64,000 bases of DNA from contig RSEE01000017.1 in the NCBI GenBank assembly GCA_003971905.1, forward strand, positions 620,001-684,000, given 5' to 3'. This document shows positions 1-64,000 of the stretch, piece after piece (positions within the stretch are counted from its first letter, which is position 1; each line of letters begins with the position of its first letter). Position numbers and translations under genes: made by a program. The stretch comes from Moniliella sp. 'wahieum' (Eukaryota). Under the pieces are notes generated by a model, which had not been told where the DNA came from, did no database searches, and saw only the letters and a program-made list of their open reading frames with translations.

Positions 1-2158
1 CGTCGGGCTACGTGGGTAGCGGTAGCCAGGGGTAGCGAATTTTTGTAAGGGAGGGAAACCTGGGTCTACGAAAGACGGGGCAGAGATGAAGCGTGAGGAG
101 CGAAAAGGTTGGACGGTGGGCAGTGGACGGTGGACGTTTGGAAGACACGGGTTGGACCTTAAACGGTTTGCGCTCAACGTCATCCACCTTGAACTAAACC
201 TTGACCGCTGTGGACCTCGAGGGGATGAACTTCGACTTCGAGATTACCACAGGTGCGAGCACCACTGCAAGCAAGTCGCTTGGCCGCGGACGTATACAGC
301 TTCACAAGCGCAAGCACTCCGACCCGACATGCTTCCCTCCGCTCCTACATTCCATCCTTCCATACTGACTGATGCATGCAGGCAGATGCCTCTCCGTGGC
401 CACCTGCCCTGCTCTCGAAAACCATGATGTTGTTGCCTGGTACGCTGGGCCGGGGAACAGTTGGCCTGAAGGTAGGGAAACGGTCTAAGCCGGGGCCATG
501 ACAAGTCATTGGGGGAACCGGGGTGTTGGAGACTGGGAAAGGAAGTGCCCGTCCAAGCCCAGGACAAAAGGACGAAAGGGGGTCGTTGGGTTTTTGGTTT
601 AGAATCACACACCACACTGTTATGCTGTCCCTCGGCCCACACGTCCCCCCCTACCCGTCCGGTTCCCATTCGCCTCTTTTCCCGCGGCTGACACGCGGGA
701 TGTACCAACGCAGATCCCGGTACAGATGAAACAAGATGACTGCGGTGCGGGAGATGAGGTGTGGATTGCCCCTCCCTCTCTCGACTCACACACTCTCTCT
801 TTCTCAGTTTCTCCTCCTGGAACCATCACCGACGGTTGGCGCTTGCCTTTTCCCACTTGGCCCACACACAGAGCCCCAAAAACGATTGTCACCTGAATTC
901 AACGGTAACAAACTGCACCGATGACTCTCGCACCTTGGCTCACACGCCACCACTCAAATAATAGGCAGCGCGGCGTATCCGCTTGCACCACACGGCTGCG
1001 TAGTGCCCCACCCAGCTGATGGATCATATGGTACGCCGAGGCCTAGGGCAGTTGTTTGCGAAGTCTCTCTTCTTTTGTGTAGCCAACAGGACGCCGATCG
1101 GGGTGCGCTTCCTGCTGGGCCACAGTAAAGGTCCGAGAGGGAATTATAGGGGGGGGGGGGGGGTTCCATATCTCGTGTATTAGTGCCCACTGATCAAGTC
1201 ATTTGCCCAAGCCATTTTGGCTCAAGCTCTTGAGCAATGGCATCATGGGCGTGGGTGGAGAACTCTGGCCGCACGCTTACTTAGTACACAATGGTCACTC
1301 TTGGGTGTACTATAGCAAACACAAAAGCGAAAGAGAAGGAGATTGTCGGTGGTCGGACCGTGGCATGCCATGATAGTAACTAAGGGTGGCGAGAGGCAAC
1401 CAGAGGCCAACCGAATAGGCGACAATGGCGAACAAACAGAGCAAGCGCAGCCGTCTCACGCCGTTGTGAAAATGGGAACAACGAACGGATCCGTGGTCCC
1501 AGAGGACCCATCAAATGATAAGCTCAACGAAGAGCCCCATCTCTCTCAAAAAGGGGCCCGACTGGACCGCGCATTCAAAGCTGTTGCCATTGAAGACGCC
1601 CCTTGGTTGACTTTAGCCTTCTCTCTTTCATTTGGGTGCCGTGCATGGGACAGTTTAAGTGCGGGGACCAGCGCCAGGAGCGCGGACGGTTGTCATTCTC
1701 ATCATCGGGGCGAAGGCGAGATGGACACGAAGTATACTCAACACTTAGATTTTACTACTACTACTACTATTAACTATACCCTGTTTTCACACCCCCTCAG
1801 CAGTCGTCATCAGTTGGGCGCACCCCTGTATGCTGCGGCAATTTGACCTGCCCAAGCCAAGCCCCAACGGCTGCGCAGCCGACTGATGTGGCGGAACGGG
1901 CGGGGCGGAGGTGTCGTGTGGCAGTGGAATTTTCGGATCGATTGCCCGCTCATCTCAGAGAGGCGCGGGTGTCAGGCCAGAAAGCTGGAAGTGGTGACGC
2001 ACTGGGGAGGAGGCGGATATCTGGAAAACCACCACCAGAGAGAGGGCAGGCATGGATTTGTATTGACTGGGCACTAAGGACGCATGTTGCGACCGGGGGG
2101 CGCACTGGGTTTCTTTGTCTCCCTTGCTAGTGCTCCCCCTCAAAAAGCAAAAACAATG

Positions 2159-2253
2159 TCTCCCCTCTGGGAGTCGAACCCAGGACATTCAGAGCGGAGT
2201 AACTCCACGTGACCAATTACAATCTGACGCTCTTCCAACTGAGCTAAGGAGAG
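2159..2253 (-). tRNA. tRNA-Tyr(GUA) with 22-nt canonical intron (2195-2216)
   Basis: Minus strand folds as a cloverleaf: acceptor CTCTCCT/AGGGGAG, D arm GCTC..GAGC, anticodon stem TCAGA/TCTGA with loop TT-GTA-A, T arm CTGGG-TTCGACT-CCCAG. C1-G72 and A73 are Tyr identity elements. T-runs (Pol III terminator) follow downstream. Confidence 0.93.
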
Positions 2254-2674
2254 GCTTAGTTCTGCAGGCGTTCGAATGAAACAAGACAGCCCGACGCCAC
2301 AGATGCAAGACAATAGCGTGTATTATGTGGAGGGGGACCTTAGATCATATGGCAAGCCGATCTCTCCCTCTCAGGGGGCCTCTGAGTGCTTAAGTCCGAC
2401 TAGTGGGGCGCCAAAGCTCCTCTCCTGTTACGAGAGGCCACGATCAGGATATGATTATTGACAAGAATAGTACAACGCTCTCGAGACGCTTGGTTAATTG
2501 TGGTTCATAAAGGTGCAAACGTGCAGTGGGGAGTATAGAGAAAATGGAGGCTGCAAGTGGAATAGACGAATGAGAGAGTAAGCGAGTGGAGGAGAGGGCA
2601 CAGTGGATGGTAATACATGTTTGGCTATACTTGGGACTGACAGCCACCTCTATTACCACGTTTTTCAATTATTA

Positions 2675-2730
2675 TACTCTAACACCTGTCCCAGCCTTAA
2701 GCTCTGCCAATGAAATGGACGTACTCTAAC
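2675..2730. repeat. 38-bp segment flanked by 9-bp direct repeats TACTCTAAC; segment recurs at 61599-61636
   Basis: TACTCTAAC at 2675-2683 and 2722-2730. CCTGTCCCAGCCTTAAGCTCTGYCAATGAAATGGACGT occurs at both loci with one mismatch. Confidence 0.85.
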
Positions 2731-4107
2731 TCTGCTGTTCTCATCATTTCGTCTCTCGTCTCTCTCTCTTTCCTCAACATCCGAAAGAAGCACAGGAGGG
2801 CATTAAAAGGACCAAAGATAGTACCAACATCGCTGTCTCTCCTTACGAGCCCTATTCTGCTTCTCTCTGAAATGAGTTTTGCATTATTCCATCATGCAAT
2901 AACAGTGATCCCCACGGATCGCAACGATCCCCGTCTCCAAAAGCCGTTGCGATCTCCACTGTGGGTGTTCGATGATGCAGATCATGACCAACATCCTCTT
3001 AGCTTGATTCACACTCTGTTTGACGGAACCATGCACAACCTCTCTTGGGTAGCACAGTTACAAAATTCATGTTATCCATCAGATTAGTACACGTGCAGCA
3101 ACATCACTCATGGTACTACTAGTAGTACTAGTACTGTGGTGATCCATTTTTTGTCTTCGCTTGGGTCTGCGGTTCTTCTCCCCCTGACTTATAACCTTCT
3201 GGTTCTGACCCCAACCCAGCTAGCCAAGTTGCTCCCACGCCACGCCGGGACGATCGTCGATGCACTGTGTTGAGCCACTGCGTGGCTCTCGTGTGTTTTG
3301 GCCAACGCCCCTTTTCGGTTCCTCATCCGGCCCCGGATAGGAGTTTCGTTTTGTTTTCTCCCTCCTGGTTTTTCTTTGTTCCACAGGCTAGCACCCCCTG
3401 GTCACGACTAACTGCTTGATGTTCCTTATCGTTATTAGGTGTTGCTGGTTACAGACCATCACTACCACCAGTGCGATTACATCTCACCCTTGAGGACCAT
3501 CCGGAAGTTACAAGCCTTCCCTCATCCAGTGAGCAACGGTGATGACTCTGCACTCTCCATATTCCCATCCCCTCGCACCTTACCCATACCCAACCCCGCT
3601 CTCCCCTTCGGCGTCTTTCATAAACAATCAGCACCACTCCACCCCCTACCCCTTCACCTTTCGTACCCGGACTGAACTGACGAACATCTTCCGTCTCCTT
3701 TTCTTATAGATTGAAGGAATCACCTTGGAACAGGCTTCTTATCAGCTGACCAAATAACAACTTGGCCAATACTAAACCCTTTTTACCTTGTTCTTGAGTG
3801 ACAGACGCCGAAGGTGGCCTCCCAAGGCGTCAGTCATGCTCCCGATTTTCAGACAAGCATCTGCGTATATGTTGTGTAGACTGAATTGCATGTCACACAC
3901 TGGTGGCACCGCAGCAGCAGTGCTCTTACTTTTCCTTTCTGTAATCATATGAATGGAAGCATAGTTCTTGTGGAGCTATGTAGTGAATGCTATGACTTTA
4001 AGGCATCCATTCCCAGTCAGCTACACAATAACGTACTCAATCTCAACCCCGCGATTCTCATCCCTTGACCAGAAATCGTGAGATTGGTCGGTGATCCTCT
4101 TTAAGTG

Positions 4108-4337
4108 TGTTGACCAGGGTCCTATGGGCCAGCCACCTCTCCGCGGCACTCCTGACCATCTTACTCATCCGGGCACCACGCCAGCATCCCTCTTCCCTGG
4201 CCTAGTGGCACTCCCCTTCTTCTCCTTCTTCTCCTTCTTCTGATCCTCAGTCTGGGTTCAACCCACAGCTCCTGTCTTCTCTCTACCACTGCCTAACTAC
4301 ACTTAGGATATCGCTGGGTAGTAACCAGGATAATTAA
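4108..4337. repeat. Dispersed repeat, copy 1 (short CTT tract); copy 2 at 60382-60804
   Basis: Read-by-eye alignment of TGTTGACCAGGGTC..GGCCTAGTG, a CTT tract, then TGATCCTCAGTCTGGGTTCAACCCACAGCTCCTGTCTTCTCTC..AACCAGGAT.ATTAA at both loci. Confidence 0.92.
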
Positions 4338-4869
4338 AGTGGGTCTCCGGGATCGGTCTTTCCACAAACATCTACCGCACGTCACTTGAGTAGTCTTCAA
4401 TCCTCCTTTCCCTTGAACCGTGTTCCGATTCATCCGACCCCTTGGACTCTATCCAGACTCCACGATACGCCCTCATGTCGAGGCGAAAATGTCGTCATAT
4501 TTGATGGAGATTAGTGCCGACCTAGTCGAATATAGAACTTCTGGCGCGCGTGGCTGAAGCACGTTGGAGTTGTCATACCGGGTCGCGTACTGCTTTACTG
4601 GTTTTACTTAATCTCAATACCCGCCCCAAATTACTAAATCGGCGGACCCACAACTGAGCACATTTCATTCCTGTGGCCGCAACTTAGATGCAATGTCAAC
4701 CCCATCGGTGCTGGCAACGTTAATGTCGGGCAAGAGTTTTGGTCATGTGCGCAGACCTCGTTCTACTAACTATTCTGCATCGTAATTGCCTAACGGGTGT
4801 CAGCTGAAGATCCGACACATTCCTGTAACCCACTGACATTTCCGGTATTCTCTCTCGTATGCCATAACT

Positions 4870-7060
4870 CCTTTCAGTCAACATCTTTGACGTAGAGGGC
4901 ACAGATGGCGAGGACGACCGCACAGACGACTCTGAGACTGAAGAGTGATTTGGCGCCTATACATTCCGAAGACCTCTCAATGGCAAGCCCCAAGTCCATA
5001 TTCACCCATCGCAATACAAAAAGTACCCTCGAAGATGATTGCACAGCATTCGATGGTGCTAGAATGAGTAGTAGTATAAAATGTAATACCAATAGTAGCC
5101 CAGGAAGAGCGAGCATAGGAGGATCAGATTCGTCAGATACGTCATCCATGGGCACGTCAACGACGTCTCTGACGTTCAAGGGGGTGACGTCGGCGACATC
5201 GCTGACCTATAGGGGGATGACACCGACGACATATCTGATGTTCAGGGTGGTGACATCGACGACGTCACTGACCTGCAGCGCGCTGACAGAATTGCCTCAC
5301 CCGCGGCCAATTACTCTGACATTTTTGAAGGTATTTTATAGCATAAACATGAATGATGTCTTTTCGTGATCGGCTGTGTTCCTCATGCACGTTCTCCTCA
5401 TATTACCCGCCCACCTACCTGACCCCTTTCCTTGATCCATATCGTAGGGTGCGATCGATATTCCTGGCCATGGTGGCGGAGGATACGGGTGGGGTGTTAT
5501 CGTCGACGACTTTATCTGGCACGTTTTGGGCAACCCCCTTCCATCCAACAGGTGGTGAACCTACATTGTCCCTTAATTCGCCACTGGATTACCTGTGAGC
5601 AACCCCAGCACAGCCTCGTCGGCCCATCCAGGTGGCATGCTCAGACAATTATTCCGACTTTCGCCATGCTGGAGTCTGACAAAGAACAAGGCATCGTAAC
5701 CGAAACCACCAATCTAGGTGAAAGTGCATCCAATGGTCTCACGGTGTGCGCGATTCGCTTCTTTCCGGATCGTGCTAGCATTCTACTTGCCTCTGCTCGA
5801 CTCCCGTTGAATGATGGCAACATGTTCTTCAAGCTGCTGCCTAAACCCCCAACATTTTCCAGCGTTGTATTGTTGTACCTTACAATAGTATCCCGCCTCT
5901 TTATATGCATGGTTTCAGTGCCCGCTCATATGTCTCCACCCTTTCCCCCCAAAAGTCATGGATACACCTGGGGTCCTTGGGATCGTGTCGGCCATGCTCA
6001 TTGGTCATGAAGAATGCCTTGGTAGTAAGGGCCAACTCTTGAAGCTGTATCACGGCCCAAGCTTGTGTACTAGGAGTTGACTGTGCCGGTGATTGGATGG
6101 ACTGCCGAAGGTGCAAATGTTAATAGAGGGACGTAGAACGTAGCCACGCCGATGGATCGGGGGGGAGGAACATATACTCATCCGGGCTCGCTCCCGTCTT
6201 CGGCCCATGATTGTTTTTTACCACTTTGCCCAGAGAGGATCATTGCTTCGGACATCAACGAGAATGCAATTATCGAAACCTATGACTGTTGTCAGGTCAT
6301 GTTACACTTGGGGGAGCCGGGTCGGGCTGAGGGTTTGTTAAATTTTGTAAGGGAATCTTGTTGGTTGACATCGCTCCCAGGACCGACTGGACCCCCAGTC
6401 ACAAGTCAGCCACTTTCTTGCTTTCCGAGCGCGCGCAATTTTTTCGACGATTTATATGCAGAGGTTTTTCGTCTAGAATGACAATCAATCCTTACACTCA
6501 TCGGGACGAAGAGGGCGAGAGTCGGACTGATGACAAGCAGGACACGTATGAAACTGATTGGCGTCTCCATTATCTACAAAATGCCACAAAATGCCAGGCG
6601 CGCGTCTTCGGTGGACCCTCGCGAAACCGAAGAGTGCGATATACGGACTAGGCCCAACGAATGGAATTGAGACATTTAACGGTGGTACGCCTTCTAAAGT
6701 GAAAACACAAAGCCTCTTCAACATGCCCAAGTGCTTGGTTAACAATGTGGTACATGATCAGAGCGGCACAACATAGAATATCGAAAGTGTTTTTAGCAGA
6801 AGGGATGCGCGACGGACATGCGTTCGCCGGATTGACACAACAAAGGGTTAGCAAAGAGAACATTTACATGGTCTTCCAGGCAGCAATACGTTAACGTCTT
6901 CATGCCGAGCAGCGGACCGGTAACGTGTATCGGAAATGCTACATCAGTAATCTCCACCAAGCGCTTTCCGTAGACCACATGACAACACTCATAGACTTTG
7001 GGATATTAAATCCGACATGGAGCACACGCCTTCCTCCACCTCCGTCAAGGGGCTGATAAT
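4870..7060 (+). pseudogene. Degenerate coding remnant of unknown family, including an acidic 11-codon tandem repeat
   Basis: Frame reading DVSDVQGGDVG-DIADL*GDDTD-DISDVQGGDID-DVTDLQ, plus other protein-like stretches broken by stops (e.g. SKVFLAEGMRDGHAFAGLTQQRVSKENIYMVFQAAIR*RLHAEQ). No family recognised. Confidence 0.35.
5163..5273 (+). repeat. 33-bp-period degenerate tandem repeat, about 3.4 copies
   Basis: GACGTCTCTGACGTTCAAGGGGGTGACGTCGGC / GACATCGCTGACCTATAGGGGGATGACACCGAC / GACATATCTGATGTTCAGGGTGGTGACATCGAC / GACGTCACTGACC. Confidence 0.8.
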
Positions 7061-7199
7061 GTTTTCTGAATTGTCTAGAAGATTTGATTTAACTGCAATG
7101 CATCGTATATTCGGCACACGCTACTTCAATCTGAAAGTCACCGAGTGTGTATGCATTGAGTGGGAATAAAAAATCATCTCTGGTTTCCAGGGAACAGAG

Positions 7200-8148
7200 A
7201 TACATCAGTCCCACCAAAAGAATTAGTGAATGCCAGTAGATTTGATGAAATCTTATTGAGTAGCATGAATATAAATTTGGGTGTGGAAATTCGAGCGATG
7301 CCAGGGTGACATGAGGTATTTGGTCTACAGAGCTATAACAATGGGGACCTCAGAGTGCACAACAAAGGACAAAATGTACGATTCCAGCCTTTCCAGAAGC
7401 AACCCAGATCCTGTCACATCTGAAACCGAACACTGCATTGTTGCCCCACCGTCATCACGAGAAACAGGTGCACAACCAACATCGCTTAATAAGGGAGAAG
7501 AAGGATGGCCTTCATCCATTTCGGTCAACATGACAGGTGGTTCGATATCGTGCCTTCTCGCTGATATATTCACACAACTTACATTGCTCGGGTGTTGAAG
7601 TTTACCGCAGACCCATAACGTTTGCCACATATAGTTCTCCTGTGGTGGCGGAGGAAGTAACGCGCTGTTGCTGCTTAAATAGTGCAGCAGCGAACCGACA
7701 GATAAGGCGAACATTGTATTAGCACGGGTTAGAGCAGGTAATACAAGCCAACCGCGTGGAAGGGACCCAACGATAGCACACAATGACGGTTGCGCTCCGC
7801 TGCTGGGTTAGGCAGGGCTCTCGTCGGCTTATTTGGGGGTAACAATCGGAGGTCGGGTTGGATCAGTAGGATGCGGTGCTGGTTGGGCTCTGGCTCATCC
7901 GACTTGTGTAGAATCGAGTGTATGAAGGTGCACTGGCTCAATGTGTACCCTCTGTTGATTTGTGCATGAACGTAGAAGGCGCCAAGAAAGGTATACAGAG
8001 GGTCACTACTCAGTATCATGCCTTGTACCTGGGCTCTCTGCGAGAAAAAGGTTTGGTAAAGCACGATGGAGGAAGAACTAGCTAGAGGGGGTCATCCACA
8101 AAAAAGCAAGGCTGATAGTGTCTGCAGACTAGCGTTTGGGGGGGGGGT

Positions 8149-8184
<36 letters not shown>

Positions 8185-9920
8185 CGAAACAGCAGAGGAC
8201 TCCTTTTAAAGGACTGCCGGAAGCCGTGGCTCACAGTAAGATTTCAACAAGTATTAGCGGTACTATAGGCGCATCCGGACTATTCGAGGCGCCAAACGGC
8301 CGCTCAGCGCGATAACAATGGCCCGGCGCGCCTCCCGGCCTCTGGGTTCAGATTAATCTTCATGCAATGGCGCCGAGAGATAAGCTCCCTTGACGTTATC
8401 GAACGTGCCAAGGAAAAAACCGACTTTTGCACACCCGAGGCCCTACGGACGGTTAGTGCGGAACAACTGATGATGAAGAGGAAGAAGTCAGGTGAAAGGT
8501 GTCCTTAGGCTGATCCGCGCGAGCTATACGGCGCGTGCTTTATGCTTTACGGTTCCATAGGGAAGTACACGCCGGGAGAGAGCACTATAGTCTTACCGGT
8601 ATGGGGCGAACGCTTTCAGGCCAAGGGACAATGTGCAGGTACCTAAACCTTCTATCATAATTTTTTCTGTTCATCCGCGATTGCCTGGCGAAACAAACGG
8701 CCAGCGGGACTCTCGACAGGCGCGTCGCGATAGGAGAAGTGGGATCCGGGGGGAGCAGCCTGAACAGTAGCGGCCATGGCGTAGCCCGGGCACAGCCGGG
8801 GAGAGGGCCGAGATGCGCCAATGTTAATATCAGCAAATGAAAGAGAAAGTTCGCCACCCAGGGACAGTGGTGGACTTAGTTATGATGGCAGTGATCAGAT
8901 CATGAGTACAGGGTTATTGTAGGCCTGACCGAAGATAACATCGGAATCGGTATAGCAAGCCGCCCGGCGGCGGCGCAAGGAACACGGGGGGGGGAGGGGG
9001 ACCGGGGGATGATCTTCGTCGTCGCCCGCAGGAAGGGCTGACGCCGGAAAAGGGGACTCTTGTCATTATGGGGGGGGGGGGTCCCGAGGTGTGGGACCCC
9101 CTCCCCTGTTAGTAGTTTAGGGGTATAAACCCTTGGACAGATCAATCGGTGGCTCTCCTCGTACGTTAGGTCCTGCTCCAGATCCTGGTTGAACCGAGCG
9201 GGTGAAGAGGCTATAGGCCTGCGTGCAAGGGCCGCAGTCCACACCCTCCGAGGTATTATAGGAGCCGCGTACGTAGGTCGTTAGACCAGCTGAAGGGGTC
9301 CAGGAGCTCCGGAGTTACTCTGTTTCTCGCAGCGTTACCACACTTAGTAGTTGGTAGTATGCTGTAGCTGGCAGGAACAGACAGAGTCCTAAAGAAGAGC
9401 AAGCACTACTGATGAGAGTAACCGCGGCTTGCAGTGCACTCGACGTAAGTCGTAAATTCGTAAGCGTAAGGGTGGTAGAAGGTGGAAGGGCGAAGAGGAA
9501 CTGGTAGTCGGGGAGACCAACGGTAATAGGCAGGATGGTCGATAAGGACCACAGCTAGCAAGCCTTAGACATGGCTGCTTATATACAGCAGAAGGAACCA
9601 GGCCTCAAGTGCCTCATGACATGTATGACAGGTATAGACAGAATGCGGGGCACTTCCCAGAAAGGTAAAGACTAATGCCCAGCCCTTGCTTCCCAAGGCA
9701 CTGAGGCTGCGCAGTCGGGCGCAGCAGGAAGGGCTCTGACAAGACTGGACAATAGGCACAAAGCATCGTACCGATAAGCCCATGCGGCCATGGCGGGGCG
9801 AAGGGATGGTAATATAGAGCTGTTCGGAAGGGGAAAAGATCAGGGAGCATGCGTTTCGTCGAGGCCGTTCTTCGCCGAGTGCCAGTAGCCTGCAGCTTCT
9901 AAGCACCAAGTCCTCTGCCA
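7200..9920 (-). mobile_element. Heavily degenerate Ty1/copia-like LTR retrotransposon remnant; boundaries uncertain
   Basis: Minus-strand peptides resemble copia RT: DPLYTFLG..GYTLSQCTFIHSIL (cf. DLG.L.YFLG..GI.LSQ..YI..IL) and AIVGSL..ALTRANTMFALSVGSLLHYLSS (cf. SIVGSL.YL..TRPDIAFAV..LS.Y.S). A weaker protease-like stretch IMIEGLGTCTLSL lies near 8620-8665. A minus-strand TATATAAG near 9580 could belong to an LTR. Confidence 0.5.
8138..8184. repeat. Poly-G tract (47 nt, one T interruption)
   Basis: Directly visible. Confidence 0.95.
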
Positions 9921-10839
9921 TGTCACGACCCGGAAAAAGGCCCTGGCAATTCCGCGGCCAGGGTGCGTTGCGGCCCTCTCTAAGATCTAAGGCTCGAGAC
10001 GTGGATGGCGACGGAGTGCCGGGCGGGCTCCAGCCTCGGCCAGCCAGTCACGGAGAGGCCTGAATTCGGTCTCGCCTTCAGTCCATAGCTACGCAACACA
10101 CGCCAGCGTGTCATAGGCACTGTACTCGAGGGGAGAGACTCACACCTATCACATGTCACATGTCACTGTGATATATGGCTGTCACTCGTCACAGTGACCC
10201 TTCACCGTTGACCACGGCCGCCCTTTCATTCATGTGAGCCACAATGAGGCTACCGAGTGGCTACTGGGTGGCTAAAACCTACTAGGTACGGAGTGCGTAT
10301 CGCCTGGAACATGTCTGACATGGTTTACTCCGTACCATCAAAACCTCGCGTTCATCCGGGCGTCAACGTGCACGTTCAACGTACGTTCAACGTACTCAAC
10401 CCCTCTCAGATCTCACATCTCTCAGATCTCACATCTCACATCTCATCAATCTCATCCAAGACGGCTATTTTTTCATTAGTCTTCAAGCTTCAAGGTTCAA
10501 GCTTGAACTTCAGGCTTCAGGCCTCAGGCCTCAGGCATCTTCATTAATCATTCGCACGCTGTGATCCTATGACCCTTACAAGGGTCCATTCCGATCGGAC
10601 CTCTGGACGAAAAAAAGTGTATGGCCGCGATGGGCGGGAAGTAAGCGGCCGGGGGACAACTACGAAGTGAGCTGCCTGGGAATCCAATACACGCGCAGCA
10701 CAGTGTCATAACCGACACGATCCCTTTTCGTCTTCTCAGGCTGCTGCCTTCCTCCTCTACCGCCATCATCAGAAGTCCAACCAATGCCTCCACGGTACCA
10801 GCTATTAGGGGGGACGGTGCCTCCTCCACGGTACCTATT

Positions 10840-12299
10840 ATGCTGTTCGCCCACGAACGGGGCTCCAGGCGCTCCTCCCGTCCTCTGCGCCTGATTGTTC
10901 TCGCCCTCTCGGCAATTTGTGTAATCAGCCTGGTATCCTGGCTCGGATTCACCAACACTGGCACTAAGCAAACGCAGCAATGGTCGAGGCAGCCAAGAGT
11001 GCAGGTGGCCAAGCCACCGCCTGGGCTGGTCAGCAGTTCCAGCGTCCTCCAGCACCGGATGATGGCGTCCTTCTGTCTCTCACCCTCCTACTGCCACGGT
11101 ACAGGTTCAAGGCGGTGAGGTGAGCCCAGGCGACTGGCTCTACTCTGTCTCAGCTAGCCAGCCGCCTGCCACAATCCACGAACTCACCCAATGGGCCGAA
11201 AAGGGCAGTGATGGCAACCTCTTCCCCCCCGCCTTTATTCCTGCAGCAGCCAACAAAGCCGTCCGCGCCAAGGCCGGCTTTATTGTTCTGGTTCGTAACA
11301 AGGAGCTGAGTGACATGATGAGCTCCATGCGAGATGTGGAGGAAAAGTTCAATCGCAAGTTTGGATATCCTTGGATTTTCCTCAATGACGAGGACTTTAC
11401 CGGTCAGGTTATCTTCGATTTTGTTTTCACAAGAGGCGGACTGCCCTCCCTCAGAGATTGACTCAACTCACACGTTGCATGCAGACGAATTCAAGAAGGG
11501 TGTCCGTTCCATGACCCGCTCGGAGATCCGCTTTGGCAAAGTTGGTCCCGAACACTGGGGCTATCCTGCGTGGATCAACCAGACCAAAGCGGCTGAGACG
11601 CGGGACAGATGAAAGACATTATCTATGGCTCCTCGGAGTCGTATCGACACATGTGTCGCTTCCAGTCTGGTTTCTTTTTCAACACCCCCTTACCCTTGAT
11701 CTCGACTACTACTGGCGGGTCGAGCCAGGCATCCACCTCTACTGCGACATTGACTTTGACCCGTTCTTGTTCATGCAGATGAACAACAAAACGTATGGGT
11801 TCACAATAGCTCTGCATGAGTTTCCCGAGACGATCGCCACGTTGTGGGATGAGACGAAGAAGTTTTTGAAAAGTATCCCCAGTATCTGGCTAAAGACAAT
11901 GGACTGCACTTTATGACCGACGAGCCGGAGCGACTGCTTGAGCCGGGATACAACCTGTGCCACTTTTGGTCCAATTTTGAGATTGCTGATCTTCGATTCT
12001 GGCGAAGCGAAGCCTATCAAAGGTATTTTGATCATCTGGACCAAGCTGGTGGTTTCTTCTACGAGCGGTGGGGAGATGCCCCTGTTCATTCCATTGCCGC
12101 CATCTTATTCTTGGACCGCAGCCGCATTTATCAGTTTGATCAAATCGGGTACTTTCATGACCTACACGCATTGCCCGGCTAATCCCAAGTACCACCATCT
12201 GGCCAATGCGCATGTGACGCCAACGAGTCGTTTGATGAAGATGGCTACTCGTGCCTCAAGGAGTGGTGGCGTACTTCCGTCGAAGGAAAACCCCAATAA
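10840..12299 (+). CDS. KRE2: Alpha-1,2-mannosyltransferase, glycosyltransferase family 15 (KRE2/MNT1/KTR); intron 11403-11484; several frameshifts
   Basis: N-terminal TM segment. Motifs [61 protein letters not shown] and [18 protein letters not shown]. Ends [15 protein letters not shown]. Confidence 0.93.
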
Positions 12300-13866
12300 C
12301 TATTGTGTATCCTATGGTCACTATTCCATGTCTGTGCCACTCACCGATATCGTATTGTACACCATCATGACCCACCCGGCCATGTACCATCCTTCCACTG
12401 TGGTTCGAATGGATGCAACTCATTCGTTTCGCTATAGTAGCATTTCTCTTTGACTTGCTAGTCTCTCACCTCATGATATTCTTGGCTGTGTTCCTCAGTC
12501 TACCCGCATCTCCCCCCCTCCTCACCTTTCAATAATCCTCTGCGTTCCTACCCGTGGCCTCCCTACCTCTCCACACCTACACGTGCTCGAATGAGAGGGG
12601 CGCCCCATACGTTGCGCACTTAATTACCAAAACCCATAAAGCTGTTTGCACCAATCCCACTATACCGTTGGCCCAGTATATGGCGTCAGCAATATATTAC
12701 GCGATCCACAAAAGGACGGAAGGGCAACCGTGGAGGTCACTACCTCCAGCTCCAATACTTTTGCCCAAGAATCCCCCTCTCTTCCCGGAATGTAACGGTG
12801 TCAGAATCACACCGTGGTCCCCACACACCCTATATATAGGATCTTCTCGCCCCTGAGTTTTGATCAAGGGTCCAATCAAGAACGTTGTTGAAGAGTCGAG
12901 TGGGATCGTGGTCGAGCTGGTAAGTAAGTAGCAAGAGCTGTGGAACGGTATCGCGTACCCGTGCTGTGGTCCGACGGATGTGTGTCTACGCGCGTCTACG
13001 TCTCATGGCATGGCGCTTAGATCTTAGAAGGGTTAGATTGTCCCAGGAACTGAAGCAGCTGAATTGGAGGAGACCTGAGGCCTGAGCCCTGACGCTCGAA
13101 GCTCAAGCTTGAGATATAGATCCTTTCTTTAACTTTGGATTTGGGGCTTTTGATGATGTAGAACATTTTGGATTGAGTTTGTTGGTTTAGGTTTATGTTT
13201 AGAGGGCTGGAGAATAGGAAGGGGGGTAGGATCGATCGATAGTGGGACTAGGACTAGGAATAGGAGTAGGAGTAGGTGACGGGATGGGTGTCGGGATAGT
13301 GGCTTGATGGTTTGATAGTTATCGGTTATCGATCTTATCCACCATCGCCGTTCAACGGCAACAGAGAGATCAGGTGGTGGGAGAGAAGCATGGGACATGG
13401 GACATCAGGTGAGAGACACGGACGGGAAGGAGGAGTACTACGTGTAAATCCCTCCCTCCTTCCGTTACAGTTGGAATGGGTGAAAGAGAGCGAAGGTACG
13501 AGCATATGAGCGGCAGATGCGAGAAAGACGAAGGACTGGGGCATGTGACGTAGGTGTGAGGTGGCGGGGGAAGAGAGGCAATGACGAGGCCAGAATGGAG
13601 TTAGAGGGAACGTATGCAAGTGGAAGGGCAAGGGGAGGGGAGGGAAAGAGCAAAAGGAAGGCAAGGGCAAGGGCAAAGACAAGGGAGGGGAGTGGTTGTG
13701 GGTAGCACGGTGAGGACAAGGTGGTGGTGGTGGATAAGACAGAGGAGGGGCTGGGGACGCGGCCAGCTCAACAGAGCGAAATTCTTCTTGGAAGTTCGCT
13801 TTGAGATCTGACAACTCAGGAACTCCAATGTCAGGAACTCCGATCTCAGGACCTCAAGGCTGGGTC

Positions 13867-16800
13867 TCAGTCCGCTGGGATCAGTTCACGCAGACGATCG
13901 CATACTTGAGCCATGACGGGCGTTCGCGGGGGGTTGCGACCCACATGGACTCGATCAAGTCGACCACGTCACCGCCAAACCGACGGCGGAGGTTGGCCGT
14001 TGGAGGGCGCAGCCTCGTTCGCGCACGTCGCGATAAATTTGGTGTTCGTTGAGGTTTGGAAAGGGTAGCGTTTGTCGCGTTGGGGCCACTGGAGGATTTC
14101 CCAAAACGTCATGCCTGTGCTCCAGACATCGACTTTTTCGTTGTACAGGGCTTGGGTGCCACAACTCCATCGCTTGCCAATTCACTGTCCCGACCACGGA
14201 GCGTACCATGCGCCGTTTGTCGTGCCGAACACGCGCCAGGCCAAAATCGTTGATCTTGGCCACTCCCTGGGCGGTGATCAAGACATTGCTCTCGACTTGA
14301 TGTCGCGATGGATGATGGCGGGTTTGCGTGTGTGGAGGTAGTTTAAGCCTTCGGCCGTCATGAGCATAATGCGGAACTAGGAAAAGGCAGAGACAGAGCA
14401 GGGTGGGGCCGAGTCAGCAGTTGTGCGTGCGGTAAGTGCGGGGACTATACTGTTGATTTTGTACGAGGGAGAAGGAGAGGGAGTGGGAGAAGAAGGGAAG
14501 GGAAGGCCGAAGAGGTACGTACCATTTCAACATCCGAAGGGGCGGGAACATTACGAATGTACTCGTACAAGTCTCCGTGAGTGCATAGTTCCGAGACGAT
14601 GGTGCAGGGACATCGGTATTGGACGGGTCGACCGAGACACCAATGAAGCGAACGATATTTTCGTGGTTAAGGTCGCGCAGGACCTCGAGCTCTTTAATGT
14701 CCATTTCGGTTAGTTGGCCACGCAACTCGGCAATGGCCACCCATCTTACGTGCGCGTTTGGCCGTGCCGAGCTGATACGTGCCGCGATACACGTCCTTGA
14801 ACCCGCCACTGCCAATCTTGCTCCCCTTGTGCAAGAGACGCGGATCAATATGCTTGTCTACCAACTTGAGCGCCTCGAGATCCAACAGTGTCGCCTCCTC
14901 CTCCGTCTCCTTGACTTCTGCCGGAGGAGCACGGGCGGTAACTGGGTCTGTCCCTTCTGCCTCGCCGGGTCGAGCGGTGGCCGGGGCAGGTTGGTTTCGG
15001 ACTGAAGCATATAAATGGTTAGTTTTGGTTCCGGTCCCGAAGGCAAAACGAAAACCTAGCGGAATACGTACCCATTTGACCAGTGCAGCGACCAAATCCA
15101 CCTTTTTTTCTTCGGACGTGACGTCCAAGCCACGATCGATGCAGAGGGACAACAATCGGCCTTGAGAAGGCGGTTGAGCGAGCTCGAAGTAGGGCGTTCC
15201 CGCATGATTTCCTCGGCGCTGGGGGAGGGTTTGGAGGGATGCCTGTTGTCCCGTGACACCTCTCTTGACTCTGAGCGGGAGGCAGAGCGAGTGGAGCCAG
15301 CCACAGGGCGGATGGTGGTGTCGCCTTGTTCCTCCTCCCCATCCCCTCATCCTCCTTTTGATCTTCTTGATCCTGGTGGTGGTCGTGGTTGTGGACTTGG
15401 CCCTGGCCATCGTCCTGGTTTCTTTCGCCACCCGCATCTGCAGCTGCACCTTCCTCCCCAGAGACCGAAGCAACAGCAACATATTCGACGCGCGTACCTT
15501 GCCATTGCGTAATCTGCGTGTACCTATCGGTGTGTGGGAGTCGTGTTCCTCGACGGGATCCAGGTCCATAGGTACGTCGGCCCAAGTGTCCGAACCAGCG
15601 TCCTGCTCTTCGGTCGAGTCGCGCTCGTGGCGCTCGTGAGCCGGGGCCGCTCTGCGTCCACGACGGCGAACTGGACGGCTGCTCTCCAATGAGGACGGAG
15701 GAGCGTCGGGATCGGCCTCGGTCTCGGACGAGGCTGGGACAGGGCTGGAACTGGGGTGGTGTCGGCGGCTGCGGGTGCGGCTGCGGGCGCTACGGGCGCG
15801 ACTACTGGACTGGGATGTGACACTTGGTCCAGGACTAGGAGGCACAGTTTGGGAGGCACTCAGGGACCCAGAGCTGGAGAGCTGGTGGCCACGCCGTGTT
15901 GAACGAGAAGATCTTCGGAGCGGGACCTGTTCGTGTTCCTGTTCCTGTTCTTGTTGGCGTTCCTCGTCCGAGCTCAACTCCGAAGCCAAGGACGGCTGCT
16001 GCTCTGTGCTCCCCGCCGCAACGGCACAGACTTTCCCGTTCCGGAGACGACGCATCTTGCGTGGGCTGGGGGAATCGGCTCGTGCGCGAGGCAGCATTTT
16101 AGCAGTGGTAGTGCGGGCCGAAGAGGTAGAGGATCGCGGTTGTCGTCAGCTGCTTCGTTGGATCGTGTACCACGCCGTGCGCGCGGGGGAAGGAGCGATG
16201 GCCGTGCTCGGAGGCGGTCCCGCTGGGCACGCGCACGTGTCCGGATGGGCGATGGGGCAGCAAAGGTGAGGAAGGCAGAGGAGGCCCGACTGGGGTTGCG
16301 TCGGCGGTGCGACGCTTGGTGTTTCGGGTGGTCTGGCGTGGCGACGGGGCAAGGTGCGCGGGAGGGAGGTGGGGTGCGGGATCAGGCTCGTCGTCCGAGT
16401 CGGCCCAGGCTGCGGCGCCACTGGAGGTGGAGGCAACCGAGACGGCTTGGGCGGCTGCAAGCTGGCGCGTTGGCGGCCGCGCGGTCGGGGGCGGCGGCGA
16501 GGCACGTCGGCCGGAGGGGTGGCGACGGCGGAGGAGGAGGAGGGAGCGGATGAGATCGTTCTTAGTCCGGGACGGGTGGGCAGCGGAGGGCTGGAGGGCG
16601 TGGCAGAGGCGGAGGAGGAGGGGCTTGCGCTGCTGGCGGAGCACGTTGGGCGGGGCCGAGTAGAGCAGTCGGGCGTCGGCGGCGGTGAGCCGGGGAGACA
16701 CGGGGGGGTGTCGGAAAGATCGTCGAAGGAGGCGTCGGCGTCGGCATCGGCGTCGGCATCGGCGTCGGCGTCGGCGGCGGCATCGGGATTGGGCTGGGGC

Positions 16801-17000
16801 TGGATTGGGATGCGGTGGGAGTGGCAGGGGCAGGGGCGGGAGTGGGGGGTGGTCGCGGAGCGAGAGGCTCTGGAAGTCGGTGCGGAGGGCGCGGACGAGG
16901 TGTCGGTTGGGAGGCGGGGCGAGGCCGAGGTGCCGGGGTGCTTGCGCTTGCGCCCGGCGTACGTGCGGCGCGGGGCGATGCTGACCCTCCTGGGGGGCAT
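13867..17000 (-). CDS. TKL-type protein kinase with long disordered N-terminus and SAP/HeH-like helical motifs; introns about 15002-15071 and 14377-14522; frameshifts
   Basis: KIGSGGFKDVYRG, AIAELRGQLTEMDIKELEVLRDLNHENIVRFIGV, IIHRDIKS.NVL, AKINDFGLAR, VVGTVNWQAMELW. Ends RPSMAQVCDRLRELIPAD*. Start at MPPRRVSIAPRRTYAGRKRK is inferred. Confidence 0.85.
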
Positions 17001-17463
17001 GGGGGAGGCGTGGGGGGGGCAGTGGAGATGGGTGGATGCGGGTGGATGCGGTGTGGCCAGCGAGTGGGTTGAAGGAGCGCGCGACGACGCTGGATTGCGC
17101 ATTCCTGCGCGTCCCTTGCATCCACATCCACGTCCCCCGCCGCCGCGCCCGCCACCCAACACGCCCCCGTCCAACACCACCGCCCACAACCCTAGCCCGC
17201 CCGCCACTCGCCCCCTGCCCGCCCCAACCCTAGCGTTCGCGCACAGACCAGCAGGCGGGCCAGCCTGCGCCCACTGAACGTTTCAACGTCCAATTCTCCG
17301 ACCAGGTGGCCTACGTAATGCGCAGGCCCCCCTTCGCCCACCAACGTCCATTGTTCAATAGCCCCCCGTTTGATGTTTCAATTGCAAGTGTCACGCCATC
17401 TGGGGCTCCTCCCATTCCGTGATGCATGGCCCATTCAATATTCACCTGGAATATTCAACTGTG

Positions 17464-17560
17464 GATTGGATTCCACTGGATAGGATCGGATTGGATTGCA
17501 TAGGATTGGCTTGAATGAATAGGATTGGATACTAGGATTGGATTGAATTGAATAGGAATC
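17464..17560. repeat. Degenerate (GGATT)n pentanucleotide tract
   Basis: GGATTGGATTCCACTGGATAGGATCGGATTGGATTGCATAGGATTGG... Confidence 0.75.
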
Positions 17561-17680
17561 AGACCCAGGACAGCATGGGAGATGTGGCACGATCCAGCGG
17601 CGGCACGATAGCCCGACCCACTGCCCCACCCGGTCCTACGCCGTCCAATCCGTACCCGCACGCCGTCTCTGCCACTGCGC

Positions 17681-19215
17681 CTAGCTGTGGGCACCAGCCA
17701 CCTGGCGCAGCGGACTGGGCGTGGTGGCTTGCGATCGTGTGGGAGGGCTGACGGGGGCTTCGTGGGCCGGGAACGTAGCTGGGGCTGGACTGCAGGGCAC
17801 AACCACGGCTGCCGGGTGCGCCAAGGTAGGTGTCTTGTCTGGTGCTGTGACCGGAGCCGTGGCAGTCGCATTGGCATTGGCAAACTTAGGTCCGTCTTTG
17901 GCTGCCTCGTCACCGTCCCTTGCGTGGGAGCGGTAGGGCTGGAGTGTATCGTAAGGGACTTGGGTGAAGAGTACGCTGATTGATTCGCCATGGTGAGCGC
18001 GGCGAATGGTTTCTGCCAAAACGTGAGAAATATCAATCTGTTCCAACTTGGAGCACTGGGCCATGTTGCGTGTCTGGGGCAGCGTGTTGGTCACGACGAG
18101 TTTTTCGAGGGTGGAGTGACGGATGCGTTCGAGTGCTGGCTCGGACAAGATCCCATGGGTGACGAGGGCCAGTACGCGTTTCGCGCCATTCTCAGTTAAC
18201 TTGCGAGCGGCCTGATCGAGTGTGCCGCAGGTATCTGCCATATCATCCACCAAGACGGCGACTTTTCCGCGCACATCGCCGACGAGCACCATGCGGGACA
18301 CCTCGTTTGCGCGTTTTCGTTCCTTGTGGAACAAGGCGAAGTCGACATTCAAGCGATCTGCAATGGAGGTTGCGCGTTTGGCCCCGCCCGCATCGGGGGA
18401 AACAATCACAATCTCGTTCATGTCGAGCATTTCACCAATGTACTGCAACGTGGCGGGTTCGGCATAGAGGTTGTCGACGGGCACGTCAAAGAAGCCTTGG
18501 ATTTGAGATGCATGGAGGTCCATGGTGATCACGTGGTCGCATCCGGCCTTTTCCAGCATGTTGGCCACGAGTTTGGCCGTGATGGGCGCGCGGGACTTGT
18601 CCTTCTTGTCTTGGCGGGCATAGTAAAAGTGAGGGATGACAGCTGTGACACGTTTGGCCGACGCACCCTTGCACGCATGGATCATGATCAGCGTTTCCAT
18701 CAACGACGTGTGGGCGACAAGAACATGTTGCCGCACCCGGTTGGCTTGACGGTCGGCGTGCAACAAGAGGTATTGATAATGTACACATCATGCTCCCGCA
18801 CACTTTCTCCGATTCGCACCACGCTCTCCCCCACTTCGTTCCGGGCGACAATCGCCTTGCCCAAGGGGAGTCCAAGTCTAACGGCCCACGCGCAGACGCA
18901 GACACAAGCACAAGCGCAAGCACACACCCCAAAGCGCAAGCAAGATGAAACGCAGAGAAAAAAACACACATCCAAAGCAGTCAGTACACCGTACTCATTT
19001 GCTACCTTTTTACTCAGTATGGTGTGCGTTGTACCGTGGTCAGTGGTCGCAGAGCGGGGAGACCACGGTCGCTCGGAGCCGAAAAAGCGGCGCTGAGCGC
19101 GCAGGCTCAGTCGACCGGTAGCAGGGGGACGAGGGAACACCGTTTCGCAATCTGGCGGGCCAGCTCGGGATGGGGAGCCCGCAAAGATCTTGATGCCGCC
19201 AGTGCCGTGGTCCAT
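17681..19215 (-). CDS. PRS: Ribose-phosphate pyrophosphokinase (PRPP synthetase); intron 18878-19140
   Basis: [98 protein letters not shown]. Confidence 0.97.
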
Positions 19216-20034
19216 GTGGTGGGGCGGAGGAAGAGGAGAAAAAAAAGACGCGGGTGGGGGGGTGGGGCGGACGAGGCAGGGTTGGTTAGCAAGAGGGGAG
19301 CGGCGGAGGCTGAGTGCTGGGCTGGCGGTGCTGAGTGCGGTGGGGGTGGGTTGCGGGAGGCCAAGTGACTACGCCTGGTGACGGAGACGATGAGACGGGG
19401 AAAAGCCAGAGCGGAGGGCTAGGCAAGGCCCACGGAGGGCGGCTGCCGCGGCGTATATCGGATGGGCTGGCTGGCTGGGCGTCTGACTAGTGACTGATTA
19501 ATCAGGCGTGGGGTGCGGCGGGGGTGCGGGGGGACGCGGCCTTATTAATCGTGCTCGGGGCGTCTTACGTACGGAGTCTGACTGGCCAGGCGCTAGGTAC
19601 GCGCACAGGGCCCATGGGTCCAGGGCACGGCGCCAGCCAGCCCGCCGTCGGCACCAGCCAGCACGCCGCTCGAAGCCAAGTCTGGGGGTCACCGGTCACG
19701 TGCCACATGTCACTGGTCGCATCCCCTGTCCTGCCGTTTTAACGTTTAACGTTTAGTCCGCACAGGCTGCCCGATGATGTCATCCATCACGATGTGTGGG
19801 GGGAGCAAGTTTGTCCGTCCGCAGGCCTGAGACTGCGTACTCGTACCTCAGATTCAATATTCATCCCCCCGGCTGCGGGCCAGTATGCAGTGCCCCCGTG
19901 CGCTGCGCTTGGTTAATGATTGCAAATAGTACTCACCAGCTGATCACGCGCTGCAGCAGCGGAACCGCAGCGTCCGTTCCGCCTGCGCCTCGCCCTGTCC
20001 ATACCCAGTACGCGAATAATCTCTGGGGCGTTTA

Positions 20035-22917
20035 ATGACGGCCGTGCAAACCACGTGGCCTTTTGTGATCGCTTGCGCTCCCCCTGCTGTCGCTTTTGTG
20101 TCGTTCGTCCGTGCGCCCGCCGTTTCTGCCGCATGCCCCCCGCCTGCGCCGCCGACGCGTCTCCGTCTCGCAGCTGGTCGGGCCCACGTGGTGCGAGTAC
20201 CAGTACCACTATGGCTGCTGACGCATGCCAGTTTACCCGCGCACCAGCGTCCGCGTGCTGGATTTGGGACTTGGGCAGACGCTGCGCATTCGCAGTCGGC
20301 ATTGGCACGACGGGAGCGGATCTTGCGATCCGGATCGGCGGTGCACGCTGTACTGGAGCATACGGCGCCCCAAGCCAGGTGGCAGCGACGACGACGGCCT
20401 TGTTACCGCTGGCGGTGCGCGAGGTGGACAAGTACGCAGCGCGGTGTGTGCAGATCGCATCGGCGTGTGCGCGATTACGTCGGTCGCCGGGATTGCACGT
20501 GAAGTGCCGGTGCTCGGGTGTGTGGATGGGATTGTAGTACGGGGAGTGATTGATGAGATTGCTGCGCTACCGCAGGAACGTGATCGATCACCTACCCCTT
20601 CTCTGTCCCATGCTTTGTCCCCTGAGTCGAATGCGCCGATGCACCGACTGCACCGACTTCTGCCCCGTCCTCCCGGATAGGTTGGACGTACCAGATACGG
20701 GACAGCAAGACCCGCCGGTCCTCCCGCTTACCGCCCGAGGTGGACAGCGAGGCGCACGGATGCAGTGTATGATCTACAAGCGTCTGGGACGGACTGTGTC
20801 TTGCTGCGCTGGCTTGGGATCCGGCGGGGACGCGAGCAGAGCGACATCGCCAACGCAAACGCAAACCCGGCCAGACCAAGGAGGGGATCCAGTACGGCTG
20901 TACCGTCTGGGGAGGAATCGCGGAGCCTGCAACGCCCGAGCCCGATCCCGAATCCGATCCCGAGCCGGGAAGGCGGGTTGATCCCAACGCTGAACCGCTG
21001 ACGTTGGCTGCGCTTCTGGCTGCTTCGGGGGTAGGATCCGGAGGACAGGGAGGGGTACTGAGTTCGAGCTGGTGGTGTAGCGCGTTGCATCCTGTGTGGT
21101 AGCGCAGCAAAGTCAAGCATGGGCCCAAAAGTTGTTGGAGCAATGGCAAATGCAAATGCAAATGCAAGTGCAAGTGCAAGTGCATCCTTCGCCTCCTCCC
21201 GTGCCACGGTATGAACCGAGCCCTCAGTCCGTGTCCCCACCCGTGCGCGCGGGATCGAGGAGGAAAGTACTCGTTCGAACGAAGCGTCGCGCGCGAGTCT
21301 ACGTCGCCCTCTGACGCAGCGCCGACGCCCGCACCGACGCTGATGCCGACGAACAGGATGGGCCACTGCGGTTGCAAGATGTTTACGAAGCCATGTTGAT
21401 CGAGGTACGATTATGGTTAGCCATGCTCGAGCCGGATGGGATCCCGGAGCAACGAGGGAGGTAGCCGGTTCCTCCGCCAAGTCATCCTCGCTTGCAAGTT
21501 GTACTACTACTTCGGACCTTTCCCCTTGCGGAACTGATTTCGCATGGACCGCCATCGATCCGACGTTGGCTCTGCTCTACAGGTCGCGCAAACGGTCTGC
21601 CCTGAGCGAAACCAACGACGCGTCTGCCTCCGAGACTGGGTCGGACCGCGATGTCGACCGGTCGGATCGCCAGCTACGGTCGACCGTCCAGCCTGCCCTT
21701 GAAGATGCACCCAATGCAAGAGCACGAAATAGAAGCCGAAGGCGACGAGGATGAGGACCAGGTGGGAGAAGGACTATTTGGAGACGTACTCACCACGCTC
21801 AACCAAGCGATCAAACAGCGCGTGCGAAGGACGAAACAGAAGATGGTGTACCTACCTTACCTCTACCTCTCCTCTGCCGGACCTTCTGCTTGCTCTGCTT
21901 GTGCTCCTGCTACGGCTACACCACTTGTCCCTACGCTTGGATCTGGGACGTTGCCCCGGCGCCCTCACCAGGTTGCAGCACTAGCTTTACCCATCGTCTC
22001 CGTCGGACTTGGAAGACGCGACGCTACTGGCCAAGTACGATTTGCGTACGACGGTCCGGTCTAGGTCCATTTTTAACGAGCATGGTACGCTGTGGCGGGG
22101 GGAAACGGTACGTGCGTGGTGTGCCGCCGACTTGGCACGACGGTGTGGGTACTGCGAGTTTCAAGAGGGATGTCAGTGGCGTAACGGGATGCTAGCTGCG
22201 CACAGGAACATGGTAGGAGGACGTGGTGAGTCTACCTTCCCCCCGGACTCGATGTCGCTGCCTAGCTCCAGTACGCGTACGCAGTGGGAGCAGCAGCGAA
22301 GCAGCAAGAGCAAAGATCAAGGGTGGAAAGAACAGTTGTTGGGCGTCGCGCCTGTCCCGGTGGACGATCCTGAGCACACCGGTGCCACCGATCTCAATCC
22401 CAATCCCAATCCCAATCCCGAACCCGAATCCGCACCGGCAACGGAGAGCCCGATGACGATGACAGCGACGGCTGGTGCGGGGGTACGGGGATCTCCGAGC
22501 AAGGAAGGGGGTTCAACGAGGCGTTTATCCCCCTGGACCAGGTTTTGGGCACATGGCCACCTTCTACCTCTTCTTTCACCCCGGGCCCCACCCGCACCCG
22601 CCACCGCACCCGCTACTGCATCGACGACGGAAATGGACGAACAGTGGTGGCAGGATGCGCCGAGTCCTACGCGTTCCGAATGGACGCGGTGGAGGCGATG
22701 TTGCGTCCTGGCGTGGCTGCTGGGCCAGAGGCGCACTCTAGTTGCGCTGAGCAACGAGGTGCACAGGCGGAGCAAGAGGCGAGGCGAGGCGGAGCGGGAA
22801 GCATGGTACAGGGTGAAACGTACCGCGTCAAATCAAAGTGCCCAAGGGCGGAAGGGTGGAAGCGTCAAAGCGTTGAAGTGTGAGACGTCAAGTGTGGGAA
22901 GCGTCAAAGGACGATGA
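20035..22917 (+). CDS. EXO5: Exonuclease V (Exo5/Dem1 family, Fe-S single-strand DNA exonuclease); frameshifted, ends approximate
   Basis: Family motifs in order across frames: [18 protein letters not shown] (about 20162-20215), [44 protein letters not shown], and C-terminal [18 protein letters not shown]. The 1+3 Cys Fe-S ligands are present. Confidence 0.85.
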
Positions 22918-22938
22918 GCGACCGCTGCGTCGTTGTTA

Positions 22939-22984
22939 CCCATCCATCCATCCATCCATCCATCCATCCATCCATCCATCCATC
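22939..22984. repeat. (CCAT)n microsatellite
   Basis: Directly visible just after the EXO5 stop region. Confidence 0.9.
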
Positions 22985-24416
22985 TGTCCGTCTGTCCGCT
23001 CCAGGTGGCCTATACCCGCGGACAGACGATCGGATCGGGATGCCATCCATAATTCTATCCTTATCCATACGGTGCGCGTACACGGGAAGCAATGTGCAGC
23101 AAGCTGGTTTAAGTACTGTACTACGTGCCCAAGTGGCGATGTAGGGAGTGGATTAGGCAGGGGAGATGGCTGGTGAGGCGGTGGGGAGGGGCGAAAGAGA
23201 GAAGATGTAGGATGGAAGGAATGCAGGAGTAGAGAGTTTCGCCATGATACATGAGACGGAGGGAGGATCTAAGAGAGGCGGAGCAGGCGGGAAAACAGGG
23301 GGGGGGATGCGATGTGACATGTGAATGTGATAGTACTGGTGTGTGATGATGGTCTGGGTCAGGTGCGTGTGCTGCATGCGAGGGGGCACAGACGCGATGC
23401 GGGCAGTGGGACAGAAACTTGAATGCGGGCAAACGGCGCGCGGCGAGGCAGTGACTAGTGACTAGTGACTAGCTGTGCAATGTGCTACCCCAACGGGGGC
23501 GTTATTGCTCCGTGTTGCTCCGCATGGTCTGCCGCCTGGCTGGTGGCCTGTGCGAATCGCCACCGCCGCGGCCATTAGATCGTTGGACGTTGGACGGTTG
23601 CTGCCATGCTGTTTGGGCCTTCCTAGGGTACCCGGTTACTACTCCCCTGGCAGGTGCGAGCGTGTGCTAGCTCTTGAGCCTCAAGTGGAAGCGTTAGTAG
23701 CTTCAAGCTTCACGACGCGTCACGCGCACGACTTTTCCGGGTGGCTCGCATGCTCGCGCCTCGCTCCTGTTACTTGCCATGTGCCAGGATGGTCATCATG
23801 CATCATGCCCTGTGTCTAAATCATGCATCCTGTGCATGTGCCTGCGCCCACACACTGCCCTGTGCGTTGTCCGGGCTGGCGGGTGCTGGTCTACGCTTCC
23901 ACACGGACCGCATGGATGGCGGCAAATGACCATGGCGGCTCGGAGGGAGATAAACGATAGTCGATAGTCGAGAATCGATCGGCCTCCATCGACCATCGAC
24001 CATCCCGATAGCAGCCAGGCGAGTCGTCCCGCGCGGCTCACCCGAACTCAGCGGTGAGACTCACCTTCCCCACCGTTTCAGCCATGTGGACAGACCGCGC
24101 CCTGCCCACGCGCCCACGTAGCTTGCCAGTCCCTCGTCCAACCGAACAGGCAAACACGCGGTTTTCTTTAGCTAGTGCCCCTTGTCTCTGCCACCGAACC
24201 TGGTCCATCATCGCATCATCGATCATCGACGTCTATCATCGATCATCACATCTCACATCTCCCACCACCCCACCCAGTCCTCTCGTTACGCTCCTAGCCG
24301 CTCTTCGTTGGCTTTGTCTCTCTCTAATAGCTCACCCTCCAGCCTCCATTCGTTCCCTACCACCACCACCACCACCACTACTACTACACCACTACCACCA
24401 CCCTACCTCGCCCACT

Positions 24417-25525
24417 ATGAGCGCTGCCCTGGACAAGCTCACCTCCAAGCTGCCCGTGCCCAAGAGCCATGTGGTGCACGCGCTCAAGCAGCCCGACGAG
24501 CTCTATGCGCCCGCCGTACAACTTTCTCCCCCAGGGAGGGAAGCGACAGCGTGGTCACCACCAACAGTCCCTGCCGCTGCCGCATGCTCAAGAACTCTAC
24601 GGGCGACCGTGTCGCGTTCGAGGTACGTTTGCCACTTGATAACTGCTTCCCCATGGGGTTGGTGTTGGTGTTGTGCTTTTCTTTTTTCCCCTTTTTCTTT
24701 GCTTTTGCTTTGGTGTGTGCTACGGACGGAGGGATGCTGACCGTTGCGCTTCTGTGGGCTGTTGCGATGTGGTGTGGTTTGTGGTTTGTGGTTTGGGCAC
24801 CTTGTCGATCCTTGGGAGCAGCTGGAACTGCGGCGCGAGTGCGCACATATCGTGATGGACAATGACATGCAAGTGATCATCAACCCTGCGCACGTGAACG
24901 AGCGTACGGGTGTGCCTGCCGAGACGTTTACCGCTGACACGCGGTACAAGTACGTGCCGGAGCAGATGTTGGCCAAGGTGACTGTACCCGTTGTGGTGGA
25001 CCTGGCCAACGCGGAGGCACCAGATGTTGTGTGCTCGTCCGTGATGGTGAGCGTGACGATGCGACGGGAAGATGGGGTGGGTCAAAGGACGTGTCACGGT
25101 TCGTGTGGTACTTTGGTGAGGCGGCGAGCCAAGGTCCGCGTTTATCGCATGTACCTTTGTACCTGCAACAACAACGTCGTGACGATCGGAAGAACCTTCG
25201 TGGCCGCGGGTTGCCACCGGACTACGCATCGACGATTGGCAGTCGATCCGACGGGCCTAAGGGGCTAGGACAAAAAATGCTCAAGGTAACTAAAAAGGTC
25301 TTTTCGGCCCCGCCGGGTGCTGGTATCCCGATCCACTACGCCCCTGAAGCGTTCGAGAACGAAGCTCAGGCCAAGCAACTGTCGCAGTACTTGTCCACTT
25401 CTCCTGCTCCATCCGCTCGACCCGTCTCCCTCTCCGACTCGTATGCTCCGCCAGAGAGCGAGTACGGGCACATGCGCACCGATACCAAACTCAGCGAGCT
25501 GACTGCCGAGGCGGAATACCTGTGA
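24417..25525 (+). CDS. Hypothetical protein; intron about 24623-24821; frameshifts
   Basis: ATG after a C-rich leader (MSAALDKLTSKLPVPK). GTACGT donor and CAG acceptor join RVAFE|LELRRECAHIVMDND. Coding-like composition to EAEYL*. No family recognised. Confidence 0.6.
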
Positions 25526-26376
25526 TGCATCACATATGATGCCTGGGTATACGTGGTTTCTTTTTTGCTTTACTACCCCGGAGCAGTAGCTAGCTAGCTA
25601 GCTTATCGATCATGGGGTGCTCGCTGGTACTCTTCTCTTTCTTACTCTTCCCCCCACCCTCCCCCACCCCCTGTTTTCTGTTCTGTTTCACAAAACATCT
25701 ATCTTCTTGTTCTGTTGGCTGCCAGCCCACATGGTCCTTTCATGGTGGACGAAATTGAGTCCAACTAGAGAAAGGGAGGTTCCTATCGGAACGAAGTTCG
25801 TTTCCGTGATCCCAATCGCATCATGATTCATGATGCTGGGCTAATCGGATGGGCAATCATTCGATCTCCCAAGAAATATAACCCCAGTTGAATCCCTTTG
25901 AGCTACAAGCTTCTCAAGTTGTGCACGTTGCAAATGTCAAGTAGTAAATCTCTATGTCGGTAACCATATCATTGAAAGAGCTTAAGCTCTTATGGCTTGG
26001 ACAAAGAGCCCCTGCTCCCAAGGCCTAAACCGACCCGTTGATCCGGCGTGTGTTGCTTGGTAGCGCCAACGCCGTTGAGGCGTTGAGGGAAGCAGGGGAA
26101 TCGCCAGAGGAGATCCGGTCCCACTTGCGGCAGAATGAAAATCAAAACAGAGTTGAAGTTCAATATTTCACGCTTTTCAGCCGATTGGGCGGCGTTAGTA
26201 ATCTCGATCCTGGCTGCCTGATCGATGATCATCGATCATGTACCGACGCACCACGACGGGACCGCTTATTAGTTACTGGTCGCTGTCGCCCGTCGAGGCA
26301 GGCAAGTCGGGGGGTGGTCGGGTGGACGAACGTGTCGACCCACCACGACCCAGCCTCCAGTTTGCTGTCGCGCACC

Positions 26377-27287
26377 ATGCCGGTTCCCTGGGACGCGCTG
26401 TTACCCTGTGGCATCATTCTTGGCTTCTACGGTCTCTGGGGGCAAGCGCAGTACCAAGGATCCCGTTTTGCCAACGAGGGCAAGGTACGTCCCCCCCCCC
26501 CTCCACCCAAAAAAAGGGAGAGGATAGAAAAGCAAAGAAACAAAGAAACAAAGAAACAAAGAAACAAAGAAACAAAGAAAGCCTATGCGATGGGTCGGAA
26601 CCGGTCATGTTAACTCGTTTTGTCCCTCCTATGCTGCTTCGTTTTCTTGCTACGTCTGGCTTTTGTCCTTTTGTCCTTTTGCCCTTTTCGTTTTCCCTTT
26701 GGTCCATTTATCTTTTCTTTCGTTTGTTCGTCCGTTCGTTTTCCAGAACGCGCGGATCAAGCATGACAACTGGATCGACATGATGATGAGCCGCGATCGC
26801 AGCTTGACAAACACGTATCGAGGACAACGGGTACGTTTCTTGTTCCGGCAGGCGGCCGGCCGGCAGTTGCGCTCGTGCTCGTGTTTGTGCTTATGCTTGT
26901 ACTTGTGCTTGTGCTTGTGCTTGCACGTGTGTCCACTTGAGCCTTCAGGCCTTCGCCTCGCTCCCCCTACCTCCTACCTCACCCCTCTTTCCACCCCAGC
27001 TAGCTGACCAGGCACTCCGTTATCTGACCTTTGATTTCTTATTTCTTCTCTCCTTTCGTACCACCCCCCCCCTCTTGCTCTTTCCCATTGTCTTCCTCTT
27101 TCTCTTTCTCGTTTTCTCTACCCCTTCCCGGCCGTTTCCCTTTTCTGCCCTGGACCCTCGTTTTGGCCCTTGGGTTCTGGGTGCTCGGTGGGTCCTTGTC
27201 CCTCCGCTCCGCCATCCAGACCGATCCCGAAGCCCCTCCCAAGTTCCACGCCGTCGACTCGCATCCACGCTCTGGCGCATGCAGTAA
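26377..27287 (+). CDS. NDUFA1: NADH:ubiquinone oxidoreductase subunit MWFE/NDUFA1; exons 26377-26484, 26747-26830, 27220-about 27287
   Basis: MPVPWDALLPCGIILGFYGL..FANEGK|NARIKHDNWIDMMMSRDRSLTNTYRGQR|TDPEAPPKF matches the fungal pattern MPVP.EAL.P..D.W...MM.RD.RLTG..RGQ...PEAP. The stop is uncertain because of a frameshift. Confidence 0.88.
26533..26580. repeat. (CAAAGAAA)n octamer tract in NDUFA1 intron 1
   Basis: About six tandem copies visible. Confidence 0.9.
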
Positions 27288-29708
27288 CCAAATCCTTCCG
27301 CCGCCCTCGCTCTTGTCGGTAGCGGTAGATGTATATGCGGGAGGGGAGATGGGTCGGGAGATGGGTCGGGAGATGGGGAGATGGGGAGATGGATCGGGAA
27401 AAGACCGGAACCAGGGGCGGGGGTTGTTAGTCCGACCACGAAGGAAACCATACCTTGTTGGTGGAAGCAGCGATCCTGCATCGTGGGCGCGGCATAATCA
27501 AGTGGCTATGATGAAAACGGGTTCCAAGCGCTGGAGCTGGGGAGGCTGGTTCACTGGCAAGGACGAGGTGAGGTACTTGAAGAGGGTAGGTGGATCTAGG
27601 TCTCCGAAGAGAGGCAGATATATACGCTGCGCGTATCCCCATGAAACGAGGCGCCTTCCATGAAGAGCAGAACTAGATGGATGTTGTTGAGGAGCCATCC
27701 ATCAGGCAAAAAAAGGAAAAGAAGCTGTGAAGGGGGAAGGAAAGTTCAATCTATCGTATGCGAGAGCGTAAAAGCATCTTCCCAGTTAACTCCTGTTGCC
27801 CTAACCTATTGCTGCGCGGCCAAGAACAAAAACCACAACACAGGCGTCGCCGGCGATCGCCTCAATCTCTCTCATTGCAGAGTACTGAATAGAATACCTC
27901 GATGGTTCAACGTGAGCGGGCGAATGGAGCAGAGCGTAGGGTTAGCGCAGGGGTGTACTGCTGTACTGAGTCCCAGTACTAATGGTGCTGATGTCCTGAG
28001 TACAGACAGTCGATGGGGGTGGAGGGAACGATTCTATGCGCTGTGTGTCCCTGCACCCATTCAAGCTTCAAGCTTCAAGAGCTTCACTTCAATGTTGAAA
28101 TTTTAACTGCTTCAATATCCATTTCGATTGCGTAAGCTTTCACGCTCCACCAGCCGCGGCGCCTCGCGCCCAGTATGCCAAGTGTGCCCAAGTGTGCCCA
28201 AGTGCCCGCCTGCCGACCCGTCCCCTGTTCGTGGGGCGTCTAAGCTGCAAGCCTCATCCACATCATCCATCATCCGCTCGATCAGCGATCTTCGGAGCGT
28301 CGAATCTTAATCAAATTAATCACTAGCGCCTATTGTGATACTGAGATAGATATTGATAGTGGTCGATGAGCGATCGATGACCAATCAGTTGGTCCCATCT
28401 TAGATCTTAGATCTTACCGGTGACCATGTGACCCAAGACAGACGTGGAAATGGAGACGGGAGATCCCACCAGCTCGTCCTGGTTCGGTGGCGACCGCACC
28501 ACGACAAGTGTGGGGCCTGGGCAAAAAGGTGGAATGTCATAATGGACTTGAGGAAAGGTGCATGAAGCTCAACGTGAGAGACGCTTCAACCTCCAAGCTT
28601 CAAGCGGGGCGTACGGCGTACGGGGGACCGATCCCGACTCAGCCTGAGCTGAGTGTGCTGTGGCAGATTAAAGGGGGACTCAGCGTTTAGCTGAGCCTGT
28701 AAGCCTATAGCCTTCTGTCTGGTGAGCCTGAGCTTCTGTTGGTTCTCTTGTGAGCCATATGCACACCATCAATGATGTGCTATCGGAAGACAAAATGCCA
28801 TCTCTTCTACAATCCTAATAGCTCTGCCTTTGCCACTGTCAATACAGAACGCACCTGAGGATGCATATGGGGTGCATCAGCCGATTGTCGGTGGTCCCCA
28901 TCTCGTGGTTAGAGTCCGAGTGGTCCAAGGTGAACAGCATGTGGACCGACGGGCGGAAACAGATGGGGTGATAGGCCACCAGCGTGTGTGTGTGGTTTGG
29001 TCTGGTCTCGAGTCTCGAGTCGGCGTCCGAGTGGGCGGGACGGGTGATGGAGGGTGGTGGGCGGAGGCGGTGGCACACATGTGTCAGGCATGTCACATTG
29101 TCAAACCGCGGGCAGCTGGCGTGTGGCGGGTATGGCCCACCCGATCAGCCGTCGTCTCGACCACCCAACCACACACTCGCATCCAGCTGGGAGCTGAGTC
29201 GAGTAGCTAGTAGTAGGTCAGCGTGACATGTGCCATGGGACAGGGCATGCGAGTGGCAACGCCCACTAGCTCCCGCTGCGCCGCTCGCCCCGCGGGCAGT
29301 GTGGGTCGGCCGAGCGTGGCTGGCGCGGCACCCACTGCCCCCCCGCCTGGCACGACCACCCGCATGGCGCCAGCGGCCGTGTGCGACCGCCCACTGCGCC
29401 GCTGCGCGGTGGCGCGGGCAGCAGGGCGACAGGGCGAGTGCAGCCGTGCAGCGGGCAGCACGGGGGCAGCAGCGCTGGGTGGGTGATGGTCACTGCTCGC
29501 GCAGCAGCCCCCCCCGCAGCCCCCCGCAGCACACCGCAGCACACCGCAGCACGCCCCAGCTCGCTCCTGCCGCCGCCTGCCGACAGCCACACTTGCATGT
29601 CGCCATGGCCCTCCTTTCCCCCCGTAGCCCCTCGCCCCCCCCCCCCACCCGTCCCTTCCTCCACTCCTCTACACCTGCTCCTTCTCCTGCTCCTCCCCCG
29701 CCCCCACC

Positions 29709-32700
29709 ATGATGGGTACCCACTCGCCCTATCCGTCGCCCGGCGCCAACGCCTCGTCCTTCCCCTCGTCCCCGACCTCCCCGCCGCCCACCTCGGCCCC
29801 GCCCACAAGCAAGAAATGGCGTTCTGTCCTGGGTCTGGCCCGTCGCGCGCCTGCTGCTGCCATTTCTGCACGCCGCGTGCCTCCGCCTGCCCATCTCGCC
29901 ATCCCGCCCCAGATGCTGACCCAGCCAGCGGCCACTGCGACATCCAACCCGCCCGTGCCTGTGCCCGTGCCGCACGTGATCCACACGGGCGTCGCTGTCC
30001 TTCCCCCCTCGGCTCCTCCTTCGACACTAGCTTCCTCGGCTGGCTCTAGCTCTGGCACGCTCTCGGACCGGCCTAGCCCAGCCTCTTCCGCCGACCAACC
30101 GGCCCCATCGGACTTTACTGCCCAGCCACGCGCTAGTCCTGCACCGCCTCTGCGCCGGCCCACGTCCATGCCTGACGCCCACGCGCTCTTCCGGTCTCCT
30201 TCGGCACCTCACTTGCCCGTCCCAGCCAGCGATCACGACGAGCAACTGCGCATATTTAATGCTGCACTCTCCATGTCCCAGTCTCCATCCCCTCTCCGTC
30301 CCCGTCCCCGTCCCACCCACATGCGCAGGCGCAGGCACAGGCGCACGGCCGCTCCCCCCGCCCCGTGGCGAGCGCGGTGGCCACGGTGAACAGTTCACCC
30401 ATACCAGCAATGGAGAGGATAACGATACAGTTGAAGTTCTGGGACCCGTGTCTCCATCTGTTTCTCCCACCTCGCCTGCGCACCCTTCGCTTCCTCCCGT
30501 TGCGCCGTTCCAATCTCTCTCCCAACCGAGTCGGCATGCCGATGCGCGCTCCCCAGGGTCGTCAGACACCAGCACTACCGCTACCGCTACGGTACGGAGC
30601 TGCAACGCTGGCCTACGTTTACGGGCTCGAACGTGCCGATGAATGGGAATGCGCTGAGTTTCAGTTCGCAAGACTTTGAGCCGCACAAGAAGAGTGGGAA
30701 TGGATTTTGCGCAGCGTGTCCCGATCCGGGTCGCGTACGGGCACTCATTCCGGTGGGGGTGCTGCCCCACCGCCATTGAAGCGCAACAACTCCATTTCCT
30801 CCTTTGCCAACTTAGTCCACGGTGGCACGCACCCGCCTCGGTCTTCACCGGGTGGTACGGCGAGTGCGACGGCGAGTGCGACGGCGAGTCCAGGAACAAG
30901 ACCCGCGACTGCTGGTTCTCCATTGACGACTGTCTCGGCCTCCGGGTCGGGCGAGACGAAACGGTCAGGAGGGTTTAGTGCTACGCTGGCGTCGTGGCGC
31001 AACCGTGCGTTTAAAGATAAGACTGATCCGTTCAAATCGCGTCCGAAGCGCAAAGGTTCTCTTGGTTCGTTCCTTGTCCTTGTCCTTATCCTTGTCCCTG
31101 TTACGTGTACCGACGTGGCTACTGCGTGTCCTGTCGCCGGGTCCTAGTCCACTAGTTTACTTGGTCACTTGCTTTCTCTCTGTCCGGCTCCGCATCTGAC
31201 CCTGACTGTCTCTTTCTTTTGTGCATTTTTCCAGATCCGCACGGGGTCAACTCCTCGGTCGCCGTCGCGTTGGGGGGGAAGAATCCACGTGCGTCGTCGG
31301 TGGGATACTTACCGTTATCCGGGCCGAATGGGGTACATTCGTCCGGTGTTGCAGGTGGGAGTTCGACGTCGGTTGCTGGGTTGGGGCTGGCGCGTCCGGC
31401 AGTGCGATTCCAACGGGCGTAGGGCGTCGGACCTACTCGGCTTCGTCAATCAAGGTGTCTGCGACGGAGGTGGGCCCCGGGTCGTTCAATAAGATCAAGT
31501 TGCTGGGTAAAGGCGATGTGGGTAAAGTCTACCTCGTGCGCGAGAAGAAGTCAGAAAAGTTGTATGCGATGAAAGGTGCGTTGTCATTCCCGTTCTCCGG
31601 TTGGTATGGTGCTGATTGAGTTGAGCTAACTCACCCCCCCTTCTCCTTCTTATGCTTGTGCTTTCCATCTCCATTTTCCATATTCCATCTTCCATCTTCC
31701 ATCTACGGTTGAATTTTGCGCTGCAGTGTTGAGCAAGAAGGAGATGATCAAGCGGAACAAGATCAAACGAGTTTTGGCCGAGCAAGAGATCCTCGCGTCG
31801 CTCAACCACCCCTTCATCGTGACGCTGTACCACAGTTTCCAATCGGAAGAGTACCTGTACCTGTGTATGGAGTACTGTGTTGGAGGAGAATTTTTCCGTG
31901 CGCTGCAATCGCTTCCGGGCAAATGTTTAGCCGAGGACGATGCACGTTTCTACGCGGCAGAAGTAACTGCTGCACTGGAGTACCTACACTTAATGGGCTT
32001 TATCTACCGTGACCTCAAACCCGAAAACATTCTGCTGCACGAATCGGGCCACGTGATGCTTTCGGACTTTGATCTTTCCGCGCGAGCCGGTACGCGTGGG
32101 GCGAGCCTGCGGTGATCCGACAAGCTACACACCAACAGTGCACCAATTGTGGATACACGTTCGTGCATTGGGGATTTACGTACCAACTCGTTTGTCGGTA
32201 CGGAGGAGTACATTGCGCCCGAGGTGATCAAGGGGTGGTCACACCTCGGCGGTGGACTGGTGGACACTAGGAATCTTGATTTACGAAATGGTGTATGCGA
32301 CAACACCTTTCAAAGGGTCTTCGCGCAACGGGACTTTTTCCAATGTACTTAAGCGCGAAGTGATCTTCCCGGACCATGTGGGTTCCGGCGTGGGATCCGG
32401 CACGAGCCATGGCCGTAAGCCCGGCACTCTCCCAATCCGGTAAAAGTTTAATCAAGAAACTCCTGATCAAAGATGAGACGCGTCGTCTGGGCTCGGTGAC
32501 GGGTGCGTCGGAAGTCAAGGAACATCGATGGTTCGCATCGATCAACTGGGGGTTACTGCGGAACCGACAACCGCCCATTATCCCCCACACCAGCCGAGGT
32601 GATTGCAGCGCTGGAAGCACAAGCGCAAGCGCGCATGGCGCATCCGCATACTAAGCCTGGTTCCGCGGGGTCCGGCACTTCAGGCGGGTCAGGACTAGCT

Positions 32701-32942
32701 TCTGCCCCCGCTCTCGGGTCCGGGTCGAGCTTAGGACTGGGAATGGGGGTAGGGGTAGGAGTTGGACCGGGCGGGTCTGCAGGTTCGTCAGCCGTGCACG
32801 GGGGAAAAGCCCCTCCCTCGTCTCGCTTGGGCGATTCGTTACCCGGCACAGATGGCGATGCGCGTTTCACACACCCGACTCGAACAATCCCTTTTCGGGG
32901 TTCGAGTGCATTACCCTCCACCACGATGGCGACGAAGATTAA
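29709..32942 (+). CDS. FPK1: AGC Ser/Thr kinase, nrc-2/FPK1/KIN82 (flippase kinase) type; introns about 31056-31234 and 31576-31726; start uncertain
   Basis: [61 protein letters not shown] (DFD motif), [20 protein letters not shown]-terminal [18 protein letters not shown]. Confidence 0.93.
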
Positions 32943-33982
32943 GGGAAAGGGAAAGAGGAAGAGGAAAAGTAAACGTAAACGTACGACGAGTATGTGCGAC
33001 GCGGCGAGGTACCGCTGGGACCAGAGCAACAGCGCAAGACAACGAATGGGAAAAGGGAGGGAGGGGTGTGTACAATTAATTGTCTCCCCCCCCTCAGTCG
33101 TCTACCCCTTCCCTTTGGGCTAGGTTCTCCTGGGGTTCCGTTGTGCTTCTTGCCTATTGGGTTTCAGTTTCTCGTGTGTGTGTTTCGTTTCTTGGTCCCG
33201 TTTTGGTCCGGGATCGGGATCGGTTGGCTTTGTTTTGCTTTGCTTTGCATGGCCGACGTGAGTACCCCTTTCGTGTCGTTTCGTTTCGTTGCTCGTTCGG
33301 ACGCCTCTCCCTCTCCCCTTTTCTGCTCCTCTCCCTCTCCCCTCTTCTGCCCTCTTCTGCCCCACCTCTCTCCCCTGTTGCTTCCCCCTTACCTCTGTCC
33401 ATCCCTGTCCATCCCCCTCCCTGCCCCCCCTGGTCCCCTCTTTGGTCCCAACCTCGGGCCCAGCCGCATCGCGTGGCATTGCATTCTTTTATTCTTGCCC
33501 CCCTCCTCCCTTCGTGTGCCATCCTTTGTGTGCCATTTTGTGTGTGCCATGCTTTGTACGCCATCGCTTTGCTTGTGTGTACCACGTGACCCTTCCCCCC
33601 CCCATCTCCTCCCCCCCTTTCCTCTTCTGTTCTTCCCGACTTGCTACCCCCTACCACCCACTTGCTCCCCACGCTCCACCCACGCTCCACCCTCGCCCGT
33701 CGCAGCCCGGTTCATCAGATCAGGGGGAAAGAGTCCCCGTCCCCCGTCCCCCGTCCTCGGTCTCCCGTCCCCAGTCCCCAGTCCTCGTACCTTGCGATTG
33801 GCTCGTGTTCGTGCTTGATGGTGCGCTGTCCCTGCTACGCCTCCTACGCCTGCTCTTCGGTTGCGGCAGTCGGGTTGGGGTTGGGTCAGGGGTGAGGTGG
33901 GCCAAAAAGCGACGAGCCGAGCAGATGAGAGAAACGCGCGGGGGATGGGGAAGGGAAAAGTACAAGCAAAAGGAACGCGACA

Positions 33983-34024
33983 ACGTTGAATGGTGAATGG
34001 TGAATGGTGAATGGTGAATGGTGA
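33983..34024. repeat. (TGAATGG)n heptamer array
   Basis: ACGT-TGA-ATGG-TGA-ATGG-TGA-ATGG-TGA-ATGG-TGA-ATGG-TGA. Confidence 0.9.
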
Positions 34025-35429
34025 AAATGTTGAATTGAATTGGACCTTCAATGCCACCACATTGGGTTGTGGTTGTGGTTGTGGTTGTTGTGGTTGGGCG
34101 GGTGGTCGGTTGTGTGGCGGCCAAAGTGGTGAATCGGTGAAGAGGAAAAGGAAAAGGAAATGGAAATGGAAAAGAAAGGAAAAGAAAGCGAAGGGGAAAG
34201 GGGAAGGGAGACAGCGGAAGGGAGGGAGCAAGAGTGCTCAGCTGAGTCAGAGTAGCTAAGGCGGAGAGGGGAGGATGGACTGGCTGCCTAACAAAAAGAT
34301 GCCTAGGCCTGACGTTCTACGGCAGGCGGAGAATAAAGGTGTTGCTGCGGAGGCAGTGAGAGGCGGGAAAAGGTGGGTGATGGACGATGGGTGATGGACG
34401 ATGGATGATGCATGGCATGGCTCAGTAGGCGAGTGTCGTGTGTGCTCAATAAGCTTGGAGGGATGATTTCGATGGCAGTGTGCGTGTGCGCGGTGGCTTG
34501 GCATTCGATCGAGGGAGCAGGCCCAGGCACCAGGCGACGATCCCAGTCCTGTGGCCATGGCCAGCGGGGGGGGAATGAATGGGGTGGACGAGGACATTGG
34601 TATATTGAGACGAGACGTATGTAGTGTTGGGGCCAGCCAGAATGGGGGGATGCAGCAGTGTGGGGCACTCGGGTTTTTTCTTGTGGGGGTTGAGTATGAG
34701 TACGTTGAGTTGAGACGTTCAAGCATTCAGAGCACTGAGCAATGGGTAAGGCACAGGGTGGGTGGTGTGCGCTGTGGTGCTGGGCGCTCTTAACGCGCTT
34801 AACCCCACGCGGTGCAGGACACTGGCGTGGTGCCAGACGCCCCGCCGTGCGATTTGGCGCACTAAAGCCGCCGGCTTGGGGGGGGGGGTGTGTGCCTGGC
34901 GCGCTGGGGCAGGGAAGGGGGCGGCACGGGGCCAGTGGGGCGTGCGGCTGGGGGTGGGGCAGGGTCTGGTAGGACCCGCAGGGCAGGGCCAGGCAGGCCC
35001 AGCTGCCTGCCATCGGTGCTGGCGTGGGGCAAGCGACAGAGACCTGGGCCAGGCAAGGCCAGGCAAGCACTGGGTACTGGCTGCACAAGAGGTGTGGATG
35101 GTTCTTCTGCGGCGGGCACGCCCCCACTCTGGTCGCCGTCTGACTGCTGCCTAGACTGGGTGCGCACCACACGCACGTGCCTGTGCTTGGCCCGTACATG
35201 CTGCATGCCAGCCTCAGACGTCCCGCCTCGCTCCAGCGCACGCCCCAGTATGCATGCCTCTCCCCTCACGCCAGCCACAGACGACACTGCCCCCCCCCAC
35301 CCATCCCGATCGGCATCCCCCTCCCCCGCTTTTTGTATATATTTTCCATTTTCCACACCCGTGTCTGTGTCGCACCCGCCCCATCCACCCCCTTCTCCGT
35401 CCTCCCCACCGCCCCCCTTCCTGCCCCCC

Positions 35430-36584
35430 ATGAGCAACAGCCAGCACAAAGACGAACAAGGCAGCATCCACCTGCACACCACCAGCAACCCCAACAGCGA
35501 TGTAGAGGAAGCCCCCGCCACCCGCTCCTCCGTCTTCCCTCCCTTCTGCGCAGCCTTACTCGTGCGTCTTGTCTCCCCTCCCTCTCTCGGCTTCTCCGTT
35601 TGCTGGTAGGCGTGCGTGGCCTGACCCCTTAGTTGCCTCTCTTTCTTTTCATCCCAGCCGGAGGCCATGCCGTTGATACGTCTCAGGCCTTTCCCGTATA
35701 CCATCGGTACGTATATTACGGTGTGCTCCGTCCCCGGGCTTTGCTTTATCCGTCCCAGTTCCAGACAGAGCGCGTAACTGACTGTTAACTGTTGACCCCC
35801 TGCCTGCATTCTTGCCTCGGCCTACTATGATACCACAGCAAGTTTGCCAACCCAGCACCTCTGGGACTAATGGGCTTTGCCAGCACCACCTTTATCCTGT
35901 CGCTCTTTAACGTTGGTGCGCGTGGCATTGAACACGCCAACTTCATTGTTGCCCCTGCCTTGGCCACGGGCGGCTTGGCCCAGTTTGCTGCCGGTCTTTG
36001 GGAGTTTGCATCGGGTATGTGCATCCGTCAGAGTATAGAATAGGATAGAATCACTCACCTTTTTTTCCCTGGTTTTTCTCCCTCTCCTTGGCAGGCAACA
36101 CCTTTGGCGCCACCGCATTTTGCATGGTACGTCTCTTCCCCACCACTGTTCCTTCTGCATATGTGCACCCGCTGACTGGTTTCTTTTTCTTTTCCCGTGC
36201 CTCGCTACGTACAGTACGGAAGCTTCTGGATGAGCTTTGCAATGATTTTCATTCCGTGGTTTGGTATTGGGGCGGCACTGTCACCCGCCGAACTGGATTC
36301 GAGTATTGGCATTTTCCTCGCCACGTGGTTTATCGTGACGTTTATTCTGATGCTGGCGACGTTGCGAGCGTCGGTAGCGCTGGTCTGCGTCTTTACCTCG
36401 CTGACGGTTACGTTTTTGATGCTGTTTTGCCACTACTTTTCTGGTAATGCCCACCTCGGCACGGCAGGCGGCGCATTTGGCATCTTGTGTGCCGCCTGTG
36501 CTTTTACACGGCCGCCACGGCATTGTAACGGCCGAAACGTCCATCATGATCCTTCCCGCTGGCGATTTGAGCCGGAAAGACTAA
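35430..36584 (+). CDS. ADY2: GPR1/FUN34/YaaH (ATO) acetate/ammonia transporter; exons about 35430-35561, 35658-35706, 35839-36014, 36095-36126, 36215-36584
   Basis: Spliced product contains TPGGHAVDTSQ.AFPVYHRKFANPAPLGLMGFA (family signature NPAPLGL), GGLAQFAAGLWEFASGNTFGATAF, YGSFW and TM segments. All introns are GT-AG. Confidence 0.93.
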
Positions 36585-38506
36585 ACAAGTATGGGGACGA
36601 ATGTTCCTTTCGGTTCAGTTCTGCTCCGTTCTGTTCTTCAGTTTCTGTTGGACTATGTTCGATTCTGGGTCTGGTGCGCGCATTACACAGGGGTGCACCA
36701 ACCATTTTGCAATGGAGAGGTTTTCCTGAGGTTTCCTGAAGGATTCTGACCTCGGAATAACTAGATTCCCCGCTGGGCTTGACTTGTCACTTCTCTCGCG
36801 TCACACGTCTCATCGTTGTCTCCCGCTCCCGTCTTGTCATTCGTGATTGGGGGCGACGACGACAACCCATCACTCGTTTCCCTCTTCCCTCTTCTCTTTT
36901 CTCCTCTCTCTTCTGTCTTTAAACTTTACCCCAGCCCTGCTTGCTACATCCTCCTATATCTCCCTCTCCACTCGTGCCTTCCCCGTGCCTTCTCTGTCCA
37001 TTTACCTTGAAGCATGGGTGGTTGCTTTTTTTTCTTTTTGTTTGCTTCCCGGTAGACCGGCTGGTGTACGTAGCGTAGGAGTGACTGTCTGACTAGTCAG
37101 GCCTCTGCATACAAAGACAGAGGTGGCCCGGCAAGCGTGACTGTCACGCGCCACTGCTGTGGGTTTGACTCTTCCCAGTCCTCTGGCTGTGAGTACTGAG
37201 TGTTGGAAGCTTTTTCTTTTGCTACATGGACTTGGTTTGCGTGCTCCTGTCTATGAGGCAATAGAGATCGGAGGCCTAAGGGTCTTAGCTCATTGTCCCT
37301 TTTTCTTCGTTACGTTGTCTATCTATTCCTTGTCGATCAGTACTCAGTATCTACGACTAAAAAGAGCCTTTGATCCATGTTCTTCCCCTCTCCGCGGGGG
37401 TCATTTCGTTTTGGTTTTTCGTATTTCGTCAGGGGTGAGCCAGATAGGGGTCCAACCGATCCAATATGAAATGACAGGGCAAGTCCACAGTGCGCTCATC
37501 CAGGCTCAGTCTGCGCGTTTAACGTTGTCGTCTATAGTGCGGGTATGGCGGCACCACCGTCCTCCAACTACACCATCGGTCGAGAGACTGCCTCTCCCCT
37601 AGATGATGCCAACTTGTCAATCTGACCCACAGCATGAAAAAGTACCATAAGGCCTTAGGCCTTAGGCCTAAGGGCGCATTGCTTTCCAGGACGCTGTCGT
37701 CACGGATACGGACGACGATAGGCGTCCACAGTCCCGACGATCAGACGGTCTGATCGACACTGTGCACATATGGCCATCGCATGACGCCAACGCACGCGGG
37801 TGCAATGGTACACGACGTCGTGACGTGTTGAAGCTTCGCTTCTCCTGGAAAGTTTAGTTGAGCGATGAACGTGGTGAACTTGAACAGTGAGGCTAATGAG
37901 GAAGGGTCAGATTTCAAAGGCTACGTCGTGCTGGTGGTGGGGGTGGGCGTCGTGGCGGGGTCGTGGTGGGGGCCATGGGCGCTGCCTTCGTCGCGCTCCG
38001 CCGGGCTGGCTGGCCCACCAAACGCATCAAACTTTCAGGTGCTGGTCCACCGGTTTCACACCCCGCCGAGCATCACATACACTGCCCGTGTGCGGGGGCT
38101 GGGTGTGATGCCGAGCGACGCGTTCTGACGACGTCACAGTGGGGCTGCACGCCGCCGCCTGCCGTCGCGCTGGTCTGCGTGCCACGGGGCACAGCAGCGC
38201 GCGGCAGGGTGAAACAGCAGGCTGGACACTGGCCGGCTGCCCCAGCACGACCTGGCAGCCAGCGCGATTGGAACAAAGCACTAGCTGCCCCCTGCATCGT
38301 CGCGCTCGCCCCCCGCATTCACCCTTGCGTCCACCGCATCCATCGTCGTGCTCATCCGCATCATCGCTGTCCGATCCATTGAGATACTCAGATCCAGATC
38401 CTCACATCGCACATCTCGTCTCGATGTCTGCCGGCCGTATATATTCGTCCCCCTCCACCGCCCCTGTCCATAGTCCACCCCCCACCTAGCCCCCCCAGTC
38501 TCCGCC

Positions 38507-40204
38507 ATGCACCCCACCACCTCCCGCCTCGCCCCGCGTCTCCTGCGCACCCTGCGCACCCCCACCATCCCCACCGCCCAGACACCCCCGGCCCCGCGCT
38601 ACTTTGGCTCCTCCCGCTCCCGTCTCGCCATCGCCCCCGCCTTTGGCGAGCAGCACGCGTCTGGCTCGTGGACCCACACCCAGTCCCAAACGGGCGCTAA
38701 CAAGTGGCGCATTGCCGCTGCTCTGTACGTGCTGAGATGATACCCCCCTTCCCGGAATTTGAAAGCGCAGCATGCTGACCCTCTTGCCCCCCCCCCAGTC
38801 TTATTGGTGTGCCCCTTGCCCTCGACCTGACTGGAGCGGTGGATGTCAACCGTCTGCTCGGCACGCCTTGGCCCGCCTCGGTGCGGCAAGAGCTACGTGA
38901 GGCCGCTCGTGCGGAGCGTCACGGTGACTTTGTCGCAGCTGTTGCCTTCTACACCCAGGCTGAGTCGGCAGCTCGTAAGGCAGCTAGCTCCAGTAACTTT
39001 GCCACGCGTTTGGGAGCGACGGAGGAGGAGGTACGGACCAAGCTTGCTGCTATTTCGCTCGCTCGTGCTTCTGCTTTGGAGCAGGGTGGCCGTACTGCTG
39101 CCGATGCCTTCAAGGCCTACGAGACGGCTTTTGCCGACCTCTCCTCTAGCACGACAAGCAACGACCAAATGCGCGCTGTGGCCCTAGCCCAAAAGTTGGG
39201 CGATCTCGCAGCGAGTGGACTGGTTGTGCTTCCGTCGTCGTCGCAAGCCAACCAGTTGCAAGACATGGATGCTCTAGCGGAGAAGTACTATACCTGGGCG
39301 GTGGAGACCATGACACCTGTAGTCATGGCACCCGATGCGTTGGACCACCAGCTCGCTGGTAGCCGATGCGCAACTGCAAAAGCCAGTTCAAGAAGCATTT
39401 TCGTCGCTGAAGCAACTGGATGCTCCTACCTGGGCCCAGACGGCCGACTTGGGTCTGGGGATGGAATCTCTTGCTACGTTTTACGCCTCGCACGGTAAGC
39501 CTGAACGCGCAGCCAAGTTGTACAACCAAGCCATCTCATTGATTCTCTCTCCCGAGTCGTCGGCTGCCCTGCCCGTCGCTCCTGCTGCCATGCTTCCCCT
39601 CTCTGGCGACCGCACCGTAGCCAACTCGCCCCTCGAGGCCAACACAGAGGCCAAGTGCCACGCCGGTGTGCTGTACTACAAGCTCACCAACGCGCTCCTA
39701 CTTGCGGCTGAACGGCCATGGCACGAACAAGGTGTCACGCGTGCCGAGGCGTCTGCGCGGCAGACTCAGCTTCGCTCGCGGGCCATGGCCTCGGCGCGGG
39801 AAGGTTTGGCTATGGTTCGTGCGACCGAGGCGAACCTTGGAATTCCTGCTTCTCCTGATCCTGTGACGGCTGTAGGCCAAGGCCGGTTGGCCCCGCTACC
39901 TTCCACACTACCACCGCTTGCGCCGGCTTCGGTGACGGTTGAAACGCAAGAAGAGTGCAAATTGGCCGAGGCTGGACTTCTCTTTGCTCTAGGTCGGTCT
40001 GTCGCTGCGCAGTACGGTGCATCAGAGAAGGTGAATGGTCTGTACGCTGCTGCTGCCGAGACGGCGCGCCCAGTGGCGTCTCCGGCACCTTTGACGGAAG
40101 AACATGTGGTTTCCCTCACGCCGATTGCTGAGCCCATTTCGCACCGTACTCGCGAGGCGGCAGGCGAGCTGCTGGCTGAGATTGCCCATGCTCAGTCGCT
40201 TTGA
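38507..40204 (+). CDS. TPR-like helical protein with predicted mitochondrial presequence and TM segment (possibly Mgr3-like); intron 38725-38798
   Basis: Arg-rich, acid-poor N-terminus; hydrophobic WRIAAAL|LIGVPLAL; helical repeats such as MESLATFYASHGKPERAAKLYNQAISL. The Mgr3 assignment is inference only. Confidence 0.65.
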
Positions 40205-40927
40205 TTTGTTTTTTTCATCGCGTTCTGTGCTTTGGGAGAACGTTTGACGTTTGACCATGGAAGGAAGGCCTGGTGCCCTGGGCCATGGCGTTCGCCTCTA
40301 TCTGCTGGCGATTGTATATTTCCCCCTCACATTCACCCTTTTCGCTACACGACCTACCCTTACCCTAGGGACCATGCATGTACTCTTAGTCCTCTTTCTA
40401 CACACTGCATATGCTCAACTGATTCCTTCCGTGGTAACAGAACTGCCTGTTGTGTCCACTCTGTAAAAAACTGCGTAAGCCTCCACTGGAGAGATGCCAC
40501 GAGTGAGCATATTGACCAGGGGCTGCCTGGACACCTTTTTTGCCTACAGATGGTGGCGAGGAAGGAGATATGCAGACAACGCGCAAGGCCCCTCCCGCAT
40601 GAGGAGGATGAGATTGCAATCACGCCAACAAAGCATATGCGCCCTCTGATCGATAAGCTGGGCTCTTAGTGCTACTGATGGGATGGTATGATGAACTCGA
40701 GATGACCTCAGCTGCGTTCAAAGTTCAAACTCGTGATTGACAACACCAGGTCCGAGCACTTTACTCTTAATGGCGCCCACCGGTAACTGCTAAGCCAATG
40801 TGCTCTCTTTTGAAGAAGGCCCTGAAGGTTGTTGAAGCTCGAAAACGTAGCTTGATCTCACAAGCAAAAAGCAAAAAGCGAACGTCTCCAGAAGACAAGA
40901 TCAAGAGCATTGAAGGCAAAAGGAAGA

Positions 40928-41013
40928 CTCTCCGACCGGGAATCGAACCCGGGTCTCGTCCGTACATCCATGATCATGACAGGGACGTGTCATAGCCACT
41001 AAACTATCGGAGA
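40928..41013 (-). tRNA. tRNA-Asp(GUC) with 14-nt intron
   Basis: Minus strand: TCTCCGA/TCGGAGA acceptor, CGTCC-CT-GTC-A-[TGATCATGGATGTA]-C-GGACG anticodon arm, CCGGG-TTCGATT-CCCGG T arm, discriminator G. Confidence 0.93.
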
Positions 41014-42047
41014 AGATGGAACCAGTTTCTTGTCTTTTTCATTTGAGAAGGCAAAACAGCGGAGTAGGTCCTCCCGTACCTGCATGTGAACACATTTTGC
41101 TACTATACGGTTTTTTCACCTTGGCGCCTACCTAGACAACTGCCTCTTCTCCCAGAAGGCACAACGAGTGTCTTGTGGGTTCTCGCTGAACTGGCAACCC
41201 ATACTCATGCACGCCGATGGCTTCTCGATGCAAGATCTGACGGACGCTAAAAGGTCCAGAACGGCGGCCTGAGATATACAGCGCTTTTTCTTTGACTTCC
41301 CGGCGATTACCTCAATTTCCCTGCCAGTATGGAGAGCTTCAAGTTTCCCGAGCTCTCAGCCCTGGAGAGCTGAGGCACCTTTTCACAAATTGAAAACGCT
41401 CGCATTATTAGGAGAGAAGAGAAGAATATGGCAGCCACAGACAGAAGATGGCACTGCAGGTGTGCAAAAACGTTTCGGCGGCAGATTGCCAGGATGAGAA
41501 GACAAAGTGTTGGATCCAGCAAACGTAATATGTTCTTGATGAGTTTGATGTTCTTGAGAATCCATCTGAAGCGTACTCCAAGAAAGCGGTGTATGAATGA
41601 TTCGAGACACCGTCAACTGAGGGGTCCGTTCATATCGTGTATGGGAAAAGTGTAAAAAGGACGGGACAACAAAGCCACAAAGCAGTTCCCACCCTGCTGT
41701 GGTAAGGACGACTTGGTTCTTTAATGGGAACGTATACGGCTCAAGCACACCACTGTCCGCAGTGGAAACGATGCACTGGTGTGGAAAGCACCAAGAGCAG
41801 CCATTCAAGAAGCAGTACCAGTAGAGGGTTGGAAACCAAGGTCAGAGGAGCCGCGTGAACCGGAGCGGCCACAACATGTGTTGAGAAAACATGGGAGATT
41901 TCCATAAACGAATCAAGAGCTGCAAAGTACAAATAGAAACCGAAGGGCATAGTAGGAGCTGTTGGGTTCTGCAAAGAGATTGGGTTGATGTTTGTGCTTG
42001 TGCTTGTGCGCCCAACCCGTCTGACAGACACCCAAGGAAAGGGGGTT

Positions 42048-43654
42048 CTACAAGGGGAAGAGGTTTTGGCCCTTGTTGTTACATAGAAACTTCTTTGCCC
42101 TGCGGCCCTTTTTGCTAATCGGCTTCTTGAGTCCGTGCACGGCTTGAAGGTGGTTGGAGAGATTGTCGCTACGTGAGGTACGGTACGAGCAGTGAAAACA
42201 TTTGATCCCTGGAGCAAACGGACACGGGAGTTAACTTGTCAGCATTCTCATCATTAACATAATATATATCAGATCCTGCAAATTCGGCCTACCCACAGGC
42301 CACAACCAGAGACTATTGCAGGAAAGGACCTCGAGGATAGGAAGCGGGATACGTACTGCCTTCTTGCCCACTGTGTACCGAGACAATGTGACGCAATGTG
42401 CTCTTTACGGCCAAACGATGAGCAACACGTCTCACACTGAAACGGCCGCTGTTCACTCGCGACATAGACACCTTTAGTCCACGTGGGTTCCTCTTGTGTG
42501 GTCTCACCACCCTGTCTTTACCAGGGCCGACCTGGGGACAGAGCGGTCCTCGTTGTCCAGCATCCCATGGGGAGCGAGTCAGGGCGCAGATTGATGTGCA
42601 ACGGCGGTTCGTACTTTGCGCTTAGGGCAACAGCATGTTGGGTGGGCGAGATGGAGTTCGAAAGCATCGAGGCGCCAACGACCGAAGGAGCACAGTCGGA
42701 AGAAGTAGGATGGAACACGTTGTCCTCCGTTGCCGTTGCAGAGGAAGCAAAGGGATCCAATAGGTAGTCTGATGAGCCTGCGCTGACGGGTGTGAAGGCT
42801 CGGTCAGCGTCAGAGGCGGGAGCCGAGGTCGGTTGAAGCTGGATTGATCAATATGCTCTTTGAGCCTCCAGTCGAGTCCGAGTCGGGTGGGGAATCAAAC
42901 CAAGTCCAACATCGTACGTGTGGTCCAAGGAGGGTAGTGTCAACTCGTCCGTTAACCCGCCAGGCCAGGTAGGGAAGGCGGAAACAGAGGAGATGCTAGT
43001 CTCTCCGAGACACGCCGTAGCACTGGTGCTACTCAATGGCCCTGACTCCCCCGGCGGCAAGTCAATTGATCGCAAGGAAAACGTAGAGGATTGGGGCGTC
43101 CATAGATCGGCCGGAGCAACTGACCCAGAAGAGGGGAGCGTGGTGGGGGAGCTGTGCAGCTCGTCGGTCATAGAGAGGGTAAACTCGAGTTGAAAGGAGC
43201 GGCGGGCGTAGCGAACAGCATGTCTGCGTCGCTTCGTCGACTCAAAGCCAAGGTGTGGGGACAAGCAAGAGGCATGGCCTGGAGCGGGGATAACAGGGGG
43301 ACGATCCTGTACAGGATACGAGCAGCATCTAGAGTGCAGGGCTGGATCGACAATGGTGGTGTTCCCAGGGGGGAAGCCAAGTGTTGTCTGCCCAACAGGG
43401 GGGAACGGAGCACGCGACACACCACCAAGAGTGTCGAGCATATTGGCAGAAGCGGCGGGAGCGTGCAGAAATACAGGTCCCATGGCACTCAAGAACGAGA
43501 TGGGGTGATGAGCCTGGCGACAATCAATCCCGCTGAGATCATGGGAAGAGCCGAGGATTTGGGAAAACAGAGGCGTATCATCCCCGGGGACGTCATCGAG
43601 ACCATTGCAGATGCCATGAGGCGACGGGAAGATAGTACCAACAGGCAGCCACAT
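42048..43654 (-). CDS. C2H2 zinc-finger transcription factor, Msn2/Seb1-like double finger; intron 42209-42356; start uncertain
   Basis: Finger 1 RPFQCETCCSSFGRKEH..RHIVSVH (frameshifted). Finger 2 IKCFHCSYRTSRSDNLSNHLQAVH. Ser/Pro-rich N-terminus. Confidence 0.78.
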
Positions 43655-44942
43655 GTTGGGTAGTACGGTTTGGAAATATAGGCTGGATGGGTAGGGGCGG
43701 AGGGAAGGTCACGGAGGTAGATAGGGCGAGGCGGGGAGTGCGGCGAGTGGAGGGTGTGGAGGGAGGACGGGCGATTGGTGGTGGGATGAAGCAAGAGGGG
43801 GAGGACGAGGCATGGTCGGAGCATCGGGGAGGTCCGGACGTCAGCTTCCCACGGGTGGGTTGAACGTTGAGCGCTTGAGCGTTGAGTACGTTGAACGTGA
43901 TGCAATGGGTCTCTTACTACTACCCGTTGCTCTCCACTACATACGTTCCCATGTCACATGTCGCATCTGTGAGAGTATCGTGCTGCCGGGTCAGATCGAT
44001 CTGCGGAACTGGAGACGACGGGCAGGCGTGGGGACACAGGGGAGGGAGAGACGCGTTGGACAGATACGGCATCTGTGGTGTAATAACTTGGCGCGTTGGA
44101 CTTGGGCTGCAACGGCTCGGACGTGTGACACATGTGAAATGGGAGTACTGAGTACTGAGTACTAAGTATTGAATGACGCTCCATATCATCAATGGTGCCA
44201 GCAACGCAAGAGGCGTAGCGCGTAACCCTCTGAGATATAAACCCGAATGCGCCGACACCAACGCAGGAGGCACCACAGCGCAGAAGGAGCCTCCGGCCAC
44301 CCCTGTCAACATGTCAACCTTCAACGTTCAACAGAACAAGCCTATATACGACGTCATAAGCCGCCGTGCGCGCTGGCCGGGAGGCCTCAGGCACCCGCTC
44401 CCCCTCGCGCAGGCACACTACGGTTGGGCGCAGTATGGAGTGAGCCAGACGTGGGCTGCAGAAGCGCTTAGCGCTTAAGCTAGATAAATGGGGCTCCGCG
44501 ATAAAAAAGCAAAGCCCGAAATGTGTGTATCCGGCCCTACTTTCCTATACCGACCGAACCTCCTGCGAGAGGCGCCACTCTGGCCTCTGACAGATCTGAC
44601 ATCAGTACTCAGTGCATCAGCGCTCGGCGCGAGCATTTTATCTGTGCGCTGGATGCACAGAAGTGTAAGCAATTACCATCGCATACTCGCTGCAGCATGG
44701 AACAGGCCCTGGAAATGAAGATACGGATCGATAACAGTAGGCGGATCCTGTATCCTCCTGTCCTCCTATCAGATCTCAGAGCCATAGCGAGACCATCGGG
44801 GAATGGTATTCCAAGTACGGAATGTATGATGCGTGTGGATACGCCCACTCAAGAGAAATTCAATGAGGACCTCGTTGCAATGTCGGTCACTATCAGTCGA
44901 AGTGTGAGAACGTTGAACGTTGAACGTTGAACGATCTGAGAG

Positions 44943-44981
44943 GCTAGAGCTAGAGTTAGAGCTAGAGCTAGAGCTAGAGCT
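44943..44981. repeat. (GAGCTA)n hexamer tract overlapping the Stealth stop codon
   Basis: GCTAGAGCTAGAGTTAGAGCTAGAGCTAGAGCTAGAGCT. Confidence 0.85.
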
Positions 44982-46422
44982 CAAAGGGCGATTTGACGTC
45001 GCCGTACAAATCGCGATAAAAGTTTTTGAGGGTTCCGGCCATTGCGTCTGCCTCGGGGCCCCATCCAATCTCATCATTCAGCGTGAGGAACTTGAGACCA
45101 GAAATGCGCTGCTTGACTTCGGTTGCAATTGCCTCGTTCTCTTGTGCGTCGGAAGTCCACTTTTCTAGGAGCGTGGCCGGGGTCATGACCGCATTCGATA
45201 CCACTTCAAACGACACAGGAGGGGATGAGACGTGGCCTGCTGGGCGACTGGATGCAGTTAGGCTGCCTTCCATTGCTGCATAGGCGTGAACGAGCAAGGG
45301 GGTGATGGTGTCTTGGTAGTGCCGGAACTTGTGGAGGGTAGTAATGTTGCGTTCTCGCTCAAATCTCCGCGCCGCGCCTTCGAGCAAGGAGCGGGTGGTA
45401 GACAAACGGAGCATGTTTGACGTATCGTGGGGGGAAAGGGAGTCCACTAGCAGGGCCATAAGTCCGCTCAATCGCATCCAACGTATTTAACGTGCTGAAG
45501 AGCCAGATGTTGTACTCGGGAACCATGTCGGCATACGTATCAGGACGTTCGATCCACCCTCTTTCAAGGTACTGGCGTACGCCGTGTCCGTTGCCTCGTC
45601 CCTGTGTTCCATTGTGCTGCCAAATTTGATCGGGGCGAGCGGTGGCATTGCCCAGAGTAAAAAAATCGCTCGGGTGCAAGGGCGAAGGGAAAGTGTAATC
45701 GTCGTTACATTGAATGATCCACTCGCTATCAGGCAAATGACTGCCGGAAGGAGGTGGAGGCAGGAGGTAAAGGTAAGCTTCTACCACGTTGGAGTTGAAC
45801 GTGGGCTGCGCCGTGCGGGCCCAACTTGTCTTGGTCGATCCACTCTACACGGCCCAGCGGATCGGTCTTGCCCGTCTGCGCTGCCAGGCTTGGGTGGGTG
45901 ACGGGCTCGCCCTTGGCATTGATGGGTGGGTGGGCGAGACGTAGAAACGAGGGCGGGGTAGGGGAGACAATGACGATGCGGCCGGTGTGCCAGGGCATTT
46001 GCAAAGCCAAAGTGCGCAAGCTGTACAGCAGATCGTCATTATCTCGATCCCGATCCGAGCCAGCGGCATAGGTGCCGCCGTACTGCTGGCGGAGCTGGCG
46101 ATTGAGCGGGTCGGTGCCATTGACCCAGGTATAGACAATGGTTGCGTTGCGTGCCCACTCCCACTCTGGCTCGAGAGCGGCGGGGGGAATCCAAGCGGGT
46201 AGATCGGTGGGGGGGATGGGCTGCCCAAAGCAGGTTCTCTCAGTGATCGACGGGGGGCAGCAAAGCGGCGGCGAGGAGGATGGCAGCCAAGGCGCATGCT
46301 GTCAAGACGGTGAGAGCCAAGGATAATGGTGTCTCTTGTGGCCTGCGGGGGGGAGGGCGGTGGGGCGGGGGGTGGGTGGATGGGAGGGAAGGGGAGTACT
46401 GTGGAAGAGCCCCGGTGCCCAT
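44974..46422 (-). CDS. Stealth-family sugar-1-phosphate phosphotransferase, type II membrane protein; apparently intronless; frameshifts
   Basis: TM LSLALTVLTACALAAILLAAALL. CR1 IVYTWVNGTDP (46107-46139). CR2 RDNDDLLYSLRT..PWH..IVIVSP..PTFNSNVVEAYL..IIQCNDD..PSDFFT. CR3 KHAPFV..TTLHKFRHYQD. CR4 KFLTLNDEI..LKNFYRDLYGDVKSPFEL*. Confidence 0.9.
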
Positions 46423-48526
46423 CCTTGGGGAGTGGTGGGAGGGGCGTGGAGGAGGCGAGGGAGGCGGAAGCGGGCGGTGGTGGTCGGGAAGAGAAGGGCG
46501 GGTGCGGCTGGCCTAAGGCACCACATGTGTGCAAAGCAAAAGTCACATGTCACAGCACGCCACACCTCCGCCCCTCATCGGCTGCTCGTCAACATTCTGC
46601 GAGCTCAGATGGGCGATGTTCGATGCGGCTCAGCGTGCTCAGCGCCCGGCAGGCTCAGCATCGCCCCGACGTCATGGCAAACGGCGGGAGAGGTGTGGGG
46701 CTCCGACATTCTTAGTGAGCATCCGGCCCTGCGCTGCGGCTACGGAAGCTAGCCGCTGGTGACTAGTGCCTATAGGGGCGGGTGGCAGGCGCCGTGATGT
46801 GCGGGATGCGGCTTCCAGCCAGCCTCCCGCTTTTCCCGGGCGATCGAGAAGCGAGAGATAAGATGCTGCTCGTTTGCTCGCAGCCCGCCGGCGGGCCAGA
46901 CACTGCCCAGATCCCACACCCGGCCAGACTCTCGGACGCAGGCACGGCGGCATGTGCTGTCACATGTCACGTGACATGTGACGCTGCACTGCACTCTCCT
47001 GCCCTCGGACCCTGCGCGTGCGCCGTTTGAACAGTGAACGTTGAACACATTGAACATTGAACGTGGGCGTCATGCCCTGGTCGGTCTGGGGAAAAAAATT
47101 TGCGAGGTGTGCTGTGTGTCCTCCCTCCTGCCACTGGAGTCTGGTGTGCCTCAACCAGATTCCTCACTGTACCCGTCTGTGTCGTCGCCTGCCCAAACGG
47201 GTCGCCACGGACCCGGCCCCTCCCTTTGCTAGGGAAACTCAGCAGGGCCCCCTCTTCCGCCACCACACCCTCAGTGTCTCCAGTACCTGAAAACTTGTTG
47301 CGAGCGGCTGGCTTGTTGCCCAGCATGAGCAGTGCTGGTACGATCCGTGCTGGTATGGCCCGCGCGTGATGGTATGACCAGTGCTGGCATGACCGTCATG
47401 CATCTTTAGGTGGGGCGCAACAGGCACAGCAGGACACAGCACGCGGTTCGCTACCTTGCGTATCGTTCGCCTTGCTCTCCCATATATTACTTGTCCCCCT
47501 CGTATTATTGCCGTGGCGTCTAGCCCAGCTGGTCCTAGTAGCCCCTGGTATTCAAATAGCTCCTGAGCGCTGAGTGCTGGCGTTTGGGCCGTGGGTTTGA
47601 GAGTGGGGCCAGAAGTTTACACTTCAATTGAAGATTGAAGGTATTTCTCCTACAATATAATGCAGTTATTTTGATGCATTTTGACGACTCGAGACAAAGT
47701 TGACCATGTATGGTCCAAGTGTGGAACTTCAAGCTTCAAGCTTCGGGCGTCTAAGAACTCGCTCTAAATCCAAGTGCGCCACACATACAGGAGAGGAGTA
47801 CATCAGGCCCCAGGGGCATTTTCTGTTGTGCAGTGTGATATCACAGATGAATCCGTGCGGAGAGGTATCTACCCGTCCAGAACGTTTCCAGCTTCAAGCT
47901 TTAGTCTGGCTACAGAGCAATCTGCACCGACACCAGCCTAGCGCTTACATGTCCCATGCGTGCCTGACAACGTACCCACACAATGAGCGTTGTTGGTCTC
48001 TGTAGGTACACGTCTCTCGCGTCGCGGCAGCAAATATTTTTTCAGAAAAATGACGGAGGCGCAACGTCCAAGCTTCAAGCTTCAAAAGTGGGTGCAGGTG
48101 CGAATATTGAATGGAACGTCATTTCCAGAATGCAGAGTGCAACAGGACAGGACGCACAGAGGGAGGAAACAATCACGATCAATCATGAGCAGGAAGCAGG
48201 GCAGAGTAAGGTCCAAAAAGAGAGACAGGAAGAGGAAGAGCAAAAGGGAAAGGGAAAGGGAAAAAGGAAAACAATGCAAAACGCAAAACGCAAAACAGAA
48301 ACGGTGGTGGATGGTGGGGAGCTAGACGCTCCATGCCTCTGGAAACCCAGACCATGAAGAAAACGATACACGGTGCGGAATGAAGGGGGAGAGGAGGATA
48401 GGGGAAAGATAGAAAGATGGAAGGGGGAGAGGAAGGGCGACAGAGCGTTTTCAACCGCGACACGTTTCGTGCAAGAGAGAAGAGAAAAAACAAAACAGAG
48501 AGTAGGCGGCATTCCCGGTCCTGGCT

Positions 48527-49167
48527 TTACAGCAGGGCAGCCGCAGCCACACCCACTACACCAGCCACGGCTGCCGAGGCAACACGGACCGAGGAAGCAG
48601 GCGACTTGGAAGAAGAGGCAGAAGCAGGGGGGCGCTACCTGCCTTGGAAGAAGCGGGAGCACTGCCTGCGGAGGAGGCAGTCGTACCGCCAGCCGCTGCG
48701 GACGAAGGGGAAGAACCAGTGCTTCCCGAGTCCTTGCCACCGGAAGATCCGGCACCGCTGCCCGAGCCGCCAATCACGTTGCCCGTACGCCGACTGGCCA
48801 AGAGAACCAGTCGAGTCAGTCACGTCAAACTGAAGCGCCTTACCGCTCACACTAGAGGGAGGGGTGAAGGTGTAGGGCGAGGTGGCCTGGGTCACCGTCT
48901 TGACCACACCCGTCTGCTGACCGTTGGCAAAGGTGTTGACGACCAGGGTGAAGGGCGCCGATCCGCCAGACCAGGTGATCTGCATGGGCACACCACTGAT
49001 GATCGTCGTGGTGGGGGTAACCCTGGTGGAGAGAGAAAGAGGGGGGGAGGTTAGCGTCGGCTGGTCTGCGCAACAGTGTCAGGGGCTGAGGGGGTACGCA
49101 CACGGAGGGGCCAGCCAAGACGGCGGCAGCAGCGGCAAGAAGGACAGTGAGATGGAGAGCTGAGATG
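48527..49167 (-). CDS. Small secreted Ser/Thr/Gly-rich, probably GPI-anchored cell-surface protein; intron 49023-49101; start codon not resolved
   Basis: Signal peptide LTVLLAAAAAVLAG; domain PMQITWSGGSAPFTLVV..SPYTFT..LQFDVTDSTG; Ser/Gly linker; hydrophobic tail ASAAVAGVVGVAAALL*. Minus-strand TATATAAG at about 49288-49295. Confidence 0.78.
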
Positions 49168-52100
49168 GCGAGTGAAAAGAGTGGTGGGGAGAGAGCAAAG
49201 GAGCGGGGTGGGCAAGCAAGTGGATGTGGTGGTAGGGTGGAGGGTAAGGGGAGAAAGAAGCGGGGGTGGGGCGGCAGGGCGGCAGGGCTTATATACAAGC
49301 AGCAGCAGTGCTGGGCGGATGGGCTGGGATGTGCATGATGAGAGGGTGTGGATGGGAGGCAGGGGGCGCAGAGGGCGCGAGCACAGAGCGAGTCGCTCCA
49401 TGGGACCAGGCGGGTGGGAGGGGTGGGTGGGTGATGTGCGGTGGGTGGGCAGGCAGGGGGGCAGAGGGTGGCGCAGGCCGGGTGGGTTTAGCGTTGGAGC
49501 GCTGCGGGGGCTGGCTGGGGGGCGCGAATTGCCTGGGCTCGTGCGGGTGCGCGGAATGCCAGGGCCACCCCTCCGTCGCCCCGCACAGACGGGCAGTGCA
49601 CCGCGCATCACCCATGCCTGCCGGTGAACATTGAAATTACTTGCTTGGCGGGTGCATAGCATAGCGGTGCTGCCCTGGCGCAGGGCGCGAGCGACGCGTC
49701 GGTGCAGCTGCCGGCTGGTGCTGCTCCAAGCACCTCAGCTGTGCCTGCTGCAGCCACGACTGTCTCGTACAGTGTGCGCCACCACACACCCGTCCTGCTG
49801 CCCCAGGCTCTGCACCGCTGCTGCCCCCCTGCAAGCTACAGTGGCGAACTGCGCGCCTGCGTGGCGGCCACCCGCGGGCAGGAGCACTGCAGCACTGTTA
49901 GTACTGCGTATTGGCTCGCCATGTCGGAGCTCTGCGTGGGGGCCCGCATGCTCCAGCAGGCGCTCCTGCGCTCGGGCGCAGCGCTCAGGCTGAGCCTCAG
50001 CAGCCGGCCAGCGCTGCCCGCCCACACAAACGCAGCCCACCAGGCACCTGCTCTGTCTTTCGCTCGCATCCAGCACCAGGCGCAGCTGGCCAGAGTCATC
50101 GATCATCGCTGACCACCAATCGTGTCGATCCGTGTGGAGCAGGCAGTGGGCCAGTGGACGCGGGCCCTTAGCCTCAGGGCCTCACCTAAAACTGCTTGCG
50201 GGCCGATTTAACGTTTGACGCTTAAACGTTTTTTAACAGGCAGCTCCACCCACCTTCCACGTTCCTCCATCCCCCCGTCTCCGCCGCCCATTGGACGTTG
50301 GCTTGCCTCTTGGCGATCTTTCGCGCACACAGCACCAGTGTGGTCTCCACCTCGCTCTGGGCTTTGGTGTTGCTCGGACCTGCCACACGCTCGCACCGCT
50401 CTTTCCCTCCACCGCTGCTGTAGTGCCTGTAGTTGCCACACATGCGATGGAGGAAAGGAATGGCATCATCGTTATAATCGGCTCATCCATCCATCGCTCA
50501 TCGATCATCCTCATCCGGCGTGTGCTCGTGACAGCCCAATAGGAAACCAGTCGAGTCGCCCGTAGCTTAAGACCCTCTGTGGCGCCCGCTATTCGCTTCC
50601 AAATCGACTCGCATGGATACGAATGAACTAGAGCGCTCAAACTATATCTTGTCGGGGGTCTTTTATTTTGGTGGCATAGCATGCGTCCGTCGTTATATGA
50701 CCAAAGGGAAAAGCATGGCTCGTGAGTGCCTCTACTGTGGTACTTGGCAATGTTTGCCGCATGTCGCTTGCTTCGTGGCAGCTTCTTCTTCCACCGTTCC
50801 ACAGGTGTGCGTGTACCTCTTGTACCACCTGCCGATGCACAAACCATCATGACGGCTTCCTTTGTGCCCGAATCTCTTCTCTCAAAAGGTGTGGTCCACT
50901 CCATCCCCCATCCTCTGAATGCTCTTGGTCCCATCACTCGGTGTAATCAATACGCCCGGCCGTCTTCTTCTCACTCCGCTGGTCCTCTTCTTTCACGGTC
51001 GGCTCGTTGTGAGAGTGCGGGTGCCCCGGATGGAGCCCACGAGCTTGATCGCGGCTCCCGTAAAAGCTCTCATGCACCTCGCTAAAACTTGGACTAGGTG
51101 CGTGTTCAAACCAAGAGGAGCTCAGACGAAGCCATCAGATCATACAGTTGCTACCTCCTTATTCATCCCGTTTTTGGACATGGGTAGACTGCTTGACTTG
51201 GCTGTTGCCAGGGCGAAGCGGGACGGTCTCTCCTGAAAACCCGGCTTCATCAGGGAGAGAGCTGTTGGGGCGGCATACGCTATACACGGATCCCAGAGCC
51301 GATTCCACAGGCCAAGAGAGTTCATAGCCATCATGGTTGCCGACCTTGGCAAGACCCACAGCATTGGATTAGGATCGAAAGGGGATACTGGTTAGGTCGC
51401 GAGCAGCATCGCAAGTTCCCTTTTGTCCCCGGGAAGAGCCCAAGGGCCTGATGGAGTGTCTTTTTCTCGTGTAGGGCGAATGGATTCAATCTCCCAGTAG
51501 ATCTGGCTGGGCAAGGTGCAGTAGATATTTAATCCCTACTTCATATGCACAGCGGCTCCTATCAATATCAAGGCCTGATGGATTGCATTAGTGGCTGAGT
51601 ACCCTTGGTCAGTTACGGTCAGTATAGTTGGTGCTGAAGAGAAAGGTGGTTCTGTGCTTCTCATTCGAGTCTCGTCTCTGTTCTGACCCATGATGATCGA
51701 TGATCGAAGAGATGATCTGCCTGAATTATGCATTCGCTCCGCTTTCAGATCTCATCGATTATCCCCGGGGGCGCTCTCTCTGTCACGTGGTACTGTTGGC
51801 TGCATTATAAAGACCCTGCCCTTTGCATAGCTTCCTGTGTCCTCGGAGCCACCGCCGCTCTGATTGAGTTCACCGTTCTCGTGAACATTCTTCAAGTTAA
51901 CCACATTCAACAACGTACTCTCAGATCTCAACATTCAATACCGTTCACGTTGACCTCTTTCAATCGCCTTTTCCCGGTGTGCGCGGCATCTGCGTCCCAT
52001 ACCATCTCAGCGTGGTGCTAGTGACGCTGTGTGTGACAATGGGGTGCGGCGGCGGCGACATGGATGAAAAGGCGTACTATATATTGTTTTACGTAGACGC

Positions 52101-52490
52101 GCGATCTGATCGGTCGTGGCAGGAGCAGGTAGGAGAGGGTATTGGCGTTGGCCCAGCGCGCGGCGCGGCGAGGCAGGGCGAGGCACAGTGGAGCATAGAG
52201 GCGCAGGGACAGTGTGTGCGGCGCAAGCGGCTGGTGGGTTGCCATGTGCCCGCGGACACTGCCCGTCCACGCATAGGAACCTGGGCTGCCTCGCGCCGCA
52301 CCCGCACCCGCAACCGAGCCCAACCTATCGCTCGCACCCGGCCAGTGTTGCTGGCTGCTGGATTCAATATTCATACTCACTAGCTACTCACTAGCTTTCA
52401 CTGGGTCCCTTGCGCGTGCTCGGGGCAACGCTGCTGCTGCCTCCTTTCTCGTCTCGTCCCCGTCTCTCCCCCCCACCACCACAGTCGACC

Positions 52491-55362
52491 ATGGCCATTG
52501 GCGAAACCATTCGCCGCCGCACCCTCTCCCGCCCCGCCGCCGTCACGAGCGAGAAGGATGGGCCGGCGCCGTTGGCCTTCCCTACGCCCAAGCTGGACGA
52601 CCGTGGCTCCACGCCCTCTCTTGCCGCGGGAACCGAGACTGGTAGTGGCCCTACCGGCCGCTTCCGTGCACGCTTGCAGCGTTTCAACTCGATGGTTTCC
52701 CATCCGTCTCACTTGCGCACCGGAAGCCTTGCCACCGCTCTCTCGCTACGCCCGACGCGCCCATGCAAAAGTCCGCCAGCGCAGAGACCGAAGCAACCAA
52801 GACAGAGCCCTCGCCCATCTCGGCCCCTGGCGTGCCCAACCGCAGCTCTTCCCTGCGCCATGGTACTGACGGCGTTCCTGCGCTCAAGCCGGTGGGTTCG
52901 AACCCATCCAAAACGGGACCGAACCAAGCTAGTCACCCACCGCCAGTCTCCCGCACCCGTCGCATCTCCCTGGCTGTAGGTGCAGCCATGCGTTCCGCTA
53001 CGATTCACCGTCCCGCCACCAATAAGGGTGGGAACACTGTGCCGTCCAAAGAGAGCGATAAAGAGAATGCAGACGTGACCAAGGAACGCAAACTTGTAGC
53101 CAAGAAACCTGCGCCCCCCCGTTCCCGGTTGCCTCAGAGCACGAGCAGGCGTCAGCGATTCCCTCGAATGCGATCGCCCCAGACCAAGGCCCGCTCGCTT
53201 TCCCCTCGGTCGAAGAGGCGAAGAGCGAACCAGCTCAAAAGCTCCAGCCGGTTCCTCGCCCGGTCAAAGAGGACGCCCCCAAGGAAGTTAAGGAGGTGCC
53301 TTCGGCGGAGGTCAAGGAGGTGGCCCCTGACCAGACTAACGAGGTGACCCCTGAGGCGGCCAAAGGGGAGGCTGGTGAGGATGCCAAAGAGGCGTCAAAG
53401 GCTGAGACCACCGCTTTAGTGGATGAGCCTACGGAGATGGAGTCCACTCAAGTCCAATCGGCGGTGGCGAAGGAATCGGATGTACCTGCGGCTGCAGTGA
53501 CCGAGGATGCCGCCGACGTAAGCAAGGAAGCTGAGGCTGAGAGCGTGGCCAACTCGGCGAACGGATTGGTTGGTGCTGCAGGCCGCTCCAAGCGGCAAAG
53601 CATGGTATCTGTCACACGTGCTCCACGCCACAGCTTGCTGGGCCCCAAGCCCGCTGATGTGGATTCTGCGGCAACCAGTACATCGGCTCTGCCCAGTGTC
53701 GCCATTGCAGCCCACGATGATGTGGGGGTGAGTTCACTGCCGCCCCTGCTGCCGGCGCGGTGGCCTCGGCGACAGCTGTAGTGGCCCGGGAGAAACGCCG
53801 TTCTCGCTTGTCGAGTCTGGCTTCCTCGGATGTGTTGTACGCCACCCCCAAGTCCTCCATTTCCTCCCCTATTCTCTCGTTGCCGGACCAACCTAAAGAA
53901 TCGCCGACGGCTGTGGTGACGGCCAGTGCCGAGACAGCGTTCCCGTTACGGAGGAGCCCGCTACGATCGCCACCAAGGCCCTCCTGAGACCCCTGCTGAG
54001 ACGGCTGAAGCGGTGGGAGAGCCTGCGGCAACGGCTACCGAGGTTGCTGCGCCTGCGGAACCGGTGGCGCAAGGAAAGGCTGTCGATGTCGATCCACCCA
54101 CGCCAGTCTCGCGCCCCGCGAGCACTGTATCCTCCACGCCCAAGGTGGCTGGAAAGCACAAGAAACACCCGTCTCGCTTCTCTTTCTTCCACTGGGGTCG
54201 CACGGCTGAGAAAGAAACGGGCGAGGTGCAGGTGGGAACCAAGACGATTTTGTATGCGCTGCATGGAAGTGCGCAGACAGCCAAGAAACCAGTGCTGCAT
54301 GTGGGTGGCGTCGATGGCTCGGCTGACCTGGATACGCTCCCCGCCCCGCTCCAGGCGGTCTTGGACGCCGAGCACCTCGAGCACCAAGTACTTTTGGTCT
54401 CTGTTTCTTCGGGCGTGCTGGAACCTGCGGACCTGGAGGCCGTACGCACTCACCTCGACTTGCCCGGGTTCAGTCTTCTGAGCGCCTCGGGGCGGGGCGC
54501 GGCCGTGGTGGCGGCATATGCCGCGTCCAACCCGCAGGTAGTGGGAGGACTGGTGGTGTCGGATGTCGACCTGGGTCAGCCGGGACCGAATGAGTTGCAG
54601 GCACTGTCTCTCCTTGCGCCGGACGCATGGAGCGCGCTCAAGGTGGCCCTTGGTCAGCCTGCTACCACGGGCCCCATCACTCTTGCCGATACCAAACCGT
54701 ACTGGACTCGGCTGCCAAAACGTTTGCCACGGCCTCGGATGAGAAGGCGGACGAGGGCTCGGTAGCCTCGCTCGCCAACGCAGTCTCGGCGTGGCACGGC
54801 TTCTTCAGGCCCAGGGACGCACAACCGGCTCAGACAAGGTACTGTCCTCCCTCCTCTCCCTTCCTTCATTAATCATTGTACTGGAAGAACCAACTAACTC
54901 GATGGCCAGGCTCTCGCCTCAGCGACGCGCACCTCCTCCCTCCTAGCTCAAGACAGTGCGGTTGTCTTGCCGGCCAGTGTGCCTATCACAGCAGTGCAAG
55001 CGCGGTACGACATGGTCTGCACCCCGCTTACGCTTGCCTCGTCCTCGGCCAAGGTGGTGCTGGTCCAGTCCCTTCGTGGCTCCAAGGCAGTCAACAAGGC
55101 GTTCACCAGTACCTTGTTGGAGGTTCTGGCTACCCCTGAACCTACTCCTGCTCAGTCTGCCATTTCGGTCGAGGCCGCTGCCGAGCCTTCCGCTCCTTCC
55201 AAGGCTCCAGCTCCTGTCAACTCTTCCGCTCCTACCCGCCGACCTCCTACCGCCGACGCTGCTACTGCGGCTACCCCCGCTGAAGTGACCACTGAGGCGC
55301 ATGTGGCGCAGCCGGCGGAAGCTACAACGACTGAGGCAACTGAACCAGTGGTGGTTTCATAA
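52491..55362 (+). CDS. Large low-complexity protein with C-terminal degenerate alpha/beta-hydrolase-like domain; frameshifts and a probable intron about 54839-54910
   Basis: Continuous coding-like frames from MAIGETIRRRTLSR to EPVVVS*. Segment DLEAVRTHLDLPGFSLLSASGRGAAVVAAYAASNPQVVGGLVVSD follows the hydrolase elbow pattern. Confidence 0.6.
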
Positions 55363-56566
55363 AATCTGTCCTCATCCTGTCTTTAAGTTTCTCGCCTTTT
55401 TTTTTTCGGCACCTTACTTCCTGTTCCTGCCCATCTTCTTATGATGGATGGCAGTTGATCCGTTTTCTGTGCATAATACCCTGTTAATCGTTCGATACCG
55501 TATGGGGGCGTCCATCATGTCCCCTTGCCTCCCCCCCCTACCCCTCCTAACCCCCCTTTTCCACCTTTCCACCTTCCCCCCACCTATCCCCCCCCCGTTC
55601 GCTATACTTTGTCCTGACGACATGCCATCGGCGCCGGCCATTTTTTTCTCTTTTGGGCCGAATGTCCCCCGTTTCCAGCTTTGGTCCGTTCAAGACCATC
55701 GTGCTTTTCAATGTGACGATCTCTCTCTTATTACCGTTATATTTCACCTTGGTGTGCGGGGCCGGTTCTGGATACTCGATACTCCCTCATCCAAGTCACA
55801 GTGTGTTGTGACGTGAAGGAAAGTCCCGCGGGCGGGACGTACTACTATATATCTCCTTGCTGATAACGGGTCAGCCCAGGAAGAGCTAGGCGATTCTTCC
55901 CTTGCTCCTTCCCCGTTCTCTCAGATCTCAGTTCTCAGACCTCATATGTCATCGATGCCATCGTCCATCGCTCATCGAACTCCCATCTCTCGATGAACTT
56001 GCCTAGCAGCTGGACCGACCAGCGGTACTCCATCGAAGTAGCAGCAGGGCAGCTTCATCATCCTGGCTATTTAGGTGCCGTGTCTGATGCTCCTACTGTG
56101 GCCATCGCATAGCAACGGCGCCGATGACGTCACAAGGGGTGGCTCCCAACCAAGGGACCGCCTGGGACGGCGGGTTGAACGTTGAAAGTTGAAACCTGTG
56201 ATGTGAAGCACGTGGAGGCGAGGAAGCGCGGCAAGAGCCAGGCAGAATTGATCGCGTAATCAGACGTCTGTGCACGGGGGCCCGCAGCGGGAGGCACAGC
56301 GGCAGTGTGCGAGGCGTGTCTGAGAAACAGCGTTTCGGGCCAGCGCTGCCCAAAGCGTCGGCGCACCTGCTATGTCCGGTCCGGCCGGCACCGAGGCCGG
56401 ATGGCGAGTATATAACCCACTTGCCCCCCGACCGCCACCCCTTCGGTCCCTGCTGGCAAGTACATGGCTCTGGCGCGTCTGTGCACTCCCCACCTCCTTC
56501 GTTACTCTTCCTCCCACCGCCACACCCCTGCTTCGCCCCCTTCCCATCCGTACCTTTTGCTTCAGC

Positions 56567-57649
56567 ATGGCCGCTCAAACCACTGCCGACGACGCCCACA
56601 AGGACGGCTCGACGCGCTGGGCCAGCGGTGACGGCCGCTTCCGTCGCCAAACCTCGACTTTCCGAGACGAAATCAAAAAGGGTGGGCCGTTTGAGCCGGA
56701 GCTGAACCGGTACTTTTTGATTGTGGCCTATGCCTGCCCTTGGGCCCATCGCACCCTCATCGCTCGCCAGCTCAAGGGCATTGACAAGGTTGAAGGTCTG
56801 CTTCCTGTGTTTGTGGTCAACTCGATGCTGGGTACGTCGCTCCCCCTCCCCCCCACACGTACGCCCCATAATGATGAGGAGCTTGGGTCTGACTCGGTGC
56901 TTCCTTCCCCCCAGCCGACCAGGGCTGGACGTTCAAGTCCATCAAGGGCCTAGAGGCCTTTGATGTTCAGGGCACGGGCCTGATCCCCGGCCACGAGGAC
57001 AAGTGGCGCATCCGGGATTTCTACAATGCGGCTGAGCCCGGGTACAGTTTGCGGTGCACGGTGCCTGTGCTATGGACAACAAGTTGCAGACGATTGTCAA
57101 CAACGAGTCGTCCGAGATCATCCGAATTTTCAACACTGCGTTTGATGAGTTTTTGCCCAAGGAGCAACAAGGCGTGACCTACTTCCCCAAGGACCTGCAG
57201 CCCGAGATTGAGGAGTTCCATTCGTGGGTGTACCCAACATCAACAATGGTGTCTACCGCTCGGGCTTTGCCACGACGCAAGAGGCATACAACGAGGCGGT
57301 GGTGCCGCTGTTTGAGGCGCTGGACCGGGCGGAGAAGTTGCTCGGCGATGGCCGGACGTATGTGTTTGGTGACCGCCTGACTGAAGCGGACATCCGGCTG
57401 TACACGACCATCGTTCGTTTTGACCCTGTCTACGTGGGCCACTTTAAGTGCAACCTGCGCACCATCCGTTCGGGCTACCCGGCGATCCACAAGTGGTTGC
57501 GCAACCTATACTGGAACCATGCTGCGTTCAAAGACACGACGCACATGGACTCGATCAAGGCGCACTACTACTCGTCCCACACGGCCATCAACCCGCTGCG
57601 CATTGTGCCGATGGGCCCGTTGCCCGCGGTGCTTCCCCTGTCGGAGTAG
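56567..57649 (+). CDS. ECM4: Glutathionyl-hydroquinone reductase / omega-like GST (ECM4/YqjG family); intron 56832-56914
   Basis: [30 protein letters not shown] (CPWA active site), [67 protein letters not shown]. Confidence 0.96.
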
Positions 57650-58040
57650 ATGCGAGCACGCGAAGGGTTGCAAAGCCCTACTCTTGGTCTGTATATAGAA
57701 CGGCAATCCATCACTGGGGGTATCCAGCCATCGATCTATATCCTAGTCAATCGAGTCATCGATCTCATCCCCCCATCCATCTGAGAAACGTGAACGGGTG
57801 AACATTGAATGTTTGCCTACCGCACGTCGATGAATTTCAATTTCAGATCACCCGTGACGGCCGTGGTTGGGTACGTGGGGAGTGTGTGATAGATAACAGC
57901 CGCTGAGCATCGCCTGCGCCGTCGCTTAATAGTCCTGGGGGCCAGCCCGTTGGGGTGGGTGGGCGTACTGATAACCGCACGCGCCACCACGCACCGCCAT
58001 CACCATCACCACCACCACCTCCTCCTCCGTCCTCTCGCCT

Positions 58041-59713
58041 ATGCATCTCCCCCCTCCCCCCTCGGCCCTCGGCCCGCGCACGCGCCCGCAAATCGTTGCG
58101 CTCGAGTTGGTGCCCGGTGTCAGTCTGGGCCCCTTTGTGCTGGGTCAGTCGCTGTGGACGACTCTCAACTACCTGCGCCGGGAGCAGCACCCTACCCTTC
58201 CGTCCGCATCGTTGCCTCCCCCCGCACGCCCCATCCATCCATCCTCGTCTCCCTTGGCCGTCACATCCACCTTACCTTCGATGCGCATCGTCAGCGTCTC
58301 CAATCGATCGTCGTCCAGTCCATCTTGACCTCTACCAGCCCCCGGCCGCAGAACCAGGACCAGGCCGACCCCGAGTTTGATCCTTGGTATGCCGACCCGA
58401 ATGTGAGCCAGACGTGGTACCGGCACATGGTGGTGCAGTACCAAGGCCAGGCGTTGTTTGCCACCTCGCCGCCGCACACGGGCGTGCCAGCTCTGACGCG
58501 GTCCATGGTCCACCAAACTCTCGGACCGACCTATCCGGGCCGAGAGCATCCCGAGCAAGCAGTCGAACGCTTCATCCTCTCCTACCCGGGCTTGGCATTT
58601 GGGTTCCCCTCGATGATGCCCCGACGACGCCGGCATCGACGGTGTATGTGTTTGATAGGGGCGCGCGCCACCCGTTCCCAAAGCAAGGTAAGCAATGGGC
58701 TTGCCCTTGATCCGCGCGCCGGTGCCCTCGGACGCGCGAGCGGAAGAGTGTGGGTGGAAAGCGGTGGTGTTCCCCGGACAAGGCGTCCGGCTCGTGCTCG
58801 CCACACATACTCGTCACCATCGCAGATCGAGCGAAGGAGCCGAGTTGGAGACGGAAGTGGTGGAACTTCGGATTGGAGAGACGGAGGTACAGGATGTGCT
58901 TGCTGATTTGGGCACGCCCGAGGCACGCGCTTGGAAGGAAGATGAACGCTTATCCATTCACCAGCCTGATGGTGTCACAGATACGTCGTCTCTGAGTGGG
59001 ACCGAAGTCAATGACACGCCGCAGGAAGGTACGTTGTGTTTCGGTGGAGGAAAAAGTCAAGGACGAGAAAGTGCTGACACGAATGGGCTAGGACAAGCGT
59101 TCTTTTTCAACTATTTTTCCCTTGGTCTCGACTTGCTCTTCACCCCCACCGCCAGTGGCGTGGGTCTGAGTAAGATTGTGTGCCACTCTAATACACCAGG
59201 CCACGCCCTGTTTGGGCGGTACAAGCGTCTTCCCTGGCGCCTCGCCCGGCCCCATCAAGATACAGCGATCGCTACGGGGAATGATGTGCTGACGCCGTAT
59301 GCCACGCTTGTGGCAGAAGCAGAGGCAGGAGCACGGGCCCTGCTGGACCAAGAGCCGGAAGAGGACATGGCTCGCTCCGAGGGGGAAACCATGATCCTTG
59401 ACCGGGCATCGGACTGGTACGAATTTAAAGGCCGGCTGAAGTTGGATGTGGGGAGTGTTTTGGCGCGCGCTCCGTCTTCCCCTCGTCCAGCCAATGGAGC
59501 CAGACGACACTGAACCAGAGATGCCACAGGAGCCCGAGAACGCCGACGACCCACAAGAATGGCCAGAGGGGAGGAAAAAGAGGGAGGGAGAAGCACTCGG
59601 GCAAGTCAGCCCGGGCCCTCACTTTCCTTGACGGCTGTGTGGCGGAAATCAACCGGCGGGATGGATGCATCAGCTGTCTGACAATCTTGGGCCCATCCCG
59701 TTCGTCAAGCTAA
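58041..59713 (+). CDS. PHAF1: UPF0183 family protein (PHAF1/C16orf70-like); intron about 59029-59091; 3-prime end approximate
   Basis: LVPGVSLGPFVLGQSL, HLTFD..QRLQSI, LGPTYPG, LSYPGLAFGF, QDVLADLGTP..WKEDERLSIH, FFNYFSLGLDLLF..KIVCHSNTPGHALFGRYKRLPW. Confidence 0.85.
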
Positions 59714-60381
59714 GACGTGCAGTCTCGTGGATGGCGTTGCAGATGGCCTTGCAGGCCCCCGTTTTTAACGTTTGGAACGCCCTGTATCATATAGAGTACT
59801 AGATCATTTTACCAACTTACATTGCGGTCGTGATGGTTCAGCAGGAGATGGGTGCGTTGCATAGATCGGAATGTCTCGCTTAAATCCCCCCCCCCCCCCT
59901 TGCCCCTGCCCACCCGACCCTTCGCCACATTGCTCAAGCGATTTAAATCCTCGAGAGATCAAGGGAGCAAAGACCGGCACGCTCCACTGGGGCGCTTATG
60001 GACCGGGACCCATAGGCTTTTCCTCCTGCCGCCTGCCTCCTGCCTCCTGCCTCTCTTGACTCCTGTCTCGTGTGTGACTCCTGAGACCTAACTCCTACCT
60101 CCGCTCCTACTATGCCTGCGCGGCGCAGCAATCCTTGATCAAGTGTAGCCAGGCCGTTCATAGTACTACCAGCCAACGTATATACCATCGTCCGCGGGAA
60201 TCGCTGTGTCCCCCTTGCGGCTTCTGTGGAGGGGGGGAGAGGGACAGAGCTCCAAGGCCACCAGCGCCAGAGGGACCAAGGATGGTTTCCTAATTGAATC
60301 TTTCTCCCCTACTGGTGCAACACCACCACCTCTGCGTCCCAACGTGTCCCATCAACTTCACATGAAAGTGTATCGTGCTGC

Positions 60382-60804
60382 TGTTGACCAGGGTCGTATG
60401 GGCCAGCCACCTCCGCGGCACTCCTGACCATCTTGCTCATCCGGGCACCACACCAGTATCCCTATCCCCTGGCCTAGTGCCGCCCTCCTTCTTCTTCTTC
60501 TCTTCTTCTTCTTCTTCTTTCTTCTTCTTTTCTTCTTCTTCTTCTTCTTCTTCTTCTTCTTCTTCTTCTTCTTCTTCTTCTTCTTCTTCTCTTCTTCTTC
60601 TTCTTCTTTCTCTTCTTCTCTTCTTCTTCTTCTTCTTCTTCTTCTCTTCTTCTTCTTCTCTTCTTCTTCTCTTCTTCTTCTTCTTCTTCTTCTTCTTCTT
60701 CTTCTTCTTCTGATCCTCAGTCTGGGTTCAACCCACAGCTCCTGTCTTCTCTCCACCATTGCATAACTGCACTTAGGACGTCGCTGGGTAACCAGGATCA
60801 TTAA
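60382..60804. repeat. Dispersed repeat, copy 2, with expanded (CTT)n tract about 60487-60711
   Basis: Flanks align with 4108-4337. The internal CTT tract is about 225 bp against about 25 bp in copy 1. Confidence 0.92.
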
Positions 60805-61598
60805 CTGCAGCTGCATTCATGCAGTGAGCAAACGTTCCCCCTTTCTCTCCCATCTCCTTCTCCTCAAAGCCGGTTTACCCAGGCCCAAGCCAGACTGGAC
60901 GGTGTGCCCGAGAGAACCGCATGCTTGCATGTCGGTGATGGATATTGTAGCTCATGTTCAGCCTCGACTGGGACATCAACGACACAAGAGTATGCGGGTA
61001 GGCAGGTGGTTGAGGGGACAATGAAGATCCATTAAACATCCCGACTGCCACCTGGGGATTCCAGGGCAAAGCGATCGAGGAAGCAACAACCAAAGGCGAG
61101 TGTATATTAGAAGTATGCATGTTTTCTTGGCAGTCAGGTCACGTAGTATTATCTTAAGTTGCACTCTCAGAATGCTCGCTCCCTGGTTGGCTTCGGCTGC
61201 CTGGAAGTTCCTTCCGTGATCGATTCCTTTTGCAACCCGTTTTTTTTCTGTGCATCGGCCGATCGCCTAGTCGAAATGCTTCTCTCTTCTGCGTCTCCTA
61301 TCATGGACAGAGCAGAAGGGATGCATGCGGGTGGGCAGGAACGTGGTACCGGTCAGGGAACGTGGCACCGGTCGCTGATGTAAAAGCGTGCAGATCGGGG
61401 GATGCGCAATATTAATGGTTCCTCGCTCGGATGTCAACCCCGTTCATCCGTGTCCACACGCGCTTCCTAGGGTACGGGACCGGATGGCGAGAACTGGAGG
61501 GTTCTGATATCCTGGCGATCCCCCTGGTACCTTGACCTTAGTGGCGCCCCCAAGTAACCCCCGCAAGATGAACGGTTAGGTTTAGACGTAGCGTTCCC

Positions 61599-61636
61599 CC
61601 TGTCCCAGCCTTAAGCTCTGTCAATGAAATGGACGT
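61599..61636. repeat. Second copy of the 38-bp segment at 2685-2722
   Basis: 37/38 identity by eye. Confidence 0.85.
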
Positions 61637-61954
61637 GGTCTAGGGATTCTCTCGCCGAACAGGACGGCCACCTGGTGCTTCCCTCAGAGAGAGAACTAGA
61701 ACCACGCGCGGCCGTCGAGTGGCGAGCATCGTCCATACCTGTACCCCATTTGGTGCGAGCACGCCTCTGCGCTGCGCGCTGCCTCCCACCGTGGGGCACA
61801 GGTGATGGATCTGATGCCTCTCCAGAACAGTGCGTGCTCACCGCTAGCACAGCGTGCCAAATGTGAGCCAGAACGAATGAAGACGGCTGTGATATGGGCA
61901 TGTTGGTGCTAGCGGCATACATGATGCGATGATGTGCATGATGGATCTCTTGAC

Positions 61955-61992
61955 GGATGGCATATCATTAACAGGATGGCATATCATTAACA
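61955..61992. repeat. Perfect 19-bp tandem duplication GGATGGCATATCATTAACA x2
   Basis: Directly visible. Confidence 0.9.
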
Positions 61993-64000
61993 TACCAAGG
62001 GAAGTGACAGTGTCACGTGGGGGAGAATGAATGTTCGGCCCTCGAAAATTCACAAAAGAGGGGGTCATCTTACTACATGGTGTAGAACAACAGACCACGG
62101 TGCCACATGGTTACTAGTAGCGAAGATTGTGGAAGAGTCCATGCAGGCACATGGGCACTGAGGTCCACACAAGACACTCTAAATTGGGGCTCGCCTCCTT
62201 GTAGCACAAGTAACATGCAACCGGAGTGTCCTCTTTCAGGACGGTCTTGTGCGAGTAGTTCGGGGGCACCTTTTTCCCTGTACGACCATCACGTCCCTTT
62301 TGCGCCATGCGGCCATGGGTGCACCCATGAGCGACAAGTAGCGCCAAGAATCTTTTTGGGGTGCAGTAGGGTTCTGGACCCCTCAGCCGGGCAGCCGACG
62401 CAGTGGACCATGTGTTAGCACATGATGATGTTACATGCTATGCATGATATGCTTCCTGTTCGGGCCACAGAGACACTCGAGCATCGGTTCGGATCAGGCA
62501 CCCCAGCATGGACCGAGATCCCGATAATCCTTCGGTGTGCTGTTTAACGACCTTTTCCCCAAAAGGTCGCATGTTACAGTTCAGTCAACCGCGCAGAAGG
62601 CACATGGCAAAGTCTGTGTGTGTTTCGCACAAAGGGGCATATCTGTAGGCTGTAACAAGTACAGGTATTACCTCAAGGGGCCAACGCTATACTTGTGTGA
62701 AGTTATCCATTGTGGCCGGGAGAGCTGATGGGTGGCTTGTGCGCCCAGTGAGCGCAGTTGTGGCGTTCGCACTCTGCCCGATTTAGGTGTGCACATGGTT
62801 TTCTGGTGTGGCACCTGTCAGCTTTAAGTTCTGAAGCCGGGGCTTGGAGAGGAGCCGAAGAGCCGAGGAGCCGTTCGCCTCTCCGCGTGGTTGTATGGCC
62901 TACGACCCGCTGCGGTGATCAGGAGAATTGGGACGGGGCAACTGTGACATAGTGAGCATTACGATGAGGATTAAGCTTTGAGCTTTAAGGTTAAAGTGCC
63001 AGCAGGATAAGATTGATCATCGACCATCGATATGATAGTCCAAACCTATACACAGAAGAGGCCTGCGACAAAATAGATGATTTACTTGAGATATTGTATG
63101 GGGTCTACTTACAGTCTTGAGGGGCGTTCCTTTGGTCTAGTCCGTCCTCCGATGGTGCATGGTGGGAGACGGTGGTACCTGAGCCTGGCGGTGGCTATTA
63201 TCTCTCCCAAGATAATGTCAACTAACCTTTGTGTCAAGCTTCAAGCTTCAAGCATATGCCAAAAGTCTCCATGTGGTCAAGACGCCGATCGAATCGGAGC
63301 CTATACGTCAAAAGGCTTGGCTTTTGGAACGTGAAACGTGATGCGTGTAATCGATGATCGATGGATGGTGACCGGTGACCGGTGATGAGCGATGCATGAT
63401 CGATGTTCGGGCAGAGACAACAGAGACGCAGCCATAGCACAGCTAGCACAGCACTGCGTGCGCTCTCTTTTCAATTCGAGCTTCTCCAGACGAGGTGTCG
63501 TGCACCTCGTTGTCTCGCCTCGAGAATGGCCGAGGTGGACTGGTCTCCCTTGCCAGCAGGGGGATGGAAGTAGTTACTAGTAACAAGTAACTAGCGACCT
63601 CTATATAGTGAAGCAAGAAGCTGTAGTAATAGAAGTAACTATTACTACCTGGGAAGCCTGCATCCAGCAACATCGTAAGAGCAAGCGTCGTGTTGGGGAC
63701 CCCAGCTGTCAGCGCCAGAGGGGTGTGCTGCCCACGCAAGATGGCCTGGGATGGCCTCGGGTACTCGCTATGGCTGTGACATGCTTTACGCGACAAGCTG
63801 TCGTTCTGCCGCATGCGAGCAGGACGTGGGGATAGAGTGCGTGATATGTGGCGTATCACATGCGTCACATGATTTGGGAGATCTGAGACCGCGGGCGCGA
63901 CGCATGTGACGTGATTAATGATTAACGTTTAACGTACTTGACGATTAGCTCGACTATCGATTATCGATTTACGCGCGAGGGCATCGCGGCAAGGCAGTTG

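What the first reader, a model, noticed from the sequence alone, without database searches (positions are those of the whole stretch)
10149..63935. Window-wide intergenic arrays with 7-nt period: TNA-[4-bp palindrome]-TNA, a possible record of stacked transposon excision footprints
Seen: short arrays in which a TNA triplet recurs every 7 nt, separated by a palindromic 4-mer that differs between loci. Examples: TCA-CATG-TCA-CATG-TCA (10149-10165), TGA-GGCC-TGA (13076), TTA-ACGT-TTA-ACGT-TTA (19739-19755), TGA-CTAG x3 (23452-23472), TCA-TCGA-TCA (24216), TCA-AGCT-TCA-AGCT-TCA (28061-28077, 63234-63250), TTA-GATC-TTA-GATC-TTA (28400-28416), TAA-GGCC-TTA-GGCC-TTA-GGCC-TAA (37648-37671), TGA-GTAC-TGA-GTAC-TAA (44149-44165), GCGC-TTA-GCGC-TTA-AGCT (44464), TGA-ACGT x3 (44910-44930), TGA-CCGG-TGA-CCGG-TGA (63369-63385). 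Ten of the 16 possible palindromic 4-mers occur, and every instance I found is non-coding. Ordinary slippage does not explain a shared TNA frame with a palindromic insert. Established: cut-and-paste transposons duplicate their target (PIF/Harbinger use 3-bp TWA/TNA), and Tc1/mariner excision can leave terminal bases of both inverted ends between the duplicated targets. Inference: 2 nt from each inverted end gives a 4-bp palindrome, so each 4-mer could mark a different TNA-targeting family, and repeated insertion and excision at one site would build the arrays. Alternatives are a bZIP-like regulatory lexicon or a templated repair process.
Basis: partly seen in the sequence, partly recalled or inferred. 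Interest (0 to 1): 0.85.

Follow-up and report, generated by a model that had tools for sequence, protein, structure and literature searches.

The report
Seven-base palindromic scars at T-N-A sites
The non-coding DNA of this smut-related fungus is peppered with one very regular 7-base insertion at T-any-A sites, part direct and part mirror-image copy of the neighbouring bases, which most likely marks where a cut-and-paste jumping gene left, although no such gene lies in this stretch.

Summary
TNA-N4-TNA has a palindromic N4 82 times, against 8.6 in shuffles (max 14) and 3-8% in the other 15 frames. The scan noted this pattern before in five other pieces of the same genome.

The palindrome is not transposon-end sequence. 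In 53 of 68 arrays, half of it mirrors the two bases next to the array, on the left in 21, the right in 24 and both in 8. The elementary event is TNApq -> TNApq-q'p'-TNApq, a net +7, found 75 times against 0.17 expected.

The T and A lie symmetrically around N. The product expected from an asymmetric 5-bp target is absent.

Best reading (0.5): excision scars of a transposon that duplicates 7 bp (xyTNApq) and leaves hairpinned flanks, each opened 2 nt off the tip, with one 4-nt self-complementary overhang kept. A hAT lineage with 7-bp duplications exists in rust fungi (PMC12730594).

Against it, no transposase, inverted-repeat element or occupied site lies in the window. No genome is held and no reads were listed.

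About 490 kb of other DNA, mostly fungal-like, carries the event roughly 10-fold less often. I rate it a new variant of a known kind.

The parts
9981..10550 (.). Cluster of 8 TNA-palindrome arrays upstream of a glycosyltransferase-15 gene. It includes 10149-10166 (TCA-CATG x2) and the 8-unit chain 10481-10536 (TCA-AGCT drifting to TCA-GGCC).
   Evidence: 8.4% of 9900-11062 is covered by 5+2 12-mers
10372..10395 (.). Period-11 product gt-TCA-ACGT-ACGT-TCA-ac. Both 4-nt overhangs appear to be kept (+11) at an already palindromic 7-mer.
   Evidence: the only TNA-pal4-pal4-TNA case, with both flanks and N matching. TRF period 11.
13017..13112 (.). Three arrays (TTA-GATC, TGA-GGCC, TCA-AGCT/TGA) in the spacer between the 3' ends of the glycosyltransferase gene and a kinase gene.
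19484..19863 (.). Five arrays in the divergent spacer between the PRPP-synthetase (-) and Exo5-like (+) genes, including TTA-ACGT x2 at 19739-19755.
23315..24245 (.). Six TNA arrays (TGA-CTAG x3 at 23450-23472) plus several non-TNA 5+2 events (TGG-ACGT, TAG-TCGA, CCA-TCGA).
   Evidence: 15.6% of 23300-24300 is covered
25523..26238 (.). Four arrays (TGA-TGCA, TTA-TCGA, TGA-TCGA, TCA-TCGA).
28061..28079 (.). TCA-AGCT x2 array with its right flank mirrored.
28397..28425 (.). tc-TTA-GATC-TTA-GATC-TTA-CCGG-TGA-cc. Both flank dinucleotides of one ancestral 7-mer were mirrored, GATC from tc and CCGG from cc.
37090..37673 (.). Four arrays, including TAA-GGCC-TTA-GGCC-TTA-GGCC-TAA at 37648-37671.
43861..44933 (.). 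Seven arrays (TGA-GTAC x2 at 44149, TTA-GCGC at 44468, TGA-ACGT x3 at 44908-44933).
46543..48084 (.). Eight arrays upstream of a Stealth-domain gene. They include the perfect 24-bp palindrome at 46959-46982 and the inverted pair 46542-46558 / 46954-46970, whose only mismatches are at N.
50096..52373 (.). Six arrays, including the mixed array TCA-GATC-TCA-TCGA-TTA at 51745-51761.
54866..56185 (.). Three single arrays (TCA-TTAA, TCA-GATC, TGA-ACGT).
63234..63935 (.). Six arrays (TCA-AGCT x2, TAA/TGA-TCGA, TGA-CCGG x2, TTA-CTAG, and the chained TGA-TTAA then TTA-ACGT).
44586..44601 (.). 7-bp direct duplication plus 2 inverted nt (+9), centred on TNA. It is one of 7 such loci; the others start at 3118, 15623, 20642, 28307, 54370 and 63436.
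   Evidence: 7 loci against 0.2 in shuffles, but only about 3 times the rate in control DNA

Best explanation
The arrays are repair scars left by repeated insertion and excision of a cut-and-paste DNA transposon. It would belong to the kind that leaves covalently closed hairpins on the flanking DNA, as hAT, MULE and Transib elements and RAG do.

Proposed steps (all inferred from the products):
1. The element inserts with a 7-bp target duplication xy-TNA-pq. The dyad is at N, and T and A are strongly preferred at positions 3 and 5.
2. On excision both flanks end in hairpins.
3. Each hairpin is nicked 2 nt to the 3' side of its tip. The two duplex ends then stop exactly at TNA, and each carries a self-complementary 4-nt 3' overhang: pq-q'p' on the left and y'x'-xy on the right.
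4. End joining keeps one overhang and discards the other. The result is xy-TNA-[pqq'p' or y'x'xy]-TNA-pq, a net +7.
5. Once a site has become the palindromic 7-mer q'p'TNApq, both overhangs are identical and anneal perfectly. Further cycles, or slippage, then add exact 7-nt units and build arrays.
6. Frameshifting +7 products are purged from coding DNA, so scars pile up between genes.

Shown here: the products, their symmetry, their excess and their rarity in other DNA. Not shown: the element itself.
For: 1. The elementary event is a 12-mer, W5 + rc(last 2 of W5) + W5. It gives 124 hits against 6.9 in shuffles. 75 start with TNA, against 0.17 expected.
2. Flank mirror rule. In 53 of 68 arrays the outer 2 nt equal half of the palindrome: 21 left only, 24 right only, 8 both, 15 neither. 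Among the 56 single arrays the split is 20/19/4/13. This is the signature of P nucleotides at a hairpin-opened end.
3. Symmetry about N. T.A sits at offset 0 of the copied 5-mer in 75 hits, against 3 and 6 at offsets 1 and 2. The product expected from a 5-bp target with the other flank's P nucleotides kept appears 6 times, and all 6 are re-framings of ordinary TGA-TCGA or TCA-TGCA arrays.
4. T and A are both properties of the target. The third base is A in 86 of 99 (4+3) hits, and the base before is T in 75 of those 86.
5. One site used both flanks: 28397-28425.
6. By-products the model predicts. There is one clean +11 product with both overhangs kept, at 10372-10395. There are 7 loci of 7-bp duplication + 2 inverted nt, against 0.2 in shuffles.
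7. Only a 4-nt palindrome is seen. TNA + 2-bp palindrome gives 9 against 6.25 expected, and TNA + 6-bp palindrome gives 0. The nick offset is therefore fixed.
8. Rarity elsewhere. 64 non-redundant metagenome loci (489,586 bp) carry 13.1 5+2 loci per 100 kb against 129.7 here. In all 80 loci (669,742 bp) the TNA frame is palindromic in 6.7% of cases, against 35% here.
9. A long-running process. There are 75 perfect and 115 one-mismatch 12-mers, against 0.5 and 9.5 in shuffles.
10. Literature (passages read). hAT, Transib, MULE and RAG make flank hairpins (PMC5499845). Ac/Ds scars in Candida and yeast carry P nucleotides, and the Artemis-related Pso2 is implicated in hairpin processing in yeast (PMC5873905). 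'hAT7' families with 7-bp duplications occur in Pucciniales, and Kyakuja elements with 7-bp duplications in Laccaria (PMC12730594).
Against: - No transposase was found among 214 ORFs of 110 aa or more, nor among 107 shorter ORFs from 1-10 kb and 59.9-62.6 kb.
- No inverted-repeat element with a 5-, 7-, 8- or 9-bp duplication was found, apart from one weak 5-bp hit.
- The window holds almost no dispersed repeats.
- No occupied site or empty/filled allele pair was seen.
- Known hairpin-type scars are heterogeneous: 28 kinds among 128 Ac/Ds excisions in Candida (PMC5873905, passages). This class is very uniform. Part of that uniformity comes from my search, which only sees regular products.
- The model needs exactly one overhang to be kept nearly every time. 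The both-lost product (TNATNA) is not enriched (80 against 61). The both-kept product was seen once.
- Plain 7-bp tandem duplications without a palindrome (22 arrays) fit a smooth fall from period 6 to period 8. They are no more enriched over control DNA than period 8.
- The 7+2 class is only about 3 times the control rate: 7 loci against about 2.2-2.5 expected.
- The usual hAT target is 8 bp, nTnnnnAn (recalled). No target consensus for hAT7 is given in the text I read. That paper's main text has no word beginning 'Ustilag'.
- Multi-unit arrays need repeated hits at one site, or slippage.
Confidence: 0.5

Rival explanations
1. A host-encoded process without a mobile element. This could be a domesticated hairpin-forming transposase, another dimeric nuclease acting at T-N-A in accessible DNA, or a lineage-specific end-joining signature that writes the +7 scar directly.
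For: - No element, transposase or dispersed repeat family lies in 64 kb.
- Event density is very high: 3-16% of several intergenic spacers is covered by 5+2 12-mers.
- The product is extremely uniform.
- The same sites are hit repeatedly.
- The process has run for a long time.
- Control DNA shows a weak excess of the same flank rule, 30 of 130 arrays against about 16 expected. That could mean a general repair product that is hyperactive here.
- Domesticated hAT transposases that make hairpin-capped breaks exist. Kat1 is an example (PMC4763223; search listing and start of abstract only).
Against: - A nuclease or hairpin alone does not duplicate TNA. The direct duplication of 5 to 7 nt is what staggered strand transfer (integration) gives, and I could not derive the product from nicking and fill-in alone.
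- A low-copy cut-and-paste element would rarely fall inside a 64-kb window. On my rough estimate, about 3e-5 scar-leaving excisions per genome per generation would be enough.
Confidence: 0.2
2. Excision scars of a transposon with a 5-bp target duplication TNApq (Transib-like or hAT5-like), with 2 P nucleotides always coming from the flank end that is distal to TNA. Earlier notes of this scan described the event as a 5-bp duplication plus 2 inverted nucleotides.
For: It is the most literal description of the 12-mer. Transib and RAG make 5-bp duplications and hairpinned flanks (PMC5499845 passages for the hairpins; the 5 bp is recalled).
Against: - It needs an asymmetric target and strictly one-sided processing. 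The mirror product with P nucleotides from the TNA end is absent: 6 ambiguous hits against 75.
- It cannot give 7-bp duplication + 2 nt products (7 loci) or the +11 product.
- The 21:24 left/right balance and the T/A symmetry about N follow naturally from a dyad at N.
Confidence: 0.12
3. The arrays are kept, or were built, because they work as palindromic binding sites for dimeric transcription factors in intergenic DNA.
For: - The events lie between genes and cluster there.
- Some products contain E-box-like or CACGTG-like cores, for example 46959-46982.
Against: - 14 of 16 palindromes are used, and which one appears is dictated by the neighbouring two bases. That points to a mutational origin, not a lexicon.
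- Arrays also lie in a spacer between two 3' ends, 13017-13112.
- Many copies are decaying: 115 one-mismatch against 75 perfect.
- Later co-option of some scars is not excluded.
Confidence: 0.06
4. Many TNA-targeting families (PIF/Harbinger-like, 3-bp duplication) each leave 2 nt of both ends, so each 4-mer marks a family.
For: TNA is the usual PIF/Harbinger target (recalled). TNA is duplicated on both sides of the 4-mer.
Against: - The flank mirror rule.
- One site carries two different 4-mers, each derived from its own flank.
- No inverted-repeat element with a TNA duplication and matching ends was found.
- It would need 14 or more families in a window with almost no repeats.
Confidence: 0.02
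5. Ordinary microsatellite slippage, perhaps favoured by hairpin-forming units, or an assembly artefact.
For: The window is rich in short tandem repeats of all periods. Slippage probably does extend arrays that are already long.
Against: - The commonest form is a 12-mer: one unit plus 5 nt, with a 2-nt inverted junction. Slippage has nothing to act on there.
- Slippage explains neither the T-N-A restriction nor the mirror rule.
- The pattern avoids Pfam-aligned coding sequence and follows rules that no sequencing error is known to me to produce. Read-level confirmation was not possible.
Confidence: 0.03

Closest known systems
Excision footprints of hAT elements (Ac/Ds, Tam3, Hermes) in plants, budding yeast and Candida albicans
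   Same: The target duplication is retained around the empty site. Short palindromic (P-nucleotide) insertions copied in inverted order from the flank show that a flank hairpin was opened off-centre. Repair is by end joining (PMC5873905 and PMC5499845, passages read).
   Different: - Known scars are heterogeneous: 28 kinds in 128 events in Candida. This scar is one dominant product.
- The duplication implied here is 7 bp with T-N-A at its centre, not 8 bp nTnnnnAn (recalled).
- The nick offset is fixed at 2 nt, and exactly one overhang is kept.
- The density is far higher, at several arrays per kb of intergenic DNA.
- No element was seen.
hAT7 families of Pucciniales, and Kyakuja elements of Laccaria (Kojima 2025, PMC12730594)
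   Same: They are basidiomycete DNA transposons that make 7-bp target duplications. hAT7 groups with the fungal and plant Ac/Tam3-like hAT elements, the class known to leave hairpinned flanks.
   Different: They are described from rust fungi and Agaricomycotina. The paper's main text has no word beginning 'Ustilag'. No target consensus is given in the passages I read, and the figures with the duplications are not held. No scars are described. Whether this fungus has such an element is unknown.
V(D)J coding joints, and Transib excision
   Same: Hairpinned coding or flank ends are opened about 2 nt from the tip, giving 2-nt P additions (the offset is recalled). A 4-nt self-complementary 3' overhang is the intermediate.
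   Different: The RAG and Transib duplication is 5 bp (recalled). Coding joints are highly diverse, with nibbling and N additions. Here the joint is uniform, and its symmetry points to 7 bp.
Canonical Tc1/mariner (Sleeping Beauty) footprint TA-C(A/T)G-TA
   Same: It is a stereotyped odd-length quasi-palindromic scar with a free central base, built between duplicated target bases (recalled).
   Different: There the inner bases are transposon-end bases, identical at every site. Here the inner bases are copied from the local flank and differ from site to site.

Membership tests
Hairpin-type (hAT-like) transposon excision footprint | A direct duplication of target bases remains on both sides of the scar | tested here: met
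   TNApq is repeated at a 7-nt distance in 75 hits, against 0.17 expected. 7-nt copies occur at 7 loci.
Hairpin-type (hAT-like) transposon excision footprint | Junction bases are an inverted copy of the adjacent flank (P nucleotides) | tested here: met
   53 of 68 arrays obey the mirror rule, against about 12% by chance and 30 of 130 in control DNA.
Hairpin-type (hAT-like) transposon excision footprint | A corresponding element (transposase, inverted ends, occupied sites) exists in the genome | tested here: not met
   None was found in the 64-kb window. Genome-wide this cannot be tested: no genome is held and no runs were listed.
Hairpin-type (hAT-like) transposon excision footprint | A spectrum of products with variable deletions and P lengths | tested here: inconclusive
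   One product dominates. Minor +9 and +11 products exist. Irregular products cannot be recognised from the sequence alone.
Canonical hAT (8-bp nTnnnnAn target) | 8-bp target duplication with T at position 2 and A at position 7 | tested here: not met
   The symmetry centre is a base (N), so the duplication has odd length. The products fit 7 bp with T at position 3 and A at position 5. The 8-bp consensus is recalled.
hAT7 (7-bp duplication hAT lineage, PMC12730594) | 7-bp target duplication | tested here: inconclusive
   7 bp is inferred from symmetry, from the 7+2 products (7 loci, only about 3 times the control rate) and from one +11 product. No element was seen.
   The 4-mer mirrors the flank. 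Two different 4-mers came from the two flanks of one site.
Microsatellite made by replication slippage | Arises by gain or loss of whole units in an existing tandem array | tested here: not met
   56 of 68 arrays are single links. 26 of the 124 12-mer hits have no further periodic extension on either side.
Array of transcription-factor sites (bZIP/bHLH lexicon) | A limited set of motifs fixed by the factor, independent of the neighbouring bases | tested here: not met
   14 of 16 palindromes are used, and their identity is set by the flank dinucleotide.

The most novel reading that the evidence does not exclude
The scars are written by a host-owned enzyme system rather than a free-living transposon. 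One candidate is a domesticated hairpin-forming transposase working with the cell's hairpin-opening nuclease. It would repeatedly cut at T-N-A in accessible intergenic DNA and turn the local flank into palindromic 7-mers. That would make it an endogenous, sequence-directed mutator that keeps producing dyad-symmetric motifs, and so raw material for dimeric transcription-factor sites, in one fungal lineage.
Probability: 0.2. Interest if true: 0.85.

Novelty: new variant of a known kind. Interest (0 to 1): 0.6.

Why it matters
If the reading holds, this genome keeps an unusually clean and dense fossil record of DNA-transposon excision. There are dozens of scars in this 64 kb, all following one arithmetic rule. 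From that rule one can read off the length and symmetry of the target duplication and the position at which this fungus opens DNA hairpins, without ever seeing the element.

It would also show that a low-copy cut-and-paste element, invisible to repeat annotation, can rewrite 3-16% of several intergenic spacers and fill them with palindromes that dimeric DNA-binding proteins could use.

If no element exists, the same pattern would point to an undescribed endogenous mutational process. Either way the claim can be tested directly with a whole assembly, a few strains, or mutation-accumulation lines.

Tried and rejected
- Whole genome: none is held.
- Sequencing runs: none was listed for 43800-48200. 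Strain polymorphism and read support could not be examined, and read laying was not used.
- Codon-usage and GC3 gene maps: bias is too weak to call exons. Gene context therefore rests on Pfam hits only.
- Transposase search: Pfam found none in 214 ORFs of 110 aa or more, and none in 107 ORFs of 60 aa or more from 1-10 kb and 59.9-62.6 kb.
- Element search: self-BLAST found one about 230-bp repeat. The scan for inverted ends plus a duplication found nothing usable.
- ORF 5423-6007: no homologue was found, so it stays open whether the event-free first 10 kb is coding.
- Products of a nick 1 nt from the tip (6+1): 5 hits, against 26 for the three control bases. Not enriched.
- Plain 7-bp duplications centred on TNA: no enrichment over other rotations, nor over control DNA relative to period 8. 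I dropped them as support for the 7-bp model.
- TNA + 2-bp or 6-bp palindromes: not enriched.
- The pair 46543/46960 as ends of a small element: the mismatches fall exactly at N and the extra 4-nt match is weak (my estimate, p about 0.08). I read it as two independent scars.
- Models I worked through on paper and rejected because they do not give the product: 3-bp TNA duplication with snap-back synthesis; fold-back and ligation of a 5' TNA overhang; 9-bp and symmetric 5-bp (yTNAp) duplications; template switching during replication; fill-in at Top2- or Spo11-type overhangs.
- Literature: six searches returned no listed paper that describes such arrays. This covers only the held library. The supplements of PMC12730594 were not opened, and its Figure 1, which shows the hAT7 duplications, is not held.

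Full report
**What the window is.** It is 64 kb of eukaryotic DNA with 57% G+C. No whole genome is held. An ORF for PRPP synthetase finds its best named relatives in Ustilaginomycotina (Tilletiaria, Kalmanozyma, Pseudozyma, Violaceomyces and others) at up to 85% identity, with no near-identical relative. The organism is therefore a smut-related basidiomycete without a close sequenced neighbour in that collection. Pfam places these genes:
- a glycosyltransferase-15 gene (+, about 11063-12450);
- a kinase (-, about 13338-14413);
- PRPP synthetase (-, 17684-19368);
- an Exo5-like gene (+, from 20222);
- a kinase (+, 31630);
- a Gpr1/Fun34 gene (+, 36176);
- a Stealth-domain gene (-, 45732-46301);
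- a GST (+, 57212);
- a PHAF1-like gene (+, 57893-59510).

All 13 quoted loci carry the quoted strings.
- In the frame TNA-N4-TNA the 4-mer is palindromic 82 times out of 233 (35%). Sixty dinucleotide-preserving shuffles give 8.6 on average and never more than 14. The other 15 frames XNY-N4-XNY give 3-8%.
- Of 62 perfect period-7 repeats of at least 14 nt, 23 have a unit of TNA plus a 4-bp palindrome, where random units would give about 2.7% by my arithmetic.
- The 82 links form 68 arrays: 56 single, 10 double, 2 triple. They use 14 of the 16 palindromic 4-mers (TCGA 12, GATC 11, AGCT 11, ACGT 9, and so on; TATA and CGCG are absent).
- This scan had already noted the same pattern in five other pieces of this genome. 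I used those notes as leads and repeated the tests here.

**The anatomy: the palindrome is copied from the flank.** For each array I asked whether the 2 nt outside it continue the 7-nt period.
- Chance is 1 in 16 per side. Of the 68 arrays, 21 do so on the left only, 24 on the right only, 8 on both sides and 15 on neither. Among the 56 single arrays the split is 20, 19, 4 and 13. In control DNA only 30 of 130 arrays show any match.
- The smallest unit is therefore a 12-mer, TNApq-q'p'-TNApq. Removing 7 nt leaves xyTNApq, a site that is not palindromic. The event is a 7-nt insertion made of a 5-nt direct copy and a 2-nt inverted copy.
- Written generally as W5 + rc(last 2 of W5) + W5, it occurs 124 times (both strands) against 6.9 in shuffles. 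75 of these start with TNA, against 0.17 expected.
- The other 49 hits start with other triplets. They are also above chance, although some are re-framings of TNA arrays. TNA is a roughly 25-fold preference, not an absolute rule.
- Both T and A are properties of the target. In the looser pattern N-c-pq-q'p'-c'-N-c-pq the base c is A in 86 of 99 hits, and the preceding base is T in 75 of those 86.
- Only a 4-nt palindrome is produced. TNA + 2-nt palindrome gives 9 against 6.25 expected, and TNA + 6-nt palindrome gives 0.

**Symmetry decides between two readings of the 12-mer.**
- Read literally, it is a 5-bp target duplication TNApq plus 2 P nucleotides from one flank. A target with TNA at one end is asymmetric. 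If both flanks are treated alike, the mirror product abTNA-TN'-abTNA should be about as common.
- It is not. There are 6 hits, all of them re-framings of ordinary TGA-TCGA or TCA-TGCA arrays, against 75. T.A sits at offset 0 of the copied 5-mer in 75 hits and at offsets 1 and 2 in 3 and 6.
- The left and right mirror types are equally common, 21 against 24.
- Everything is symmetric about N. That calls for a duplication of odd length centred on N.
- I checked 3, 5 (yTNAp), 7 and 9 bp on paper. Only 7 bp (xyTNApq) gives the product. With hairpins on both flanks, each nicked 2 nt on the 3' side of the tip, the duplex ends stop at ...xyTNA and TNApq.... They carry the 4-nt self-complementary 3' overhangs pqq'p' and y'x'xy. 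Keeping one overhang and removing the other gives TNA-pqq'p'-TNA (right type) or TNA-y'x'xy-TNA (left type), a net +7.
- At 28397-28425 one ancestral site tc-TTA-cc shows both outcomes side by side: GATC twice from tc and CCGG once from cc.
- Once a site is the palindrome q'p'TNApq, the two overhangs are identical and anneal perfectly. That would make further exact +7 steps easy and may explain the arrays. Slippage may add to them.

**Side predictions of the 7-bp model, with mixed results.**
- A product keeping both overhangs (+11) exists once, cleanly, at 10372-10395: gt-TCA-ACGT-ACGT-TCA-ac, which TRF reports as period 11.
- Products with a full 7-nt copy plus 2 inverted nt (+9) occur at 7 loci, against 0.2 in shuffles. 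The neighbouring lengths 6 and 8 give 6 against 1.8 and 1 against 0.3. Measured against real control DNA, however, the 7+2 class is only about 3-fold enriched, 7 against 2.2-2.5 expected. Only one of the seven loci is centred on TNA.
- Plain 7-bp duplications without a palindrome (22 arrays) fit a smooth decline from period 6 (78 arrays) to period 8 (10 arrays). They are no more enriched over control DNA than period 8, so I do not count them as support.
- Products of a nick 1 nt from the tip are not enriched.
- The both-overhangs-lost product, TNATNA, is not enriched.
- The model therefore has to assume that exactly one overhang is kept almost every time. This is its weakest point.

**Where the events lie.**
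- They cluster in about twelve patches.
- One patch is the divergent spacer between the PRPP-synthetase and Exo5-like genes. Others lie upstream of the glycosyltransferase and Stealth genes. One lies in a spacer between two 3' ends (13017-13112). So the events are intergenic in general, not only in promoters.
- In these spacers 3-16% of all bases lie in 5+2 12-mers.
- No TNA-type event lies in the 2,784 bp aligned to Pfam domains. That fits purging of frameshifts.
- Three of the seven +9 events lie inside long ORFs or ORFs with a Pfam hit that are probably coding (15623, 20642, 54370). These insertions preserve the reading frame.
- The first 8 kb holds 447 TNA sites and no event. No Pfam domain and no homologue of its longest ORF was found there. 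Most of its tandem repeats have periods of 3, 9 or 33, and it has more long ORFs than I expect by chance (my estimate). It may be coding for orphan proteins, but this stays open.

**Age and preferences.**
- There are 75 perfect and 115 one-mismatch 12-mers, against 0.5 and 9.5 in shuffles. A ratio near 1 is what a long, steady process with neutral decay gives. It does not look like a single recent burst.
- N is C or G in 56 of 66 arrays, against a background of 74%.
- The mirrored dinucleotide is AG, GA or AC about twice as often as expected. Self-complementary dinucleotides (CG, TA, GC, AT) are rare, 4 against 15.3 expected. I have no explanation for this.

**Rarity in other DNA.**
- Around relatives of the PRPP-synthetase gene I fetched 80 metagenome loci, 669,742 bp in all. 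Their taxonomy was not determined; identity to the query is 47-77%.
- In them the TNA frame is palindromic in 210 of 3,112 cases (6.7%). There are 14 TNA-type 5+2 hits, several from redundant contigs, against 75 in the window.
- After removing redundancy (64 loci, 489,586 bp), 5+2 loci number 13.1 per 100 kb against 129.7 here, and period-7 arrays 9.4 against 89.1.
- Three G+C-rich contigs with the highest identity among the longer contigs (L054-L056, 69-77%) are possibly Ustilaginomycotina by my inference. They have no TNA-type event.

**Is there an element?** Not in this window.
- No transposase domain was found.
- No inverted-repeat element with a 5-, 7-, 8- or 9-bp duplication was found.
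- The 3-bp scan gave only noise.
- The window holds almost no dispersed repeats.
- This does not exclude a low-copy cut-and-paste element. On my rough estimate, a visible density of this order needs only about 3e-5 scar-leaving excisions per genome per generation over the time taken for about 10% neutral divergence. A handful of copies would rarely fall in 64 kb. The estimate is an inference, not a result.

**What is known (passages read unless stated otherwise).**
- hAT, Transib, MULE and RAG all leave hairpins on the flanking DNA (PMC5499845).
- Ac/Ds scars in Candida, yeast and plants carry P nucleotides centred on the base next to the element. They are heterogeneous, with 28 kinds among 128 excisions. 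The Artemis-related Pso2 is implicated in hairpin processing in yeast (PMC5873905).
- A hAT lineage making 7-bp duplications, 'hAT7', is described from Pucciniales, and Kyakuja elements with 7-bp duplications from Laccaria (PMC12730594). No target consensus is given in the text I read, and Ustilaginomycotina are not mentioned in its main text.
- From a search listing only, other 7-bp duplications belong to the P-like Galileo and its relatives.
- Six literature searches returned no listed paper that describes arrays like these.

**Verdict.**
- The pattern is real, rule-based and rare in the other DNA tested.
The proposed mechanism (3-bp duplication, transposon-end bases, one family per 4-mer) is contradicted by the flank rule.
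- I favour scars of a flank-hairpin transposon with a 7-bp duplication centred on TNA (0.5).

Noticed in passing
window 4108-4337 and 60382-60804 (also 2685-2728 and 61599-61642): A dispersed repeat of about 230 bp at 89-90% identity. It carries tRNA-like A-box and B-box motifs and an internal CTT microsatellite that is greatly expanded in the second copy. It may be a SINE-like element (motif resemblance is by eye). It is the only dispersed repeat in the window.
   Followed up: partly
window 1-9980: Ten kb with lower G+C (48-56%), no Pfam domain, no homologue for its longest ORF and not one +7 event despite 447 TNA sites in the first 8 kb. Most of its tandem repeats have periods of 3, 9 or 33, so it may encode orphan proteins.
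   Followed up: partly
window 2158-2253 (-) and 40926-41014 (-): Two tRNA genes that are over-long (96 and 89 nt), probably because they carry an intron. ARAGORN could not assign one of them; the other is called tRNA-His.
   Followed up: no
window 8138-8184: A run of 47 G (95% pure) in the event-free region.
   Followed up: no
window 46959-46982: A perfect 24-bp palindrome made of two abutting scars in opposite orientation, with a CACGTG core at its centre. It resembles an E-box-type binding site (recalled), so it is a candidate for a scar co-opted as a regulatory site.
   Followed up: partly
window-wide: Self-complementary flank dinucleotides (CG, TA, GC, AT) are strongly under-used as the mirrored pair, 4 against 15.3 expected, and AA is never used. 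None of the models explains this.
   Followed up: partly
window-wide, e.g. 10497, 13103, 19495, 20581, 25523, 37090: About ten links have the complementary N (TNA-pal4-TN'A), about 2 being expected (my hand count and estimate). They form perfect 10-bp palindromes without any flank mirror. They may be a different product, such as a longer P tract, or unrelated palindromic sites.
   Followed up: partly
control loci L012/L013, L026, L029, L035, L039, L061-L063, L065: The same TNA-type 12-mer turns up now and then in unrelated metagenome contigs. Control arrays also obey the flank rule more often than chance, 30 of 130 against about 16 expected. The event may occur at a low rate in other fungi too.
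   Followed up: partly
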